Virus record (IMG/VR): IMGVR_UViG_3300016654_000037
Location: 1 to 49,177 of that record
Source of the DNA: a virus
Taxonomy: Duplodnaviria > Caudoviricetes
Strand: one strand, 5' to 3'
Length of the DNA: 49,177 nucleotides
The notes under the pieces are model-generated. The model searched no databases. It saw only the letters and a list, made by a program, of their open reading frames with translations, and was not told where the DNA came from. The position numbers and the translations under genes are program-made. Below, in pieces: positions 1-49,177 of this stretch. The stretch's first letter is position 1. Each line of letters opens with the position of its first letter.

Positions 1-297
1 CTTGTACGGGATTTTGTCGGGGCGAGGTATCAAGTGGTGATGGTGCGCCTGACTGAACATCAGGAACTAACCCCAACAAACCCTGTCGTCAAGGCAGCAA
101 TGTTGGCGAAGGACGAGAACTTTCAGAACTTTCTCATGGAAACGGACATTACCTTTGAGAAGTCCCAGAACGCCGCAGAACAAGCGATCAGGGACATCTG
201 CGGGGTAAGGTCCAGAGCAGAACTAAACGCGTCACCAGAGGCCCGTACAGCCTTTACAGACCTATTGTCTCAATATCAGGAGTGGAAAGATGGATGA
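1..297 (+). CDS. Conserved phage hypothetical protein, 5'-truncated
   Basis: Frame of track ORF 34..297 is open back to base 1 (LVRDFVGARYQVVMVRL...). C-terminal ICGVRSRAELN motif. Confidence 0.7.
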   Translation, partial: LVRDFVGARYQVVMVRLTEHQELTPTNPVVKAAMLAKDENFQNFLMETDITFEKSQNAAEQAIRDICGVRSRAELNASPEARTAFTDLLSQYQEWKDG

Positions 298-439
298 AGA
301 AGCTAAAGCCTACTACGAAGTTAAAGACAACCCGATCTTCCAACACGCGATTCAATTACTCAGGCAGATTGAACCGCAACTCAAAGGGAACTGGCACTAC
401 AAAGTTGTCAGCTTCCTCCAGCGTTATGACCAACGATGA
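290..439 (+). CDS. Small hypothetical protein, 49 aa (MDEEAKAYYEVKDNP...YDQR), not in track
   Basis: ATG at 290 with AGGAG at 278-282. Overlaps the previous stop and fills the gap before the gene at 426. TGA at 437-439. Confidence 0.55.
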   Translation: MDEEAKAYYEVKDNPIFQHAIQLLRQIEPQLKGNWHYKVVSFLQRYDQR

Positions 440-602
440 ACTAAGAGATGTCTTCGCGGCCTTTGCTTTGATGGGTCTCCTGTCCGCTCATGGTAAACAG
501 CCCGGGATAGGGGGACTCAACCTAGCCAAAGATGCCTTTAACCTAGCAGACCAAATGATCAAGGAAAAACATGGACGAGAAGATATGGAAGAGTGGAAGT
601 GA
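426..602 (+). CDS. Small hypothetical protein of the LRDxFAA family
   Basis: In-frame ATG at 426 within track ORF 282..602 gives MTNDELRDVFAAFALMGLL...AFNLADQMIK. Paralogous to 801..968. Confidence 0.65.
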   Translation: MTNDELRDVFAAFALMGLLSAHGKQPGIGGLNLAKDAFNLADQMIKEKHGREDMEEWK

Positions 603-801
603 TGTCATGGGCGTATGGAAGAAACAGTCATACCCCAAGACACTCAACAGATGGAATGTCTATGGAGATCATGTCGTCAGTGATGAACCATTGACCAACC
701 ATAGAGAATGTTTACACGACTCATGGATACCGCCCTCAGAAGATCCCCACTATCAAAAGAAGTGGGCGTATTGGAAGGGACTCTTTGCAAAGGAATCGTA
801 A
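571..801 (+). CDS. Hypothetical protein
   Basis: 76-aa ORF with AAGGA upstream, packed between neighbours, TAATG junction with next gene. Confidence 0.6.
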   Translation: MDEKIWKSGSDVMGVWKKQSYPKTLNRWNVYGDHVVSDEPLTNHRECLHDSWIPPSEDPHYQKKWAYWKGLFAKES

Positions 802-968
802 TGGACATTCCCGAGAAACCAGACTTGAGAGACCTCTTCGCCGCCGCAGTTATTTCAGGTATTTTTGCAGGCAACTGGGGGCAAATGCCGAACAGAAAAC
901 CTGAACAAGCGTTTGCAGACATTGCCTATTTAGTCGCCGATGAAATGTTAAAGAGGAGATTGAAATGA
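801..968 (+). CDS. Small hypothetical protein of the LRDxFAA family
   Basis: ATG at 801 after AAGGA gives MDIPEKPDLRDLFAAAVISG...AYLVADEMLKRR. Paralog of 426..602. Confidence 0.65.
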   Translation: MDIPEKPDLRDLFAAAVISGIFAGNWGQMPNRKPEQAFADIAYLVADEMLKRRLK

Positions 969-1240
969 TTATCAGTGCTCAGATTATGGAGACAGTTGCT
1001 TCTCCTGTATTTCGTTTGAATGGTATTGATTATTTACCGCATTACCGGAAAGAAGTATGGGTACAACCCGGGATGTTTATTGTTAATCACAACACAAGAA
1101 AAAAATTAAATGATTACACGGAAGACAAAAGCAAACACTTAACTGCGGCTGAGTTATTTAATATGGGCGCCGAATTAATAAGCAAACATTTGTGGCTTAG
1201 ATCTTGGACCGAAGGTTGGCAAACTTGGTTAAAACCATGA
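965..1240 (+). CDS. Hypothetical protein
   Basis: GAGGAG RBS, ATGA overlap, 91 aa. Confidence 0.65.
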   Translation: MIISAQIMETVASPVFRLNGIDYLPHYRKEVWVQPGMFIVNHNTRKKLNDYTEDKSKHLTAAELFNMGAELISKHLWLRSWTEGWQTWLKP

Positions 1241-1503
1241 GCGATTCAATTAATCCAACGTATTATAAATCTCATCCGTCCGGGGTTGAGTGCATTCAAA
1301 TCACAGAACACTTTGGGTTTTGTTTAGGCAACGCCATTAAATATATCTGGAGAGCCGGGCATAAGGAAGGTAATGATGACATCCAAGACCTTGAAAAAGC
1401 ACTCTGGTATATCAAAAGAGAGATTGTTCGCCGTAGAACAATGCATGGAAATGCTCCCGGATTTACAAGAGTTTTTGATCATCGGGCTGGATCAAGCGAA
1501 TAA
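1237..1503 (+). CDS. DUF3310 family protein (T7 gp1.7-like putative nucleotide kinase / SaV-like)
   Basis: Signature INPTYY...GVECIQI...FCLGNAIKYIWRAGHK...DLEKALWYI. ATGA start at 1237. Confidence 0.85.
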   Translation: MSDSINPTYYKSHPSGVECIQITEHFGFCLGNAIKYIWRAGHKEGNDDIQDLEKALWYIKREIVRRRTMHGNAPGFTRVFDHRAGSSE

Positions 1504-1615
1504 TCTGGTTGTTAAATCAACCGTAGATCCAGATCAGATGTTTTATTTAATGGACATGGTGAAGTCATCCATGATTCACGCAATGAAGCTTCAACAACAG
1601 GGGAAAATGAATTGA
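1373..1615 (+). CDS. Hypothetical protein (start uncertain)
   Basis: 80-aa ORF with AAGGAAGG upstream. Overlaps the tail of the DUF3310 gene by about 130 nt. Confidence 0.5.
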   Translation: MMTSKTLKKHSGISKERLFAVEQCMEMLPDLQEFLIIGLDQANNLVVKSTVDPDQMFYLMDMVKSSMIHAMKLQQQGKMN

Positions 1616-1794
1616 TAGATTACACAGAGTATTTATTAAAAGCTGATAAGCATGTGCGCATGGCATATCACCACAGCGAATTAAAAGATTATAAGAGCGC
1701 CATCTTAGAATTAACTAGCGCTTTGGTTGAAATTAAATTGGCGTTAACAATTACAAAGGCATTAGATGATAAAGCTAAAAAAAGCCAAGGGTGA
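1612..1794 (+). CDS. Hypothetical protein
   Basis: 60-aa ORF with TTG start overlapping the previous stop. Confidence 0.55.
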   Translation: MIDYTEYLLKADKHVRMAYHHSELKDYKSAILELTSALVEIKLALTITKALDDKAKKSQG

Positions 1795-2020
1795 ATGGTA
1801 TATATATCCCATGGAAGAGTTAAAGAAGGTTAAGTCATTCCCTGTTTATGTTAACTCTTTGGGCCGTATAAAATTACGTTCATTCTGTTTTGTTTATATA
1901 GATAATAAAAGATATTTAGTTGACTCAGTAACAGGCAGTATGTATTCAACCTTTACAGGAGAGTGTATGAGTACACCGCAATTAAAAATTGTACCCAAGC
2001 AAGTTGCGGAGCAGCTATGA
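1766..2020 (+). CDS. Hypothetical protein
   Basis: 84-aa AT-rich ORF in an operon-like packing. Confidence 0.5.
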   Translation: MIKLKKAKGEWYIYPMEELKKVKSFPVYVNSLGRIKLRSFCFVYIDNKRYLVDSVTGSMYSTFTGECMSTPQLKIVPKQVAEQL

Positions 2021-2244
2021 AATGCCCGCCTTGTCACGGTGAATGTAACCAAGGAAGGTCTTGCCCCGCTGAGAACCATCCAGCGTATGAAAGTTGGATG
2101 GCATGGGCTAAAAACGTCGGGGTAAGTTTAAACAGATTCGTATTCACAAGATCATCCCACGGCCAAGCCTTTAGAGCGGGTTGGGATGCAAAAGGTAAAA
2201 CAGGAGAAGATGAATGGAAGAAACATACAAACGACCAAGCATAG
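2017..2244 (+). CDS. Small Cys-rich hypothetical protein
   Basis: ATGA start at 2017 with GGAG upstream. MKCPPCHGECNQGRSCP motif. Confidence 0.65.
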   Translation: MKCPPCHGECNQGRSCPAENHPAYESWMAWAKNVGVSLNRFVFTRSSHGQAFRAGWDAKGKTGEDEWKKHTNDQA

Positions 2245-2789
2245 ATTACCCATACTTCCCGGGGAATCTACGGCGAATAAGAAAAGAAAAAGGACTGTCA
2301 TTCAGGATGCTCAGTCTGATCTGCGAAGCAACGCCATCAAACCTTTGTAGGTATGAGCAGGGCATACACATGCCAAGAACAAAAACCTTAGAAAGCATAA
2401 GCCGTGCGCTCGGTGTACCGGTAAATGAACTGCTTGGACCTTTAAAAATAAATGACGAAGTTGCGGGAGAAGGGTCAACGAGTGGGCCTGTAGCGTATGT
2501 GTCTGGATCTTATGGCGGGTATTGCGTCATACAACCGATTGACCGCGCTGTCGTTTTGCCTGTTGGACTACCTCTTTACACATCACCACCTACGCAAGAG
2601 ACTGTTGAATGTATGTGCGGCATTTGCAAGCTCGGCAAACGTGAATGGGTTGGGCTGACGGATGAGGAAATCTGGAAATGCAACAAAGCGAGTGGCAATG
2701 CTGTGGAGTTTCACATTTGCTATGAACATCAGAACGTGGAGGATTTTGCGGAATCTATCGAAGCCAAACTGCGGGAGAAGAACACATGA
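2214..2789 (+). CDS. XRE/Cro-C1 HTH protein fused to a phage accessory module
   Basis: NLRRIRKEKGLSFRMLS...PSNLCRYEQG...LESISRALGVPVNELL is an XRE HTH. C-terminus has PLYTSPP...REWVGLTDEEI...IEAKLREKN. Confidence 0.8.
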   Translation: MEETYKRPSIDYPYFPGNLRRIRKEKGLSFRMLSLICEATPSNLCRYEQGIHMPRTKTLESISRALGVPVNELLGPLKINDEVAGEGSTSGPVAYVSGSYGGYCVIQPIDRAVVLPVGLPLYTSPPTQETVECMCGICKLGKREWVGLTDEEIWKCNKASGNAVEFHICYEHQNVEDFAESIEAKLREKNT

Positions 2790-3253
2790 GCAGAGAAGCT
2801 ATGCAGCAGGCGCTTGAAGCGCTGGAGAGTGATTTAATAAGTCATGCTGGGCTTGTTAGCAGAAAGCAAGCCATTACCGCCCTGCGCCAAGCACTGGAGA
2901 CAGAGCAAGAGCCGGTGGCTCACGTTGACCACCGCATTCACGGCTGGCCGGATTGCCTCGTGATAAAAGCCGACCCGCCGGATAGAGAAGACATCATCCG
3001 CATGGCTAGAGAAGCAGGGCTTGCTGATTCCAACGGGGTTGTTCATGCTTTTTTTCAACTTAAATACTTTGCATATCTTGTTGCCGAGCATGAGCGCGAA
3101 GCTATATGGAACTTGCTGTTTGAGTACGCAGGTAGAGATGATTTATCTGATTCAGATCAATCGCTGCTTAAACATTTATTAGATCTCATCGCAGCAAGGT
3201 GGCAAGAATGGAGTAACAAAGAAGGGGAAGAATCGTGGATAGAGAACAAATAA
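2786..3253 (+). CDS. Modular hypothetical protein
   Basis: MSREAMQQALEALE / AITALRQALE / QEPVA / REDIIRMAREAG blocks. ATGA overlap. Confidence 0.7.
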   Translation: MSREAMQQALEALESDLISHAGLVSRKQAITALRQALETEQEPVAHVDHRIHGWPDCLVIKADPPDREDIIRMAREAGLADSNGVVHAFFQLKYFAYLVAEHEREAIWNLLFEYAGRDDLSDSDQSLLKHLLDLIAARWQEWSNKEGEESWIENK

Positions 3254-3579
3254 TCCGCATGGCGCGGGAGGTGGGGTTGCCTTATGAATACGACACAAAA
3301 CGTATTCTGTATTTGAAACAACTTGAACGCTTTGCCGCACTTGTCGTCGCAGCAGAGCGTGAGAAAGTTGCCCAATGGATGATGATTAGAGGCTACGCGA
3401 CAGGCCACGGCGACACGACCGAGAATCTTTTGACAGAACTGGAATGGCAAATTCGGGAGCAAGAGCGTGAGTTAATTGCTCGGTCAATGGATAAGCAAGC
3501 AGATCTTGCCTGCGACTACCTTGACAGGAAATGGGCGCAAGAAATGGCAGCAGCTATTAGAGCAAGGGGTGAACAATGA
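3235..3579 (+). CDS. Modular hypothetical protein
   Basis: REQIIRMAREVG...LERFAALV...GYATGHGDT...AAAIRARGEQ. GTG start after GAAGGGG. Confidence 0.7.
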   Translation: MDREQIIRMAREVGLPYEYDTKRILYLKQLERFAALVVAAEREKVAQWMMIRGYATGHGDTTENLLTELEWQIREQERELIARSMDKQADLACDYLDRKWAQEMAAAIRARGEQ

Positions 3580-3770
3580 CCAAAGAACTTAAGATCGTTT
3601 TTGCGCCGGGATGTTTTGATGACTTTGATGGCACTCAAGAAGAGTTAGATGAATTGGTCGCCGAGATCAAAAAGATGGCCGAGCAAGGAACACTAGAGGA
3701 GCAATTCGCCCCACTCAGCGAAGAGGAGGAAGAAGAGTTTCTGCGTCTACAAAGGAAAACACGCCAATGA
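3576..3770 (+). CDS. Small acidic protein
   Basis: 64 aa, D/E-rich (FAPGCFDDFDGTQEELDELVAEI). Confidence 0.7.
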   Translation: MTKELKIVFAPGCFDDFDGTQEELDELVAEIKKMAEQGTLEEQFAPLSEEEEEEFLRLQRKTRQ

Positions 3771-4066
3771 CATCAGAGATTAATGAACGACAAGCACGTT
3801 ACTTAAAATACTTACAACAGCGTCAGGGTCCCGTTTCTGCTGTTGAGATCGGGCGCCTATTCAATAGATGCCCTGAGAACATCACCGCAGTTCTAAGACC
3901 TTTGGTCGCAGCGGGACTAGTCAAGAGACAGTTAGTGATGAGGCAAAAGACTGTCGCCTCAAAAAAGCAGAAAGCCTATTACTATGAAGCTGTCGATAAG
4001 CCCATGCCTCCGGTCATAGTTAAGAAAAAGCCTTTCCAATACCACAACCCATTTAACTTAGCATGA
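3767..4066 (+). CDS. Winged-helix DNA-binding protein
   Basis: YLKYLQQRQGPVSAVEIGRLF...ITAVLRPLVAAGLVKR...YYEA fits a wHTH pattern. Confidence 0.65.
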   Translation: MTSEINERQARYLKYLQQRQGPVSAVEIGRLFNRCPENITAVLRPLVAAGLVKRQLVMRQKTVASKKQKAYYYEAVDKPMPPVIVKKKPFQYHNPFNLA

Positions 4067-4551
4067 GACCCGAAGACAGAGACCATGCCAAAGTTATAAA
4101 CAACATCAAGACAAGCCACGCCACCGTTGAACGGATTGCACAATGGCTTGTCTCTAAAGGTTATCCAACGATCATCACCCCAACGAATTACGCCAACACT
4201 TATGAAGAGCGTTTAAACTGTGCGGATAAAGGGGATCTTTATATCTCCACTGAACAAGGTTCTTTGCGGGTAGAAGTAAAACAGCTCGGCACAACCTTTA
4301 CTTGTAAAGACGACTGGAAATTTAAAGATCAGGCGATTGTCTGTGCAAAACATTCATTTGATAAAGCCTCTCCTACGCCTTACCTTTATATTCTTGTCAG
4401 CGCCGATAAGGTACACGCCATGTTTGTTTACAGCTCAACCAAAGATCATTGGATAGCCAAGCAATTTAAAGACTCAAGGTATGAGAACATGACGCAGTAT
4501 TTTTATGTATGTCCCACCGAACACATTCTATTCGGGAGGATTGATGGATAA
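4063..4551 (+). CDS. Putative PD-(D/E)xK-like nuclease-fold protein
   Basis: DKGDL...RVEVKQ matches D...ExK spacing. Confidence 0.55.
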   Translation: MRPEDRDHAKVINNIKTSHATVERIAQWLVSKGYPTIITPTNYANTYEERLNCADKGDLYISTEQGSLRVEVKQLGTTFTCKDDWKFKDQAIVCAKHSFDKASPTPYLYILVSADKVHAMFVYSSTKDHWIAKQFKDSRYENMTQYFYVCPTEHILFGRIDG

Positions 4552-4690
4552 GTACTTTATCTTGAAAGAAGATATATACAAGATCTTAGATAATGCACAG
4601 ATCCCTGAGTCAGAACGCCAACGCATAAAGATGCTGATAGATGAACAACCAGTTGTCGCAGAAAGAAAAGAACTGGCTACAGAAGGTTAA
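4544..4690 (+). CDS. Small hypothetical protein
   Basis: GGAGG RBS, then ATG at 4544 (MDKYFILKEDI...). Confidence 0.55.
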   Translation: MDKYFILKEDIYKILDNAQIPESERQRIKMLIDEQPVVAERKELATEG

Positions 4691-4919
4691 GTCCTTACCT
4701 TGTTCTGTGTGTGACGCACCCGGACCTTCAGACGCTCACCATATCAAACAAGGTAGACAGTACACCTGTGTCGCTTTATGTAAGGACTGCCACCAAGGTT
4801 CTATCCTTGGATGGCATGGTCAGAAGAGAGCTTGGTCTATTAGAAAGATGGACGAGCTAGACGCTTTGAATGTGACTATTCTTCGTTTAGCCGAGACGCT
4901 CTTTCATAAACACCCCTGA
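4641..4919 (+). CDS. Zn-binding HNH-like small nuclease (DUF968/DUF1364/Ref-like)
   Basis: LPCSVC...SDAHH...VALCKDCH motif. Confidence 0.75.
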   Translation: MNNQLSQKEKNWLQKVKSLPCSVCDAPGPSDAHHIKQGRQYTCVALCKDCHQGSILGWHGQKRAWSIRKMDELDALNVTILRLAETLFHKHP

Positions 4920-7900
4920 TCCTCTTGTTAATTCTTAGCCCGTGCTCAGTTTCTGCACTGGCTGCATCTCTTGCACGAAGACTTTGGGTTAGGGTCTGAC
5001 CTGTAATCTCATAGCCGGGATACTTTTCATTGAAGCGTTCAATCGCCGCTTCAATATCTTCAATTGCGTCATAGTCATTCTCATGAATCGCCAAGGCGAA
5101 TCTATTCAATAGTCGCTTACGAGACATGGTTGCTTGAGACTCAACGGCGCGGATGGCTGTGTTCTCTTCCAGTTGTCGGGCGACTTCAGTTGGTGCATAT
5201 CCAATCGCTCTTAAGAACGACTGATAAGTATTCACTTCCTCAACGATGGGATCTCCCTTCATCGTTAAGACACCTTCTGTGTAATAACGGAAACCTTTCA
5301 TACCATTAGCTACCGCTAGAGGGATCATCATCTCTATACCTTGGTAGACGTTCCCATTAGACATGGCGCCTAGACCTTTGGAGAAGTTAATCGCCAACCC
5401 ACCCAAAGGTCCGGTGATGTCTGCAATCCACTGAAGGGTTGCTTCTTTCTGTTCCTGTTCTTCTGCTTGTTTTGCTCCTAGTCTTCCGACCTCTCTGAAG
5501 ATGAGTCCGTTCATAGAGACTCTTTCTGAGAAGTCCGCGCCGGTTAAGTAAGAGACCGGACCCTTAGCGATAATGTCCGCAGCAGAAGCACCTAAAGAGT
5601 CAGTCAGCCAAAGTTTAAACCTTGTCTCTGCATCAAAGACTTCATCTTCCTCATCACCAAACAACGCATTAGCCACTAACATGGTCATGAGATACATCGG
5701 ATAAGGTAACCCCATAACCCCGGAGAAGAGACCTGTCATCCCCATAATCCCGACCAATGTATCTCTAGCTTCTCTTGCTCTGTCAATGGCTTCTTGTTCT
5801 AGAGGGGTACCTTTGTATCTCTTGATCACATGTTTACCCAGGATCTGAGCTTCTCTCAACAGCAGGTAGGTCATGTTCATGCCGTACTGTTTAAACATGA
5901 AGATGACTTTGGCGTATTCACCTTGAGCAATCGGTGCTTTATTAGAAGCTGAGTAATCAAAGTGAGAACGTCTTACTAGACGAGACGCTTCTTTGATGGC
6001 AGCTTCATGGTCGCCTGACTTATCAAACGCCATCCTATAGGCCGCATAAGCCGTTGTAGACCTATTAAAAACTTCTGCCCCGTGGAACATAGCAGCCGTC
6101 CACTTCATGAACGTATTGAGCTTAGTCCCTACTATGGAAGGCTTGTCTGTTAACTGAGCAAGATCCATGGTTTGTGTGCGGGATAAGGTACCGTTATCCA
6201 TCAAAGCTTCTATTGCTTTGAGTTCTCTTTCATATCGTTTCTTATCGGCGCCAGAAGATTCTTTAACTCTTTGTTCTAAAGCACGAACCATAGAGAAAGG
6301 TTCATCTAAGTTCCTTTCTCCTGAAGACATAAACAAACGAGAAGCACCAAGCATCTCATTCATGGCCTTACCAAAACCAAACCTAGCGCCGAGGATAGGA
6401 TAAGCCACCGTAGCATTCTGTGATAGGTTGGTAATCGCTGAAGCAGGAGCGGTAAGGAACCAAGTAAATCCTAAGATCCCCGCTGCATTAGAAAACATAG
6501 ACGAGGGGGTAGGATTAAGGATGAACTCCTGTCTCTTTAATAAAGCGTTAAAGAGTTCTTGAGGTTCAGCGCCTTCGCCTTTCTTATTAGCTTCACTTAT
6601 CCTCTCCCGCATCTGATCCATAGACTTCTCAAACTGCGGGGCATACTTAAGTCTTGCTAAGTTATAGGCTCCATGAAAGGTGTTCTCAGCAAAGACTCTG
6701 ACGATGTCATTACTGTATCCTGGTGTTCCCTTTCTAGGGATGAAGTGCTTCCTCATAGAGACTTCAGGAAGCATCGTGAGATAAGCTGCCCACAGGTCTT
6801 GCTTAAGTTCCGTTGGGTTCTTGGCCGAATCTACCGTATCAATTAACTCTTTGATCACCGAGTTGGGGATAGGCATATTGAGGTTACGTTCCTCTCTTAG
6901 CCCAGCCTTTACGTCTTTAAGATGAGAGATAGATTGTTTAAACTTCTCTGCCTCTGACCGGTTCTCAAACATCACAAACCGTTCTACGCCGTCGTTGTAA
7001 GAGACCCAGTACTGACCGAAACGAGCCAAAGGAAAGTACGGACCTTTGACCCTAGCTGTTTCAAACTGTTTCTTCAGACGAGCATTGATCTCAGCTTTCT
7101 TGTTCTTATCAGTAATGGCTGAGTCTATCCTTTGAAGTAACAAAGCATAGTAAGCGTTGTATCTATTCTCATAGAAGTCTCTCATCTTCCGATAGAGAGC
7201 TTTAGCTTGTGGGTCTAGCTTGTTCCACATCTGTGTGATCGCGGGATTCCTATCAGTACCCGGGCGATCAGGATCAAAGGACGCTAACGTAGAACTATGC
7301 GCCACATCAGCCAATAGTTCAGACTGATCTGGTTTGGCCCGGGCTAAGTCTGATAACTCCTTAGCAATCTTATTCGCCGCAAAGAGTTGCTTGTCTCTAT
7401 AACCTGCCATCTCTTGGAAGGTCTCATAGTAGGTTGTCATCTCAGGTAGGATGTCTTTACCTACGTCTGCTAACTGCTCTAGAGTCAAGAAGTTATAGAG
7501 TAACTTCTTATTATCCAGACCCATATCAAGGATCTTATCTACAACCTGCTTACCAAAGGTCGGGGATTGGGCCATGAACTGATTGACGACGTTCATACCC
7601 TGTTTCGCTGTGACAGGAGACTTAGCTAAGTTGTATCCGTTAGAAGCTTCTTTAGATTGAACAGCGTCTATCTTCTCTAGAGCTTTCTCTTGCATATCTG
7701 CAATCGGGGATCGGGCAAAAGATAGGCGCCGATCATCAATAGAGAAGTCTCCAATATTAAAGACAGACTTAACTTGAGATGGTTCATAGACGGCGAGGTT
7801 CTTAGTACCACCCTCTTCTACATAGAATCCATCAAAACCTAAAGCACGGATAGCTTTCTGTGTATGCGGCTTTTCAATAACAGACCAAAGTCCGGCGCCA

Positions 7901-10900
7901 ATAGTTCTTTTAAGTCCATCTTCACTGTAGCCTTTGTCGGCTTCTCTAATCTTTTTGATGACCTTGGAAACATGCTCAGGATTCTCATAGTCAAAAGGAT
8001 TCTGCGCCGACACATAAACCGGGATCAGGTTAGGCCCGACCGGGACAAGCTCTTGATAGGCGCGGGTTAGGTAATCTAATCCCTCGCCTTGTCTATTTTT
8101 TAACTCAGCAAGTATCTCTGCTCTAGCTCTACCTTTATAGTCTTGACGTATTAAGGCTTGAGCTTTCTTTTCTACTTGAGATTTGATCTCTGGAGTAGCC
8201 CATTCATCTACATGCCTAGCTAACCAAGCATAACTATCTAAAGAGAAAGCCTCGGCAAACTTAGGACTATCAGTTACAAAGATGGCATTGGCTTGCTTAG
8301 GACGGAACGACTCTATGTCTCTAGAGGTACCGTGGTACATAACCTTAGGTCTACCGTCTTCAGTGATCTTGCTGTCTTTGAACCACTGTTTAAACTTCTC
8401 TGATCCCTCCAGCGGGGATCGGGCAAACTTAACAAGCTTTAAGCCTTTCTGCTTGTACTGAGTATGCTCTTCTATCCTAGTCTGTAAATCTTTAGCTAGG
8501 TCTTTAGCTTCTTTGATTAAGGCAGGTGTGCGTATCTCTGCGTAATCCAGATCGCCACGACCTAACCCATCATAGACATACGTTACGTTGTTAATGAACC
8601 GATCCGCGAACTCTCGGTCCTGATCAAAGAAGATCGTGCCGTCATCTTTCAGCGCCGTATCAGCGAGGGCTAAGGTCTTTCTGATATCTGCCCTGACTTG
8701 AGGAGTCAACATCTGCATAGCTGAATAAACACCACCCTCAGTTGCATAACGCTCAAGCTCTCTATCTTCTTTATCTTCTAATTGATTAGAGATGTCTATG
8801 ACATTCCGAGCAAATCTAATGTCTTTCTTGCTTGGGTCAAATGTGCCTCGGTTGCCAATAGCGGATTTAACTGAAGTTCCTCTGCCAAGTGCATAGACAT
8901 CACTATAGTAGGAGTACTTTTTTTCCTTATCTACCGCATACGCTTCACGAGCCATAGGCCCGATGTCAACTACTTGTCTGGCTACAAGAACTTCGCCCGG
9001 GGCAAGGAGTCTAGCGCGGCGGTCAAACTCTATCTTGTCAAAACGACGTGAACCATATCGGTCTACAGTTACAGGGAACTCAGTTAATTTATCTGCCTTG
9101 ACGTATATCGGAAGGATAGAGCCGGGAGTCCCAAAAGTTTCGTCTGGCATACCATATGAGGCAGCAACGTCCGGGCTATCCGATGCAAAAACATTGTACT
9201 CCCCTCTTGGTTCAGCATTGAGTGCTCCCTCCGCATCGCCTTGTATTCCACGATACAAAACTAACGGCTTACCTTCAGGGCCAACAACCTTGCTATCGCC
9301 GAACCAGCGTTTAAACTCTTCACTCTCTACTGATGGCGCCCGAGCAAACTTAACCCTCCCAAATCCATACTCTGCTGGGTTAAATGGCTCCTTCCGTGGA
9401 AGGTCTTTCACCCCGGCAGCGTTATTGATCTTCTCTACTTCTTCAGAAGAAAGGATACGGTTGATCTTCATAGATCCACCGATCAACCAATTACCTGTCA
9501 TGTTGGGATTGGTCTTGTACCGATAGTACCCATCCTCTGGGATCTGATCTTTGATCTCCGCAGTACTAGGATTCATCTGGCCTTTAACGGCGCCCGTTTG
9601 AGGGTTGCTTGTTTTGTAAGCGGTCGCCCGACGATTGGCTTCTGTTTGCCAATCTTTATCGTCCGCCATTTCGACTTCCACCCACACTTCGTCAGGGCGG
9701 CGTATTGTGGGCAGTTTCTTCTCTTCGCCCGATTCTTCGTCGTAACGGAGCGCAGGTTCGCCACCAATATGAGTAGCGATAGGCAAATCTCCGGCATGCC
9801 AGCCGGGGCGCATCGCTAAAGGTCCGAGCTTTGATTTGACTTGAGGACGTCCTGTCTTAGTAGCTTTTGCGCTTTCTCCAATGTCGGCGTCCATCCATTC
9901 GCCAACTGGGACTGGTGTATTGGAATTCACAAACAAAGGGAATAATTCGCCCGGGCGATTTTTCTTAACTTTGAACAGCTTATAAGCAGTAACCGTTTTC
10001 TTAGGCGCGGGTTTAGTACGTCTGGCGAATTTAAACGATGGGTCTTCTTCGTTGATTGAAGTCGGCCCAATACTTACTTCACTTGGTTTGATCTTGTACC
10101 GCATCGCACCAGAGGCGACAAAGTCAAAGACATCATCAGCTGTCTGATAGCCTTTACCTGTGAAGAAGTTTCTTATCCGGCCAAAGAAGTTAGCTAACTT
10201 GTTAAACGCAGTAGCAACTAATCCTGCCGGGGAGAAGGCTTTCTGCATATAGTGTTCAAACGCTACAGCAATAGCTTCTTCTATCTGTATCTCAGGAGAC
10301 ATGTCTGAGTACAACTCAGCCACGGTCTTACCTTGAAGGGCAGGCCACTTTCTCTTTAGCCAATCCTTCTTAGCGGCAGTGGTTAGAGCTTTCCACTCGG
10401 ATTCAGTAAAGAGACCTGCCTCTTTAAAGGCATGGATCGCCTCATGATGTAAGGTCTGAATCCTTGAGCGGGTAGGATTCATGGCGATACTAATGGTCTG
10501 ATTCGTAAAGGCACCGTCCACAGGTGTACCTTGACCGAGCAAAGTCTTGTACAACTTCACCCCAACGTCGGGTAGCCCTAAACGATCCAACTCTTTTCTG
10601 AGTTCCTCTACAGGTTCACCCGTTACTTCTTCTTGTGCAAGAAGATCTGCACTGGGTTCTGCACTGGGTTCTGCACTAACTACCGGTGCATTTGCACTAA
10701 CCGTCGGTGCATTTGCACTAACTTCTTCAGGCTGTTTAAACGCTAAATCCCTAGCTACATCCGGCGTATCACCCGTAGAGACCGGCACCCTTCCTTCTGG
10801 AGTATGTTTAAACGCAGTAAACTCATCAATACCTCTTTCTTTAGTTTCTTCTAAGGGCTTGATTTGTATAGGTTTTTGTAAGGCTTCAAGGATTTGATCT

Positions 10901-12396
10901 TTGATGCCAATTTGTTCATTTAACTTATCTACTTGCTCGGGATAAGTTTTATCTCTGAACGCTTCAAAGTCTTCTCTTGAGACGTTGATAACGTCCTTTT
11001 GTTTTCTATCCAGCTCTTCATCTAACTTAGCAAGCCGTTCAATCAGCTTGGTTCTTTCTTCTTCTTGTTTAGCTATGTCCGCATCTTTCGTGGACTCCAT
11101 AGCATCTTTAAGCCGATTCGCCTCAGCTAAAGTACCAACAGCCCGATCTTGTACACCACTAACGACATACCCCGCCGGGATAAGATCTTGTGCCTTACCT
11201 GTTTGTTCTACCGTAAAGATATCTTCTCCCATCCTAATAGGTTCAATACCTTCAGGAATCCGGGATAGGATTTGATTCTGTGCTTCTAACTTTTGCTGCG
11301 CGGCAATATTTTCCGCTTCAACACGCTGTTGCTCTGCAACCTTAGCTGCTTCCTCAGCTTCTCTAGCTTTAACAAGACCACGCTCTCTAACAGCTTCCAC
11401 AGTAGAAGAGGGAAGGCTAACACCCCCACCAACAATAGCGCCCCGTAAAAATGAATCAATGTAACGGGTAACATTATCAGGCGAGAAAAGGTCATAGTTC
11501 TCTTTTAAAGTCTTAACCGCTAGGTTGTTAATAAACTCTTGGCCTGTTTCTGTAACGCCTTCCGTTAAGAAACCCTTCGCAACACCAGACCCAATCGTCT
11601 TCCAGACCTTAGGATCAGCGCCTGATTCTTTGACCATCTCTCTGATCAAAGCACCTTTACCTACGGTACCGAGTTGATCTAATACTTTCGCCGGAAGAAT
11701 AGAATCCAACGCCGAGGATAAGCCACCATACAAAGCAGCCACCGCAGGTTCCATCTTTCCTGTCTCTTGATAGATACCCTGAAAGACTTCAGGAGCGTTC
11801 TGGGCGTAAGAACCTAAGTAGGTGCCAGCTAACATACCCCGCGTAGCACTACGCTCTGCTGCGGTCTCTGCGGCCTTTACAGCGGCTTCTCTTGCTAGTC
11901 CTTGTCTTGCTGCTCCGGCTAGGGCTTGTCTTGCTGCGGTTTGTGCGCCAACTCTTCCAAGCGTGGCGCCTACCCCGCCCGGGACAAGTGAAGTAAGTAC
12001 ATCAAAAGCACCGCCACCAAGTGCTTCAGCAGCATAACCTAATGCATCTTTACCAGTCTCTACATCTTGATAGGTTTTGTATATCTCAGGGATACGTTCT
12101 TGGAGGGCTTGTTCGGACTTTGCAGCCTCTTCCATTTGCCGCTTGGCATATTCATCATACCCAAATGCCGATCCAAACATGGCCGGAATAACGTCTCCAA
12201 AGCCTATCTTTGCGCGTTCATATTGTCTTTCAAATGCGCGACCTGCTAGCTCCCCAAGACCAAACTGCTGGGGGATGTCTGGTTCTAGACCAGCTTTTTT
12301 TTGAAGTTGTTCCCTTAGGTCAAATATCTGATCAAACGTGTAGTCATCCGGTACAGGAACTCTTCCAACGCCGGGAACATTGATAAGTTTGGGCAT
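4876..12396 (-). CDS. Giant internal virion / ejection polyvalent protein (2506 aa): HExxH metallopeptidase-like domain, RPGWH domain, two ART-PolyVal-like domains, PLxRFG domain
   Basis: Last gene of the virion module. TLHHEAIH (10432-10449), FKRWFGDSKVV...PLVLYRG, FKQWFKDSKI...KVMYHGT, YFPLARFG (about 7014-7035), hydrophobic Gly/Ala-rich N- and C-terminal stretches. Confidence 0.85.
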   Translation of the reverse strand: MPKLINVPGVGRVPVPDDYTFDQIFDLREQLQKKAGLEPDIPQQFGLGELAGRAFERQYERAKIGFGDVIPAMFGSAFGYDEYAKRQMEEAAKSEQALQERIPEIYKTYQDVETGKDALGYAAEALGGGAFDVLTSLVPGGVGATLGRVGAQTAARQALAGAARQGLAREAAVKAAETAAERSATRGMLAGTYLGSYAQNAPEVFQGIYQETGKMEPAVAALYGGLSSALDSILPAKVLDQLGTVGKGALIREMVKESGADPKVWKTIGSGVAKGFLTEGVTETGQEFINNLAVKTLKENYDLFSPDNVTRYIDSFLRGAIVGGGVSLPSSTVEAVRERGLVKAREAEEAAKVAEQQRVEAENIAAQQKLEAQNQILSRIPEGIEPIRMGEDIFTVEQTGKAQDLIPAGYVVSGVQDRAVGTLAEANRLKDAMESTKDADIAKQEEERTKLIERLAKLDEELDRKQKDVINVSREDFEAFRDKTYPEQVDKLNEQIGIKDQILEALQKPIQIKPLEETKERGIDEFTAFKHTPEGRVPVSTGDTPDVARDLAFKQPEEVSANAPTVSANAPVVSAEPSAEPSADLLAQEEVTGEPVEELRKELDRLGLPDVGVKLYKTLLGQGTPVDGAFTNQTISIAMNPTRSRIQTLHHEAIHAFKEAGLFTESEWKALTTAAKKDWLKRKWPALQGKTVAELYSDMSPEIQIEEAIAVAFEHYMQKAFSPAGLVATAFNKLANFFGRIRNFFTGKGYQTADDVFDFVASGAMRYKIKPSEVSIGPTSINEEDPSFKFARRTKPAPKKTVTAYKLFKVKKNRPGELFPLFVNSNTPVPVGEWMDADIGESAKATKTGRPQVKSKLGPLAMRPGWHAGDLPIATHIGGEPALRYDEESGEEKKLPTIRRPDEVWVEVEMADDKDWQTEANRRATAYKTSNPQTGAVKGQMNPSTAEIKDQIPEDGYYRYKTNPNMTGNWLIGGSMKINRILSSEEVEKINNAAGVKDLPRKEPFNPAEYGFGRVKFARAPSVESEEFKRWFGDSKVVGPEGKPLVLYRGIQGDAEGALNAEPRGEYNVFASDSPDVAASYGMPDETFGTPGSILPIYVKADKLTEFPVTVDRYGSRRFDKIEFDRRARLLAPGEVLVARQVVDIGPMAREAYAVDKEKKYSYYSDVYALGRGTSVKSAIGNRGTFDPSKKDIRFARNVIDISNQLEDKEDRELERYATEGGVYSAMQMLTPQVRADIRKTLALADTALKDDGTIFFDQDREFADRFINNVTYVYDGLGRGDLDYAEIRTPALIKEAKDLAKDLQTRIEEHTQYKQKGLKLVKFARSPLEGSEKFKQWFKDSKITEDGRPKVMYHGTSRDIESFRPKQANAIFVTDSPKFAEAFSLDSYAWLARHVDEWATPEIKSQVEKKAQALIRQDYKGRARAEILAELKNRQGEGLDYLTRAYQELVPVGPNLIPVYVSAQNPFDYENPEHVSKVIKKIREADKGYSEDGLKRTIGAGLWSVIEKPHTQKAIRALGFDGFYVEEGGTKNLAVYEPSQVKSVFNIGDFSIDDRRLSFARSPIADMQEKALEKIDAVQSKEASNGYNLAKSPVTAKQGMNVVNQFMAQSPTFGKQVVDKILDMGLDNKKLLYNFLTLEQLADVGKDILPEMTTYYETFQEMAGYRDKQLFAANKIAKELSDLARAKPDQSELLADVAHSSTLASFDPDRPGTDRNPAITQMWNKLDPQAKALYRKMRDFYENRYNAYYALLLQRIDSAITDKNKKAEINARLKKQFETARVKGPYFPLARFGQYWVSYNDGVERFVMFENRSEAEKFKQSISHLKDVKAGLREERNLNMPIPNSVIKELIDTVDSAKNPTELKQDLWAAYLTMLPEVSMRKHFIPRKGTPGYSNDIVRVFAENTFHGAYNLARLKYAPQFEKSMDQMRERISEANKKGEGAEPQELFNALLKRQEFILNPTPSSMFSNAAGILGFTWFLTAPASAITNLSQNATVAYPILGARFGFGKAMNEMLGASRLFMSSGERNLDEPFSMVRALEQRVKESSGADKKRYERELKAIEALMDNGTLSRTQTMDLAQLTDKPSIVGTKLNTFMKWTAAMFHGAEVFNRSTTAYAAYRMAFDKSGDHEAAIKEASRLVRRSHFDYSASNKAPIAQGEYAKVIFMFKQYGMNMTYLLLREAQILGKHVIKRYKGTPLEQEAIDRAREARDTLVGIMGMTGLFSGVMGLPYPMYLMTMLVANALFGDEEDEVFDAETRFKLWLTDSLGASAADIIAKGPVSYLTGADFSERVSMNGLIFREVGRLGAKQAEEQEQKEATLQWIADITGPLGGLAINFSKGLGAMSNGNVYQGIEMMIPLAVANGMKGFRYYTEGVLTMKGDPIVEEVNTYQSFLRAIGYAPTEVARQLEENTAIRAVESQATMSRKRLLNRFALAIHENDYDAIEDIEAAIERFNEKYPGYEITGQTLTQSLRARDAASAETEHGLRINKRIRGVYERASRLNEE
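10646..10722 (-). repeat. In-frame 12-nt and 21-nt tandem repeats (SANAPTVSANAPVVSAEPSAEPSA linker)
   Basis: tctgcactgggt twice followed by tctgcact, then tgcactaac...cggtgcatt twice. Confidence 0.85.
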
Positions 12397-13796
12397 TAGT
12401 CTTCATCCGTATCTTTACTAGCGTAAGCATAACCAACTCTCGCTTTGTCAGGGTCAAGTCCCATTCTACGGAACACTTCGTTCTTAACAAATGGCTCTAT
12501 CATGTCTGACACGGCTCTTTGTCCAGCCTCCGTATTTAAAGCGTCTTTTCCTTTCCTACGGGCAATCGTGTCTTGCGCTGCCTTTAAAAGATTACGATAT
12601 TGTGGACTAGCCTCAAAGTCTTTCAAGACTCTGGCGTAGTCAGCAGGCTTAACATTACCTGCGTTCTGAGCCTTCATTAAAGCGGCTTGTGCTTGTAAAG
12701 GAGCTAGACCAATCTTTGTTTCATAAAGCTTACGCTGTACAGCGTTAGTCTTTATCTGGTCTTCCAACTTAGCTTTCTCCATAGACAAGGTAATGCCTTG
12801 TACTTTAAGAGCTTCAGCCTTCTCATTAAGACGACCAGCAAGTTCAAAGTTGCCACGATCTCTAGCATCTTTTGCTTGTGCCATGGCGATCTTTTGCTGC
12901 ATGATCGTATCGTCTATCTGAGCGTTCTTTTGTTGGACGGCTTTATAAGCACCTAACCCAGATTCTCCAGCGGCACCTACGTTTTGGAAGAAGTCTCTTG
13001 ACGTACCTTGAAGCGCTTTTAATCCAAACTGTCTGAAGCCTTCTCTTCTTGCTTCTTCTTCAGAAGTCTTCCTACCTCTGAGATAGTCTTGATACTCTTT
13101 CATTAAAGGAGAGACTGTGTCAGGGAATTCTTTCTCTAGAAGACCTGCACCTTTTCTGGAAGCAGCGATCATCTCTTCCATCGTTTGAGGTGTAAACGAA
13201 GCTATCCCTGCGGAAGGTGTCTGAGCTTGTGCAGGAGCTTTGGTAGGACCAGCTTGAGTGGTTGTCCGAGTAGGACGTGCAGCAACAGCCTGAGTTCCTC
13301 TTCCACCTGATACGTTGTATTCATCAACAACATCAGGTTTGACAGTTGTGCCTTCTAAATAAGTTCTTGTGGCCTCAGATGGACTTGTGCCTTGTCTTGC
13401 TAGTTGACGCCTAATTCTTTCTTTGTCTTCTTCAATCTGCGCTTCAGAAATTGGCAACATGCCAGCAAATTCGTCAGACAAACCTCCATTACGGAAAGCT
13501 ACAATGCCGCCACCATACATGCCAACAGGGGGTTGTTGCATCGGTTGTTGCATCGGTTGCATCGGTTGTTGCATAGGTTGCTGCATCTGCGGCGACATAA
13601 TCCCAAGCTCTTGCGGGATACGTTCTGAGAGAGGTATATCGGGTTCTTGTGACTGAGCTTGATAACGATCACGTTCTTTCTTACGTTCGTTTAACTCCAT
13701 CAACGCAATAAACCCTAACGCAGGATCTCTGACGTACTCAGCCACCTTCTCATCAGGTAAGCGTTTAAACGTCTGCTGAACCTTAATGATATTCAT
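12396..13796 (-). CDS. Internal virion / DNA ejection protein (P22 gp20-like position)
   Basis: 466 aa, helical, Ala/Gln-rich, GMYGGGIVAFRNGG motif, directly upstream of the giant ejection protein. Confidence 0.7.
   Translation of the reverse strand: MNIIKVQQTFKRLPDEKVAEYVRDPALGFIALMELNERKKERDRYQAQSQEPDIPLSERIPQELGIMSPQMQQPMQQPMQPMQQPMQQPPVGMYGGGIVAFRNGGLSDEFAGMLPISEAQIEEDKERIRRQLARQGTSPSEATRTYLEGTTVKPDVVDEYNVSGGRGTQAVAARPTRTTTQAGPTKAPAQAQTPSAGIASFTPQTMEEMIAASRKGAGLLEKEFPDTVSPLMKEYQDYLRGRKTSEEEARREGFRQFGLKALQGTSRDFFQNVGAAGESGLGAYKAVQQKNAQIDDTIMQQKIAMAQAKDARDRGNFELAGRLNEKAEALKVQGITLSMEKAKLEDQIKTNAVQRKLYETKIGLAPLQAQAALMKAQNAGNVKPADYARVLKDFEASPQYRNLLKAAQDTIARRKGKDALNTEAGQRAVSDMIEPFVKNEVFRRMGLDPDKARVGYAYASKDTDED
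13531..13588 (-). repeat. QQPM tandem repeat
   Basis: ggttgttgcatc units encoding MQQPMQQPMQPMQQPMQQP. Confidence 0.85.
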
Positions 13797-14542
13797 CTCA
13801 TACCTCCGTACAACAAGGAACCTATCCCGACAATCTGAGACATAGGATTCGCCGGAGCTTCATAAACAGACCGAGAGGTAGGCATTTGCTGACCGAAGAT
13901 AATACTTTTGTATGCTTCTGCTTGTTGTTGTGGGTAAAGTCTTTGTCTTTCGTATTCGCCATACAAAGCATCTAACTGAGCTTGTCTTTGCGCTTGTTCA
14001 GCTAACCCTGTGGACATAGCTTGTTGTGCTGCTTGCTGTTGACGTGCTATATCAGCGCCATAAAGTTGACCCGCTTTATCAAAAGCTGCTGCTGATCCTT
14101 GCATCTGAATATTCCCCAGTTGCTGACCAAGATTCCGGGTAAGTTCTGACTCAAGGATGGCCTGACGAGACCCACCAAAAGCACCACGAGAAGCTGCTTG
14201 AGACTTTAAATTCTGTAGCCCTGTACCGTATTCCCTAACCGCAGCTTGTTTAGCTACATCAGTAACAGCTTGCTGATAAGGATTCATATACGCTTGTAGC
14301 GTACCCATTTGCTGACCACCAACATTCATTGTTCCCAGAATCCCGGGAGCGGCTGCTTGTTGTGCAACTAACTCGGCGCCTTGTTGAAATAACGGAGAGG
14401 TCTCAGCTACTCGGTTATAAGCAAACGGTGTATATGGCGTATAGGCATTCTGTTGCGCCATACGATAAAGATCGGACACATAAGGCAGCGCATATTCAGG
14501 CTGGCTTTGTGTGATTGTTTGGGCTGGGCCACCTAAGCTCAT
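13793..14542 (-). CDS. DNA transfer / ejection protein (P22 gp7-like position)
   Basis: YMNPYQQAV...GAFGGSRQAI motif, Gln/Ala-rich, position in module. Confidence 0.7.
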   Translation of the reverse strand: MSLGGPAQTITQSQPEYALPYVSDLYRMAQQNAYTPYTPFAYNRVAETSPLFQQGAELVAQQAAAPGILGTMNVGGQQMGTLQAYMNPYQQAVTDVAKQAAVREYGTGLQNLKSQAASRGAFGGSRQAILESELTRNLGQQLGNIQMQGSAAAFDKAGQLYGADIARQQQAAQQAMSTGLAEQAQRQAQLDALYGEYERQRLYPQQQAEAYKSIIFGQQMPTSRSVYEAPANPMSQIVGIGSLLYGGMR

Positions 14543-14544
14543 GT

Positions 14545-14907
14545 TTAAACCTCACTTGAGAGGATGACGCCGAGTTGTTTCATACCAAAGATCTTTTTCC
14601 AACCCGGGCGTCCTTGGATCAAGATCAAACTGCATCCTGCATTTTCAGCAAACTGACGGATATGCGGTTCCATACCCTTTATTTCTTCTAGTTTCCCACC
14701 GCCTAGCCAGACATTCAAGACACGTTTCTGAGGATATTCTTTGATCTCAGTAACCACTGCACATTCATGCCCGGGCCAGAATTGGGCTTCACCTAATCTG
14801 ACTAACGTCCATACTTCTTCCAAATTACATAGGTTACCGGCGTGATCTAAAGCCTCTTGAATAAAAGGCTTGCACCGTTCCCAGTGGAATTGAAGTTCTT
14901 TGTTCAT
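14545..14907 (-). CDS. GNAT-like virion assembly protein (T7 gp13 / P22 gp14-like position)
   Basis: VVTEI...LNVWLGGG...AENAGC...GRPGWKK pattern, between nozzle and ejection genes. Confidence 0.65.
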   Translation of the reverse strand: MNKELQFHWERCKPFIQEALDHAGNLCNLEEVWTLVRLGEAQFWPGHECAVVTEIKEYPQKRVLNVWLGGGKLEEIKGMEPHIRQFAENAGCSLILIQGRPGWKKIFGMKQLGVILSSEV

Positions 14908-15845
14908 ACAAACTTTTCAGCCTTGATCTCAGGCGCTTGTTTAGTCGTTCCTGTTCGTGCCTTCCTAACCCTCGCCATCATTTCATAAAGGCGTTGGGCG
15001 CCTGCTTTAGAAGAGCCGTTTCCTAAATGAGCCACAACATCAGCAGGAACCACAAACTCACCATCAGCTAATCGCGCCGGTTGTTTATCATTGATCGTGG
15101 CGGGGATACTGTCAGACATCCCATCACCGCGACCTTGTAAGAAACCACCAGACTTCCCGGCAACTACGTTCCCAGTAGCGCCTGTATCAGGGACAGCAGG
15201 TTGTTGTTGGGCAGGTTGCGTCGTAACAGATGTGTTTGTTGTACCGGTTGTCGTCCCTGTTGTCGCACCGCCTGTCATCTGAACATCAGGGACTGATCTT
15301 GGGGTGTACAACTCAGATAGTCTCTGAGCATAGACTTGTTGCCCCGCAGCAATTTCAGCCGGGGTAGGTCCGTATCGCTTCGCAGCTTCAGTGGGGTCAA
15401 ACTGGAAAGGATTGGGATTAAAGAACAAAGGCATACCCATGCCAACTTGTTTGCCAGTATTTTGATTAAGGTAACCCATACCGTACATCGGCGCGGTAAG
15501 TGCTCTGTTATATACAGGCGCTTGTTTGTAAACAGGTTGTTTAATCGTCGGTGGTTTATTGGCTAATGCCTGAGCAATAGCCAAAGCACCTAACCCTAAC
15601 ATGGTTCCAGCTTTGTCCCCTGAAGTCATATTTCCACTAAAAGCGCGGGTAAGGAAATCAGTAAAAGCATTCCCACTTATTGAGGTTTCTGAAGGAGTGC
15701 TGCCTGACTGTGTGATGTTAGAAATTAAATTGTCTGTTGGATCTGTATCAGGCAATGAAGATACATCGCTTAGATTCAAAACAGATTGGTTCTGATTAGA
15801 ACCCATAAGGGCTTCTAAAATGGATGCATCGCCGCTTGATGACAT
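14904..15845 (-). CDS. Putative internal virion protein
   Basis: C-terminal GGFLQGRGDGMSDSIPA...RLADGEFVVPADVV...GA..LYEMM motif. Confidence 0.7.
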   Translation of the reverse strand: MSSSGDASILEALMGSNQNQSVLNLSDVSSLPDTDPTDNLISNITQSGSTPSETSISGNAFTDFLTRAFSGNMTSGDKAGTMLGLGALAIAQALANKPPTIKQPVYKQAPVYNRALTAPMYGMGYLNQNTGKQVGMGMPLFFNPNPFQFDPTEAAKRYGPTPAEIAAGQQVYAQRLSELYTPRSVPDVQMTGGATTGTTTGTTNTSVTTQPAQQQPAVPDTGATGNVVAGKSGGFLQGRGDGMSDSIPATINDKQPARLADGEFVVPADVVAHLGNGSSKAGAQRLYEMMARVRKARTGTTKQAPEIKAEKFV

Positions 15846-15848
15846 AAT

Positions 15849-16487
15849 CTACTCCGGGATAGAAGATACAAAAGCCATGGTTGCAATAACCGAAGGTGTA
15901 GCTGGTCTTGTTGGTGATGCGGCAGAAGGTAAATATTCAACCGTTACTGCTGTGTTTGTTGTCGCCCAATACAGCTCCACATAATCACCCGATTCCATGC
16001 TTAAAAACAAATTAAGCGCCGCAATCAAATGCCCGTCAACACCACCATGTCTATTAGGAACAGAAAACCGAGAGTTACTATTGTCAACATTCGTTCCATT
16101 GACAGCAGCCCAAACATCAACATCATGGATCTGAGTATCTGTGTTATTAAACTGGATACTGAATTGTAAGTTGTAAACGCCGGGATAGGTTACGTTTAAA
16201 CGCGAACTATTGCTTAAGTAAACGCTATCACTGATATCCGTGACATCATAAGTAATTGCATAGGCTGCTGTTGTGCTTACGGCAGTTTGATCTGAGTCGC
16301 TTGAAAAAGCCCCGAAAGGGTTACTCATAAACCTACCGCCATCTGGCCCAAGCAAATATTTTGTGACATTGCTTAGCCGGTTAAAGTAAAGTCTTAAGAC
16401 GTTGTTTAACTGCTCCTGGTACTGAGGATTCCATTCAGGAGGCGCATAGGGTAGATTCGGCGGCTGCGGACTATCAAGGTAACTCAT
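15849..16487 (-). CDS. Virion structural protein with C-terminal beta-sandwich
   Basis: PNLP...LRLYFNRL N-terminus, then GVYNLQFSIQ...GDYVEL beta-rich region. Confidence 0.65.
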   Translation of the reverse strand: MSYLDSPQPPNLPYAPPEWNPQYQEQLNNVLRLYFNRLSNVTKYLLGPDGGRFMSNPFGAFSSDSDQTAVSTTAAYAITYDVTDISDSVYLSNSSRLNVTYPGVYNLQFSIQFNNTDTQIHDVDVWAAVNGTNVDNSNSRFSVPNRHGGVDGHLIAALNLFLSMESGDYVELYWATTNTAVTVEYLPSAASPTRPATPSVIATMAFVSSIPE

Positions 16488-18631
16488 GCGCCTTGTCCTG
16501 TAGCCCTACCATCCGGCCTAATGTCAATCCTTGGTGCGCCAAGCTGCCATGCACTACCAAGATCTGTTGACTCGACTTTCAAGATCATCTGACGCCCACG
16601 AACGCGTGTATAGATCTGTCCCGTGAATTGTTCAATGACCGCCGTGGAGGATCTTGTCACTGACGCCGAGCTAGATCCGCCTTGTGACTGAGGCGAGTTA
16701 TACCCAGATCCCGAGTTCATCATGGGGATCAACGTCATCGTTACACTAGGATTCGCGTTTGTAGAACTCGTACCGCTAAACGTAATATCCGGAAGGATGC
16801 GCCACACGAACCCAATGTTGTGGCCGTCTTGGATGTCAAACTCAGCAGATTCAATATAAGCATTGATGGCTACAGGTATACCGCTTGTATTGTCATCATT
16901 GCCAAACTCATGGTTAACAAGGTTGTTGCTATAAGTCGCAGCCTGCGGATAATCCCTTAGACCAGCATCAAACCATGCCGTTCGTGCCATCGTGCCGTAG
17001 TACCAGATTCGCTCCATGTAGTTGTATATAACGTACCGATCAATCGTTGATGATCCTGCCGATGCGTAGAACCACCAGACTTCGTTGAAACCCTCAATGG
17101 TTCCTGAGAAGTAAGCAAGGTACTGTGTTTGATTAATATCTTGGAATACATATTTACGCAGGTCACAGTTAAGCGTTTGCACCCGACCGTCATACATGTA
17201 AAACTTATCAACGCCCATCCAGTAGACAATACCTGATGCTACCGATGCAGCGTTAGGACCAACAATTGAAATGTTGTCGCCAAGGAGTTGCGCTCCCCAT
17301 ACTAATGGCGCCCCAAGATACTGAAGGGAATAAACCGATGTATCTGTCCAGACAAGAATTTCCTGGCGCGTCTGTATGGCGGCAACAATCTGTGAGCCAT
17401 GGGACAAACGCAATGACCCGGCTTGATTAGCAGCAGTTGGTAGCCAATCGGTTACTGATTCCTGATCTGCCCAGCGTATGAGCATAGGATCTTGCACATC
17501 TGAACCTACGTCATTGGATCCAAAACAGAATACAAATCGGTACACATCAGACACAAACACAAGGTTTTGTACAACCGGTGGGTCAGTAGCTTCAGGAAGT
17601 GTTTCAATACTAACGCCACGCGTACCTAATCCATTGGTTGCATCCCAGTAGTACACACCTCCACCACGTGGCGCAAATACCAAATCCTCACCAAAGTTCA
17701 TGGCCGACCACAGGCGAAGCGCATCAGGCACAAACGTACCTACACCGCCCCACTTACCTGCTCCCCATGCTCCAGCGCCAAAACCAACCTGGGCGACCTG
17801 ATCTTCTGGACCAATGGTGATTTGATATGTCGCCCTAACAGCAGATCCACCACCCGACGTGGTGGATGACGCATTAGTACTAGCAACAACCGTGTAGCTA
17901 TTGTTATCAATAACGGTGATTGAAAACTCACCGTTCATATCCACGTTTGCAAACGTAGACGCACCAGAAAACGTGACGTAATCGCCAGTCTGACCGCCAT
18001 GCCCAGATGCCGTTACTGTAACGACATTGCTTGCATTAGTCGTGGCGAATGGATTAGACCCTAATAATCTTCCATTAATAAAATACTCAGCCGTAACCGT
18101 ACCGCCGCCCGTGGCAGACGAAGACGCTGATGACGTTACCGTAATGACATACGTATTGGCATCTGTGATGGATGTAATTGAATGACGGGTATTAATTTCA
18201 GCCGCAGGAATACCACCTACCGCCGATGAACCTGTGAAATATACCAACGAACCAACCTGAGCGCCATGGTCTGTATCACTTACAGAAATGGTGTTTTGGC
18301 CGTTTGTGGTTGTAAATGGGTTGGTTAATGTCGCTGTATAGCTATAGCGACGAATCGGTGTAATGTCGTTATATACACCACCACTTTCAATATAGTACTT
18401 GGCGCTGGTACCACAGCCCATCAAGTTGTTGGCTGTTAACGTGACCCAATTCCATAGTGAACGGCATGTACCAAGGAATGTATTGGATGAGATCCTAGCC
18501 CAGCCGCCAATCTTCTCAGGCGTACCTTGGCGGAATCTAACCTTGTCGGAAACATACCAACCGCCCTCAGAGGTGTAGCGTGTGTTCTCACGATTACATC
18601 CGGGCTTGTATAAGACTTTGGTAAGAGGCAT
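16484..18631 (-). CDS. Tail nozzle / tail tubular protein B-like beta-propeller protein
   Basis: 715 aa. VRFRQGTPEKIGGW, DPMLIRWADQE and RVRGRQ motifs. Two inserted repeats (TNPFTTTNG / SNPFATTNA). Confidence 0.75.
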   Translation of the reverse strand: MPLTKVLYKPGCNRENTRYTSEGGWYVSDKVRFRQGTPEKIGGWARISSNTFLGTCRSLWNWVTLTANNLMGCGTSAKYYIESGGVYNDITPIRRYSYTATLTNPFTTTNGQNTISVSDTDHGAQVGSLVYFTGSSAVGGIPAAEINTRHSITSITDANTYVITVTSSASSSATGGGTVTAEYFINGRLLGSNPFATTNASNVVTVTASGHGGQTGDYVTFSGASTFANVDMNGEFSITVIDNNSYTVVASTNASSTTSGGGSAVRATYQITIGPEDQVAQVGFGAGAWGAGKWGGVGTFVPDALRLWSAMNFGEDLVFAPRGGGVYYWDATNGLGTRGVSIETLPEATDPPVVQNLVFVSDVYRFVFCFGSNDVGSDVQDPMLIRWADQESVTDWLPTAANQAGSLRLSHGSQIVAAIQTRQEILVWTDTSVYSLQYLGAPLVWGAQLLGDNISIVGPNAASVASGIVYWMGVDKFYMYDGRVQTLNCDLRKYVFQDINQTQYLAYFSGTIEGFNEVWWFYASAGSSTIDRYVIYNYMERIWYYGTMARTAWFDAGLRDYPQAATYSNNLVNHEFGNDDNTSGIPVAINAYIESAEFDIQDGHNIGFVWRILPDITFSGTSSTNANPSVTMTLIPMMNSGSGYNSPQSQGGSSSASVTRSSTAVIEQFTGQIYTRVRGRQMILKVESTDLGSAWQLGAPRIDIRPDGRATGQGA

Positions 18632-18634
18632 GAT

Positions 18635-19105
18635 TTACCTCATCAACGCAGCTTCAGCCGCACGGCGGCGGGTAAGTCCGGGGAGAACTCTTCCAGCAGC
18701 TTTGTTCCACAATAGACATTGATCAGCTGCACCATCCCAATCCCCCGCATCAACACGTCGTTTAAACGTAGAAACCCTGTAGTTTCCTAAGCCGCAATTG
18801 TAGACCCAGCTAGTCACTGCGGCAATTCTTCTGGGAGATGCCTTTGGAAACGCCGGACTAAGTTTGCAAACACCTGCATAAAAGTATTCAATGTGATGAT
18901 CTAGGGCATCCTCACACTGAGCCATCGTCCAAATAGTTCCCGGTTGGATGTCAGGGCCGGTGGCTCCCCAGCCAATCGTCCAAGGATGTCCTTTGGTTCC
19001 GGGGTCCGGATAGGAAGTTACCTTCCCATCAGGCAGACGTTTAGCCAGCCCTTCAAAGGGCTTGATGAGTACATCTCTAGCTAGCTTCTTTGCCTCTTCA
19101 TTCAC
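18635..19105 (-). CDS. Endolysin, GH24 (lambda/P21-type muramidase-like lysozyme)
   Basis: FEG...YPDP...WTIGWGAT, YNCGLG, WNKAAGRVLPGLTRRRAAE. Confidence 0.92.
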   Translation of the reverse strand: MNEEAKKLARDVLIKPFEGLAKRLPDGKVTSYPDPGTKGHPWTIGWGATGPDIQPGTIWTMAQCEDALDHHIEYFYAGVCKLSPAFPKASPRRIAAVTSWVYNCGLGNYRVSTFKRRVDAGDWDGAADQCLLWNKAAGRVLPGLTRRRAAEAALMR

Positions 19106-19767
19106 GCTTCAAACCTGTTTCTTTTTGAGCAATTTATTGATGCTGGTATGACTTGTAAGTTATTAGGCACGTGTAGGCCACAAACAATCTTCCCTTGCAG
19201 CGGGACTATATGGTCTACGTGCCACTTAAAACCAAACATTTGCGTTCTAAGCTTGGCTAACTCATAAGCCTGCTCTAACATCCAGTGATCGTCTTCTGTA
19301 AGCCATGACGGAGTTGCTTTAAGTTTGTTTGCGTACCGTCTCATAACTATTGCATTTACACGGGCCGCATTGTCTTTTTTCCATTCGTTTACGCGCTGCT
19401 TTATTTGCTCTTTATTATTTTGATAATTAACGGCCATGTTTTCCCTGTGCCGCTCTTTATTTTCACAATAATATTGTTGTTTTTTTAGCTTCAATTGCTC
19501 TGCATGTTTTTCTCTATACTTTTTGTCCGCGTTGGCTTTTATTTTTTTAAATTCAGGGTTTTCTTTTCTTGTTTGTTTATATTGCAACAACTTCTCTGGG
19601 TTTTCTTTGTACCATATTTGTTGCTTCACAAGATATTTATGTTGATTTAATCTCCGATATTCATTTTTACACTGTTTACATTGGACGCAATAACCGTCTT
19701 TGCTGCGAATTGTTTTTGGGAATAAATCCAAAGTTTTTTCCGCCCCGCATTTACTACACTTTTTCAT
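19102..19767 (-). CDS. Freestanding HNH endonuclease
   Basis: N-terminal CxxC...CxxC, C-terminal HVDHIVPLQGKIVCGLHVPNNLQVIPASINCSKRN. AT-rich. Confidence 0.88.
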   Translation of the reverse strand: MKKCSKCGAEKTLDLFPKTIRSKDGYCVQCKQCKNEYRRLNQHKYLVKQQIWYKENPEKLLQYKQTRKENPEFKKIKANADKKYREKHAEQLKLKKQQYYCENKERHRENMAVNYQNNKEQIKQRVNEWKKDNAARVNAIVMRRYANKLKATPSWLTEDDHWMLEQAYELAKLRTQMFGFKWHVDHIVPLQGKIVCGLHVPNNLQVIPASINCSKRNRFEA

Positions 19768-20249
19768 TGTGTTCTATATTTTTCCAAGGGGCGACCAACG
19801 AAGTAGAAACTCACCACCATCATAAACACACTAAAGTCATCCTCATCCCAGACTTGAGTTACGACTTCTGTCCAGTTTGCGCCAGTTTGAAACGCCAGTA
19901 CAAGCGCAGCCGCCTTGACCGTCGCGTACATGAAAAATAAACACCAAGTGATGCCGGGACGTACAAGAGCAGATATTCCAGCCACAAACCAGCCAGCAGC
20001 TTTTGCCGTTTCAGCTTGCTCCTTAAAGGCCTCTTTGATGGAATCCAATTGTTGGATAGAGTAATCCACATATTTTTCCTCCACTCGGAATTCGCCACGC
20101 ATTTTCTCCAGATCCGTCTGGAGTTGGAACATATTCAACTCATGGGCGCGTTCATTCTTTTTATCCAGAAACTTAAGGATCTCAGGGGCGAGCCTGAATA
20201 GACCACCAAATATGGAACCTAGTAAGCCGCCTGAAAGAAGATCAAACAT
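19764..20249 (-). CDS. Putative holin (3TM-holin-like)
   Basis: Hydrophobic segments, SALVRPGIT and FYFVGR motifs, next to the endolysin. Confidence 0.65.
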   Translation of the reverse strand: MFDLLSGGLLGSIFGGLFRLAPEILKFLDKKNERAHELNMFQLQTDLEKMRGEFRVEEKYVDYSIQQLDSIKEAFKEQAETAKAAGWFVAGISALVRPGITWCLFFMYATVKAAALVLAFQTGANWTEVVTQVWDEDDFSVFMMVVSFYFVGRPLEKYRTQ

Positions 20250-20962
20250 TAAAATGGCCCTGATGTTGAAACAGTGACGCCTGAATTAGTAAGCGTCCAT
20301 GGCCCTCCGCCATTAGCAACGCTGTTGTCCTTAATGGTCGATGACTGACATGTCAGCATCTTGGTTGTTGCATCTACCGTCAATGGCTGTGTTGGAACGG
20401 TTGCTGATGTAAATCCAGAGCCTATGTTAAATCTAAGGTTGCTAATATTCCCATTCATCCGCCTATTAGTATCTACTACGCCATTGCCAACGGTAGGAGG
20501 ATCGCTTGATGTAACAAGTGTCCCAGAAAATACTGTATATCGGCCTAAAGACGAATTAACAAAAATGTATATATAGCCGCTTACTCTACTTACTGCTATG
20601 TAAGTCCATGTATTTAAACTTACAGCAATAGTTGAAGAATACAATTGACCGCCTGTTGATAAAGCTCTTGCAATCGTTGGTTGACGAGAACTATTGATAA
20701 AAAAAGATAGTTTGTTGCGGTAAGTAAGTGCCGCTGAATTTGAATAACCAAAATCCAATATCCTGGAGTCACTTGTAGGCGTTGCGGTAAGGTAAATAAA
20801 ACACTCAATGGAAAAATCCAAAGAACCTATGGCAAATGCACTATTAGTCGGGTATGAAAGAGAAGAAGACCCATTAAAGTAATACGAATAGTTCTGAGCC
20901 GGAACAAATGCGCCTGGCCCTCCAAGCGTCTTTGCCGCACCAAATGCTGAGAGAATCGGCAT
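20249..20962 (-). CDS. LamG / concanavalin A-like lectin domain tail protein
   Basis: DFSIECFIY...LNTWTYIAVSR...FVN...NGNISNLR pattern. Confidence 0.8.
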   Translation of the reverse strand: MPILSAFGAAKTLGGPGAFVPAQNYSYYFNGSSSLSYPTNSAFAIGSLDFSIECFIYLTATPTSDSRILDFGYSNSAALTYRNKLSFFINSSRQPTIARALSTGGQLYSSTIAVSLNTWTYIAVSRVSGYIYIFVNSSLGRYTVFSGTLVTSSDPPTVGNGVVDTNRRMNGNISNLRFNIGSGFTSATVPTQPLTVDATTKMLTCQSSTIKDNSVANGGGPWTLTNSGVTVSTSGPF

Positions 20963-21528
20963 TATGCGTACCTTGTCTGGCTAGCAAAAACTGTAAACGA
21001 ACCGCTACCTGTCTTGATAAGCGTATAGCTGTAAACGTCTACGCTATTGGCGTTTCCAGCACTAGGCGCAGAACCTCCTGACCACTTAGGCGTAACGCTA
21101 CTACCGTCTACGGTAACCGCTGAGTTGTAGTAAGCCGTACCACCTTGCGTGACTAGGTGAGTTACCGTCACGCTCTGGCCTGTAGCCATGATGCTATTGA
21201 GCGTTGTTGAACTAGACCCACGAATGTTCAGCGTCCAGTTGGCAGAGGCATTGCTTGTGTAGTACAGAATGGACTGCGTAGATACGTCAAAGTTAACCGT
21301 ACCTGTGGCCGCTGTTGCTGCAATCGTTACCGTCTCTGCTGCGGCAGACAGCTTTAACTGCATTGTCGTCCCGCTAACGCCAAGCGATAGCTGATTAGCA
21401 AACGATACGTTTTGGCTAGCGTCTATCGTAAGACCGTTAGTGCCGTTGGTCTGTAGCGTGAGAATGTTGGTGTTGTCAGCCGTAGAGACTATGCCTATGC
21501 CTGACGTGGCGTTGATGGTGTTAGCCAT
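20962..21528 (-). CDS. Tail fibre-associated structural protein
   Basis: Ser/Thr-rich beta protein ending PKWSGGSAPS...DVYSYT. Confidence 0.7.
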   Translation of the reverse strand: MANTINATSGIGIVSTADNTNILTLQTNGTNGLTIDASQNVSFANQLSLGVSGTTMQLKLSAAAETVTIAATAATGTVNFDVSTQSILYYTSNASANWTLNIRGSSSTTLNSIMATGQSVTVTHLVTQGGTAYYNSAVTVDGSSVTPKWSGGSAPSAGNANSVDVYSYTLIKTGSGSFTVFASQTRYA

Positions 21529-21895
21529 TTTGTGCTACCCAAGAAGTGGTTGCTTCATCCCATGCGTACATCTGACCGTCAGTTGGCATTGCTACAGGAG
21601 ACTCCCAAAGGCATGAACCCGCATTCAATAACCAACTTTCATATGGTTTAGGAGGAATGAAAGCATCGCGTTGTGAATCGTAGGTGTAACCAATACCTGC
21701 ATAGTTCTTACGAAACGGTGTTCCACCATTGTTGTGAATGCCGCCAGTAGTGTTGTAACTAGTACGCTTGCAAACTTGACCGCGAAATTCGCCGTACCAT
21801 TGCTCCCAATCAACACCATCCTCACCTTCGTTTTTTCCGACTATAACTTCAGTGACAATATTGTTTTCATCCAAGAAGGCGTAATGCGCCATCAT
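21521..21895 (-). CDS. Conserved tail-fibre-associated protein
   Basis: MAHYAFLDENNIV...TSYN...RKNYAGIGYTYD...DAFIPPKPY..W motif. Confidence 0.8.
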   Translation of the reverse strand: MMAHYAFLDENNIVTEVIVGKNEGEDGVDWEQWYGEFRGQVCKRTSYNTTGGIHNNGGTPFRKNYAGIGYTYDSQRDAFIPPKPYESWLLNAGSCLWESPVAMPTDGQMYAWDEATTSWVAQNG

Positions 21896-22497
21896 GCCTC
21901 CAATTTAAGTCCAGTTAAATCCATTTCTTCCCCGACAACACCGACGGGAAAGGTGTTAAAGGATAGTGAGATTCTTGTGCCGTCACCTTTGATTTCAGGA
22001 ACCATGTGCGTCAGTGACGATGGGAACAAAATTAGCTTGCCAGCAGTGGCTTCAAACCACCAAGATTCTGAGTTGTACGGGTTCCATTGTTCAGGCGGAA
22101 ACTTGATCTGCTGCCAGCCATCACGGTAGAAATAAATCTTGTCATCAGCGTTAGTCTGCACATAAAACACACCTGAGATGTAGCTGTTTGGGTGTGCGTG
22201 TTTGTGATGGTATTGCCCAGGCTCTGAGTAATTACACCAGCTTTGGGTCACTCGTAGGCTTACGTTGTGCTTTGGATTAACTGTGTTTTTGAAGTAATCC
22301 GATACTGCATCTTCAATGAACGAACGGAGGCTTGTCAGCGCAGGGTTACGAAGTACGAAGTTATCTGTACTTGTGGTGTTACCCATGTTTGGCCGAGTCT
22401 CAAGCATACGGATGAAGAACAACTCCTCATCGCTTAGAGGTCTACCAAGCTCTGCAAAACCTACAGGGATGGGAAATAGGTTATGCAGGCTTACCAT
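21892..22497 (-). CDS. 2OG-Fe(II) oxygenase, TIGR02466-like
   Basis: HHKHAHPNSYISGVFY...LILFPSSLTHMV...RISLSFN. Confidence 0.88.
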   Translation of the reverse strand: MVSLHNLFPIPVGFAELGRPLSDEELFFIRMLETRPNMGNTTSTDNFVLRNPALTSLRSFIEDAVSDYFKNTVNPKHNVSLRVTQSWCNYSEPGQYHHKHAHPNSYISGVFYVQTNADDKIYFYRDGWQQIKFPPEQWNPYNSESWWFEATAGKLILFPSSLTHMVPEIKGDGTRISLSFNTFPVGVVGEEMDLTGLKLEA

Positions 22498-23369
22498 GAA
22501 ATATTCCCAGTACCTGCTGTAAACCTATAAATTGTATTGCCGCCAGATGTGGTTTTGGTATAAGTCAAACCACCACCGATAGACGAAAGGTCAGCGTATG
22601 TGCTTGCATAAGAAATAATTACAACACCGGAGCCGCCTGCGCCGCCAGCCCCAGAACCGCCGCCACCACCACCACCGCCACCGGTATTTGCCGTTGCAGA
22701 TGGTGCATTGTTTCCTGGCGATGTATTAGAAATCCCTCCGTTTGCCCCACCACCTGCCCCACCTGTTCCAACAGTTGTATACCCATACCCACCGCCACCA
22801 CCAGCATAAGTTACAGAAGAGCCAGAAATAGAAGAAGACGTACCAGCACCACCGTTCCCGCCGGTTCCAACCGACAAGGGTGAAAAATTTGGGCTTGAAG
22901 CTGTGCCATTTCCGCCAGTTGCAGACGCACCGCCTCCGCCACCACCTGATAATGTGCCACCAGCGGCAGTACCACCGTTACTACCTTGAGAAGGACTCAC
23001 TGATGGAGTATTTCCTGCGCCGCCAGTAGCACTTGGGCTACCACCTCCTCCACCAGACCCGCCGGAACCACCTGGATTAGCGTTGTAAGCGCCTCCGTAA
23101 CCACCACCAGCAGATGTGATTGATGAAAAAACAGAGTTTGATCCTGATGCGTTTGCTGCTCCACCGCTTCCAACAGTAATTGTGTAGTCGGTCCCTGCGG
23201 TAACAGACAACCCAGTTCCTGTTCTGTAACCACCTGCTCCACCGCCACCTCCAACGTTTGTACCGCCGCCACCACCACCTGCAACAACTAAATACGCAAC
23301 AGATGGCGGCGCAGACGCACCAACACCAGAGAACGCCGCTGCTATTGCCGCTGTAAGTGCGCCAGCCAT
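22491..23369 (-). CDS. Glycine-rich tail fibre / receptor-binding protein
   Basis: YLVVAGGGGGG...GGGGAGGY...GGSGVVII. Likely start MAGALTAA at 23369, coupled to the upstream stop. Confidence 0.8.
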   Translation of the reverse strand: MAGALTAAIAAAFSGVGASAPPSVAYLVVAGGGGGGTNVGGGGGAGGYRTGTGLSVTAGTDYTITVGSGGAANASGSNSVFSSITSAGGGYGGAYNANPGGSGGSGGGGGSPSATGGAGNTPSVSPSQGSNGGTAAGGTLSGGGGGGASATGGNGTASSPNFSPLSVGTGGNGGAGTSSSISGSSVTYAGGGGGYGYTTVGTGGAGGGANGGISNTSPGNNAPSATANTGGGGGGGGGSGAGGAGGSGVVIISYASTYADLSSIGGGLTYTKTTSGGNTIYRFTAGTGNISW

Positions 23370-24037
23370 TAGGTTACCCCCGCTCCAGAAACGTACCAAG
23401 TATCGGTTGCAACCTTCAACATCGTCGCCATACCTTTTGTCGCCACCGTCCTGTTACCTGTTGCGCCATTTGCTAGCTGAAACGTTACGCCAGCACCGGA
23501 AATCGTTAGGTTTCCAGAGTTGTTATTGACTACAAGAATCACTGTCCCTACGTCAATAGCAGTTGTCGAGTTAGTGTTTACTGTAAGCGTTGCAGTCGAC
23601 CCGCCCGTGAAGTAAATGTGCTTGCCTGCATCGCTTGCCGCTACGGTCGTGTTTGTGCTTTGCGGCGCACCAATGTAGCCAACCTTATTTGTACCATCTA
23701 CCGTACAACTAGAAAGCGTCCCAGAAGATGGTGTACCTAAAGCACCATTAAGCGGCACTGCACCAATGGTGTTGTAGCTAATGGTTCTGGCAGCAGACCC
23801 GTTAAACGTCGTTCCTGACGCATCACCAGAACCGCCGTTGTTCATGGTCAACGCATTGCTTGTCGTACCACCTACTGTGGCAAAACTAAGCGTTCCAGAA
23901 CCATCAGTAACTAATCCTTGCCCGTTCGTTCCATCTGTACCAGGAAGCGTGAACGTCGTATTAGAAGAGGTGTTGGCAGACTGAAACGTCGTCGTTCCCG
24001 TCCCGCTGGCGTTGCCTTGAAGTTTGATCTTACTCAT
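23369..24037 (-). CDS. Tail fibre protein
   Basis: FTLPGTDGTNGQGLVTDGSGTLSF repeat. Shares LGTPSSGTL with the 877-aa fibre. Confidence 0.75.
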   Translation of the reverse strand: MSKIKLQGNASGTGTTTFQSANTSSNTTFTLPGTDGTNGQGLVTDGSGTLSFATVGGTTSNALTMNNGGSGDASGTTFNGSAARTISYNTIGAVPLNGALGTPSSGTLSSCTVDGTNKVGYIGAPQSTNTTVAASDAGKHIYFTGGSTATLTVNTNSTTAIDVGTVILVVNNNSGNLTISGAGVTFQLANGATGNRTVATKGMATMLKVATDTWYVSGAGVT

Positions 24038-24042
24038 ATTCC

Positions 24043-26676
24043 TTATCCTAAAATCATCCAGGCTTGGCCTGTACCAACGGTTACTGAATAGCCTGTAGAT
24101 ACTGTGACAGGCGATACTGACAGCCCATTCGTATTACTTGTAATCGTGTAATTCTGACTGATGGTTATTTGAGACTCTAGAACAGGGCCACCCGACCCAC
24201 CACCTCCGCCCGACGCCCATGACAAATTACCTGAGCCATCCGTGCTTAGGAATTGCCCACCAGACCCATAATCAGTTGGGAAGGTATAAGTCTGTGTTGA
24301 CGTTGTCGCTGCATTGCTAGGTTGAAAACGAAGCGTCTTGGTACCCGACCCTGCATCATTTGATTGCAGCTCTAAGTATCCTGACGTTCCTGCGCCTGTA
24401 TTAGCAGTTACCTGAGCGTAGCCAACAAAACTAGCCTGCCCAATATCTGTAATCGTTGCCGTGGAGTTTTGAATAACCTTGCCGGTTGTTGAATCAAATC
24501 TAACAATCGCATTGTCAGTAGAACTTGCCGGACCAGTAACATCGCCGCCCGCCGCAAGCGTTGCATACTCAAGACCCGTGGCCGAACCGTTAACACGTAA
24601 GTACTGATTGGCCGTGCCAAGAGCCGAAAGACCCGTGCCGCCATTACTGTAATTAAGCGTACCCGTAACACCTGTCGATAACGGAAGCCCCGTGGCGTTT
24701 GCCAAACCAATCGTTGATGGTGTTCCTGCATCACCTTCATACGTAACAATCCCGCCCGTCGTTCCAACCGTCAGACCTAACGTTGTCGCAACGCCTGTAC
24801 CAAGTCCTGACACACCCGTTGCAATAGGAAGCCCCGTGGCATTTGTTAACGTGCCACTTGATGGCGTACCTAATGCACCATTAAATAATACCGGCGCACC
24901 GGCTGTTCCTACGGATTGACCTAAAGCCGTCGCAATCCCTGTGCCAAGACCTGAAAGGTTTGATGTTAGATAACCTGTTGTATTGGTTAACGTACCCGAA
25001 CTCGGTGTCCCTAGAGCACCACCTGGAACAATATAATCCGTACCGGCTACCGCTGCACTTACAACCCCTGTCGTTCCCTTAAGAAGGCCCGTCAAGGTTG
25101 AGTTTGTAATGAGTTTGCCAGTGGTTCCGCTAAATACTGGGAGTTGTCCGTTTGTTGAATTAGCAGGACCAACAACATCACCAACACCGACAGCAGCACC
25201 ATACTCAAGCGCCGTGCCACCTGAGTTCACTTTAAGCACCTGACCCGCTGTACCTAATGCCGTAAGTCCCGTACCGCCTGATGTGATTGGAAGTGCAGTC
25301 CCAGAATACGAAAGCGTCAGCGTGCCGGTGCCTGTAACCGGAGAGCCTGATACAGTGAACATGGCAGGCGCTGAAATACCTACAGAGGTTACCGTTCCAG
25401 CCCCTGCGATTGCACCCCACTTCACGCCATAAGGTTGAGTCGAATCAGCAATCAAAACCTGCGTATCCGTACCTACAGGAAGTCTTACGTTATCGCTTCC
25501 TGTATTGACAATTAAATCGCCCTTGGTTGTCGTTGGGGCGAGTGCATCAAAAGCCGATGTCTTATCAGCCTGACCCGTGCCGCCTGCAGCAATCGCAACT
25601 GTGCCACCTAGTGTGATAGTTCCTGTTGATGTAACAGGACCGCCAGATGTTGTAAGCCCCGTGCTGCCACCCGATATATTCACTGAGGTAACTGTTCCAG
25701 ACCCTACAGACGCATATTCAAGACCCGTGGCGCCTGAATTGACCCTTAATACTTGGCCTGCCGTGCCTAGCGAATTAAGCGCCGTACCACCATTTGCTAT
25801 AGGAAGAGTTCCTGTAACGCCCGTCGATAACGGTAATGCAGTTGCATTGGTCAGTACAGCAGCAGATGGTGTACCAAGATTGGGCGTTACAAGCGTTGGG
25901 CTTGTTGCAAATACCAGCGGCCCTGTCCCCGTGTCATCAGAAATAACACCACGAAGTTGATCAGATGTTGTTGATGCAAAGACCGATAAATTGTCTTGTC
26001 TGTAAGCAACCGTACCACCAGCGCCAAACGCCGCCGATGATCCATCAGTTCCTGTAAATGTCAGGGTATTACTTGCGGTAAGCGTCTTGCCGTTCGCAAT
26101 CGTCAGTGTTGCTGAACTGGCCGGTGCTGTGATTGTTACCTTGTTATAAGCCCCTGCTGTGATATCCCCAGTGCTATCTGCAATGGTCGCTGCCGAGTTT
26201 TGAATCAGCTTACCTGATGTACCGTCATACCGTGCAATCGCATTATCGGTCGCAGATGCCGGACCATTCATCCCCGCAAATGTGTAATCCGATCCATTCC
26301 AATACACAACAGCGGCTGCACCTGCCGTTACGGTAACGCCCGTTGTTGCAGATGCCTTAATGACAACACTTGCATCAGATGCATTATTTACAAGATACCA
26401 ACTACGGCTTGTCGCACCACCTGGCGCAATAATATTTCTTGACGCCCCAGGAGTCCCCGTCACATTCAGAATTGCATATCTTGCTTGGTTACTTGCCGAA
26501 CCATCACCATTCGTTAAAGTAATGCTTCCTGATGTCACATCCAGCGTGACCGATCCTGCAATCGCTACATCAACCGGTGACGTAAGCGCATCATTGATGG
26601 TCGTACCCCAAGTGCCATCTCCCGTTCCATTAACAGGCTGGGCAAGCTTTAATAGCGTGGTGTAATTAACGGTCAT
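24043..26676 (-). CDS. Long tail fibre protein with internal repeats
   Basis: 877 aa, Gly/Thr/Ser-rich. LGTPSSGTLTNATGLP-type repeats (about 4-5), GPASATDNAIAR-type (3), LGTAGQVL.VN-type (3). Confidence 0.8.
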   Translation of the reverse strand: MTVNYTTLLKLAQPVNGTGDGTWGTTINDALTSPVDVAIAGSVTLDVTSGSITLTNGDGSASNQARYAILNVTGTPGASRNIIAPGGATSRSWYLVNNASDASVVIKASATTGVTVTAGAAAVVYWNGSDYTFAGMNGPASATDNAIARYDGTSGKLIQNSAATIADSTGDITAGAYNKVTITAPASSATLTIANGKTLTASNTLTFTGTDGSSAAFGAGGTVAYRQDNLSVFASTTSDQLRGVISDDTGTGPLVFATSPTLVTPNLGTPSAAVLTNATALPLSTGVTGTLPIANGGTALNSLGTAGQVLRVNSGATGLEYASVGSGTVTSVNISGGSTGLTTSGGPVTSTGTITLGGTVAIAAGGTGQADKTSAFDALAPTTTKGDLIVNTGSDNVRLPVGTDTQVLIADSTQPYGVKWGAIAGAGTVTSVGISAPAMFTVSGSPVTGTGTLTLSYSGTALPITSGGTGLTALGTAGQVLKVNSGGTALEYGAAVGVGDVVGPANSTNGQLPVFSGTTGKLITNSTLTGLLKGTTGVVSAAVAGTDYIVPGGALGTPSSGTLTNTTGYLTSNLSGLGTGIATALGQSVGTAGAPVLFNGALGTPSSGTLTNATGLPIATGVSGLGTGVATTLGLTVGTTGGIVTYEGDAGTPSTIGLANATGLPLSTGVTGTLNYSNGGTGLSALGTANQYLRVNGSATGLEYATLAAGGDVTGPASSTDNAIVRFDSTTGKVIQNSTATITDIGQASFVGYAQVTANTGAGTSGYLELQSNDAGSGTKTLRFQPSNAATTSTQTYTFPTDYGSGGQFLSTDGSGNLSWASGGGGGSGGPVLESQITISQNYTITSNTNGLSVSPVTVSTGYSVTVGTGQAWMILG

Positions 26677-26683
26677 GACTGCC

Positions 26684-26776
26684 TCATGATGTCGTAATTG
26701 GCGTCCACGTTGTCGTGGAACCAGGAGTTATTGATGACCATGTCGTTGTCGCGCCGGGAGTGATCGGTGTCCACAT
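26684..26776 (-). CDS. 30-aa Trp/Thr repeat miniprotein (MWTPITPGATTTWSSITPGSTTTWTPITTS), not in track
   Basis: ATG begins 2 nt after the upstream TGA. The ORF fills the gap exactly and has a 3x 11-aa repeat. Confidence 0.65.
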   Translation of the reverse strand: MWTPITPGATTTWSSITPGSTTTWTPITTS

Positions 26777-26777
26777 A

Positions 26778-27206
26778 TCATGCAATCCTTAATACTGCAT
26801 TCGTAGCATCAGCCGCCGGGAATGTAATCACAAGATTCTGCGCCGTCTTGGAAATATTTACCCCAAAGTTTAATACGGCAACCGAACGATTTCCATTGGT
26901 TGAATTGTAGATCAGGGCGCCATTTGTTGTCAGCGTTACGTTTGTGAACGTGGCCGTGTCAAACGTCCAATACGCAGTAGTTCCTTGAAAGGTTGGTGTG
27001 ATGTTTGTGAGGACAATCCCGCCTGCGGTGTAATTGGTTCCACTGGCTTCACCTGATGCTGTGTACGCAGTCGTTGAGGCACCAAGATCCGCGTTAGCGG
27101 TGTATAAGGCCAATTTAAAGACATCACCCGTACTCGCTGTGAAGTTGTGCAGACCCTGCGCTAGCTCTACTTTGAAGCTTGTTGTCAGGGTTTGGATGAT
27201 CGCCAT
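26778..27206 (-). CDS. Virion structural protein
   Basis: MAIIQTLTTSFKVEL...FKLALYT...GALIYN conserved-looking pattern upstream of the fibres. Confidence 0.75.
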   Translation of the reverse strand: MAIIQTLTTSFKVELAQGLHNFTASTGDVFKLALYTANADLGASTTAYTASGEASGTNYTAGGIVLTNITPTFQGTTAYWTFDTATFTNVTLTTNGALIYNSTNGNRSVAVLNFGVNISKTAQNLVITFPAADATNAVLRIA

Positions 27207-27880
27207 TACACCACCTTATCCCGAACCTGGCCAGACCTGTACGCATCCATGCGCTCAAGACCATCACCAAGGCGCTTGGCAAGAATAAGTGCCTCTTTAT
27301 ACCGATTCGTGACATTCTGAATCATGTCTGGCTCGCCTTTCAGAAAGGTATAAGCCTCCACAAGACACCCATACAAAAGCACCGAATCAAAGTTATCACC
27401 CAGCCACGTAGTCGTTGTGCTTACATCAGCAAGACCAATTGACGTTGGATAATAAAAGTAATGCAACTCCATAGAGTACGCAGCATCCGGCGTCGGTCCC
27501 AAGATAAATACCAACTCTTTTGTAGATGTTGGGTAATCCGTACCAAAGAGCGCATAACAATACGGCTCGCCAGTATTTCCAGAGCCTGTCGGGGCCGGAA
27601 ATGACTCTCGGATAAAGTTAACGTCTTTATTTAAAAGGTACTTGTAAGACCCTGAAGCGGTAATAACTGCTAACGAATAGGGGGCCAGAAAGTCTGTTGG
27701 TGCTTGCAGATACTGGTTATTGATTGTGCATGTTGCCGTTACATTCTTTCTTAGTGACGGAAACTGAACCGTATTAAAGATTCGCTGCTCTGCCTGTTGA
27801 GCAAAAGTCTGAAGCGTTGCCGTCTCAAACGTCGTTTCGCAGTAATCTTGTATCGCAGTCTTGAGTTCGCCCCAATTCAT
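27206..27880 (-). CDS. Head-tail adaptor-like protein
   Basis: ELKTAIQDY...AEQRI...LGPTPD...ELHYFYYP...LLYGCLVEAY. Confidence 0.7.
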   Translation of the reverse strand: MNWGELKTAIQDYCETTFETATLQTFAQQAEQRIFNTVQFPSLRKNVTATCTINNQYLQAPTDFLAPYSLAVITASGSYKYLLNKDVNFIRESFPAPTGSGNTGEPYCYALFGTDYPTSTKELVFILGPTPDAAYSMELHYFYYPTSIGLADVSTTTTWLGDNFDSVLLYGCLVEAYTFLKGEPDMIQNVTNRYKEALILAKRLGDGLERMDAYRSGQVRDKVV

Positions 27881-27883
27881 GAC

Positions 27884-28144
27884 TTACGCCATCGGCCCTC
27901 TGCTCATAACACCTTTGGTCGCAGCACCCGTACCACGCATCTTAATACCAGATGTCTTAACCTGTGTATTAGGGTTCATGGCAACGCCTGATGTTGGATG
28001 CCAGTTAGGTACCATGTTGTAAGGCATTTCTTTGCCGGGATTGGGCGATGCTACGACTTTCGCACCAGTCATCGTATGCGGTTCGGCATAAACCTCAGCA
28101 GGGCCAACTTCCTTGCCGCCTTTCTTCATAGAATACTTAGCCAT
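27884..28144 (-). CDS. Small basic GG-motif protein
   Basis: MKKGG near N-terminus, ends GIKMRGTGAATKGVMSRGPMA. Confidence 0.7.
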   Translation of the reverse strand: MAKYSMKKGGKEVGPAEVYAEPHTMTGAKVVASPNPGKEMPYNMVPNWHPTSGVAMNPNTQVKTSGIKMRGTGAATKGVMSRGPMA

Positions 28145-28147
28145 GGC

Positions 28148-28300
28148 TTATCCTTGGTTTTTTGCACGGGCAAGGTTTCTTCCCATCTTCTTCATCATTT
28201 CAGAAGTTGGACCGCCTTTGCGTAGTTTCTTAACATCCTTATCGGGATGGGCATTCTTGCCCTTTTTCATGTGCTTCTTGAGTGCTTCCATCGTATCCAT
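28148..28300 (-). CDS. 50-aa basic GG-motif protein (MDTMEALKKH...LRKGG...GRNLARAKNQG), not in track
   Basis: AGGAG RBS at 28306-28310, ATG at 28300, TAA at 28148-28150. Fills the gap. Confidence 0.75.
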   Translation of the reverse strand: MDTMEALKKHMKKGKNAHPDKDVKKLRKGGPTSEMMKKMGRNLARAKNQG

Positions 28301-28308
28301 ATCAACTC

Positions 28309-28734
28309 CTATGAGGCTGTGACACTGTTTAAAAGGGCTTGACCAATCAGATGATTAGGCGTCAAACCATAATCATTCGCTCTTGCGCCACCTACGGGAT
28401 TAAATCCCCATTCAATCACCCGACTTCCTTCTAAAGGGACACCGGTATATAAGGGGTCAACACCGACCGTGTTGTTGGTTTGCATCCCGTTGTAGCCTGA
28501 CTGGTAATACGAGTTGGAATCGGGACGAGGATTCCTAACAGCTTGCGGGTCATTGACCGGATACATCCCCAACTGTAGTTGCGGTTGATCCGGGGTCCAG
28601 CATTCAGGACAGGCTAGTATATTGACATTTTTTGTCTTGATTGTCAGCGGTTTTAGCTGTTTTAATTTGTAGCGAAACCCGCACACATCACATTGTGCAA
28701 TCGCATACTTACCACTGGCAAATTGATTAGGCAT
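28309..28734 (-). CDS. Zn-ribbon virion-module protein
   Basis: CDVCGFRY...ACPECW...DPQAVRNPRPD. Confidence 0.75.
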   Translation of the reverse strand: MPNQFASGKYAIAQCDVCGFRYKLKQLKPLTIKTKNVNILACPECWTPDQPQLQLGMYPVNDPQAVRNPRPDSNSYYQSGYNGMQTNNTVGVDPLYTGVPLEGSRVIEWGFNPVGGARANDYGLTPNHLIGQALLNSVTAS

Positions 28735-29704
28735 TGCCGCCTGTTCCTAAGAATGACTGACGAGGGACAAACCTAATCGGCGCCTTCTCCCGGTCTTCAT
28801 CGGCTGCTAATTGCCATGCTTCATCATACATGGCTTTTAACATGGGCATTCTTTCCATGGCCTGTGGGATTTTCATGGACAGCTTATAAGCCAATCCCGC
28901 CGTTAAAGCTTCTTGGAACCGGAAAGGAATATCTTCCACGTTAATACCATTACCTGCGTCTTGGAGTCTTCTGAGCCTCCAGTAAATTAAATAATAGTAA
29001 GGTGTTGTAATTGACCCTTGATCAGGCGCAGGCCAGACCGTGACGTTAGGAAACTTCGTATTCGTTACGGCAGCGCCCGAACTATGAGACGCAGCCGTTG
29101 TATTGTTCTGCCCACGAACAACATTATTAAGCGTTGCATACGCCGATACCCCGGTTGCCACATTCTCAGCTTGCGTAGAGGTTCCATAGTAGTACACCGT
29201 CTCAGAGTCAATGTTGGCGTAACCGGCATATGGGATGCCGTTTAAACTTGTCATTGGAATAGTTGTGACTGATGAGTTGATGGTTGCGGCTAAAGTTCCT
29301 GTGAATGTATAGGTCTGACCACCTTGGCGATCAATGTAGATCTGGATAGGTCTGCCTGTTGCTAGCTTGTTAGGGATCGTAGAGTAAGTACTTACTGATA
29401 TACGGCTGATGTTGATGTCAACCTGATTAGTACCTGTCCCGGTTCTGATGATGGTTTCCACCAGATCTACCGTGTTAATAGGAAGCGGGTAGGTAATCTG
29501 ATTCGCCATCAACATAATAGAGCCTTGTTCTAAGGTCCACATATTGATTCCGCGATTGGCCCACTCAGTGAGCATGAGGTTTAAACTTCTCCTCGCCGTT
29601 CTTAAATCATAACCAGACCTAAGTTCTGCCCCGCAGCGTTCAAACGCCTCTTCCACTAACTCGTTTAAGTTAGGGTTAAATGTGGTAGTGCCTGTGGTAC
29701 TCAT
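28727..29704 (-). CDS. Head-tail connector / tail tubular protein A-like, with beta-rich insertion
   Basis: EEAFERCG...ARRSLNL...WANRG...VWPAPD...GLAYKL...EDRE. Confidence 0.7.
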   Translation of the reverse strand: MSTTGTTTFNPNLNELVEEAFERCGAELRSGYDLRTARRSLNLMLTEWANRGINMWTLEQGSIMLMANQITYPLPINTVDLVETIIRTGTGTNQVDINISRISVSTYSTIPNKLATGRPIQIYIDRQGGQTYTFTGTLAATINSSVTTIPMTSLNGIPYAGYANIDSETVYYYGTSTQAENVATGVSAYATLNNVVRGQNNTTAASHSSGAAVTNTKFPNVTVWPAPDQGSITTPYYYLIYWRLRRLQDAGNGINVEDIPFRFQEALTAGLAYKLSMKIPQAMERMPMLKAMYDEAWQLAADEDREKAPIRFVPRQSFLGTGGNA

Positions 29705-29946
29705 TTACCTACCTTCCGAAATGGGGCCACCTTTTTGGCAATTGCTTTGGGTTGGGCGACAAACTGATGCCCTTTTGCCTTTCCCGCTCGTTTAGCTCTG
29801 GTGGTGGCTGCATATTCTGCACTTGAAAGAGATTTGATCGCCGCCTCTGGAAGATAGCGTTCCCCAGTATCAGATGACTTTTTGCCACTCTTGGTCCTCC
29901 ATTTCTGGTCACCCCAAGCTTTGAGGGATTGTTGAGGAGTTTTCAT
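29701..29946 (-). CDS. DUF5872-like protein, C-terminal half
   Basis: QQSLKAWGDQKWRT...GERYLPEAAIKSLS. Likely start MKTP at 29946. Confidence 0.7.
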   Translation of the reverse strand: MKTPQQSLKAWGDQKWRTKSGKKSSDTGERYLPEAAIKSLSSAEYAATTRAKRAGKAKGHQFVAQPKAIAKKVAPFRKVGK

Positions 29947-29947
29947 C

Positions 29948-30223
29948 TTAATCTCTGTAACTGCCACCAGCAGCTTTATATTTCTTGGCTACAAGCTGTG
30001 CCTTCCTCGCGGACCAACGCCCTGCACCTGTGCCATGTGTGGCTGCGGCTTTAACTTGAGCAACAATGCGTTTGCGAAGCTCAGGCTTTGTGTAGTTTCC
30101 CGCTTCGTTAACAGAGCCGCCTTCTTTGAATTGAAGGAAGTCCGTATTATCCCGGCGCTTCATCTTTTTCGCCTTGGGCATTTTGCTTGGGTTAATTGCG
30201 CCCATTCCTCGGGATGGCATCAT
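29948..30223 (-). CDS. GG-motif leader fused to DUF5872-like N-terminal half
   Basis: MMPSRGMGAINPSKMP...FKEGGSV, then NYTKPELRKRI...WSARKAQLVAKKYKAAGGSY. Confidence 0.7.
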   Translation of the reverse strand: MMPSRGMGAINPSKMPKAKKMKRRDNTDFLQFKEGGSVNEAGNYTKPELRKRIVAQVKAAATHGTGAGRWSARKAQLVAKKYKAAGGSYRD

Positions 30224-33200
30224 TTAGTTGCTCCTGACATGATTCCTACGTCTGCCAAAGGACCATATGACCGAGTATATTCCGGCGGCGGCAAGTTGAA
30301 AATCCCATAAGCATCAAAAGGCATAGGTTCCGGTTGACCGTAATCGGTTTCGCCTGTTTGCTGACCTGAAGGAATAGGAATAAATGGGAAGAAAGGTATG
30401 GTCGGGACCTTCGGTACAGTGACAGGCTTAACAGGCGTAGTGGTTGGTGTAGTGATAGTTGGCGTAGTAGTAGGCGTAGTGGTAGGTGTCGGTTGGTAAA
30501 TAGGAGTGCCAATAATCGTGTTGATAATTTGTTGGTCAACTGGTGAAAATACAAACTCCCCCGGCTTCACCGTAGGAGTTTCAGCAACTGGTTTAGGAGG
30601 CTCAACATCAATGAATGGTTTTTGATCAACCTCTGGCCTAATCTCAGGCTGAACCACAGGCTGAGTTTCTGGCTTAACTTCTGGTTGTGGTTGGACAACA
30701 GGTTGAACCTCTGGTTTAACTTCTGGTTGTGGTTGGACAACAGGTTGAGGCTGTTGTTGTTGAGTTTGCTGTTGTTGAGTCTGTTGTTGTTGCTGTTGTT
30801 GCTGTTGTATATCTGGCTGAGTTACAACTTCTGGCTGTACTACGATATCCGGCTGATTTCCTGTACCCGGCTGGGCAATGATCTCTGGTTGAGCCTCTGG
30901 TTGAGTAACTGGTTTTGTCTCCGGGGATGTAGAAACAATTCCAATACCCGTGGGGGTTCCTGCTGATGGCGGGAGTGTGGAAACAATCCCTGTCGCCGGT
31001 GGTACGGCAGCAGAAATATTTGTAGCCTGATTAATAGCGCCAATTACAGCAGGAAGCTGATCAGATTTTAATGTTCCATTGTCTACAAACTGTTGTAGTA
31101 CATCGTTGAGCTTTTCAGGTGTTGTGATCTGGCCGTTTTGAATTTTTTGAATGGCGCCGTCAACAACAAACTTTTGATTATCGGTTGGCATAACGATCTG
31201 CCTAACCGCATTAATACTCTTATCTAAGTTACCAGCATCAGATGAAATAACCACCATGCCTTGAGGCGTGTTAACGACACGCGCCGGGGTAAGTCCATCA
31301 TTAATGGCGGAGATAGATGGCGAATCTAAGGCCTGCCCCGAAATACTCGGTATAGGTTTACCGTCAAGTGTGTCTTGAAATCTTATGTCCCCAATGCTTT
31401 CATCAAGCTTCTTGCCTATTTCAGCAAGCGTTGGGCTTCCATAGTAAGAAGCCATTTCTTGCTCAGAACCTTTGTTGATCCATGTGCTTGCAATTGGATT
31501 GCCATTTTGGTCGTATTGCTGACTGATCCCGAAGAATGGATACCATTGACCTGATGGAACGCCTTCCTTACCCGCCAATCCAGTGCTTAAATAAAATGGT
31601 ATTTGTTGACCATCTACATCAACCAGAACAATCTTGCGCTGGTTATAGTCAACAATCGGAGACGATGCGCCATCACCAAGCGGAATTTGTTTTAGCGGTA
31701 CCTCAGTTGAGGTAACTACAGGTGACGTCACACCCTGATCAGAAGGAAGCGTTGAAACAATACCTGTATTGTTAATAATCTGACTAATGGCATCTTCTGG
31801 TTTTACAGGCTCGGCAACAATCCCTGTCGGAAGAGATGGAGGCTCAATATTGATACCGTCTGGAAGTGACGGGCGTTTCCCTACTACCTCAAGTCTTGCG
31901 TCGGGAACTTTGCTTGCACCTATCGCTACCTCTGGGACCGGCTGAACGCCTATCTTGCCTGCGGTGTATTGCTGGGCAGCATTCCCCAACTCTGACGTTG
32001 CTGCAACCTTACCGCCTAACCATGCACCTACCGCGCCGTTTGTCGCAGCCTCTGCATCACTCTTGCCAGTCATCTTGGCTATAGTGAATTCTTCAAGGTA
32101 CTCGGAGGTCATTTCCTTGATGGTCTTGGCAACTGGGCCACCAAGCCCCGGAATCATAGATATAGCGCCAGTAACAACAGCCGCAATGCCTGCGTCTGAT
32201 GCTGCTAATTTGGCATATTCTTTATCTGTTTTTAAAGTGTTGCCAGCTCTGATATCAGCTTGTTTTAATTCATTTGCTTTTTGTAAAGCTTGCGCTCCTG
32301 AAGATTCTGCGACATTTAAAATAAATGCTCCCACTAATCTTGCCGGGCCAAGAAGTAAAATTTCTGGGTTTTGAACAAGCTCTTCGCCAAATAAAGTAAA
32401 CGCTCCAACTGGATTGTTTTTGATGGCATTTTTAATAGCTTCATATTGATCAGCCATAGAAGGCTGACCAGTCTCACTTTTATCAGCAGCGGCTTGAATG
32501 TCTTTATAAGCATCTTGAATAAATTTTTCTCTTGATTGATTGACAAACTCAGGACGCATAACGCCACCCCGAGTTTCAACGTCTTGGAAGAAATCAATAA
32601 GCTTCTGTACTCCGGGTGCATCAATGTCAAATTTCAAAGCAGCTTGCTGCACCGCACCTGCATAATTCTTACCTAATCCAGCAATGCCAACTTGAGCTGT
32701 GCCGGTCAATGAATTAACAAAATTATTAAGCTTTGAATATTTACCCAAAAATTCTTGAGCTACATTACCGTCAGCATCAAGTATCACTCTATCGCCAGTA
32801 ATGTTGTTAATAACTTGTTTTGTGCCGTCTGGTAAATCAGTTGTTGTTAGGTACGCAGGTCTATTTACTCTGCTGTCAACTGATTCTGTAAGAATATACT
32901 CATCCCCGGATTTTGGTAAACTGGCTCCAACAGTTGAACCGGCTGTGATATCTGACGTGTAAGCGGTCTTATAAAATGTTGCGCCCGGGGGTAAACCTGA
33001 AACTACCGTGCCAAGATTCTTACTGTTTTCGTCAAGAATAAGTTGACCGCCAAGAACCTCCTCTCCTTGGCCCTGTGGCAAATACTGAGTGATCGTATCG
33101 TTCCTAAGATCCCGCGTATAAATCGTGCCATTTGGTCCTTTGTAATATTCAAGGACGGGAACATAAGCAGCATCCTCGGAAGTTATGACCGCTTCACCTG

Positions 33201-36200
33201 TTACGGGGTCGGTAGTGATCTTTGGTTGACCCTGAATAATTGTGATTGACCCTCCGGGGATAATTTCTGTTTTTGTCTGGGAGTTTGACTCCGTAGATAC
33301 TTTTGTAGAGTTGTCTAAAAATACAGGGTCACCGTTTCCAGTAACAGCTGAACCGGTGTTAATAACGTCGCTCAGTGTGCTGTCTGGCTTAGTTGTTTCT
33401 TTCCCTTGAAGCTGTGCTACTTGGTCTTCATTAAACGCACCAAGATCTACGGGTTGTCCTGATGTAATAGACGTTGTACCTGATGCGGCATCTAGCCCAA
33501 TGTTGTCAAAGATGCCTTTGTTTTGATTGATAAAGGTTATTGCTGTTGTTGGATTTAGTAAGGCTTGTAAATTCTTGCCTTCGGATGCGATAGTGTTGAG
33601 CAGTAAATTAGTCTGGGCCGTGTTTAAACCCGTTGCATCTTGAATTGTTTTGCTGATCGTTGGCGATACGCCTGCTATAAGCATTTGCGTAGGGTCTATT
33701 TCGCCTTTGGCTATAAGCTGTGTTACTGCATTCCCAACGGCTTTGTCTACTCCTGCGGGTAGGTTTAGATCACTTAACGTCGTGTTGATAGCGTTTGTAG
33801 CAAGCTGACCTATTACCGGCGCCACACCGCCAGTGATAAATCCTTTTTCAAAGCTTCCCCCGCCAGCCTCTGCCATAAGCCCCTGAACTGTGCCATTAAC
33901 AAGTACCGAAGCGGCATAAGGTGCTATTGTTGACGATACACCCGCTGCCATTAGATGCCCTGTTAGACCTGTCCCGGCGACCATTTCTCCACCTAGCGCA
34001 GCCAGTTCTACACCACCAACAGTAGTTCCAATTAACTCTGGAAGTATCTGTGGGGCAAACACTGCTGCCGCAAAAGCAAGCATCATTCCTATTTCTTGCT
34101 TGTCTGAAGTGTCCTCAAATGATGTTGAAAACACGGGCGCCCCAGATGCGTCTAACTTAACTTGATAGTTAGTCCCACCTTCTCCGGTATAGGTCGCGCC
34201 TAAATAAGGCGAAAATTCTTTGCCCGTGGCAGGGTCAATGTATTTAGTGACTGTGTAATCTATCGGGGAACCTTCTCCTTGAAATTGCTCAATGACTTCT
34301 GTGGGTTTGTACTTAGATATTTCTGAAACGTCTGTAATACCTTGTCTCATCAGCCCTCTTGCCATATCAAGAGCAACTTGATCAACAACCTTGGGACTCT
34401 TGCCTTCAGGGAATAGCTTGCTGGCTTCATCATAATTAAAGCCAACACTTTGTCCTTCTGTTTGGTATACGCCGCCGCTTGACGATTTCAAATCAAAATT
34501 TTGTTTGATTTGATCTGCCAATTTAAGCAACTGTGTAGCATCGTATTTGTTGCCCTGATAATCCGACACTTGAGTCCCGACAAGCGACTCTCTAAACGCT
34601 TGGGTGGTTGACACGTCTTGCAGTGTTTTAACAGCTTCTTCTTGTTTTTCTGGTGTGGCAATATACTTTGCAATTTCTGTGAACGGAATATTATTTTCTT
34701 TTGCAAACGAAAGAATTTCAGAGTAATCAAGTTTGTTGTCGCTAGCTTGTAATTGATTTAAACCTGTTGTAATAAACGCATCCCGCACTTGCGCCCGATA
34801 TGTATTTAAATCGGTTGACTTAATACCAAAGATGCGGTCCATGTCAGCATCTGACAGCTTCTCTGCCGTTTGGAAATCCACCACTTGTTGTGGCGTTAGA
34901 TTCGTAAGCCCTGAAGCTGCCTCCCGCCATTGACGTTCTTGTGGCGTGAATTTCTCCTCTGCTTTGAGTGATGTAACTAAGTCGCCTTTGTCTTCACCAA
35001 AATATCGTTTGACAAAATCATTAATATTCATCCCGGATGTGCTTATTTCATCCAAGATTTCATTTAAGGTTAAGCCGTCTTTTTGTTTATCGGTTAACGA
35101 TGACCGGATAGAAACATCCTGATCAAATGATTTAAGTGCGGCTATCGTGTCAGCTTCTTTCAGCCCTAAGAGGTCGTTTAAACCTGCTTCAGGATTAATG
35201 CCTTGTGTCCGTAAACTATTGGCAATCGTTCCAAGATTGCTTTGAACCAAGTCTTTAAATTCAGCTTCAGTTTTACCGTAAAATTTCGCAAGATTATCCA
35301 GTTCAATCCCGCGATCAATAGCCGTTGAAATAGCTTTCGGGAAATCAACCTGATTGGTCTTTGGATCTATTAGCCCAACAAAGATGGACCGATCCTTCTC
35401 AAAAACCAAGTTGTCTGTGGTTAGGGAAGGAAAGGTTGTTTTAAGTGCGTTAGCTACGTCGGTGTACGAAAGATTGTTCGCGTCTGCCCAATTGATAAGC
35501 TTGCCAACGTCTAAGGTGCTGGTTGTTTTTCCATCAGCCGTGGTTGTATTAATGAAACCTTTGGTTTGGTTTCTTATATCTTCAGCTTTAAGCTCATTTG
35601 CTGTTTGACTGATAATAACGTCAGCAACATCTGGGCGAATGCCTTGCTCTGTGGCAATCGCCCTAAGATCCGCAATCGTTGCACCATTAGAAAGTAAATT
35701 GGCGACCTTATCTTGAAAGACGTTCTGCATGGCTGATTCGTACTCAGCCATCGTTGTCGTTCTATTAAACGCCTTGTCTATTAGTGCGATTGTTTCTTGT
35801 GGAGACCATTTATTCAGTATTGATTCTGAAACAACCCTTTCAATTAGGGTGTCATCACTAGGGTTTCCAGCAATAATTTTTTGTTTAAAATCCTCGGCTT
35901 TTTTAGCAAAAGCTTTATCTGAAAGCTCTTGGGCGGCGCCTGTTAAAAAAGTTGCCCTTTCTTCTGGCGATATGACATCGCCAAACTGTGATGCGTATTG
36001 GCTTAGTTCTGATGCTGTTGGCGCTCTTCCTAGTATTTCTTGGTAAAGTGAACCTATCCCGGCCTCAGACCTTTCTTTAAACTCCGCAGCCTCTTTTGCC
36101 GGAGCATCATAATACCCATATTCTTTTTTAAGAGCGTCAAGATCTGTCTGTGTAACGCCATAATCCCGAAGTTGACCTTCAGTAACTTTTGCACCAACAA

Positions 36201-37254
36201 GCCAATCAACTTTGTCTTGCGTGTCAAGTTGAAACCAATTTTCTGGAAGATTAATACCAACAGCAGAAGCCTGATCTCTTTCTTTAGTCTCCTGCTCTCT
36301 TTGAGCGGTAGCAATTCTTTGCTGTTCAATTTGCTGCTCTAAAGCAATTCGCTGCGCTTCAGCCGCAGCTTCAATGTTTTTTTGATAAACATTTCTGTCG
36401 TTTTCCGACGAAAATACTGTTCCATCAGTTGCTGTAAATGTAGGCGCCGGTTGATTTAAATAACTGTTAACATCTTCAATACCTATATTAATTGCTTTTG
36501 ATATCTCTTCCCTGCTTACATTATTCTGAGCAGCAGCCGTGTTGATTTGTTGCGCTCTTTCATAATCCGTCAGCGCGGGGTTATTAAGAATGCCTGTGAT
36601 GTAATCACGAATAGCCGTCTGTCTAGCGGCTTCTTGTTCAGCGGCAACTCTTGCCGCTTCTTGTCTAATGGCTTCTTGTCTGGCTGCTTCTTCAGCCGCT
36701 AATCTTTGCCTTTCCTGTTCCTGTCGGATCTGCTCTTGTCGGATCTGTTCTTGACGGATTTGTTCCTGCCTGATAGCTTCTTGCCTAGCTGCTTCTTGTC
36801 TTGCTGCTTCTTCGGCTGCTAATCTCTGTCGTTCTTGTTCTTGTCTGATAGCCGCTTGTCTTGCAGCTTCTTGTTCAGCGGCTATGCGCTGTTGTTCAGC
36901 TATTCTTGCTGCTTCTTGTCTTGCAGCCTCCTGTCTGGCCGCTTCTTGTGCCGCCTCTATTGCGGCACGTTCTGCCGCATAGTCGTAGACAGGCTCGGGT
37001 TCGTAATAAACCGGTGGTGGAGGCTCATAAACCGGTGGAGGGGGTGGTTCGTAAACCGGGGCAGGAGGTTCCGGCGCCCCAAGATATGCGTTTACAACCT
37101 CTTGGCTGTAACCTGTCGCCTGTGATATTTGCTCATTGCTTACACCATAAGCCTCTGCCGCAGCATTGATTGTTGCTGCCTTGTCGGCATCAGACATGTC
37201 AAGTGATAAAACATATTCAACATATGCCCTAACATCTTCATTTGAAACAGCCAT
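30220..37254 (-). CDS. Giant repeat-rich protein (2344 aa), putative virion cargo / ejection protein
   Basis: Uninterrupted 7-kb ORF with ATGA overlap. Pro/Tyr, EAARQ, QEQIR and PQ repeats, LYQEILGRAP (DUF4214-like), hydrophobic Gly-rich stretch. Confidence 0.8.
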   Translation of the reverse strand: MAVSNEDVRAYVEYVLSLDMSDADKAATINAAAEAYGVSNEQISQATGYSQEVVNAYLGAPEPPAPVYEPPPPPVYEPPPPVYYEPEPVYDYAAERAAIEAAQEAARQEAARQEAARIAEQQRIAAEQEAARQAAIRQEQERQRLAAEEAARQEAARQEAIRQEQIRQEQIRQEQIRQEQERQRLAAEEAARQEAIRQEAARVAAEQEAARQTAIRDYITGILNNPALTDYERAQQINTAAAQNNVSREEISKAINIGIEDVNSYLNQPAPTFTATDGTVFSSENDRNVYQKNIEAAAEAQRIALEQQIEQQRIATAQREQETKERDQASAVGINLPENWFQLDTQDKVDWLVGAKVTEGQLRDYGVTQTDLDALKKEYGYYDAPAKEAAEFKERSEAGIGSLYQEILGRAPTASELSQYASQFGDVISPEERATFLTGAAQELSDKAFAKKAEDFKQKIIAGNPSDDTLIERVVSESILNKWSPQETIALIDKAFNRTTTMAEYESAMQNVFQDKVANLLSNGATIADLRAIATEQGIRPDVADVIISQTANELKAEDIRNQTKGFINTTTADGKTTSTLDVGKLINWADANNLSYTDVANALKTTFPSLTTDNLVFEKDRSIFVGLIDPKTNQVDFPKAISTAIDRGIELDNLAKFYGKTEAEFKDLVQSNLGTIANSLRTQGINPEAGLNDLLGLKEADTIAALKSFDQDVSIRSSLTDKQKDGLTLNEILDEISTSGMNINDFVKRYFGEDKGDLVTSLKAEEKFTPQERQWREAASGLTNLTPQQVVDFQTAEKLSDADMDRIFGIKSTDLNTYRAQVRDAFITTGLNQLQASDNKLDYSEILSFAKENNIPFTEIAKYIATPEKQEEAVKTLQDVSTTQAFRESLVGTQVSDYQGNKYDATQLLKLADQIKQNFDLKSSSGGVYQTEGQSVGFNYDEASKLFPEGKSPKVVDQVALDMARGLMRQGITDVSEISKYKPTEVIEQFQGEGSPIDYTVTKYIDPATGKEFSPYLGATYTGEGGTNYQVKLDASGAPVFSTSFEDTSDKQEIGMMLAFAAAVFAPQILPELIGTTVGGVELAALGGEMVAGTGLTGHLMAAGVSSTIAPYAASVLVNGTVQGLMAEAGGGSFEKGFITGGVAPVIGQLATNAINTTLSDLNLPAGVDKAVGNAVTQLIAKGEIDPTQMLIAGVSPTISKTIQDATGLNTAQTNLLLNTIASEGKNLQALLNPTTAITFINQNKGIFDNIGLDAASGTTSITSGQPVDLGAFNEDQVAQLQGKETTKPDSTLSDVINTGSAVTGNGDPVFLDNSTKVSTESNSQTKTEIIPGGSITIIQGQPKITTDPVTGEAVITSEDAAYVPVLEYYKGPNGTIYTRDLRNDTITQYLPQGQGEEVLGGQLILDENSKNLGTVVSGLPPGATFYKTAYTSDITAGSTVGASLPKSGDEYILTESVDSRVNRPAYLTTTDLPDGTKQVINNITGDRVILDADGNVAQEFLGKYSKLNNFVNSLTGTAQVGIAGLGKNYAGAVQQAALKFDIDAPGVQKLIDFFQDVETRGGVMRPEFVNQSREKFIQDAYKDIQAAADKSETGQPSMADQYEAIKNAIKNNPVGAFTLFGEELVQNPEILLLGPARLVGAFILNVAESSGAQALQKANELKQADIRAGNTLKTDKEYAKLAASDAGIAAVVTGAISMIPGLGGPVAKTIKEMTSEYLEEFTIAKMTGKSDAEAATNGAVGAWLGGKVAATSELGNAAQQYTAGKIGVQPVPEVAIGASKVPDARLEVVGKRPSLPDGINIEPPSLPTGIVAEPVKPEDAISQIINNTGIVSTLPSDQGVTSPVVTSTEVPLKQIPLGDGASSPIVDYNQRKIVLVDVDGQQIPFYLSTGLAGKEGVPSGQWYPFFGISQQYDQNGNPIASTWINKGSEQEMASYYGSPTLAEIGKKLDESIGDIRFQDTLDGKPIPSISGQALDSPSISAINDGLTPARVVNTPQGMVVISSDAGNLDKSINAVRQIVMPTDNQKFVVDGAIQKIQNGQITTPEKLNDVLQQFVDNGTLKSDQLPAVIGAINQATNISAAVPPATGIVSTLPPSAGTPTGIGIVSTSPETKPVTQPEAQPEIIAQPGTGNQPDIVVQPEVVTQPDIQQQQQQQQQTQQQQTQQQQPQPVVQPQPEVKPEVQPVVQPQPEVKPETQPVVQPEIRPEVDQKPFIDVEPPKPVAETPTVKPGEFVFSPVDQQIINTIIGTPIYQPTPTTTPTTTPTITTPTTTPVKPVTVPKVPTIPFFPFIPIPSGQQTGETDYGQPEPMPFDAYGIFNLPPPEYTRSYGPLADVGIMSGATK
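30640..30910 (-). repeat. Pro/Gln/Val linker repeats including an exact 33-nt duplication and poly-Q
   Basis: ttaacttctggttgtggttggacaacaggttga at 30674-30706 and 30716-30748; QQQQQQQQ run. Confidence 0.85.
36620..37075 (-). repeat. EAARQ / QEQIR coiled-coil repeats and PVYEPPPP repeats
   Basis: Seen in the translation. The DNA units carry synonymous variation. Confidence 0.85.
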
Positions 37255-37267
37255 GTCTTCTGCCGTG

Positions 37268-37648
37268 TTAGCACGAATAACTACCGCCAGCCTTCATCTT
37301 AACCATCTTGCCTTTGGTCTTGCCTTTCATAGCAACCCCATTGATTGAAGGCGCAGCAGTCTTAACAGCACCCATCTTGGACTGCATGACTGAGCCACCT
37401 TTCTTCATACCCTTCATCTCAGCCATTTCATGCTTGATCATGGCTTTAGGGGCTTTCTTGGCTTTCATGAATGCAACTTCTTTCTTCATCATGCCCATCG
37501 GCTCACCGCCTGCTTTGTAACCTTTCATGGCTTTTTGCTCCGCTATTCCGATTGCAATTGCTTGCTTGGGGTTGGTAACTTTTTGTCCAGAGGAAGACTT
37601 AAGTTTGCCTTCCTTGAACTCTCTCATGACTTTTCCGACCTTGTCCAT
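37268..37648 (-). CDS. Small basic Lys/Met-rich GG-motif protein
   Basis: KVMREFKEGKLKSSSG...KQAIAI (DUF6496-like). YKAGG, MKKGG, MKAGG. GVAMKGKTKG. Confidence 0.75.
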   Translation of the reverse strand: MDKVGKVMREFKEGKLKSSSGQKVTNPKQAIAIGIAEQKAMKGYKAGGEPMGMMKKEVAFMKAKKAPKAMIKHEMAEMKGMKKGGSVMQSKMGAVKTAAPSINGVAMKGKTKGKMVKMKAGGSYSC

Positions 37649-38619
37649 CAGATGTACTTCCCTCTAGTTTTGCCGCGAATAGCAATACCATCAGCGCGTT
37701 TAGATGCGCTAGATACAGACCCGCCTGACTTATATTTTTTTACCTTGCCGCCTTTTCTCATATAGTCAGAACCCATTCTCTCAATATCTAATTCATCCCT
37801 TGTTGGACGACGCGCACCGGGATCAGTACCACCACCTCGGGGAGGCGCCTTTGGAGTAATAACACCTTCGCCTCTTTGATTTTGAAGCATACTGCGCCTG
37901 CCAGCATATTGAACAGGCCCCATGTCTTTAGTTAAATTTTCGCCTACATTCTTAGCACGGCCTAACATCCCAGCAGCGGCTGGGGCTTCTCTTGCGGCCA
38001 TCTTTCCTGCAAGACCAGCGCCTAGTGCTTTAAGCCCGCGAAGCGCAGGACCGCCCAATAAGTTCATCTCTGGATTAACTCTTTCTAGAGGCTTATCAGT
38101 GGCTTGAAGTCTACTAAGATTTCTTCTTCTTTCATCTTCTGCAAACTTCCTGCGCCCCTCTTCAAACTGTTCAGCAGTCATACCAGAACCACCGCGACCA
38201 CTAGAAACAACAGGCTTGGTTGGTTTAACTACGGCAGGTTTTGTCGGAGGTTTTGCTGAGGCTATAGGCTTACGATTCCCTATCCCCGGCGCATAATCAA
38301 GACCGGATTGAGCGTCATATTCTGACCTAACAGGCTGTGCAGGCTTTCTCATCGTATCAAGCATAGCCCGTGCTGCACGACCTTCTTCTGCTTCAGCAGC
38401 CTCAATACCACCCATAGTCGCTGCACGATCCGTTTTCATGCGTATGCTTTGCATGTCCGGAGTACCCATAGATCTTGCACGACCCGGAGAACTTCCTGAC
38501 ATAACAGGCTCTCCGCTGCTGTCTCTTACAATCTCGCCACTTGAATCTCTTAACGGTTCGCGCTCAAAGTCAGCAAGAAAGCCGCCTTCGTCATAACGCT
38601 TTACTTTACGTTTTTTCAT
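37648..38619 (-). CDS. Basic low-complexity GG-motif protein
   Basis: Start MKKRKVKRYDEGG at 38619 (ATGA overlap). Ends MRKGGKVKKYKSGGSVSSASKRADGIAIRGKTRG. Confidence 0.75.
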   Translation of the reverse strand: MKKRKVKRYDEGGFLADFEREPLRDSSGEIVRDSSGEPVMSGSSPGRARSMGTPDMQSIRMKTDRAATMGGIEAAEAEEGRAARAMLDTMRKPAQPVRSEYDAQSGLDYAPGIGNRKPIASAKPPTKPAVVKPTKPVVSSGRGGSGMTAEQFEEGRRKFAEDERRRNLSRLQATDKPLERVNPEMNLLGGPALRGLKALGAGLAGKMAAREAPAAAGMLGRAKNVGENLTKDMGPVQYAGRRSMLQNQRGEGVITPKAPPRGGGTDPGARRPTRDELDIERMGSDYMRKGGKVKKYKSGGSVSSASKRADGIAIRGKTRGKYI

Positions 38620-38879
38620 TTCATCACCACCTGTTTGGCTTTGGTATGGCCTTTGGTTACACATCCGTCAGCTTTACGGACAAAACCACCTGACTTAAAC
38701 ATACGGCCAAGATTAGGACGCTTATCCATCTCACGAAGCTTTTTGTCTTCCACTTCTTGTTGCATAGCACCCTTTTCTTTCTGAGTGGGTACCATATCAA
38801 AGTTGGGGTTATATGCACTGTCGCCATGATAACCACGACCTTGGCGGGGGTCATCTTTATTCATTCGGGCCATGATCAT
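38616..38879 (-). CDS. Small GG-motif protein
   Basis: Ends FKSGGFVRKADGCVTKGHTK. Confidence 0.7.
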   Translation of the reverse strand: MIMARMNKDDPRQGRGYHGDSAYNPNFDMVPTQKEKGAMQQEVEDKKLREMDKRPNLGRMFKSGGFVRKADGCVTKGHTKAKQVVMK

Positions 38880-39127
38880 CCTTTCTTTGCGAGGGCATCA
38901 ATCTTTGCTTCAAGCCTTTCAAAGCCTGAGTCAAACCGTTCCATGATTTTTTCAAGATCTGCACGAACTTCTGCACGAGTAATGTGATCACGGGCAATTT
39001 CCTCCCGGGTTCTATTCAATAAGATCTGGATGCGCTTCTGTTCATCAGACGCTTGTTTAAGCATGAACATCACCAGACCCACAAAGAATGATGTGACTAA
39101 ATTCCAAACAAGCGTACTGGTTTCCAT
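38876..39127 (-). CDS. Small membrane-anchored coiled-coil protein
   Basis: N-terminal TM segment, then ILLNRTREEIARD...RLEAKID. Confidence 0.7.
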   Translation of the reverse strand: METSTLVWNLVTSFFVGLVMFMLKQASDEQKRIQILLNRTREEIARDHITRAEVRADLEKIMERFDSGFERLEAKIDALAKKG

Positions 39128-39382
39128 TTAGCACTTCCATGCCCTTAAGCTTTTATTGATTCGGCTATTTGGATCGTTAGCGGTTTTGGCTGAAGTCAGT
39201 TTCTTTTTCATGCCTTCCATACGCGCACAAAAGGATTTCTTTCTTGCGCCGCCTTCTGGTTGCGGCGGCTTTAATCCCGGTTTTCCGGGATTGGCTGCAT
39301 TATAAGAAGCCCTGCCTTTAGCGTTTAAACCACCTTTTGGGTTTTTACCCTCTTTGCGTTGCCACGCCGGAGACTTAGCCAT
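39128..39382 (-). CDS. DUF6321-like basic protein
   Basis: MAKSPAWQRKEGKNPKGGLNAKGRASY...KSFCARM...SLRAWKC. Start at 39382. Confidence 0.75.
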   Translation of the reverse strand: MAKSPAWQRKEGKNPKGGLNAKGRASYNAANPGKPGLKPPQPEGGARKKSFCARMEGMKKKLTSAKTANDPNSRINKSLRAWKC

Positions 39383-39890
39383 AATAGATCTGCGTCGCGG
39401 CAATATTACTGGCGTAAGCATAGACGCCCGTTTGGGCCTTTACACCTTCGCCGGGGATAAGCGGAGCATTTTGAAAGACATCAGTGGTGTCACACTCATA
39501 AGTCAATAACCAGCGCCCGACAGCATATACCGCTGCTGGCGATCCAGTGATTGTTCCAGTGTTAATGTCTGTCAGGGTAAACGTATCGGCATCAACCCGT
39601 GTGATCGTATACGTTCCATCCGTTGCCGTGCCGCCTGTGCCAGTAGCAAAGTGAATACCAATGACATTGCCTGTGATTAAGCCATGTGCCGTTTTGGTTA
39701 CAGTCACCGTCGTACCTGAACGGCCATAAGTCACACTTGCAGATACCGCTGCCGCAGATGTATCAAACAGAACCAAAGTACCGGCGCTTCCACTGCCATA
39801 AAACGAAACACCTTTAACACGGACCGGACTCTTAACTAAGAAGCCCGATCCATTGAGGTGCGCCTGTTTAACATCGGTTTGCATCCCCAT
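39375..39890 (-). CDS. Virion structural protein
   Basis: MQTDVK...IPGEGV...YYG with an inserted TVTKTAHGL beta repeat. Confidence 0.7.
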   Translation of the reverse strand: MGMQTDVKQAHLNGSGFLVKSPVRVKGVSFYGSGSAGTLVLFDTSAAAVSASVTYGRSGTTVTVTKTAHGLITGNVIGIHFATGTGGTATDGTYTITRVDADTFTLTDINTGTITGSPAAVYAVGRWLLTYECDTTDVFQNAPLIPGEGVKAQTGVYAYASNIAATQIYYG

Positions 39891-39902
39891 GATGCGCCCC
39901 TA

Positions 39903-40442
39903 TTAAGACGTTGCAAACGGTGTGGCAGGAGAACCCGTGCAATTGATTAAGCCGGTCACCATATACTTCAGCGCCGCAACCGCAACAATCTGCACCCATG
40001 TGCCTGCAACGCCACCAGTTGTCGTGCCATTTAGATTGATAAAGTCATCGTTTGCACCAGCAGTAAATCCTGCCATGGCGCCCGATGAGTCTGTGTCTAC
40101 ACTTGCAATAGATCCAACAAACCGGTCTGTTCCGTCTGTGCCAATCTTTAGCGAAGACGTGGAGATTGTCGTTGGAACCCAGATGGTGTAAACAACGCCT
40201 TCGTTATTGGCTGTATTGGGGTTGTTGCCCGGGCCAGACGAAGATACGTTAGCTGATGTATTAATTGCAGGAAGCGTAAGAACCACGTTAGCTGCTAGTG
40301 AACCACCAACAGAAATAATCCTGCCGCCATGAGCCAGCGGGGTAAGTGTGGTGCTTGCTGTGATTTCTACAATGGTGGACGGACCTTGCTGATAAATGCC
40401 GCCCAGTGAACGGATAGGACCATCAAAGGTAGTGATTGCCAT
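39903..40442 (-). CDS. Virion structural protein (capsid fibre / decoration-like)
   Basis: MAITTFDGPIRS N-terminus, LNGTTTGG...ATPFA C-terminus, GGAG RBS. Confidence 0.75.
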   Translation of the reverse strand: MAITTFDGPIRSLGGIYQQGPSTIVEITASTTLTPLAHGGRIISVGGSLAANVVLTLPAINTSANVSSSGPGNNPNTANNEGVVYTIWVPTTISTSSLKIGTDGTDRFVGSIASVDTDSSGAMAGFTAGANDDFINLNGTTTGGVAGTWVQIVAVAALKYMVTGLINCTGSPATPFATS

Positions 40443-40522
40443 AATAACTCCGAGTAGTAGCTCATCCCCATACCGTCTCTACTAAGTCTGCTAGGCCAGT
40501 CGGTACAGGTAAAAATCCTAGT
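40443..40522 (-). ncRNA. Candidate structured cis-regulatory RNA (double pseudoknot) in the 5' UTR of 39903..40442
   Basis: Three crossing helices: CUAGG/CCUAG, CCUGUACCG/CGGUAUGGG and UAGUAG/CUACUA. Lies between a promoter and an RBS. Confidence 0.6.
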
Positions 40523-40527
40523 GCCTC

Positions 40528-40556
40528 TTTGTATCAGTTTAAACGCTAGGTGTCAA
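40528..40556 (-). promoter_or_regulatory. Sigma70-type promoter
   Basis: TTGACA (40556-40551), 17-nt spacer, TGa-TACAAA extended -10 (hexamer 40533-40528). Confidence 0.65.
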
Positions 40557-41136
40557 TGAGCTTATTGGATTTGCGTAGGTTTTCTTCCTGCGTCATAACA
40601 CGAAGATTCCATGGAACATGAAGGCCGCAAACAATATCTGACCGCAAAGGAATAATATGGTCAACGACATACTGCTCTCCTGTGGTCTGAGTCATGGTGA
40701 TTGCAATTTGATAAAGCTGCCGAATCTCCGATTTATGTTTTCTAGAAAGCCATTTTGGTGTCGCCTCTCTATGTTTCCTTCTTCTTGCTTTTGTATCAGC
40801 TCTTACTTGAAGTTTATTGTTTAGCTTCCATGCGTTTCTATATTGACGCAAAATTTCTGGCGGTCTAATAGCGGCAGCTTGAATAACCTGTTCTTTGTTA
40901 GCTTCATACCATTCATTCTTTCTGTCTTTAACATCCTCGCGTTTGTTGTACTCACGGAAGTAATCACTACGCTTTTCAGCAGCTTGCTGCCATTCCACTT
41001 TCAAACACTCAATACACGCACCCTTGGTCTTGCGTGGAGCTAAGTGTCCATGTTTGCATGGCTCCCCCGTGAAGTAATACTTAGCACCTTTGTTTTGCGC
41101 TTCTTTGCGAGTTTTAGGTAGGCTTGTGGTATCCAT
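40546..41136 (-). CDS. Freestanding HNH endonuclease
   Basis: YFTGEPCKHGH...CIEC N-terminus. VDHIIPLRSDIVCGLHVPWNLRVMTQEENLRKSN. Confidence 0.88.
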   Translation of the reverse strand: MDTTSLPKTRKEAQNKGAKYYFTGEPCKHGHLAPRKTKGACIECLKVEWQQAAEKRSDYFREYNKREDVKDRKNEWYEANKEQVIQAAAIRPPEILRQYRNAWKLNNKLQVRADTKARRRKHREATPKWLSRKHKSEIRQLYQIAITMTQTTGEQYVVDHIIPLRSDIVCGLHVPWNLRVMTQEENLRKSNKLIDT

Positions 41137-41141
41137 TTCAT

Positions 41142-41174
41142 CTCCTGTGACTTAGTAACAGGGAATATACCACA
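41142..41174 (-). promoter_or_regulatory. Extended -10 promoter plus RBS-sequestering hairpin of the HNH gene
   Basis: Minus strand TGTGG-TATATT, followed by CCUGU-UACUAAGUC-ACAGG overlapping the AGGAG RBS. Confidence 0.5.
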
Positions 41175-41184
41175 ACAAGATTAG

Positions 41185-41213
41185 AAAACAAAAAACCCCG
41201 CCAAAGCGGGGTT
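41185..41213 (-). terminator. Rho-independent terminator after the major capsid gene
   Basis: AACCCCGC-TTTG-GCGGGGTT followed by TTTTGTTTT. Confidence 0.9.
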
Positions 41214-41238
41214 CTCTGCGCTAAGTGCTTGATTTATA

Positions 41239-42147
41239 TCAAGCCCCCTGGCTGCCAAAGATACCGAGAGGATCTGAGACCCCGAATGAGTACCGTTCAC
41301 GGGCTTTATAGCGAACGTTTCCGGTATCAAAATCACCATCCATTCCAGTAGCCATCGGCACACGAACAAAGTGCTTCAGACCATTAGGAACATCGGTCGT
41401 AAGGAACCAGCCGTTGGTGTCCGTCAGCCAGTGGTTGATCGTATAACCCTCGGGGATAGACCCGTTGTTCTTGATGGCGTTGATGTCGTTGTTGTTGGTA
41501 CCGACACGGAGTTCAGTTTCCAACAGACGCGTTGCCACGAACTGGAGGTTAGAAGGAACAATCAACTTGCGGGGACGTGCTGCAATCAACAGACCACGTT
41601 CATCCGTCCATGCTGCAATTTGAATGACGGCATTCTCAAGAGAAGTCTCATTCAGGTCAGCTTGGGTGGAAGGCGTGTTGCTGTTAGTGCCGCCTGATAC
41701 CAGCGGATGTGACGTAGAGAATAGAGGCTGTCCATCACCGTAAGTTACGGTAGATGCCCATCCGTTGTTCAGCACGGCTGCTGCTTTCACCTGTTTGGTG
41801 TAAGCCATAGAACGTGCCAGAGCTTTTGTATAACGGCCAGAGAGGCTGTCGTACAAATTATCTTCAATCGCCTCTTCGGTGATTGAAAAGCCCATGGCAA
41901 TCGTTTCATGCTGGTAACGGGCGGTCCAAGCTTCCTGCGCGTTGTCATAAGCAATCGCAGCGCCTTCGTTCTTCACCGGAGCGGCAGAGAATCCAGACAG
42001 CTTGGTTTCCTCTTCAAACGAACGCTCAGAGGTCTCGGTTTCGTAGATCTCTTTGTGTTCTTCACCATAACGAGCATACTCCATGCCGAACAATGCGTTC
42101 AAGCCGGGGAGAAGCTCTTTCAGTAGTTGTGCGCGTGAAATAGCCAT
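41239..42147 (-). CDS. Major capsid protein (HK97 fold, Mu gpT-like)
   Basis: MAISRAQLLKELLPGLNALFG...RYTKALARSM...YKARERYSFG. Followed by a terminator. Confidence 0.9.
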   Translation of the reverse strand: MAISRAQLLKELLPGLNALFGMEYARYGEEHKEIYETETSERSFEEETKLSGFSAAPVKNEGAAIAYDNAQEAWTARYQHETIAMGFSITEEAIEDNLYDSLSGRYTKALARSMAYTKQVKAAAVLNNGWASTVTYGDGQPLFSTSHPLVSGGTNSNTPSTQADLNETSLENAVIQIAAWTDERGLLIAARPRKLIVPSNLQFVATRLLETELRVGTNNNDINAIKNNGSIPEGYTINHWLTDTNGWFLTTDVPNGLKHFVRVPMATGMDGDFDTGNVRYKARERYSFGVSDPLGIFGSQGA

Positions 42148-42158
42148 TTATGTTCCCC

Positions 42159-42827
42159 TTACAGTCCGACTGGGTTGTTGTACGCATGACCACCAGTCAC
42201 CACGCCAGTCGCTTGCACAACATACGGTGCATTGAACTTAACGATGATTTCGGGGTAGTAAAGCGTACTGCTATAGGTAAATGCCGTGTCAGGCACCACG
42301 TCAATGACTCGCAGCGGAAGTGTCTGGGTTGTTGCGCCAGAAGCAATATCCACTGCATAACGCGAGTCTTTGGTCGTCGTATTCAAGGTGTTTGCCACCA
42401 AGGCTACGTTTAAACCAACGTCGGTATAAGTAAAACCAGAGGTTGTTGAAACAACTGTAGTTCCGCTAACACCGCAGACTTGGAACAACTGATCGGGATC
42501 TTCACAAACATACGCAATAATGTTGGTGTTGCTAGCTACCGAAGTGTTAGCAATCCAAGCTTGCGAGAATGTGGGTTGACCCGTCACAGAAGAAATGAAC
42601 GTACAGCCCATAAATACACCGGCAAAACCGGTAGTCGGGGCAGCAGTCGTTTCTGTACAAACAACGATACAACCGTTGCTATCAAACTTCACAGGATCAC
42701 CAAAGCCAATTGAGCTTGCGCTAGAAGAATAAATCCGGCGCTGGCGAGTGGCTCCGGCAAATACCTGACCGCCGATCAAATTGACCGGACGCAGCCCATA
42801 AGGGCCATCAATCGTCGGGTAAGCCAT
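42159..42827 (-). CDS. Capsid decoration / auxiliary protein
   Basis: PYGLRPV...GDPV...GVFMGC...DPDQLF. Immediately upstream of the MCP. Confidence 0.7.
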   Translation of the reverse strand: MAYPTIDGPYGLRPVNLIGGQVFAGATRQRRIYSSSASSIGFGDPVKFDSNGCIVVCTETTAAPTTGFAGVFMGCTFISSVTGQPTFSQAWIANTSVASNTNIIAYVCEDPDQLFQVCGVSGTTVVSTTSGFTYTDVGLNVALVANTLNTTTKDSRYAVDIASGATTQTLPLRVIDVVPDTAFTYSSTLYYPEIIVKFNAPYVVQATGVVTGGHAYNNPVGL

Positions 42828-42843
42828 GCTTAACTCCTAAAAA

Positions 42844-43284
42844 TTAACGGAAGTTTTTAGTCTCCGAGCGACTCTGATTAAACAGAGGCATTCTCGGATC
42901 GCTTTCACGCATGAAGTTACTGTTCACCGAACTCATGTAATCAGACCCTTGCTTTTGATAATAAGCATTACGCTGATTAACCATCTCTTGCGGCGCCCTA
43001 CATAACATCACGCCACCTGTTTCAATGTTGCCGGTTTTGTTTCTAACCGTTGGCATTTTTGCTTCCATCTCTGGATAATCTTCCCATTTACAGGCTTCAA
43101 ATCCATCTTGGTAGCGAACGCTAACATTGCGATCATCGGGCTGTCCCAGAAGCGTTACTCTTACCCAGCGATGACGCCAGCCCGGGCGAGGGTCAGGATC
43201 GGGCAACAAAGAAGGAGGACGCCATGTCATAGGCCGTTGTGCTTCTTCACGGGTCTCATGCTCACGGGGTACTTTATTAACCAT
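42844..43284 (-). CDS. Conserved head-module protein
   Basis: Likely start MVNK at 43284. WRPPSLLPDP...RWVR...GGVMLC. Confidence 0.7.
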   Translation of the reverse strand: MVNKVPREHETREEAQRPMTWRPPSLLPDPDPRPGWRHRWVRVTLLGQPDDRNVSVRYQDGFEACKWEDYPEMEAKMPTVRNKTGNIETGGVMLCRAPQEMVNQRNAYYQKQGSDYMSSVNSNFMRESDPRMPLFNQSRSETKNFR

Positions 43285-44152
43285 TTCGTTGCTCCAGTTC
43301 AACCATCTTCCGATAGTATTCTTCAAGGGGGACACCAAGCCGTTTAGCAATCTCAGCTTGTGATTTGCGAAGCTTTATTTGTTTCGGCGGGGAGCTTCGT
43401 TGCACGGGTGCAACCACCGTTGCAGGACGCTTTTTGGGAGTTTCTTCGGTGTCATCCTGAGTCTCACCGAAGTATTCTGGGAATTTCTCTCGGACTCGCC
43501 GATTGATCTTCTCATAATATTCATCTGTCTTGGCGTATTCGTTCCCATACTCACGAGTGAGCTTGTTGTGAACGGCCACTGCCATAGCTGTCATTTCTTC
43601 ATGATCGGGATCACCAAACCACGGATTATTTTCTTTCCATGATTCGGCCCGGGTATCCCTAATAGGCGGAGTGTAAACAGGCTTTTCCTGTTTAGTCAAA
43701 TGCTTTTCAGGTGGTTTAAACGATTTAAGTCTTTCGTGGCGCATTTGCACCGCGTTTAACTTCGCTTGTTCCTCAACTATTTTTTCTGCATCACCGGACT
43801 CTAAAGCCTGTTGTAAAGCTTTTTTTGCAGATTGAATTTCACCGTCGCTTGCTGTTTGCAAGGTTTTAATTAGGGTTGATTCACCGTTAGAAACTCTTTC
43901 CTGAAGTTTTTTATTCTCTTCGGCCAGTTTCTGGGCAAAAGCAATAGCCTCTTCTTTTTCTCTTACAGCAGCTTCTTTAGCCCGACGCTCATCGTGATAC
44001 CCATGTTTAAGGTGCTTTAAACGCTGTTGGACATCACTAGAATACTTTTCAATCTCTTCGTCAGCAATGTCAGGGTTTTTAATCGGCGTTCGGTTTTGAT
44101 CTTGAGGCGGTGTATCGTCCTCAATCTCAACGGTAATTTTCTCTTCACTCAT
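43277..44152 (-). CDS. Capsid scaffolding protein
   Basis: Acidic N-terminus, coiled coil, WKENNPWFG, ends IAKRLGVPLEEY. Confidence 0.75.
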   Translation of the reverse strand: MSEEKITVEIEDDTPPQDQNRTPIKNPDIADEEIEKYSSDVQQRLKHLKHGYHDERRAKEAAVREKEEAIAFAQKLAEENKKLQERVSNGESTLIKTLQTASDGEIQSAKKALQQALESGDAEKIVEEQAKLNAVQMRHERLKSFKPPEKHLTKQEKPVYTPPIRDTRAESWKENNPWFGDPDHEEMTAMAVAVHNKLTREYGNEYAKTDEYYEKINRRVREKFPEYFGETQDDTEETPKKRPATVVAPVQRSSPPKQIKLRKSQAEIAKRLGVPLEEYYRKMVELEQRNG

Positions 44153-44161
44153 AACTGCTCC

Positions 44162-44509
44162 TTATGCGCGGGTAATACCGCGTGGGTCTTGCACAACAGC
44201 TTCTACCGAGTCATCGTTAATCAAACGAAACTCCCTGTTGTGAATCTTGAATCGGGTGCCTGAGTAAGCGCGGACTAAAATAAAATCGCCCTCTTTACAC
44301 CACGGACCATTAGGGAATCTGGTTTTGTCTTTAAAACAATCCGGACCCATCTTGGCTACAAACAAAACAACCGTGCTGAACTCTTCAATCTTTTGCAGGC
44401 TGTCTGGTTTGAGTAGCCCGTTTTCAAACTTATCTTCAATCTCTGGAATAAAGCACAACATCCTGTAACCCGAAGGTTCTGGAAGTTGCGTGGCTTTTTC
44501 TTCAGTCAT
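44162..44509 (-). CDS. GroES/Cpn10-like co-chaperonin
   Basis: PSGYRML...GLL...MGPDCF...WCKEGDFI...YSGTRF...RLINDDSV. Start MTEE at 44509. Confidence 0.85.
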   Translation of the reverse strand: MTEEKATQLPEPSGYRMLCFIPEIEDKFENGLLKPDSLQKIEEFSTVVLFVAKMGPDCFKDKTRFPNGPWCKEGDFILVRAYSGTRFKIHNREFRLINDDSVEAVVQDPRGITRA

Positions 44510-44684
44510 CGTCAATCCTTTCTGCAAGGTCTTTAAGGATCTCATTTGCAGTCAAAAGACCTTGAATCTGACCACAAACGTGCTTGTATTCATCAAATGA
44601 CTTGATGCTTCCTTGCGAGAGCGTCTCTGATAAATACTTGACTTGCTTAAGAATTTCTAACGAAACCGCTTCTGCGAAGGTCAT
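44502..44684 (-). CDS. Small conserved protein downstream of portal
   Basis: FDEYKHVCGQIQGL motif. Confidence 0.7.
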   Translation of the reverse strand: MTFAEAVSLEILKQVKYLSETLSQGSIKSFDEYKHVCGQIQGLLTANEILKDLAERIDDD

Positions 44685-47026
44685 TACTCACCTCGTTGTG
44701 CTTCTGCGGCTTTTTCTAAAAGCCGTGATTGGATTTGCGCCGATGCAATACGTTCCTGCGCGGCGATACGCTCACGTTCTCTTTCATCTTTGCTTTGTTC
44801 AGCCTGAGCGCGAAGCTGAAGGTCTGCTTGAGTCTTCTGCTGTTTAAGTTGCAATTCACCCTGCTTAATCTGTAACTCCATTTGTTGTTGTTGAACAATG
44901 GGGTCTTGTTGTTGCTGCTGGGCCTGCTGTTGTTGAAATTGCGCCATGTGTTTCTGGAGTAATTGCTGCGATGCAGCAGCCACCAGACGCGACAATTCCA
45001 CCTCCATGCTCTCTGGTAAAGACTCTCCCGGCGGGGGTAGGGGAACCCCGATGGTTTCTTCCATCTGACGACGGTACTGAAACCCTAAATGCTCATTAAT
45101 ATGCGCCATCATGGCCCCAAGCATGGCCTGTGCCTGCGGGTTTTGCCCTAGCGTTGCCCGTAATACAGGGTCTTGGATTGCTGTCGTATGAACAGCCATA
45201 TGAGCTTCATGATCTTGATATATAAAAGCCTTTACAGGCTTCATATTTAATACCGCCATATTCTCTGATACAGGGTCTTGAGGCTTTTCTTCTTTAGCTG
45301 CGGGGATAAGGTCACCTACATCTTTAATCCCTATGACATCTAACATCCTTGCATGGAGTTTGGGCATGTCATAGATCTGTGGCGCTTGGGAAGCAAGCTG
45401 TAAAACAGCCTGATACTGGACAATTCGCTGCGCCATTGTTGTTGCATTAGGATCTGACACAGGAATTACGTCTACCATGTCGTAATCCGCCTGTTTAATC
45501 ATCCTTCCGTAGGGCGAATCCACGTCATAGCTGTACTCTTCAGGGGCGTAATCACGAATAATCGCCGCTAAGAGCTTGAATTCCTGTCTCATGGAGTAAT
45601 GAAGACGGGCTTGCACCGCCGACATCACTTTGAGCGTCCTTTCTAGGACCGCTAAAGTCGTACCAACCGGGGTATTTGCTGACAAATCAGAGATTTGCAT
45701 GTCAGCCGTGGCAGCAAACCTTCTTCCTTCCTGCACAATCGTCTGTAAGAGAGTAAAAAGTACCTGACTTGGCTCTTTATAAGGCAACGGAAGGATGTTG
45801 TCTTTGATTGCACCCGACGGAACGTCCACATCCCGGAACTCTCCCGGGCTAATGGGGGTGTCATCACCTTTAACTCTCAATCCTCGGGTCTTCAAACCAC
45901 CTGGAAGGTTGCTTAAAGTACCCGCATCTACCAATTGTCTGATTAAAGACGTACCTGATTTAGCAAAAGCACCGACTAAATGGATTAATCCAAACCCATA
46001 AAACCCAAAACCAGGGACATAAATGTAATGAACAAAGTGCTGACGCTTTAATTTCAGCGGATCTTCTTCGTAATAGTTCCGCCGAATGGATAAAACGGTA
46101 TTACTTTGCTTATCTAAGGTAATCACATAGGGTAAAGCGATCCCCGTAGGTTCTCCATCATCCCCTTTATCTTCATATCCCGGTAAATCTAAGTCCGCGT
46201 GGATCTCCAATATCTTGTATCGGTGATCCATCGTAGCCGTCATACCCATCTCTTCGGCTTTTTTCTTCTCCACATCGTCTAAAACATTCTGTGGTTCGGG
46301 TAAATCCACGTCTCGGTAAAACCCAGACGCCATTAGTTTTTTAACGTCGTTCTCGGTTTTACGCATCACATGGGTTACACGCGGGGAGTTCTCTAACGAA
46401 CTAATCCCATAAGGCACAATGATGTCTTCAGCCGGTACAAACACCGCAACTTGGCGTCCTAATGACGGATCAAAGTAGATCTTCTTAAAAGCTGACCCTG
46501 CTAAAGCCAGTGACCACAATAGCTTTTCATGTTCTGGTCGGTATTCAGGCATCTGTTCAGTAAGACGCCAGTTCATATCTTCTTGAACCCTATCCGCCGC
46601 AGAAGTTTTAGCGGGGGTTACTTTTCCAACAATCTGAGTCTTTACAGGCCCAGCCGCTGGGAACTGCTCCATAATGGATTCACTCTGAAACCTTACCGCC
46701 GCTTCAGACAGGATGGGATAAAACACACCACAAGCTCCGGGCCATGGCTCGGTTCTTTCTTCATACTTAAGTCCTAAAAGGTTTAACCCATCTACATAAG
46801 TTTTAATCCATTCTTTCCTGGCGGACTCATCTTCTTCAATATCCCTAATTAAATCGGATGCAAGGAACTGAAGTTCCCGCTCATCCATATATTCCGCCAG
46901 ATTAGAATCAAAATCCTCTTCTGGCTCTTCTTTGCCTATGGTTAAAGCAAAGTCTTCGGTCTCAATAGTCACCTCTTCAGGATCTTCTATCTCAATAACC
47001 ATCGGGGATAAGGATTTGTCCATCAT
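44684..47026 (-). CDS. Portal protein
   Basis: 780 aa directly after TerL. PWPGACGV, LAGSAFKK, RQLVDAGTLSNLP, Gln-rich C-terminal barrel. Confidence 0.9.
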   Translation of the reverse strand: MMDKSLSPMVIEIEDPEEVTIETEDFALTIGKEEPEEDFDSNLAEYMDERELQFLASDLIRDIEEDESARKEWIKTYVDGLNLLGLKYEERTEPWPGACGVFYPILSEAAVRFQSESIMEQFPAAGPVKTQIVGKVTPAKTSAADRVQEDMNWRLTEQMPEYRPEHEKLLWSLALAGSAFKKIYFDPSLGRQVAVFVPAEDIIVPYGISSLENSPRVTHVMRKTENDVKKLMASGFYRDVDLPEPQNVLDDVEKKKAEEMGMTATMDHRYKILEIHADLDLPGYEDKGDDGEPTGIALPYVITLDKQSNTVLSIRRNYYEEDPLKLKRQHFVHYIYVPGFGFYGFGLIHLVGAFAKSGTSLIRQLVDAGTLSNLPGGLKTRGLRVKGDDTPISPGEFRDVDVPSGAIKDNILPLPYKEPSQVLFTLLQTIVQEGRRFAATADMQISDLSANTPVGTTLAVLERTLKVMSAVQARLHYSMRQEFKLLAAIIRDYAPEEYSYDVDSPYGRMIKQADYDMVDVIPVSDPNATTMAQRIVQYQAVLQLASQAPQIYDMPKLHARMLDVIGIKDVGDLIPAAKEEKPQDPVSENMAVLNMKPVKAFIYQDHEAHMAVHTTAIQDPVLRATLGQNPQAQAMLGAMMAHINEHLGFQYRRQMEETIGVPLPPPGESLPESMEVELSRLVAAASQQLLQKHMAQFQQQQAQQQQQDPIVQQQQMELQIKQGELQLKQQKTQADLQLRAQAEQSKDERERERIAAQERIASAQIQSRLLEKAAEAQRGE

Positions 47027-48522
47027 CAGTAGTACCCCACCTTTCTTCTAAAATAGACGGGATCATCAGGTTCATCAGTTTGCAAACGGACAAATCCACC
47101 TTTTCTAAACCGAATCAATGCTTGGGTGGTAGAGTCAGTCAAGTCGTCGTTGTCCGAATAAGGAAATCCGGCTATCTCTTCCATGACTTCTTCCGCCCAA
47201 CGTTTGCGAGGTGCCCATACTTTTCCGGAGGAAAATAAGTCAGAGACAGCGTTTACACGCACCACTTTATCATTTCCCCGTGATGGTGTGAACTCTTGAA
47301 CCGGAATCCCCATCTGTCTTAACTCATAAATAAGCGGCGCACCAGCCGCCTTAGCCTCTACAACAAATGCATCAGGCTCCCAATCCTTCCACATTTCAAA
47401 GGCTTTTCTCTTTAAATCAGGGAACTCCAGACGCTCTTTAAACGCATCTAAAAGAATGACATGAGCATCCGGACCTTCATCAGGATGAAACACGCCCCAC
47501 GTTGTACAAGCGGAGTAGTCTGAACGATTACTCTTTGTAAACGCCGTATCCCAGCTTTGAATAATAAATTCACAAGAAGGTGGCCTATCTGCTTCCCAGA
47601 CTTTCCACCACTCTCTTTTAATAATCGCGCCTTCTTCAGATGTAGGCTTTTGCTGATATTGGGCGTTCCACTTACTAACGGGCAGTTCAGCTTTTAAAGA
47701 TTCCAATTCCTCTATCGGCCAAAACTCCGGCCACAAAGGATTGCCACTTGGTAAAAGAGCGGGAAGCTCAATAATCTCCCACTCATTAATCTTTTCATCC
47801 TCAATGGATGACTTTAAAATCCTGCCGGTCAAGTCTTTCGTAGACCAACGGGTCATCACAATAACAATAGACCCCCCAGGCTGGAGACGCTGTCTTGGGC
47901 CTGACGTATACCACTCATAGACCGAATCAAAAATGCCGGGATCGGTCATGGCTAACTTAGCCTCTTGCTCCGAATGAGGATCATCAATAATAAGAAGATC
48001 CGCACCTTTACCGGTTACAGCACCGCCCACACCAATAGCAAAATACTCCCCGCCGTGATTAGTACTCCAACGACCAGCAGCCTTACTATCAGCCTGAAGT
48101 CCGACATTTGGAAAGACTTCCTTATATACATCCGCCCCAACAAGGTTCCTAACTTTCCTGCCAAACCCTACTGCTAACTCAGCCGTATGAGAAGTCTGTA
48201 TCACCTTCTTTTGGGGGAATCGGCCTAAGAACCAACTAGGCAATAAAAAGGAAGCAAACTCACTCTTTGTATGTCTAGGTGGCATATTAATGATCACCCG
48301 CTTTAAATCACCACTAGCGATCCTTTCAAACTTATCCGCCATTAACTTGTGATGTCTTCCAGCAATAAACCCGGGCCACATCTTCTTCACATAATGCAGA
48401 AAGCTATGCTGAGATCTTTCTCTATCCCTAGCACCTTTGTATTCATCTAATAACTTCAACACCTCCGCCTGTTTTTCCACAGGTAGATGCGGAAGTTTCT
48501 TTAAGACCTGATCCAAGTTCAT
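47026..48522 (-). CDS. terL: Terminase large subunit
   Basis: Walker A-like MPPRHTKS, Walker B LLIIDD, QSWDTA and DDLTDS RNaseH-like nuclease motifs. Confidence 0.95.
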   Translation of the reverse strand: MNLDQVLKKLPHLPVEKQAEVLKLLDEYKGARDRERSQHSFLHYVKKMWPGFIAGRHHKLMADKFERIASGDLKRVIINMPPRHTKSEFASFLLPSWFLGRFPQKKVIQTSHTAELAVGFGRKVRNLVGADVYKEVFPNVGLQADSKAAGRWSTNHGGEYFAIGVGGAVTGKGADLLIIDDPHSEQEAKLAMTDPGIFDSVYEWYTSGPRQRLQPGGSIVIVMTRWSTKDLTGRILKSSIEDEKINEWEIIELPALLPSGNPLWPEFWPIEELESLKAELPVSKWNAQYQQKPTSEEGAIIKREWWKVWEADRPPSCEFIIQSWDTAFTKSNRSDYSACTTWGVFHPDEGPDAHVILLDAFKERLEFPDLKRKAFEMWKDWEPDAFVVEAKAAGAPLIYELRQMGIPVQEFTPSRGNDKVVRVNAVSDLFSSGKVWAPRKRWAEEVMEEIAGFPYSDNDDLTDSTTQALIRFRKGGFVRLQTDEPDDPVYFRRKVGYY

Positions 48523-48746
48523 GTTTGGATCTTCCTAAACTTCACCCCTTGCGGTCTTAACGTCCTCTGTTTTCCTTTCTGTTGCCGTACCGCACCCATC
48601 TCCACCAACCGATTACATATCCGGTGGATGTTGCCTCTACCTCTAGCACCTAAGACCATCATAATGTCATCAATGCTAGGAGAAAAACCATATTTCTTCC
48701 ACCACTCATCAATGACAAAAAATACCTCTAGCTGTCTGGGAGTCAT
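48519..48746 (-). CDS. LexA N-terminal-like winged-helix DNA-binding protein (no peptidase domain)
   Basis: MTPRQLEVF..I...WKKYGFSPSIDDI...L..RGRGNIHR...L...G...R. Confidence 0.8.
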   Translation of the reverse strand: MTPRQLEVFFVIDEWWKKYGFSPSIDDIMMVLGARGRGNIHRICNRLVEMGAVRQQKGKQRTLRPQGVKFRKIQT

Positions 48747-49177
48747 CTAAAGCCTCCCGGGGGGTCTTTTAAATCTCGGTATGCAATATCTATAGGGTCC
48801 ATTTTGGAAGGGGGTGGGGTAGATGAAATGGGAGGCAATTGTTCGGGTGGAATATTGTGCATAGGGCTGGCCCCCTGCACCCCGTCACTTTGCCCCTCCC
48901 CCTCCCCGGTGGGGTCTGCATATCCCCCATTTCTCTCTAGGGGAGCATCATCGTTTAAACACTCTGTCGTCTCAGTGACAATTGATGCATCGTTTAAACG
49001 TAACTCATGCTCTAAGCTCAGAGCGTCTATGTCTTCCGCCTCAATGGTCAACTCTTTGATTGATTGCTCTATCTTTGCTCTGAGGTCCAGGCTTGAGTGA
49101 ATCACTACACGCTCTTTACGCTCAGTGAATGCTGCAACTTCTGTAACCTTGCCAAGCATTTGTAGAGCGTTGATACG
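48743..49177 (-). CDS. Terminase small subunit, C-terminal part (5'-truncated)
   Basis: Frame is open to the window end (RINALQMLGKVTEVAAF), matching the TerS ALxLLGK-type motif. Lies upstream of terL. Confidence 0.65.
   Translation of the reverse strand, partial: RINALQMLGKVTEVAAFTERKERVVIHSSLDLRAKIEQSIKELTIEAEDIDALSLEHELRLNDASIVTETTECLNDDAPLERNGGYADPTGEGEGQSDGVQGASPMHNIPPEQLPPISSTPPPSKMDPIDIAYRDLKDPPGGFR

Follow-up and report, generated by a model that had tools for sequence, protein, structure and literature searches.

A dispersed 8-bp palindrome in podophage genes tracks a phage SprT-like metalloprotease with a C-terminal zinc ribbon

The window, a 49,177-nt stretch of viral DNA (IMGVR_UViG_3300016654_000037:1-49177), raises the question of why a phage would carry one 8-bp palindrome, GTTTAAAC, over and over inside its genes. 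The preliminary description had counted 23 copies by eye, and every one of its coordinates was exact. The sites are listed below without strand, with the residues they encode and their state in relatives, followed by two further features.

2126..2133: site 1, GTTTAAAC; S-L-N in ORF 1963-2244 (+)
4211..4218: site 2; R-L-N in ORF 4063-4551 (+)
5613..5620: site 3; F-K, in the 2506-aa polyvalent protein; exact in L403, one mismatch in L404
5889..5896: site 4; F-K; exact in L403 and L404 (67-74% nucleotide identity)
6936..6943: site 5; F-K; absent from L403
8388..8395: site 6; F-K
9309..9316: site 7; F-K
10734..10741: site 8; F-K; exact in L403
10806..10813: site 9; F-K; exact in L403
13763..13770: site 10; F-K; exact in L403 and L404
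14543..14550: site 11; V-stop; exact in L403 and L404
16194..16201: site 12; L-N; exact in L404, absent from L403
18760..18767: site 13; F-K, in the endolysin; exact in L404
29240..29247: site 14; L-N
29579..29586: site 15; L-N
33622..33629: site 16; L-N, in a 2344-aa ORF
35176..35183: site 17; L-N, in the 2344-aa ORF
39323..39330: site 18; L-N
40537..40544: site 19; intergenic; exact in G357
42408..42415: site 20; L-N; exact in G357, one mismatch in L703
43714..43721: site 21; F-K; exact in L703, G357, L001 and L006
48953..48960: site 22; L-N, in the probable terS; exact in L004
48992..48999: site 23; L-N, in the probable terS; exact in L004
41066..49177, no strand: stretch colinear with L703 and L004 by nucleotide comparison
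10078..10608, minus strand: HExxH domain "X" of the 2506-aa polyvalent protein (aa 597-773), a lineage marker of the motif

The ORF at 48743-49159 matched no PHROG or Pfam family, and its assignment as terS is only probable. At the window's GC content of 46.5% (estimated earlier by eye at about 45%), the expected number of copies, taken as half of the both-strand figure, was 1.0 at Markov order 0 and 1.2 at order 2, in line with the single chance copy predicted before and compared to the 23 seen. Expectations rose to 2.1, 3.1, 5.8 and 13.8 at orders 3, 4, 5 and 6 because high orders absorb sub-words of GTTTAAAC itself; at orders 2 and 3 it ranked first among the 8-mers of the window. Shuffling synonymous codons with the proteins kept gave a mean of 2.0 and a maximum of 8 in 1000 shuffles, and shuffling codon order gave 0.9, compared to 21 sites wholly within called genes. 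The excess, for which the preliminary description had proposed a codon-shuffled or order-5/6 Markov null, is confirmed at order 2 and by the synonymous shuffle. As also described, all three frames are used (10 copies read as xxG-TTT-AAA-C, 11 as xGT-TTA-AAC and 1 as GTT-TAA, plus the intergenic copy at 40537) in genes of both strands, with two sites in plus-strand genes. Since the 24 one-mismatch words sum to only 29 copies, the signal is the exact word; these neighbours are not depleted. The gap between 18760 and 29240 is real, while its length alone is not significant (P=0.11), and spacing more even than random was found in 5 of 20 genomes, the window not among them. Many 6-bp palindromes are depleted in the window, 15 of 64 being absent.

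A host-wide repeat of the HIP1 type had been one suggested origin. Across 301 Pseudomonadota genomes, however, GTTTAAAC reached at most ~3-fold over a reversed-word control and ~50 sites/Mb, compared to 468 sites/Mb in the window, and none of 55 other genomes was enriched, the top ratio of 5.3 belonging to G306, which was chosen for holding a close pair. A two-copy pattern scan of genome contigs found no enriched taxon, and phages of one host differ sharply in motif content. For the suggestion of a methylation mark, no support came from the best-associated fragments or from the neighbour words. More broadly, the sites could be marks for modification or a strand nick, or products of repair bias as in HIP1-like or T5/tf-like nick motifs, rather than docking sites. 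The sharpness of the exact word fits this account, but no methyltransferase or nickase was among the best-associated fragments described below, the neighbour words are not depleted, both orientations are in use, and the motif co-varies with the ribbon residues of a protease-fold protein; we consider it extremely improbable.

The window is a truncated contig of an HTVC023P-like podophage, whose replication region, expected in this type to hold a family A DNA polymerase module, lies beyond it. It has the related terminase and structural module and shares with HTVC023P-type podophages a layout of GroES, capsid, 2OG-Fe(II) oxygenase and large ejection protein; its TerL is 54.5% to that of HTVC027P (MN698241), a podophage of this type (PMC9599517). 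A megablast of its first 25 kb against cultured phages gave no match. Nucleotide identity is 85% to L703 over 41066-48916 and 84% to L004 over 44040-49177. Sites hold their positions in relatives: 19 of 23 site comparisons were exact, compared to 4.6 expected, and 9 further sites occur in relatives only. Together with the synonymous shuffle (21 vs 2.0) and the gene association below, this conservation supports the earlier proposal of selection at the DNA level, and it favors the reading of GTTTAAAC as a dispersed site that a protein would bind.

Three HTH genes in the window had been put forward as readers and are not supported: none was among the 75 best-associated fragments, and for the XRE protein, rejected as reader, only 3 of the 46 loci fetched with it, many by its C-terminal part only, show the motif family. 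The suggested test for co-occurrence with a specific gene pointed elsewhere: in a fragment-by-fragment association over whole contigs, with 11 of 45 genomes set aside beforehand (G406 and G412 among them), a ~190-aa SprT-like zincin gene was present in 15/15 near-complete motif-rich relatives and 0/18 motif-poor genomes. It is carried by 15 of the 16 motif-rich genomes, and the exception is the truncated window itself. Compared to the 23 sites in the window, many other genomes have 16-52. The best candidate reader of GTTTAAAC sits outside the window. On L703 and L004 the gene lies ~1.9 kb and ~2.9 kb past the window's right end, divergent from terS/terL, and because these loci are colinear with the window, we infer that the window's phage has it too. 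The L703 protein has HExxH and the full ribbon signature described below, on a locus with 11 sites in 18.5 kb.

The association extended to loci fetched by other means. Among 80 viral loci fetched by the SprT-like protein, which are related and not independent, 77 were enriched and the remaining 3 carry a GTTTACA/GTGTAAAC variant. In loci fetched by TerL that extend 4 kb or more upstream, likewise related, TTTAAAC occurred 62 times vs 5.6 expected in the 14 with the gene, and 24 times vs 32.6 expected in the 21 without it. HTVC027P and DSL-LC04, which lack the gene, have 1 and 0 copies of GTTTAAAC in the 50 kb examined, and unlike them the motif-rich relatives mostly carry a primase-helicase/RusA/Sak module. 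A profile search for the SprT-like protein in the 301 genomes gave 4 matches, and a search of genome contigs with the G389 protein confirmed no homologue.

The SprT-like gene might merely co-travel with another reader, such as the polyvalent protein's domain X (the protein being ejected), a different early-module gene or a host protein. Domain X, our first lead, is present in 87 of 88 motif-rich loci and 16/16 motif-rich genomes; enrichment of 13-15 out of 16 was also seen for a primase-helicase, for RusA and for a small gene of ssDNA-binding type; and two genomes with X but no SprT-like gene are moderately enriched, the complete G406 (TTTAAAC 20 vs 6.8, ATTTAAAC 12 vs 1.5) and G412, which is 96% complete (TTTAAAC 24 vs 9.2). 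Yet X also occurs, with intact sequence, in 19 motif-poor loci, and in 3 of 18 motif-poor genomes; it was dropped, and we judge it a confounder, marking the lineage of the motif among related podophages. Motif-bearing cultured sipho- and myophages have no polyvalent protein among their annotations, and hosts span three phyla, with same-host phages differing. A reader other than the SprT-like protein seems to us very improbable. Region U, on the upstream side of X, is the marker of a single clade, missing from the window and the G359 group. Among 54 loci bearing an ART-PolyVal domain without X, only 1 was motif-rich, and that locus is truncated upstream of the ART domain.

The predicted model of the SprT-like protein is a zincin followed by a small two-stranded ribbon with a helix. 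Its top fold match was 4JIU; it aligned to SPRTN (6mdx, Z 7.8, rmsd 3.2, 96 residues) and Wss1 (5xbn, Z 7.7, rmsd 3.2, 103 residues), a SPRTN/Wss1-like likeness that at Z 7.7-8.0 and Foldseek E 0.006-0.008 is tied with minigluzincins and within the range of common arrangements. CapP and IrrE gave weak rows only, and the ribbon alone gave weak matches to small zinc ribbons (best Z 3.6). With the Pfam SprT-like family (PF10263, gathering cut-off 25.6), L004 (31.3 bits) and GardenState gp53 (28.5) pass, while R5C (15.2), G407 (23.8), G389 (19.6) and G359 (13.2) score below. HExxH, which is HELVH in L004 and L703, is kept in 79/79 loci with a readable C-terminus, among 81. Of the 16 rows of A3, 4 have a broken HExxH, and these genomes keep their exact copies (G391 46, G394 51, G409 26 and G434 12), so proteolysis cannot be the protein's whole purpose.

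Cultured phages extended the pattern beyond podophages. Homologues were found in 164 cultured records, and the motif was counted in 27 in all. Among 14 unrelated phages with the gene, 13 were enriched for GTTTAAAC or GTGTAAAC, and the hosts of gene-bearing phages include Actinobacteria, Proteobacteria and a cyanobacterium. Site numbers were 42 in Henoccus, 39 in UNTPL, 27 in Tweety19, 21 in R26L, 17 each in R5C, Emotion and Floof, 16 each in GardenState and Pan1, 14 in 4A, 8 in Alexa, 7 in Mica and 4 in Persinger; ep3 has the ribbon signature and 4 sites, which is not significant. Phages without the gene had 0 (SpecialK, phiMiGM15, Footloose and DSS3P8) or 1 (Sycamore and Pam1). MW2 has 1 site compared to 21 in R26L, the tails of both proteins lying outside the ribbon comparison. 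GTGTAAAC stands in both orientations, 23 forward and 16 reverse in UNTPL and 10 and 6 in GardenState.

The ribbon itself proved informative. Where its signature Q-x-T-R...Y-x-x-R is missing, so is the motif: Dismas, Armstrong, Eden and Quenya have 0 sites and CN1 has 1, and chromosomal homologues without it have 0 sites (G240) or 4 in 80 kb (G300); the signature-negative set amounts to about three lineages. Floof, with the signature and 17 sites, has the same recorded host as Dismas, Armstrong and Quenya. That signature-less homologues go without the motif even on the same host points to the C-terminal zinc ribbon as the reader. Residues within it also follow the word: where S-A-L or S-L-A replaces T-x-K-W, the spectrum is rich in ATTTAAAC (G397, G407, G359, G405 and G362), though G434 has T-x-K-W and yet a CTT/GTT/ATT mix, and nothing found accounts for the choice between GTG and GTT. 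The prophage-like copy in G252, with Q-K-N-R, is ambiguous at 6 GTT/GTG sites in 80 kb.

Because many unrelated phages that encode a ribbon-tailed SprT-like protease are full of the word or of a variant differing by one letter, GTTTAAAC is likely the docking site of this protein on the phage's own DNA. Direct binding of the sites by the zinc ribbon is, judging from sequence, very probable; that the sites are selected for binding that tethers the metalloprotease is a reading we hold at even confidence. The ribbon would dock on GTTTAAAC along the phage's own genome, sites about every 2 kb would spread the protease across it, and the tethered protease would probably cut host proteins settling on phage DNA. 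We offer this clearing of DNA-bound host proteins as the purpose only tentatively, a little short of even confidence.

The main rival of tethering is a stoperator-like repressor: the same reader would act as a repressor or immunity protein whose many-site binding shuts off transcription or signals lysogeny or a carrier state, its protease domain being a switch or dispensable. In 37 of 85 cases, compared to 16.8 expected, the 150 nt preceding the SprT-like gene contain a site, a result that counts for the docking of its product in either reading, and HExxH can be lost with the motif retained. In bioRxiv 10.1101/2025.05.26.655371, the Cluster AZ SprT-like protein is listed among candidate immunity repressors, and Liebe, with an N-terminally truncated gene, makes clear plaques compared to the turbid ones of Maureen, though three further changes separate the two. 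Against a repressor, 22 of the 23 sites in the window overlap coding sequence, variants that are not palindromic stand in either orientation, a search of the window's 61 ORFs (on an incomplete contig) turned up no integrase, and EB phages retain the protease gene without the motif. We regard this account as rather unlikely.

A further alternative is a DNA-dose sensor or loading platform, in which binding activates the protease or recruits a MoxR AAA+/vWA pair during phage replication and so times development or organizes the genome. Next to the SprT-like gene, 13-15 of 15 podophage relatives carry genes for a vWA protein and an AAA+ ATPase of the MoxR type, and SPRTN, IrrE and CapP are activated by DNA. 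However, GardenState, Emotion, R5C, Pan1, Alexa and ep3 have no annotated MoxR/vWA pair beside the gene, and no target was found; we find a sensor or platform improbable.

Tethering would have several consequences. It would amount to an undescribed self-marking system in at least three phyla, in which a DNA-anchored SprT protease reads an 8-bp word in coding sequence through its ribbon and cuts locally, a possibility to which we give slightly less than even weight. If true, defence, silencing or crosslinked proteins would be cut on phage DNA with host DNA unserved, and in a protease tethered to specific DNA sequences a virus would have a new means of distinguishing its own DNA from that of its host. 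The common phage "SprT-like protease" would gain a defined DNA target, along with a module that is a candidate for recognizing it. Selection for the word is strong enough to act at dozens of places within coding sequence, in genomes whose GC content runs from 40% to 70%. Cultured phages provide natural controls in Floof and Dismas, which differ in the ribbon signature on the same host, and Maureen and Liebe, with intact and truncated genes. In the abstract openings and passages searched, no description of a pairing between motif and protein was found.

The closest known relative is the SprT-like protease of Cluster AZ/EH/EB actinobacteriophages (Lizalica gp46), of the same family at 30-44% tblastn identity. 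It is likewise an HExxH zincin with a small C-terminal domain and 4JIU as its top fold match; the domain is predicted to bind DNA, an SPRTN-like function or a role in lysogeny is assumed, and the main text names no target sequence and has 0 matches to TAAAC/GTTTA (bioRxiv 10.1101/2025.05.26.655371). Unlike in that account, a specific genome-wide motif is here tied to a ribbon signature across phyla. By its predicted model the family also appears to share the zincin fold of SPRTN/Spartan and Wss1; in some phage members the catalytic motif is dispensable. The targets of SPRTN and Wss1 are DNA structures and crosslinks, with no specificity for sequence, and we know of no dispersed cognate word for them. 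Stoperators of Cluster A mycobacteriophages (L5, Bxb1) are, like the putatively bound sites here, dispersed sites for one phage-encoded protein, dozens of them in its own genome. They are 13-bp, asymmetric, transcription-oriented and for the most part intergenic, with an HTH repressor as their reader, whereas the sites here are 8-bp (pseudo)palindromes, coding and in both orientations, with a zinc-ribbon protease as candidate reader; the top-associated gene encodes a zincin with a zinc ribbon and not an HTH repressor. HIP1 of cyanobacteria, likewise an 8-bp palindrome repeated many times within genes and in several frames, is a host-chromosome trait linked to methyltransferases. GTTTAAAC, by contrast, is not enriched in the 301 Pseudomonadota and 55 other genomes and follows a phage gene.

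The palindrome GTTTAAAC occurs in 23 exact copies in the window, each at the position given in the preliminary description. The GC content of the window is 46.5%, and only 1.2 copies are expected under a Markov model of order 2 and 2.1 at order 3, with GTTTAAAC the top 8-mer at both orders; at order 6 the expectation grows to 13.8, because high orders absorb sub-words of GTTTAAAC itself. The codon-shuffled null proposed earlier, in which proteins were held constant and synonymous codons permuted in 1000 runs, gave 2.0 copies within genes (maximum 8), compared to 21 observed. As the 24 one-mismatch words sum to just 29 copies, the exact word alone is raised. Its use of several reading frames was likewise borne out (10 copies read as F-K, 11 as L-N, 1 as V-stop, and 1 intergenic). 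The copy-free gap claimed across the tail-fibre block is present and spans 10.5 kb, but taken alone has P=0.11. Even site spacing was found in 5 of 20 genomes, the window not among them. Separately, TCGA is strongly avoided across the window (10 vs 71 expected), 15 of the 64 six-base palindromes are missing, and GCCCGGG is raised (19 vs 4.0 at order 2).

The window belongs to a podophage, encoding terminase, portal, GroES, capsid, endolysin and a polyvalent protein, and its TerL is 54.5% identical to that of Pelagibacter phage HTVC027P. Genomes of relatives measure ~60 kb, so roughly 10 kb is absent from the 49-kb contig. Other features are listed here.

Additional features of the window
4876-12396: polyvalent protein, 2506 aa, with two ART-PolyVal-like domains, LPD39, a DarB-like C-terminal part and an HExxH domain (domain X)
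19102-19767: endonuclease VII-like gene, beside endolysin
40546-41136: endonuclease VII-like gene, after the capsid gene

In many relatives, domain X follows a coiled coil flanked by two small beta-beta-alpha modules. In the XRE gene and the ORF after it, short patches (2594-2830 and 3060-3278) match viral loci that are dissimilar elsewhere, at 82-99% nucleotide identity, a sign that micro-exchange between early genes may be frequent.

Conservation of the sites, raised earlier as a check, was evident in seven relatives of 67-85% nucleotide identity, where 19 of 23 comparisons retained the exact word, compared to 4.6 expected from background 8-mer conservation. Nine sites were seen in relatives and not in the window; the sites are therefore retained yet also turning over. 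In one relative (L001, 7-119), five copies fall within 113 nt at the 3' terminus of a probable terS; the window has two there. A local expansion close to the packaging region is possible. Enrichment is patchy across the relatives identified by TerL and capsid, being strong in six loci (L001-L006) and some distant contigs and missing from most.

The suggestion of a HIP1-like host repeat did not hold: in 301 Pseudomonadota genomes the maxima for GTTTAAAC were ~3 times its reversed-word control and ~50 sites per Mb, compared to 468 per Mb in the window, and 55 further genomes held no comparable case. The variant words ATTTAAAC, CTTTAAAC, GGTTAAAC and GTGTAAAC have the half-site TAAAC in common. 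Second dispersed words, in both orientations, were observed in G359 (L257-L259; CGGGAACC, 31 copies, and GGGAACC, 54 clusters vs 12.9), G406 (GGGAACC, 40 copies) and G005:C107 (AAACCCCG, 23 copies). A relative without GTTTAAAC (L064, 1101-6247) carries 7 dispersed copies of the palindrome ACACGTGT vs 0.1 expected, Bordetella phage CN1 has AGAAGTATA eight and AGAAGTAAA six times, and Curtobacterium phage SpecialK has GAAGCTC 33 times vs 2.6 at order 3.

Co-occurrence with a specific gene, suggested earlier as a test, was found by comparing protein fragments of 15 genomes with two sets of whole or nearly whole contigs (up to 50 per count), from 16 motif-rich and from 18 motif-poor genomes; out of 45 genomes, 11 that were partial or intermediate were excluded. 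The best match was a SprT-like gene (~200 aa) encoding a predicted HExxH zincin with a C-terminal zinc ribbon, present in 15/16 motif-rich and 0/18 motif-poor genomes. It lies upstream of terS and adjoins a MoxR-type AAA+ ATPase and a vWA gene. Replication genes were almost equally associated (13-15 of 16 motif-rich genomes), so this test alone cannot part gene from lineage. The sole motif-rich genome without the gene is the truncated window. Two bridging contigs, L004 (TerL 97%) and L703 (85% nucleotide identity over 41066-48916), carry it 2.9 kb and 1.9 kb beyond the window's end, complete in L703, and we therefore infer from these sequences that the window's phage has it too. Domain X, the first lead, was dropped as the partner: most X-bearing genomes hold 20-52 exact copies and X occurs in 87/88 motif-rich loci, but also in 19 motif-poor loci.

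Among 80 viral loci fetched with the SprT-like protein alignment, all close kin, 77 were enriched for GTTTAAAC/TTTAAAC and the remaining 3 for GTTTACA/GTGTAAAC. A stronger test drew on 164 cultured records having a SprT-like homologue.

GTTTAAAC plus GTGTAAAC copies in cultured phages with the SprT-like gene
Streptomyces phages: Henoccus 42, UNTPL 39
Arthrobacter phages: Tweety19 27, Emotion 17
Microbacterium phages: Floof 17, GardenState 16
Phage 4A: 14
Dinoroseobacter phages: R26L 21, R5C 17
Pseudanabaena phage Pan1: 16
Alexa 8, Mica 7, Persinger 4
ep3: 4, not significant

Expectations, where computed, were at most 1.0, and the word was the top-ranked k-mer in GardenState, Emotion, 4A, UNTPL, R5C and Pan1. 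Either 0 or 1 site was counted in each of six cultured phages that lack the gene; one of these, phiMiGM15, has a capsid protein with 77% identity to that of GardenState.

Signature-negative controls and a same-host contrast pointed to the ribbon, whose signature is Q-x-T-R...Y-x-x-R. Six cultured phages have the gene and 0-1 sites; in Dismas, Armstrong, Eden, Quenya and CN1 the protease domain is kept while Q-x-T-R and the Y-x-x-R arginine are replaced, and for MW2 sites alone were counted. Two chromosomal SprT-like homologues, on the small bacterial chromosomes G240 and G300 (loci L719-L726), also lack the signature; they showed no local motif enrichment and are possibly domesticated copies. 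The signature-negative cases represent about three lineages. Floof, which shares its recorded host with Dismas, Armstrong and Quenya, has the signature and 17 sites. Where S-A-L or S-L-A replaces T-x-K-W, in five genomes, the word spectra are rich in ATTTAAAC, with G434 an exception to this pattern. Of 85 cases, related rows included, 37 had a site no more than 150 nt upstream of the gene, vs 16.8 expected. The AlphaFold model (pLDDT 90.6) has a zincin and a terminal small two-stranded zinc ribbon and helix; the modelled zincin appears to resemble minigluzincins, SPRTN and Wss1 (Z 7.7-8.0), and a fold search with the ribbon alone gave no clear match.

Several observations run against this association. 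TTTAAAC is enriched two- to three-fold in G406 and G412, two complete or near-complete genomes that lack the gene; its recent loss might explain this. In ep3 the gene is present and the motif signal weak. HExxH is broken in 4 of 16 motif-rich genomes, indicating that the presumed binding, not cutting, is the constant part.

What the data establish is the enrichment, its conservation, and its co-occurrence with both the gene and the ribbon signature; the zinc ribbon of the SprT-like protein very probably binds the GTTTAAAC word. A purpose for the binding can be proposed tentatively, by analogy with the function of SPRTN and Wss1: the sites might tether a DNA-dependent SprT-like protease on phage DNA, where it would clear host proteins. 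No description of the motif-protein pair was found in the open literature searched, and the main text of bioRxiv 10.1101/2025.05.26.655371 names no target sequence for a SprT-like protein. In defining traits the SprT-like/GTTTAAAC system departs from both stoperators and HIP1, and it differs from SPRTN in its apparent sequence specificity.

Follow-up and report, generated by a model that had tools for sequence, protein, structure and literature searches.

The whole of a 49177-nt phage record (the window; IMG/VR record IMGVR_UViG_3300016654_000037) was analysed, and the question raised by one gap on its minus strand was what RNA is encoded there and what that RNA does for the gene that follows. 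The order along the minus strand is terminase, portal, a Mu gpT-like capsid gene, a terminator-like hairpin, an HNH-like gene, a gap of 103 nt and a gene for a 179-aa protein (Table 1). The gap holds a 67-base fold, here called the knotted leader, and the Mu gpT-like capsid gene lies upstream of it with only the optional HNH-like gene between. Relatives (80) were collected by match to the 179-aa downstream protein. An HNH-like gene was found in 30 of these and another insert of ~1 kb in 15; the capsid gene lay within 261 nt in 28, and 7 had no capsid gene in the stretch examined. Across these varied capsid-to-gene spacings the leader RNA travels with the downstream gene. The interval between capsid terminator and promoter is itself a hot spot for optional genes: it holds the HNH-like gene in the window (40546-41136) and, in L088, L132, L146, L168 and L193, GIY-YIG-like and transposase-like starts (names assigned by eye).

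Table 1. Features of the leader and its neighbours in the window (minus strand), with the basis for each.
Feature	Position	Strand	Basis or remark
Major capsid protein, Mu gpT-like	41239..42147	-	PF25209 E 1.2e-15, PF10124 E 2.1e-11, phrog_371
Intrinsic terminator-like hairpin 3' of capsid gene	41188..41219	-	Folding z -4.41 for 41137-41240
Optional HNH / endonuclease VII-like gene, between capsid terminator and promoter	40546..41136	-	PHROG 1035 E 2e-13
Predicted -35, TTGACA	40556-40551	-	Sequence; within last codons of HNH-like gene
Predicted extended -10, TG-A-TACAAA (TG 40536-40535, TACAAA 40533-40528)	40528..40536	-	17-nt spacer from -35
Strand a, 5' end, pseudoknot 1 with loop of hairpin d	40517..40521	-	209/212 and 65/68 relatives
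Helix b, 5' strand, closes junction	40501..40509	-	9/9 pairs change on both sides, 95.5% paired
Junction A	40500	-	Single-A linker
Hairpin d (40499-40497 with 40490-40488; 6-nt loop holds a', 40495-40491)	40488..40499	-	100% paired in 94-row alignment
Junction A	40487	-	Single-A linker
Hairpin e, 2 bp (40486-40485 with 40478-40477; 6-nt loop c, 40484-40479)	40477..40486	-	Alignment counts
Junction A	40476	-	Single-A linker
Helix b, 3' strand	40467..40475	-	Pairs with 40509-40501, two G-U
Strand c', pseudoknot 2 with loop c	40455..40460	-	Ends 3 nt before SD, 12 nt before ATG
Shine-Dalgarno (SD), GGAG	40451-40448	-	Sequence
Start codon, ATG	40442	-	Sequence
Putatively controlled gene, 179-aa beta-rich protein, MxxTTFxGP start	39903..40442	-	Predicted capsid spike/decoration

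Structure of the leader

The fold is a three-way junction in which helix b (9-10 pairs) leads through a single A into hairpin d, through a second A into hairpin e and through a third A back into b. Hairpin d has 3, sometimes 4, pairs and hairpin e has 2, each with a 6-nt loop, and both loops are clamped by the flanks: that of d by the 5' end (strand a) and that of e (loop c) by the 3' strand c'. The first-pass annotation of this DNA had described helices a/a', b/b' (9 bp, two G-U) and c/c'; all three were recovered at the same coordinates and covary in relatives. It had called the CUG/CAG hairpin optional, whereas in relatives this is a fixed fourth helix, d, paired in 100% of the 94 aligned rows, and a fifth helix, e, absent from that description, completes the junction. 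Its view that the whole leader is structure was borne out, the fold filling the leader from strand a at the predicted 5' end to c' beside the SD.

Single-sequence folding of the window was no better than chance (MFE z 0.31 to -0.39 over three spans). An unfitted MAFFT alignment of 94 rows was made from the window and 93 of 255 descriptor hits, thinned to below 88% core identity; the descriptor required b and d. The 14 nested pairs were formed in 93.3% of cells, versus 62.3% after shuffling and 19-45% with slid partners; none of 500 shuffles reached 93.3%, and changes on both sides were seen at 13 of the 14 pairs. The middle pair of hairpin d was U-A in 55 rows, A-U in 33, C-G in 4 and G-C in 2, and the first pair of hairpin e was C-G in 92 and U-A in 2. 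The second pair of e, counted over 209 hits of the pattern described below, was G.A in 122, G-C in 42, U-A in 26, A.A in 11, A-U in 4 and other in 4.

Because the alignment rows had been selected for pairing, the tests were repeated on sets that had not. Strands a and c' shift register in both alignments, column-wise counts were dropped for them, and the pseudoknots were judged by comparing each loop with its own and with swapped partners. The second set comprised 212 unique complete hits among 240 matches to a pattern that did not ask for b, a or c. Positions 1-9 of b were paired in 82-95% of these, the 5-base Watson-Crick partner (a) of each loop d lay upstream in 209/212 (swapped loops, 0.2%), and c formed 6 of 6 pairs in 196/209. 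The third set consisted of 68 distinct loci selected by capsid. Here a/a' was exact in 65, with one mismatch in each of the remaining 3 (swapped partners, 1.5%), and in 67, representing 20 loop variants, c/c' formed at least 5 Watson-Crick pairs (swapped partners, 12%). A descriptor scan returned 127 matches on the sense strand and 0 on the opposite strand. The covariation check on homologous leaders thus found all three of the originally described helices conserved and covarying.

Two further pairings were considered and rejected. A hairpin of a' with c, which single-sequence folding offers, cannot be formed by the common loop pairs of the relatives and is not taken as the ON state, and a 6-pair match of loop c to the spacer between SD and start in the window is not kept in L001.

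Promoter and transcript start

The letters and 17-nt spacing of the promoter that had been proposed (TTGACA-17nt-TACAAA) are as described. It is not listed by a consensus promoter scan, its -10 having no T at the last place, but it is conserved in relatives. The -35 is kept in L027, a relative without the HNH gene, and TTG peaks 36-38 nt 5' of strand a. By a loose rule, a -10-like site lies 12-21 nt 5' of strand a in 207/244 relatives, against 73 (maximum 95) in shuffles, with a peak at 13-15 nt; the TG extension is present in the window and in many relatives. The transcript probably starts at ~40522-40521, 0-3 nt before strand a, as judged from these conserved sites. Ten RNA runs matched, each with a small word share; assembled contigs of relatives from 4 of them cover the leader, as contigs that carry neither RNA ends nor levels.

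Relation to Mu-gpT-DE and distribution

At the gathering score, Rfam gave 0 matches in the window and 20 relatives, and at E up to 10 it gave only terminator-driven or chance matches, none of them a family matching the window leader. A model (R1) was built from the 94-row alignment. It matched one copy in the window, 70/80 capsid-selected viral loci and, at E below 0.01, 27/52 capsid loci in GTDB genomes; these 52 loci sit in unrelated MAGs and are probably mis-binned contigs. The capsid loci missed by R1 revealed a shorter RNA in the same slot, namely Mu-gpT-DE (RF03012), whose model scored 71.4 and 74.5 bits in two simple relatives and 27.9 bits in a third. RF03012 had no match at the window locus even at E up to 10 (gathering cut-off, 49 bits), nor in 5 other records with knotted forms.

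Three forms were distinguished. In Form I (RF03012, simple), b has 4 pairs and its 3' strand begins the SD, hairpin d is long and there is no 5' pseudoknot. Form II (intermediate) combines a long b with the 5' pseudoknot and has no dedicated c'. Form III (knotted, as in the window) has both pseudoknots. The window and RF03012 share the slot after a gpT-like capsid gene and before a MxxTTFxGP gene, and the window has the RF03012 core of helix, A, C(A/U)G hairpin, AC, loop, GA and helix. They differ in that the closing helix of the knotted form has 9-10 pairs (9 in the window) and is clear of the SD, against 4 in RF03012; hairpin d is shortened to 3 pairs, and the 5' end pairs with its loop; and the second loop targets not the start codon but a separate strand of its own upstream of the SD. 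The junction letters are common to all forms: A in 257, AC in 254 and GA in 255 of 263 descriptor hits, 8 of which were false. Among loci with at least 600 nt upstream, a capsid match was found upstream in 67/71 for Form I, 24/24 for Form II and 186/192 for Form III. On a FastTree tree of the capsid (248 rows) the three forms intermingle; there are 17 changes, few of them on well-supported branches, and no order of origin is therefore claimed.

On this comparative evidence, the leader is a widespread, uncatalogued and more elaborate variant of a known orphan phage RNA, conserved in many phages of lakes and the ocean. The novelty first claimed for it holds in that the knotted form has no Rfam match, and was overstated in that core, slot and type of downstream gene are common to RF03012. 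Narrow patterns gave IMG/VR estimates, counted in stretches and not genomes, of ~4500 and ~3100 for the knotted form versus ~3900 for the simple form; the knotted form would thus more than double the reach of this orphan Rfam motif and give it a testable job. Complete metagenome pattern hits comprised this RNA in 90/115 cases and chance matches in 25/115, and all 90 true hits precede the same gene type.

The leader also occurs in cultured phages. R1 scored 48.5 bits in the pelagiphage HTVC023P, and the Roseobacter phage CRP-902 carries the simple form. HTVC027P has a divergent variant that scored only 9.3 bits; at L706:2965-3050 and L709:2945-3028 (HTVC027P, 023Pt_psg01), hairpin d is short or altered, c' overlaps the SD (by eye) and R1 misses the RNA. 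The smallest form was seen in L626, L630, L642 and L644, with a 4-pair closing helix, d capped by a GAAA-type loop and no 5' pseudoknot. The leader is not essential in every lineage, since at L075:1449-1501 only 52 nt, containing no leader RNA, separate a close homologue of the downstream gene from the capsid gene before it, and R1 and Rfam found nothing credible before the matching genes of MinM2 and an Alcaligenes phage.

The RF03012 model has 53 positions and 9 nested pairs with no pseudoknot as printed; the Mu-gpT-DE structure in ZWD has 11 pairs versus 9 in Rfam. Mu-gpT-DE was reportedly first catalogued in Weinberg 2017. The main text of PMC5737381 does not contain 'gpT'. Rivas 2020 (PMC7657543), in the parts covered, places Mu-gpT-DE under loop and non-Watson-Crick covariations and not among new pseudoknots; a 'pk_1' label near it in the supplement was considered and belongs to another panel. 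The abstract, one section and the supplement of Eckert 2023 (PMC10085705) hold nothing bearing on the knotted RNA. No function for RF03012 was found in the literature searched, and the knotted form is not described in the portions covered; the Weinberg 2017 supplement and the Fremin 2023 alignments and table may hold the RNA or the start-codon pairing, and Fremin 2023 (PMC10690425) may contain the knotted RNA unnamed.

Pairing of the second loop with the initiation region

In Form I, b' is the first half of the SD and the loop of hairpin e pairs with the start codon region. Codon 2 was scored in 109 unique loci out of 120 retrieved. The base that precedes the final CC of the loop and the second letter of codon 2 were G-C in 71 (Met-Ala), C-G in 37 (Met-Gly) and an A.G mismatch in 1 of the 109, and the next loop position was paired in 85/109. 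All 105 loci with an ATG or GTG start formed at least 4 pairs, whereas swapped loops gave only 3 in 42%. The four Form I loci with a TTG start keep the pairing of loop and start. This pairing (Mu-gpT-DE; L156:2472-2524, L184:3986-4038, L710:2496-2548, L465-L584) is absent from the printed Rfam structure line. On a capsid tree of 61 rows the codon-2 state changed 15 times, and at starred branches 6 of 6 independent pairs agreed (p 0.03); the Ala/Gly changes may be cassette swaps rather than fresh compensations, which could inflate this count. Such covariation of an RNA loop with codon 2 is unusually direct evidence for translational control.

Form II loops fit the start in the listed members with 4-5 pairs, where the pattern had fixed part of the loop. 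Among 185 Form III members with an SD match of at least 4, c' overlaps or abuts the SD in 156 and lies 1-5 nt from it in 29. The gap is -1 or 0 in 140/185, 3 nt as in the window in 16/185 and 4-5 nt in 10/185, and the 3' end of c' lies 6-18 nt upstream of the start. In L087, L094, L096 and L111 the loop sequence is an anti-SD. As judged from these pairings, the conserved role of the second loop is pairing into the initiation region, whatever the wiring, and the leader is likely a translational gate. As an aside, in L059, L012 and others with the commonest loop, c' contains an AUG just 5' of the SD, in many cases with a stop codon directly after it.

The downstream protein

The downstream proteins start with MxxTTFxGP or a variant and fall into 7 clusters. 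The 179-aa protein had no Pfam or PHROG match. Among solved structures, its model (pLDDT 81) best matches the knob at the C-terminus of the Pa223 capsid spike (9ny6_C; Foldseek E 1.6e-5; VIA Z 10.3, rmsd 2.4, 99 aligned residues); a baseplate chain is level with it at Z 10.0, ahead of tailspike domains at Z 8-8.9. A sequence search of solved structures with the capsid, the downstream family and a DSL-LC04 protein gave nothing significant, and the ESM Atlas gave only unnamed clusters above 0.9. One relative, from the assembled genome DSL-LC04, carries the annotation 'cement protein'. From the structural match, the downstream gene product is predicted to be a capsid spike or decoration protein. 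The Pa223 spike is reported to be anchored through its N-terminal 40 residues (bioRxiv 10.1101/2025.06.11.659172), which fits the conserved N-terminus on variable bodies in the downstream family. The downstream proteins are acidic (median K+R 3%; net positive, 5/101), and the capsid protein is also net acidic (26 K+R vs 37 D+E).

During HTVC027P infection the homologous gp62 is reported as a late gene (PMC12753301). Over the last three time points, its mean TPM was 12786, 22241 and 28568, that of the capsid gene 10371, 33390 and 74585 and that of the next gene 3198, 6216 and 9428 (PMC12753301, Table S3). The gp62 message therefore stood at 1.2, 0.67 and 0.38 times that of the capsid and at about three to four times that of the next gene. 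These levels are consistent with a separate promoter and are no proof of one.

Proposed mechanism and alternatives

The first-pass annotation had offered a translational switch, a self-cleaving ribozyme or a structural virion RNA. Translational control is the best supported of the three, pseudoknot 2 targeting the initiation region, and no support was found for the other two. We tentatively favour, with somewhat less than even confidence, a translational OFF gate on the predicted spike gene, kept closed by a protein of the phage head. The message would start 0-3 nt before strand a, from a promoter of its own behind the capsid terminator, as the conservation of that promoter suggests. Helices b, d and e then form the junction and the 5' end docks into loop d, a pairing shown by covariation; where the simple form has a hairpin of roughly 8 pairs, docking would stack 3+5 pairs. 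Loop c pairs into the initiation region, as covariation again shows: in the simple and intermediate forms its target is the start codon, in the knotted form the SD or the six bases that precede the SD. The closed fold would block 30S loading, less directly in the window since c' there stops 3 nt short of the SD. A trans factor, most likely free capsid or another conserved head-module protein, would read the invariant junction and set the closed fraction, so matching spike supply to head assembly.

The junction letters kept across the forms support such a gate because a plain hairpin attenuator would not need them, and so does the tie of all three forms to one capsid family; against their being read by a protein, tertiary packing alone can explain the invariant adenosines. 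Feedback by the spike itself is disfavoured, since the downstream proteins are acidic, are poor candidates for RNA binding and fall into 7 clusters. The net acidic capsid protein and the leaderless L075 likewise count against the gate. T4 gp32, an mRNA-specific autogenous translational repressor (PMC535899), is a precedent, and autoregulation of the P22 scaffolding gene is reported in the title of a reference. The likeness to the T4 gene 32 and P22 scaffolding operators is that of a structured phage-gene leader possibly read by a phage protein; gp32 differs in being a nucleic-acid binder, whereas the downstream protein here is acidic, and no shared sequence or fold is expected. The GP20-a and GP20-b motifs (RF02991, RF03003) are described as putative cis-regulatory RNAs that immediately precede a single family of phage genes (PMC10690425); that gene is a different one, and the window RNA has no Rfam match to either motif.

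The wider reading, that one junction in three wirings makes up a ligand-gated, phage-confined family of RNA switches that reads head assembly and meters a capsid-surface protein, is possible and is held with more doubt than the gate. If true, it would turn the orphan Mu-gpT-DE into a testable regulator in very abundant aquatic phages. Cultured phage-host pairs exist (HTVC023P and HTVC027P on Pelagibacter, CRP-902 on Roseobacter), and the near two-fold junction, compact and with each loop clamped by a flank, is a good structure target.

Rather unlikely is a fixed attenuator and 5'-end protector that has no ligand, in which a set lowering of initiation on a stable, abundant message gives the spike-to-capsid ratio. 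The burial of the 5' end in pseudoknot 1, the late and abundant gp62 message in HTVC027P infection (PMC12753301) and the absence of an evident ligand fit this explanation, but many hairpins would serve the purpose and yet one junction of fixed letters is kept in three architectures, and the simple form has no 5' pseudoknot.

We consider it improbable that the leader is a small-molecule or ion riboswitch, in which a junction ligand would stabilise the pseudoknot over the SD or start codon. The preQ1-, SAM-II- and SAM/SAH-type translational switches are the comparison for a ligand-stabilised pseudoknot, and the compact 5'-end fold, the pseudoknot into the initiation site, the invariant junction and the small number of pairs (4-6) in the simple form all speak for it. 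However, the few invariant unpaired bases are three adenosines, the same virion gene type and never a metabolic gene followed in 90/90 metagenome hits, and R1 matched in 0/151 sampled bacterial genomes, a scan with stricter filters and no positive control.

A translation enhancer, with the knot docked on the 30S platform and presenting the SD for strong late translation, is more improbable still: c' mostly ends at the SD edge in the knotted form (140/185) and leaves most of the SD free, but the simple form pairs both SD and start codon and the loop is anti-SD in some knotted members.

A new class of self-cleaving ribozyme is very improbable. Size, double pseudoknot and invariant junction are like those of small ribozymes in general, and a compact double pseudoknot is the feature in common with HDV-like and hammerhead ribozymes. 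In HDV-like ribozymes the P1 3' strand follows P3 outside its loop, P1.1 and P4 are present and a catalytic C precedes the P2 3' strand; in the window a' is located within loop d, and an invariant A immediately precedes b'. The hammerhead core has unpaired CUGANGA and GAAA, whereas CUG in the window is a helix arm that swaps with CAG (55 vs 33 of 94) and the second strand is GA followed by a variable helix. The earlier statement that the topology is unlike hammerhead or HDV was thus correct in strand order and in catalytic letters, and no Rfam ribozyme matched at E up to 10. CUGA is only a helix arm swapping with CAGA, the promoter lies directly before the fold, and the simple form takes in SD and start codon. 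Class 1 flavivirus xrRNAs are also compact double pseudoknots, built on a three-way junction that takes in the 5' end by pairing and whose last loop pairs with sequence further downstream; any likeness is topological only, with no Rfam match.

Least probable of all is a separate structural or packaging virion RNA, for which the head-module location, the predicted promoter and the RF03012 type 'Gene; sRNA' would speak, but there is no terminator-like site on its strand between fold and gene, and the RNA continues into the SD and, in the simple form, is paired to bases of the coding sequence.

Other genes of the window

Four further genes on the minus strand of the window were recorded. A 2506-aa protein (4876-12396) has a C-terminal DarB-like match (phrog_10089, E 2.5e-120), while its N-terminus weakly matches a virion RNA polymerase family (E 5.5e-7). 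The late module holds another endonuclease VII / HNH-like gene (19102-19767); a GroES-like gene lies in the head module (44162-44545) and a gene for a small LexA-type DNA-binding protein before the terminase gene (48519-48746).
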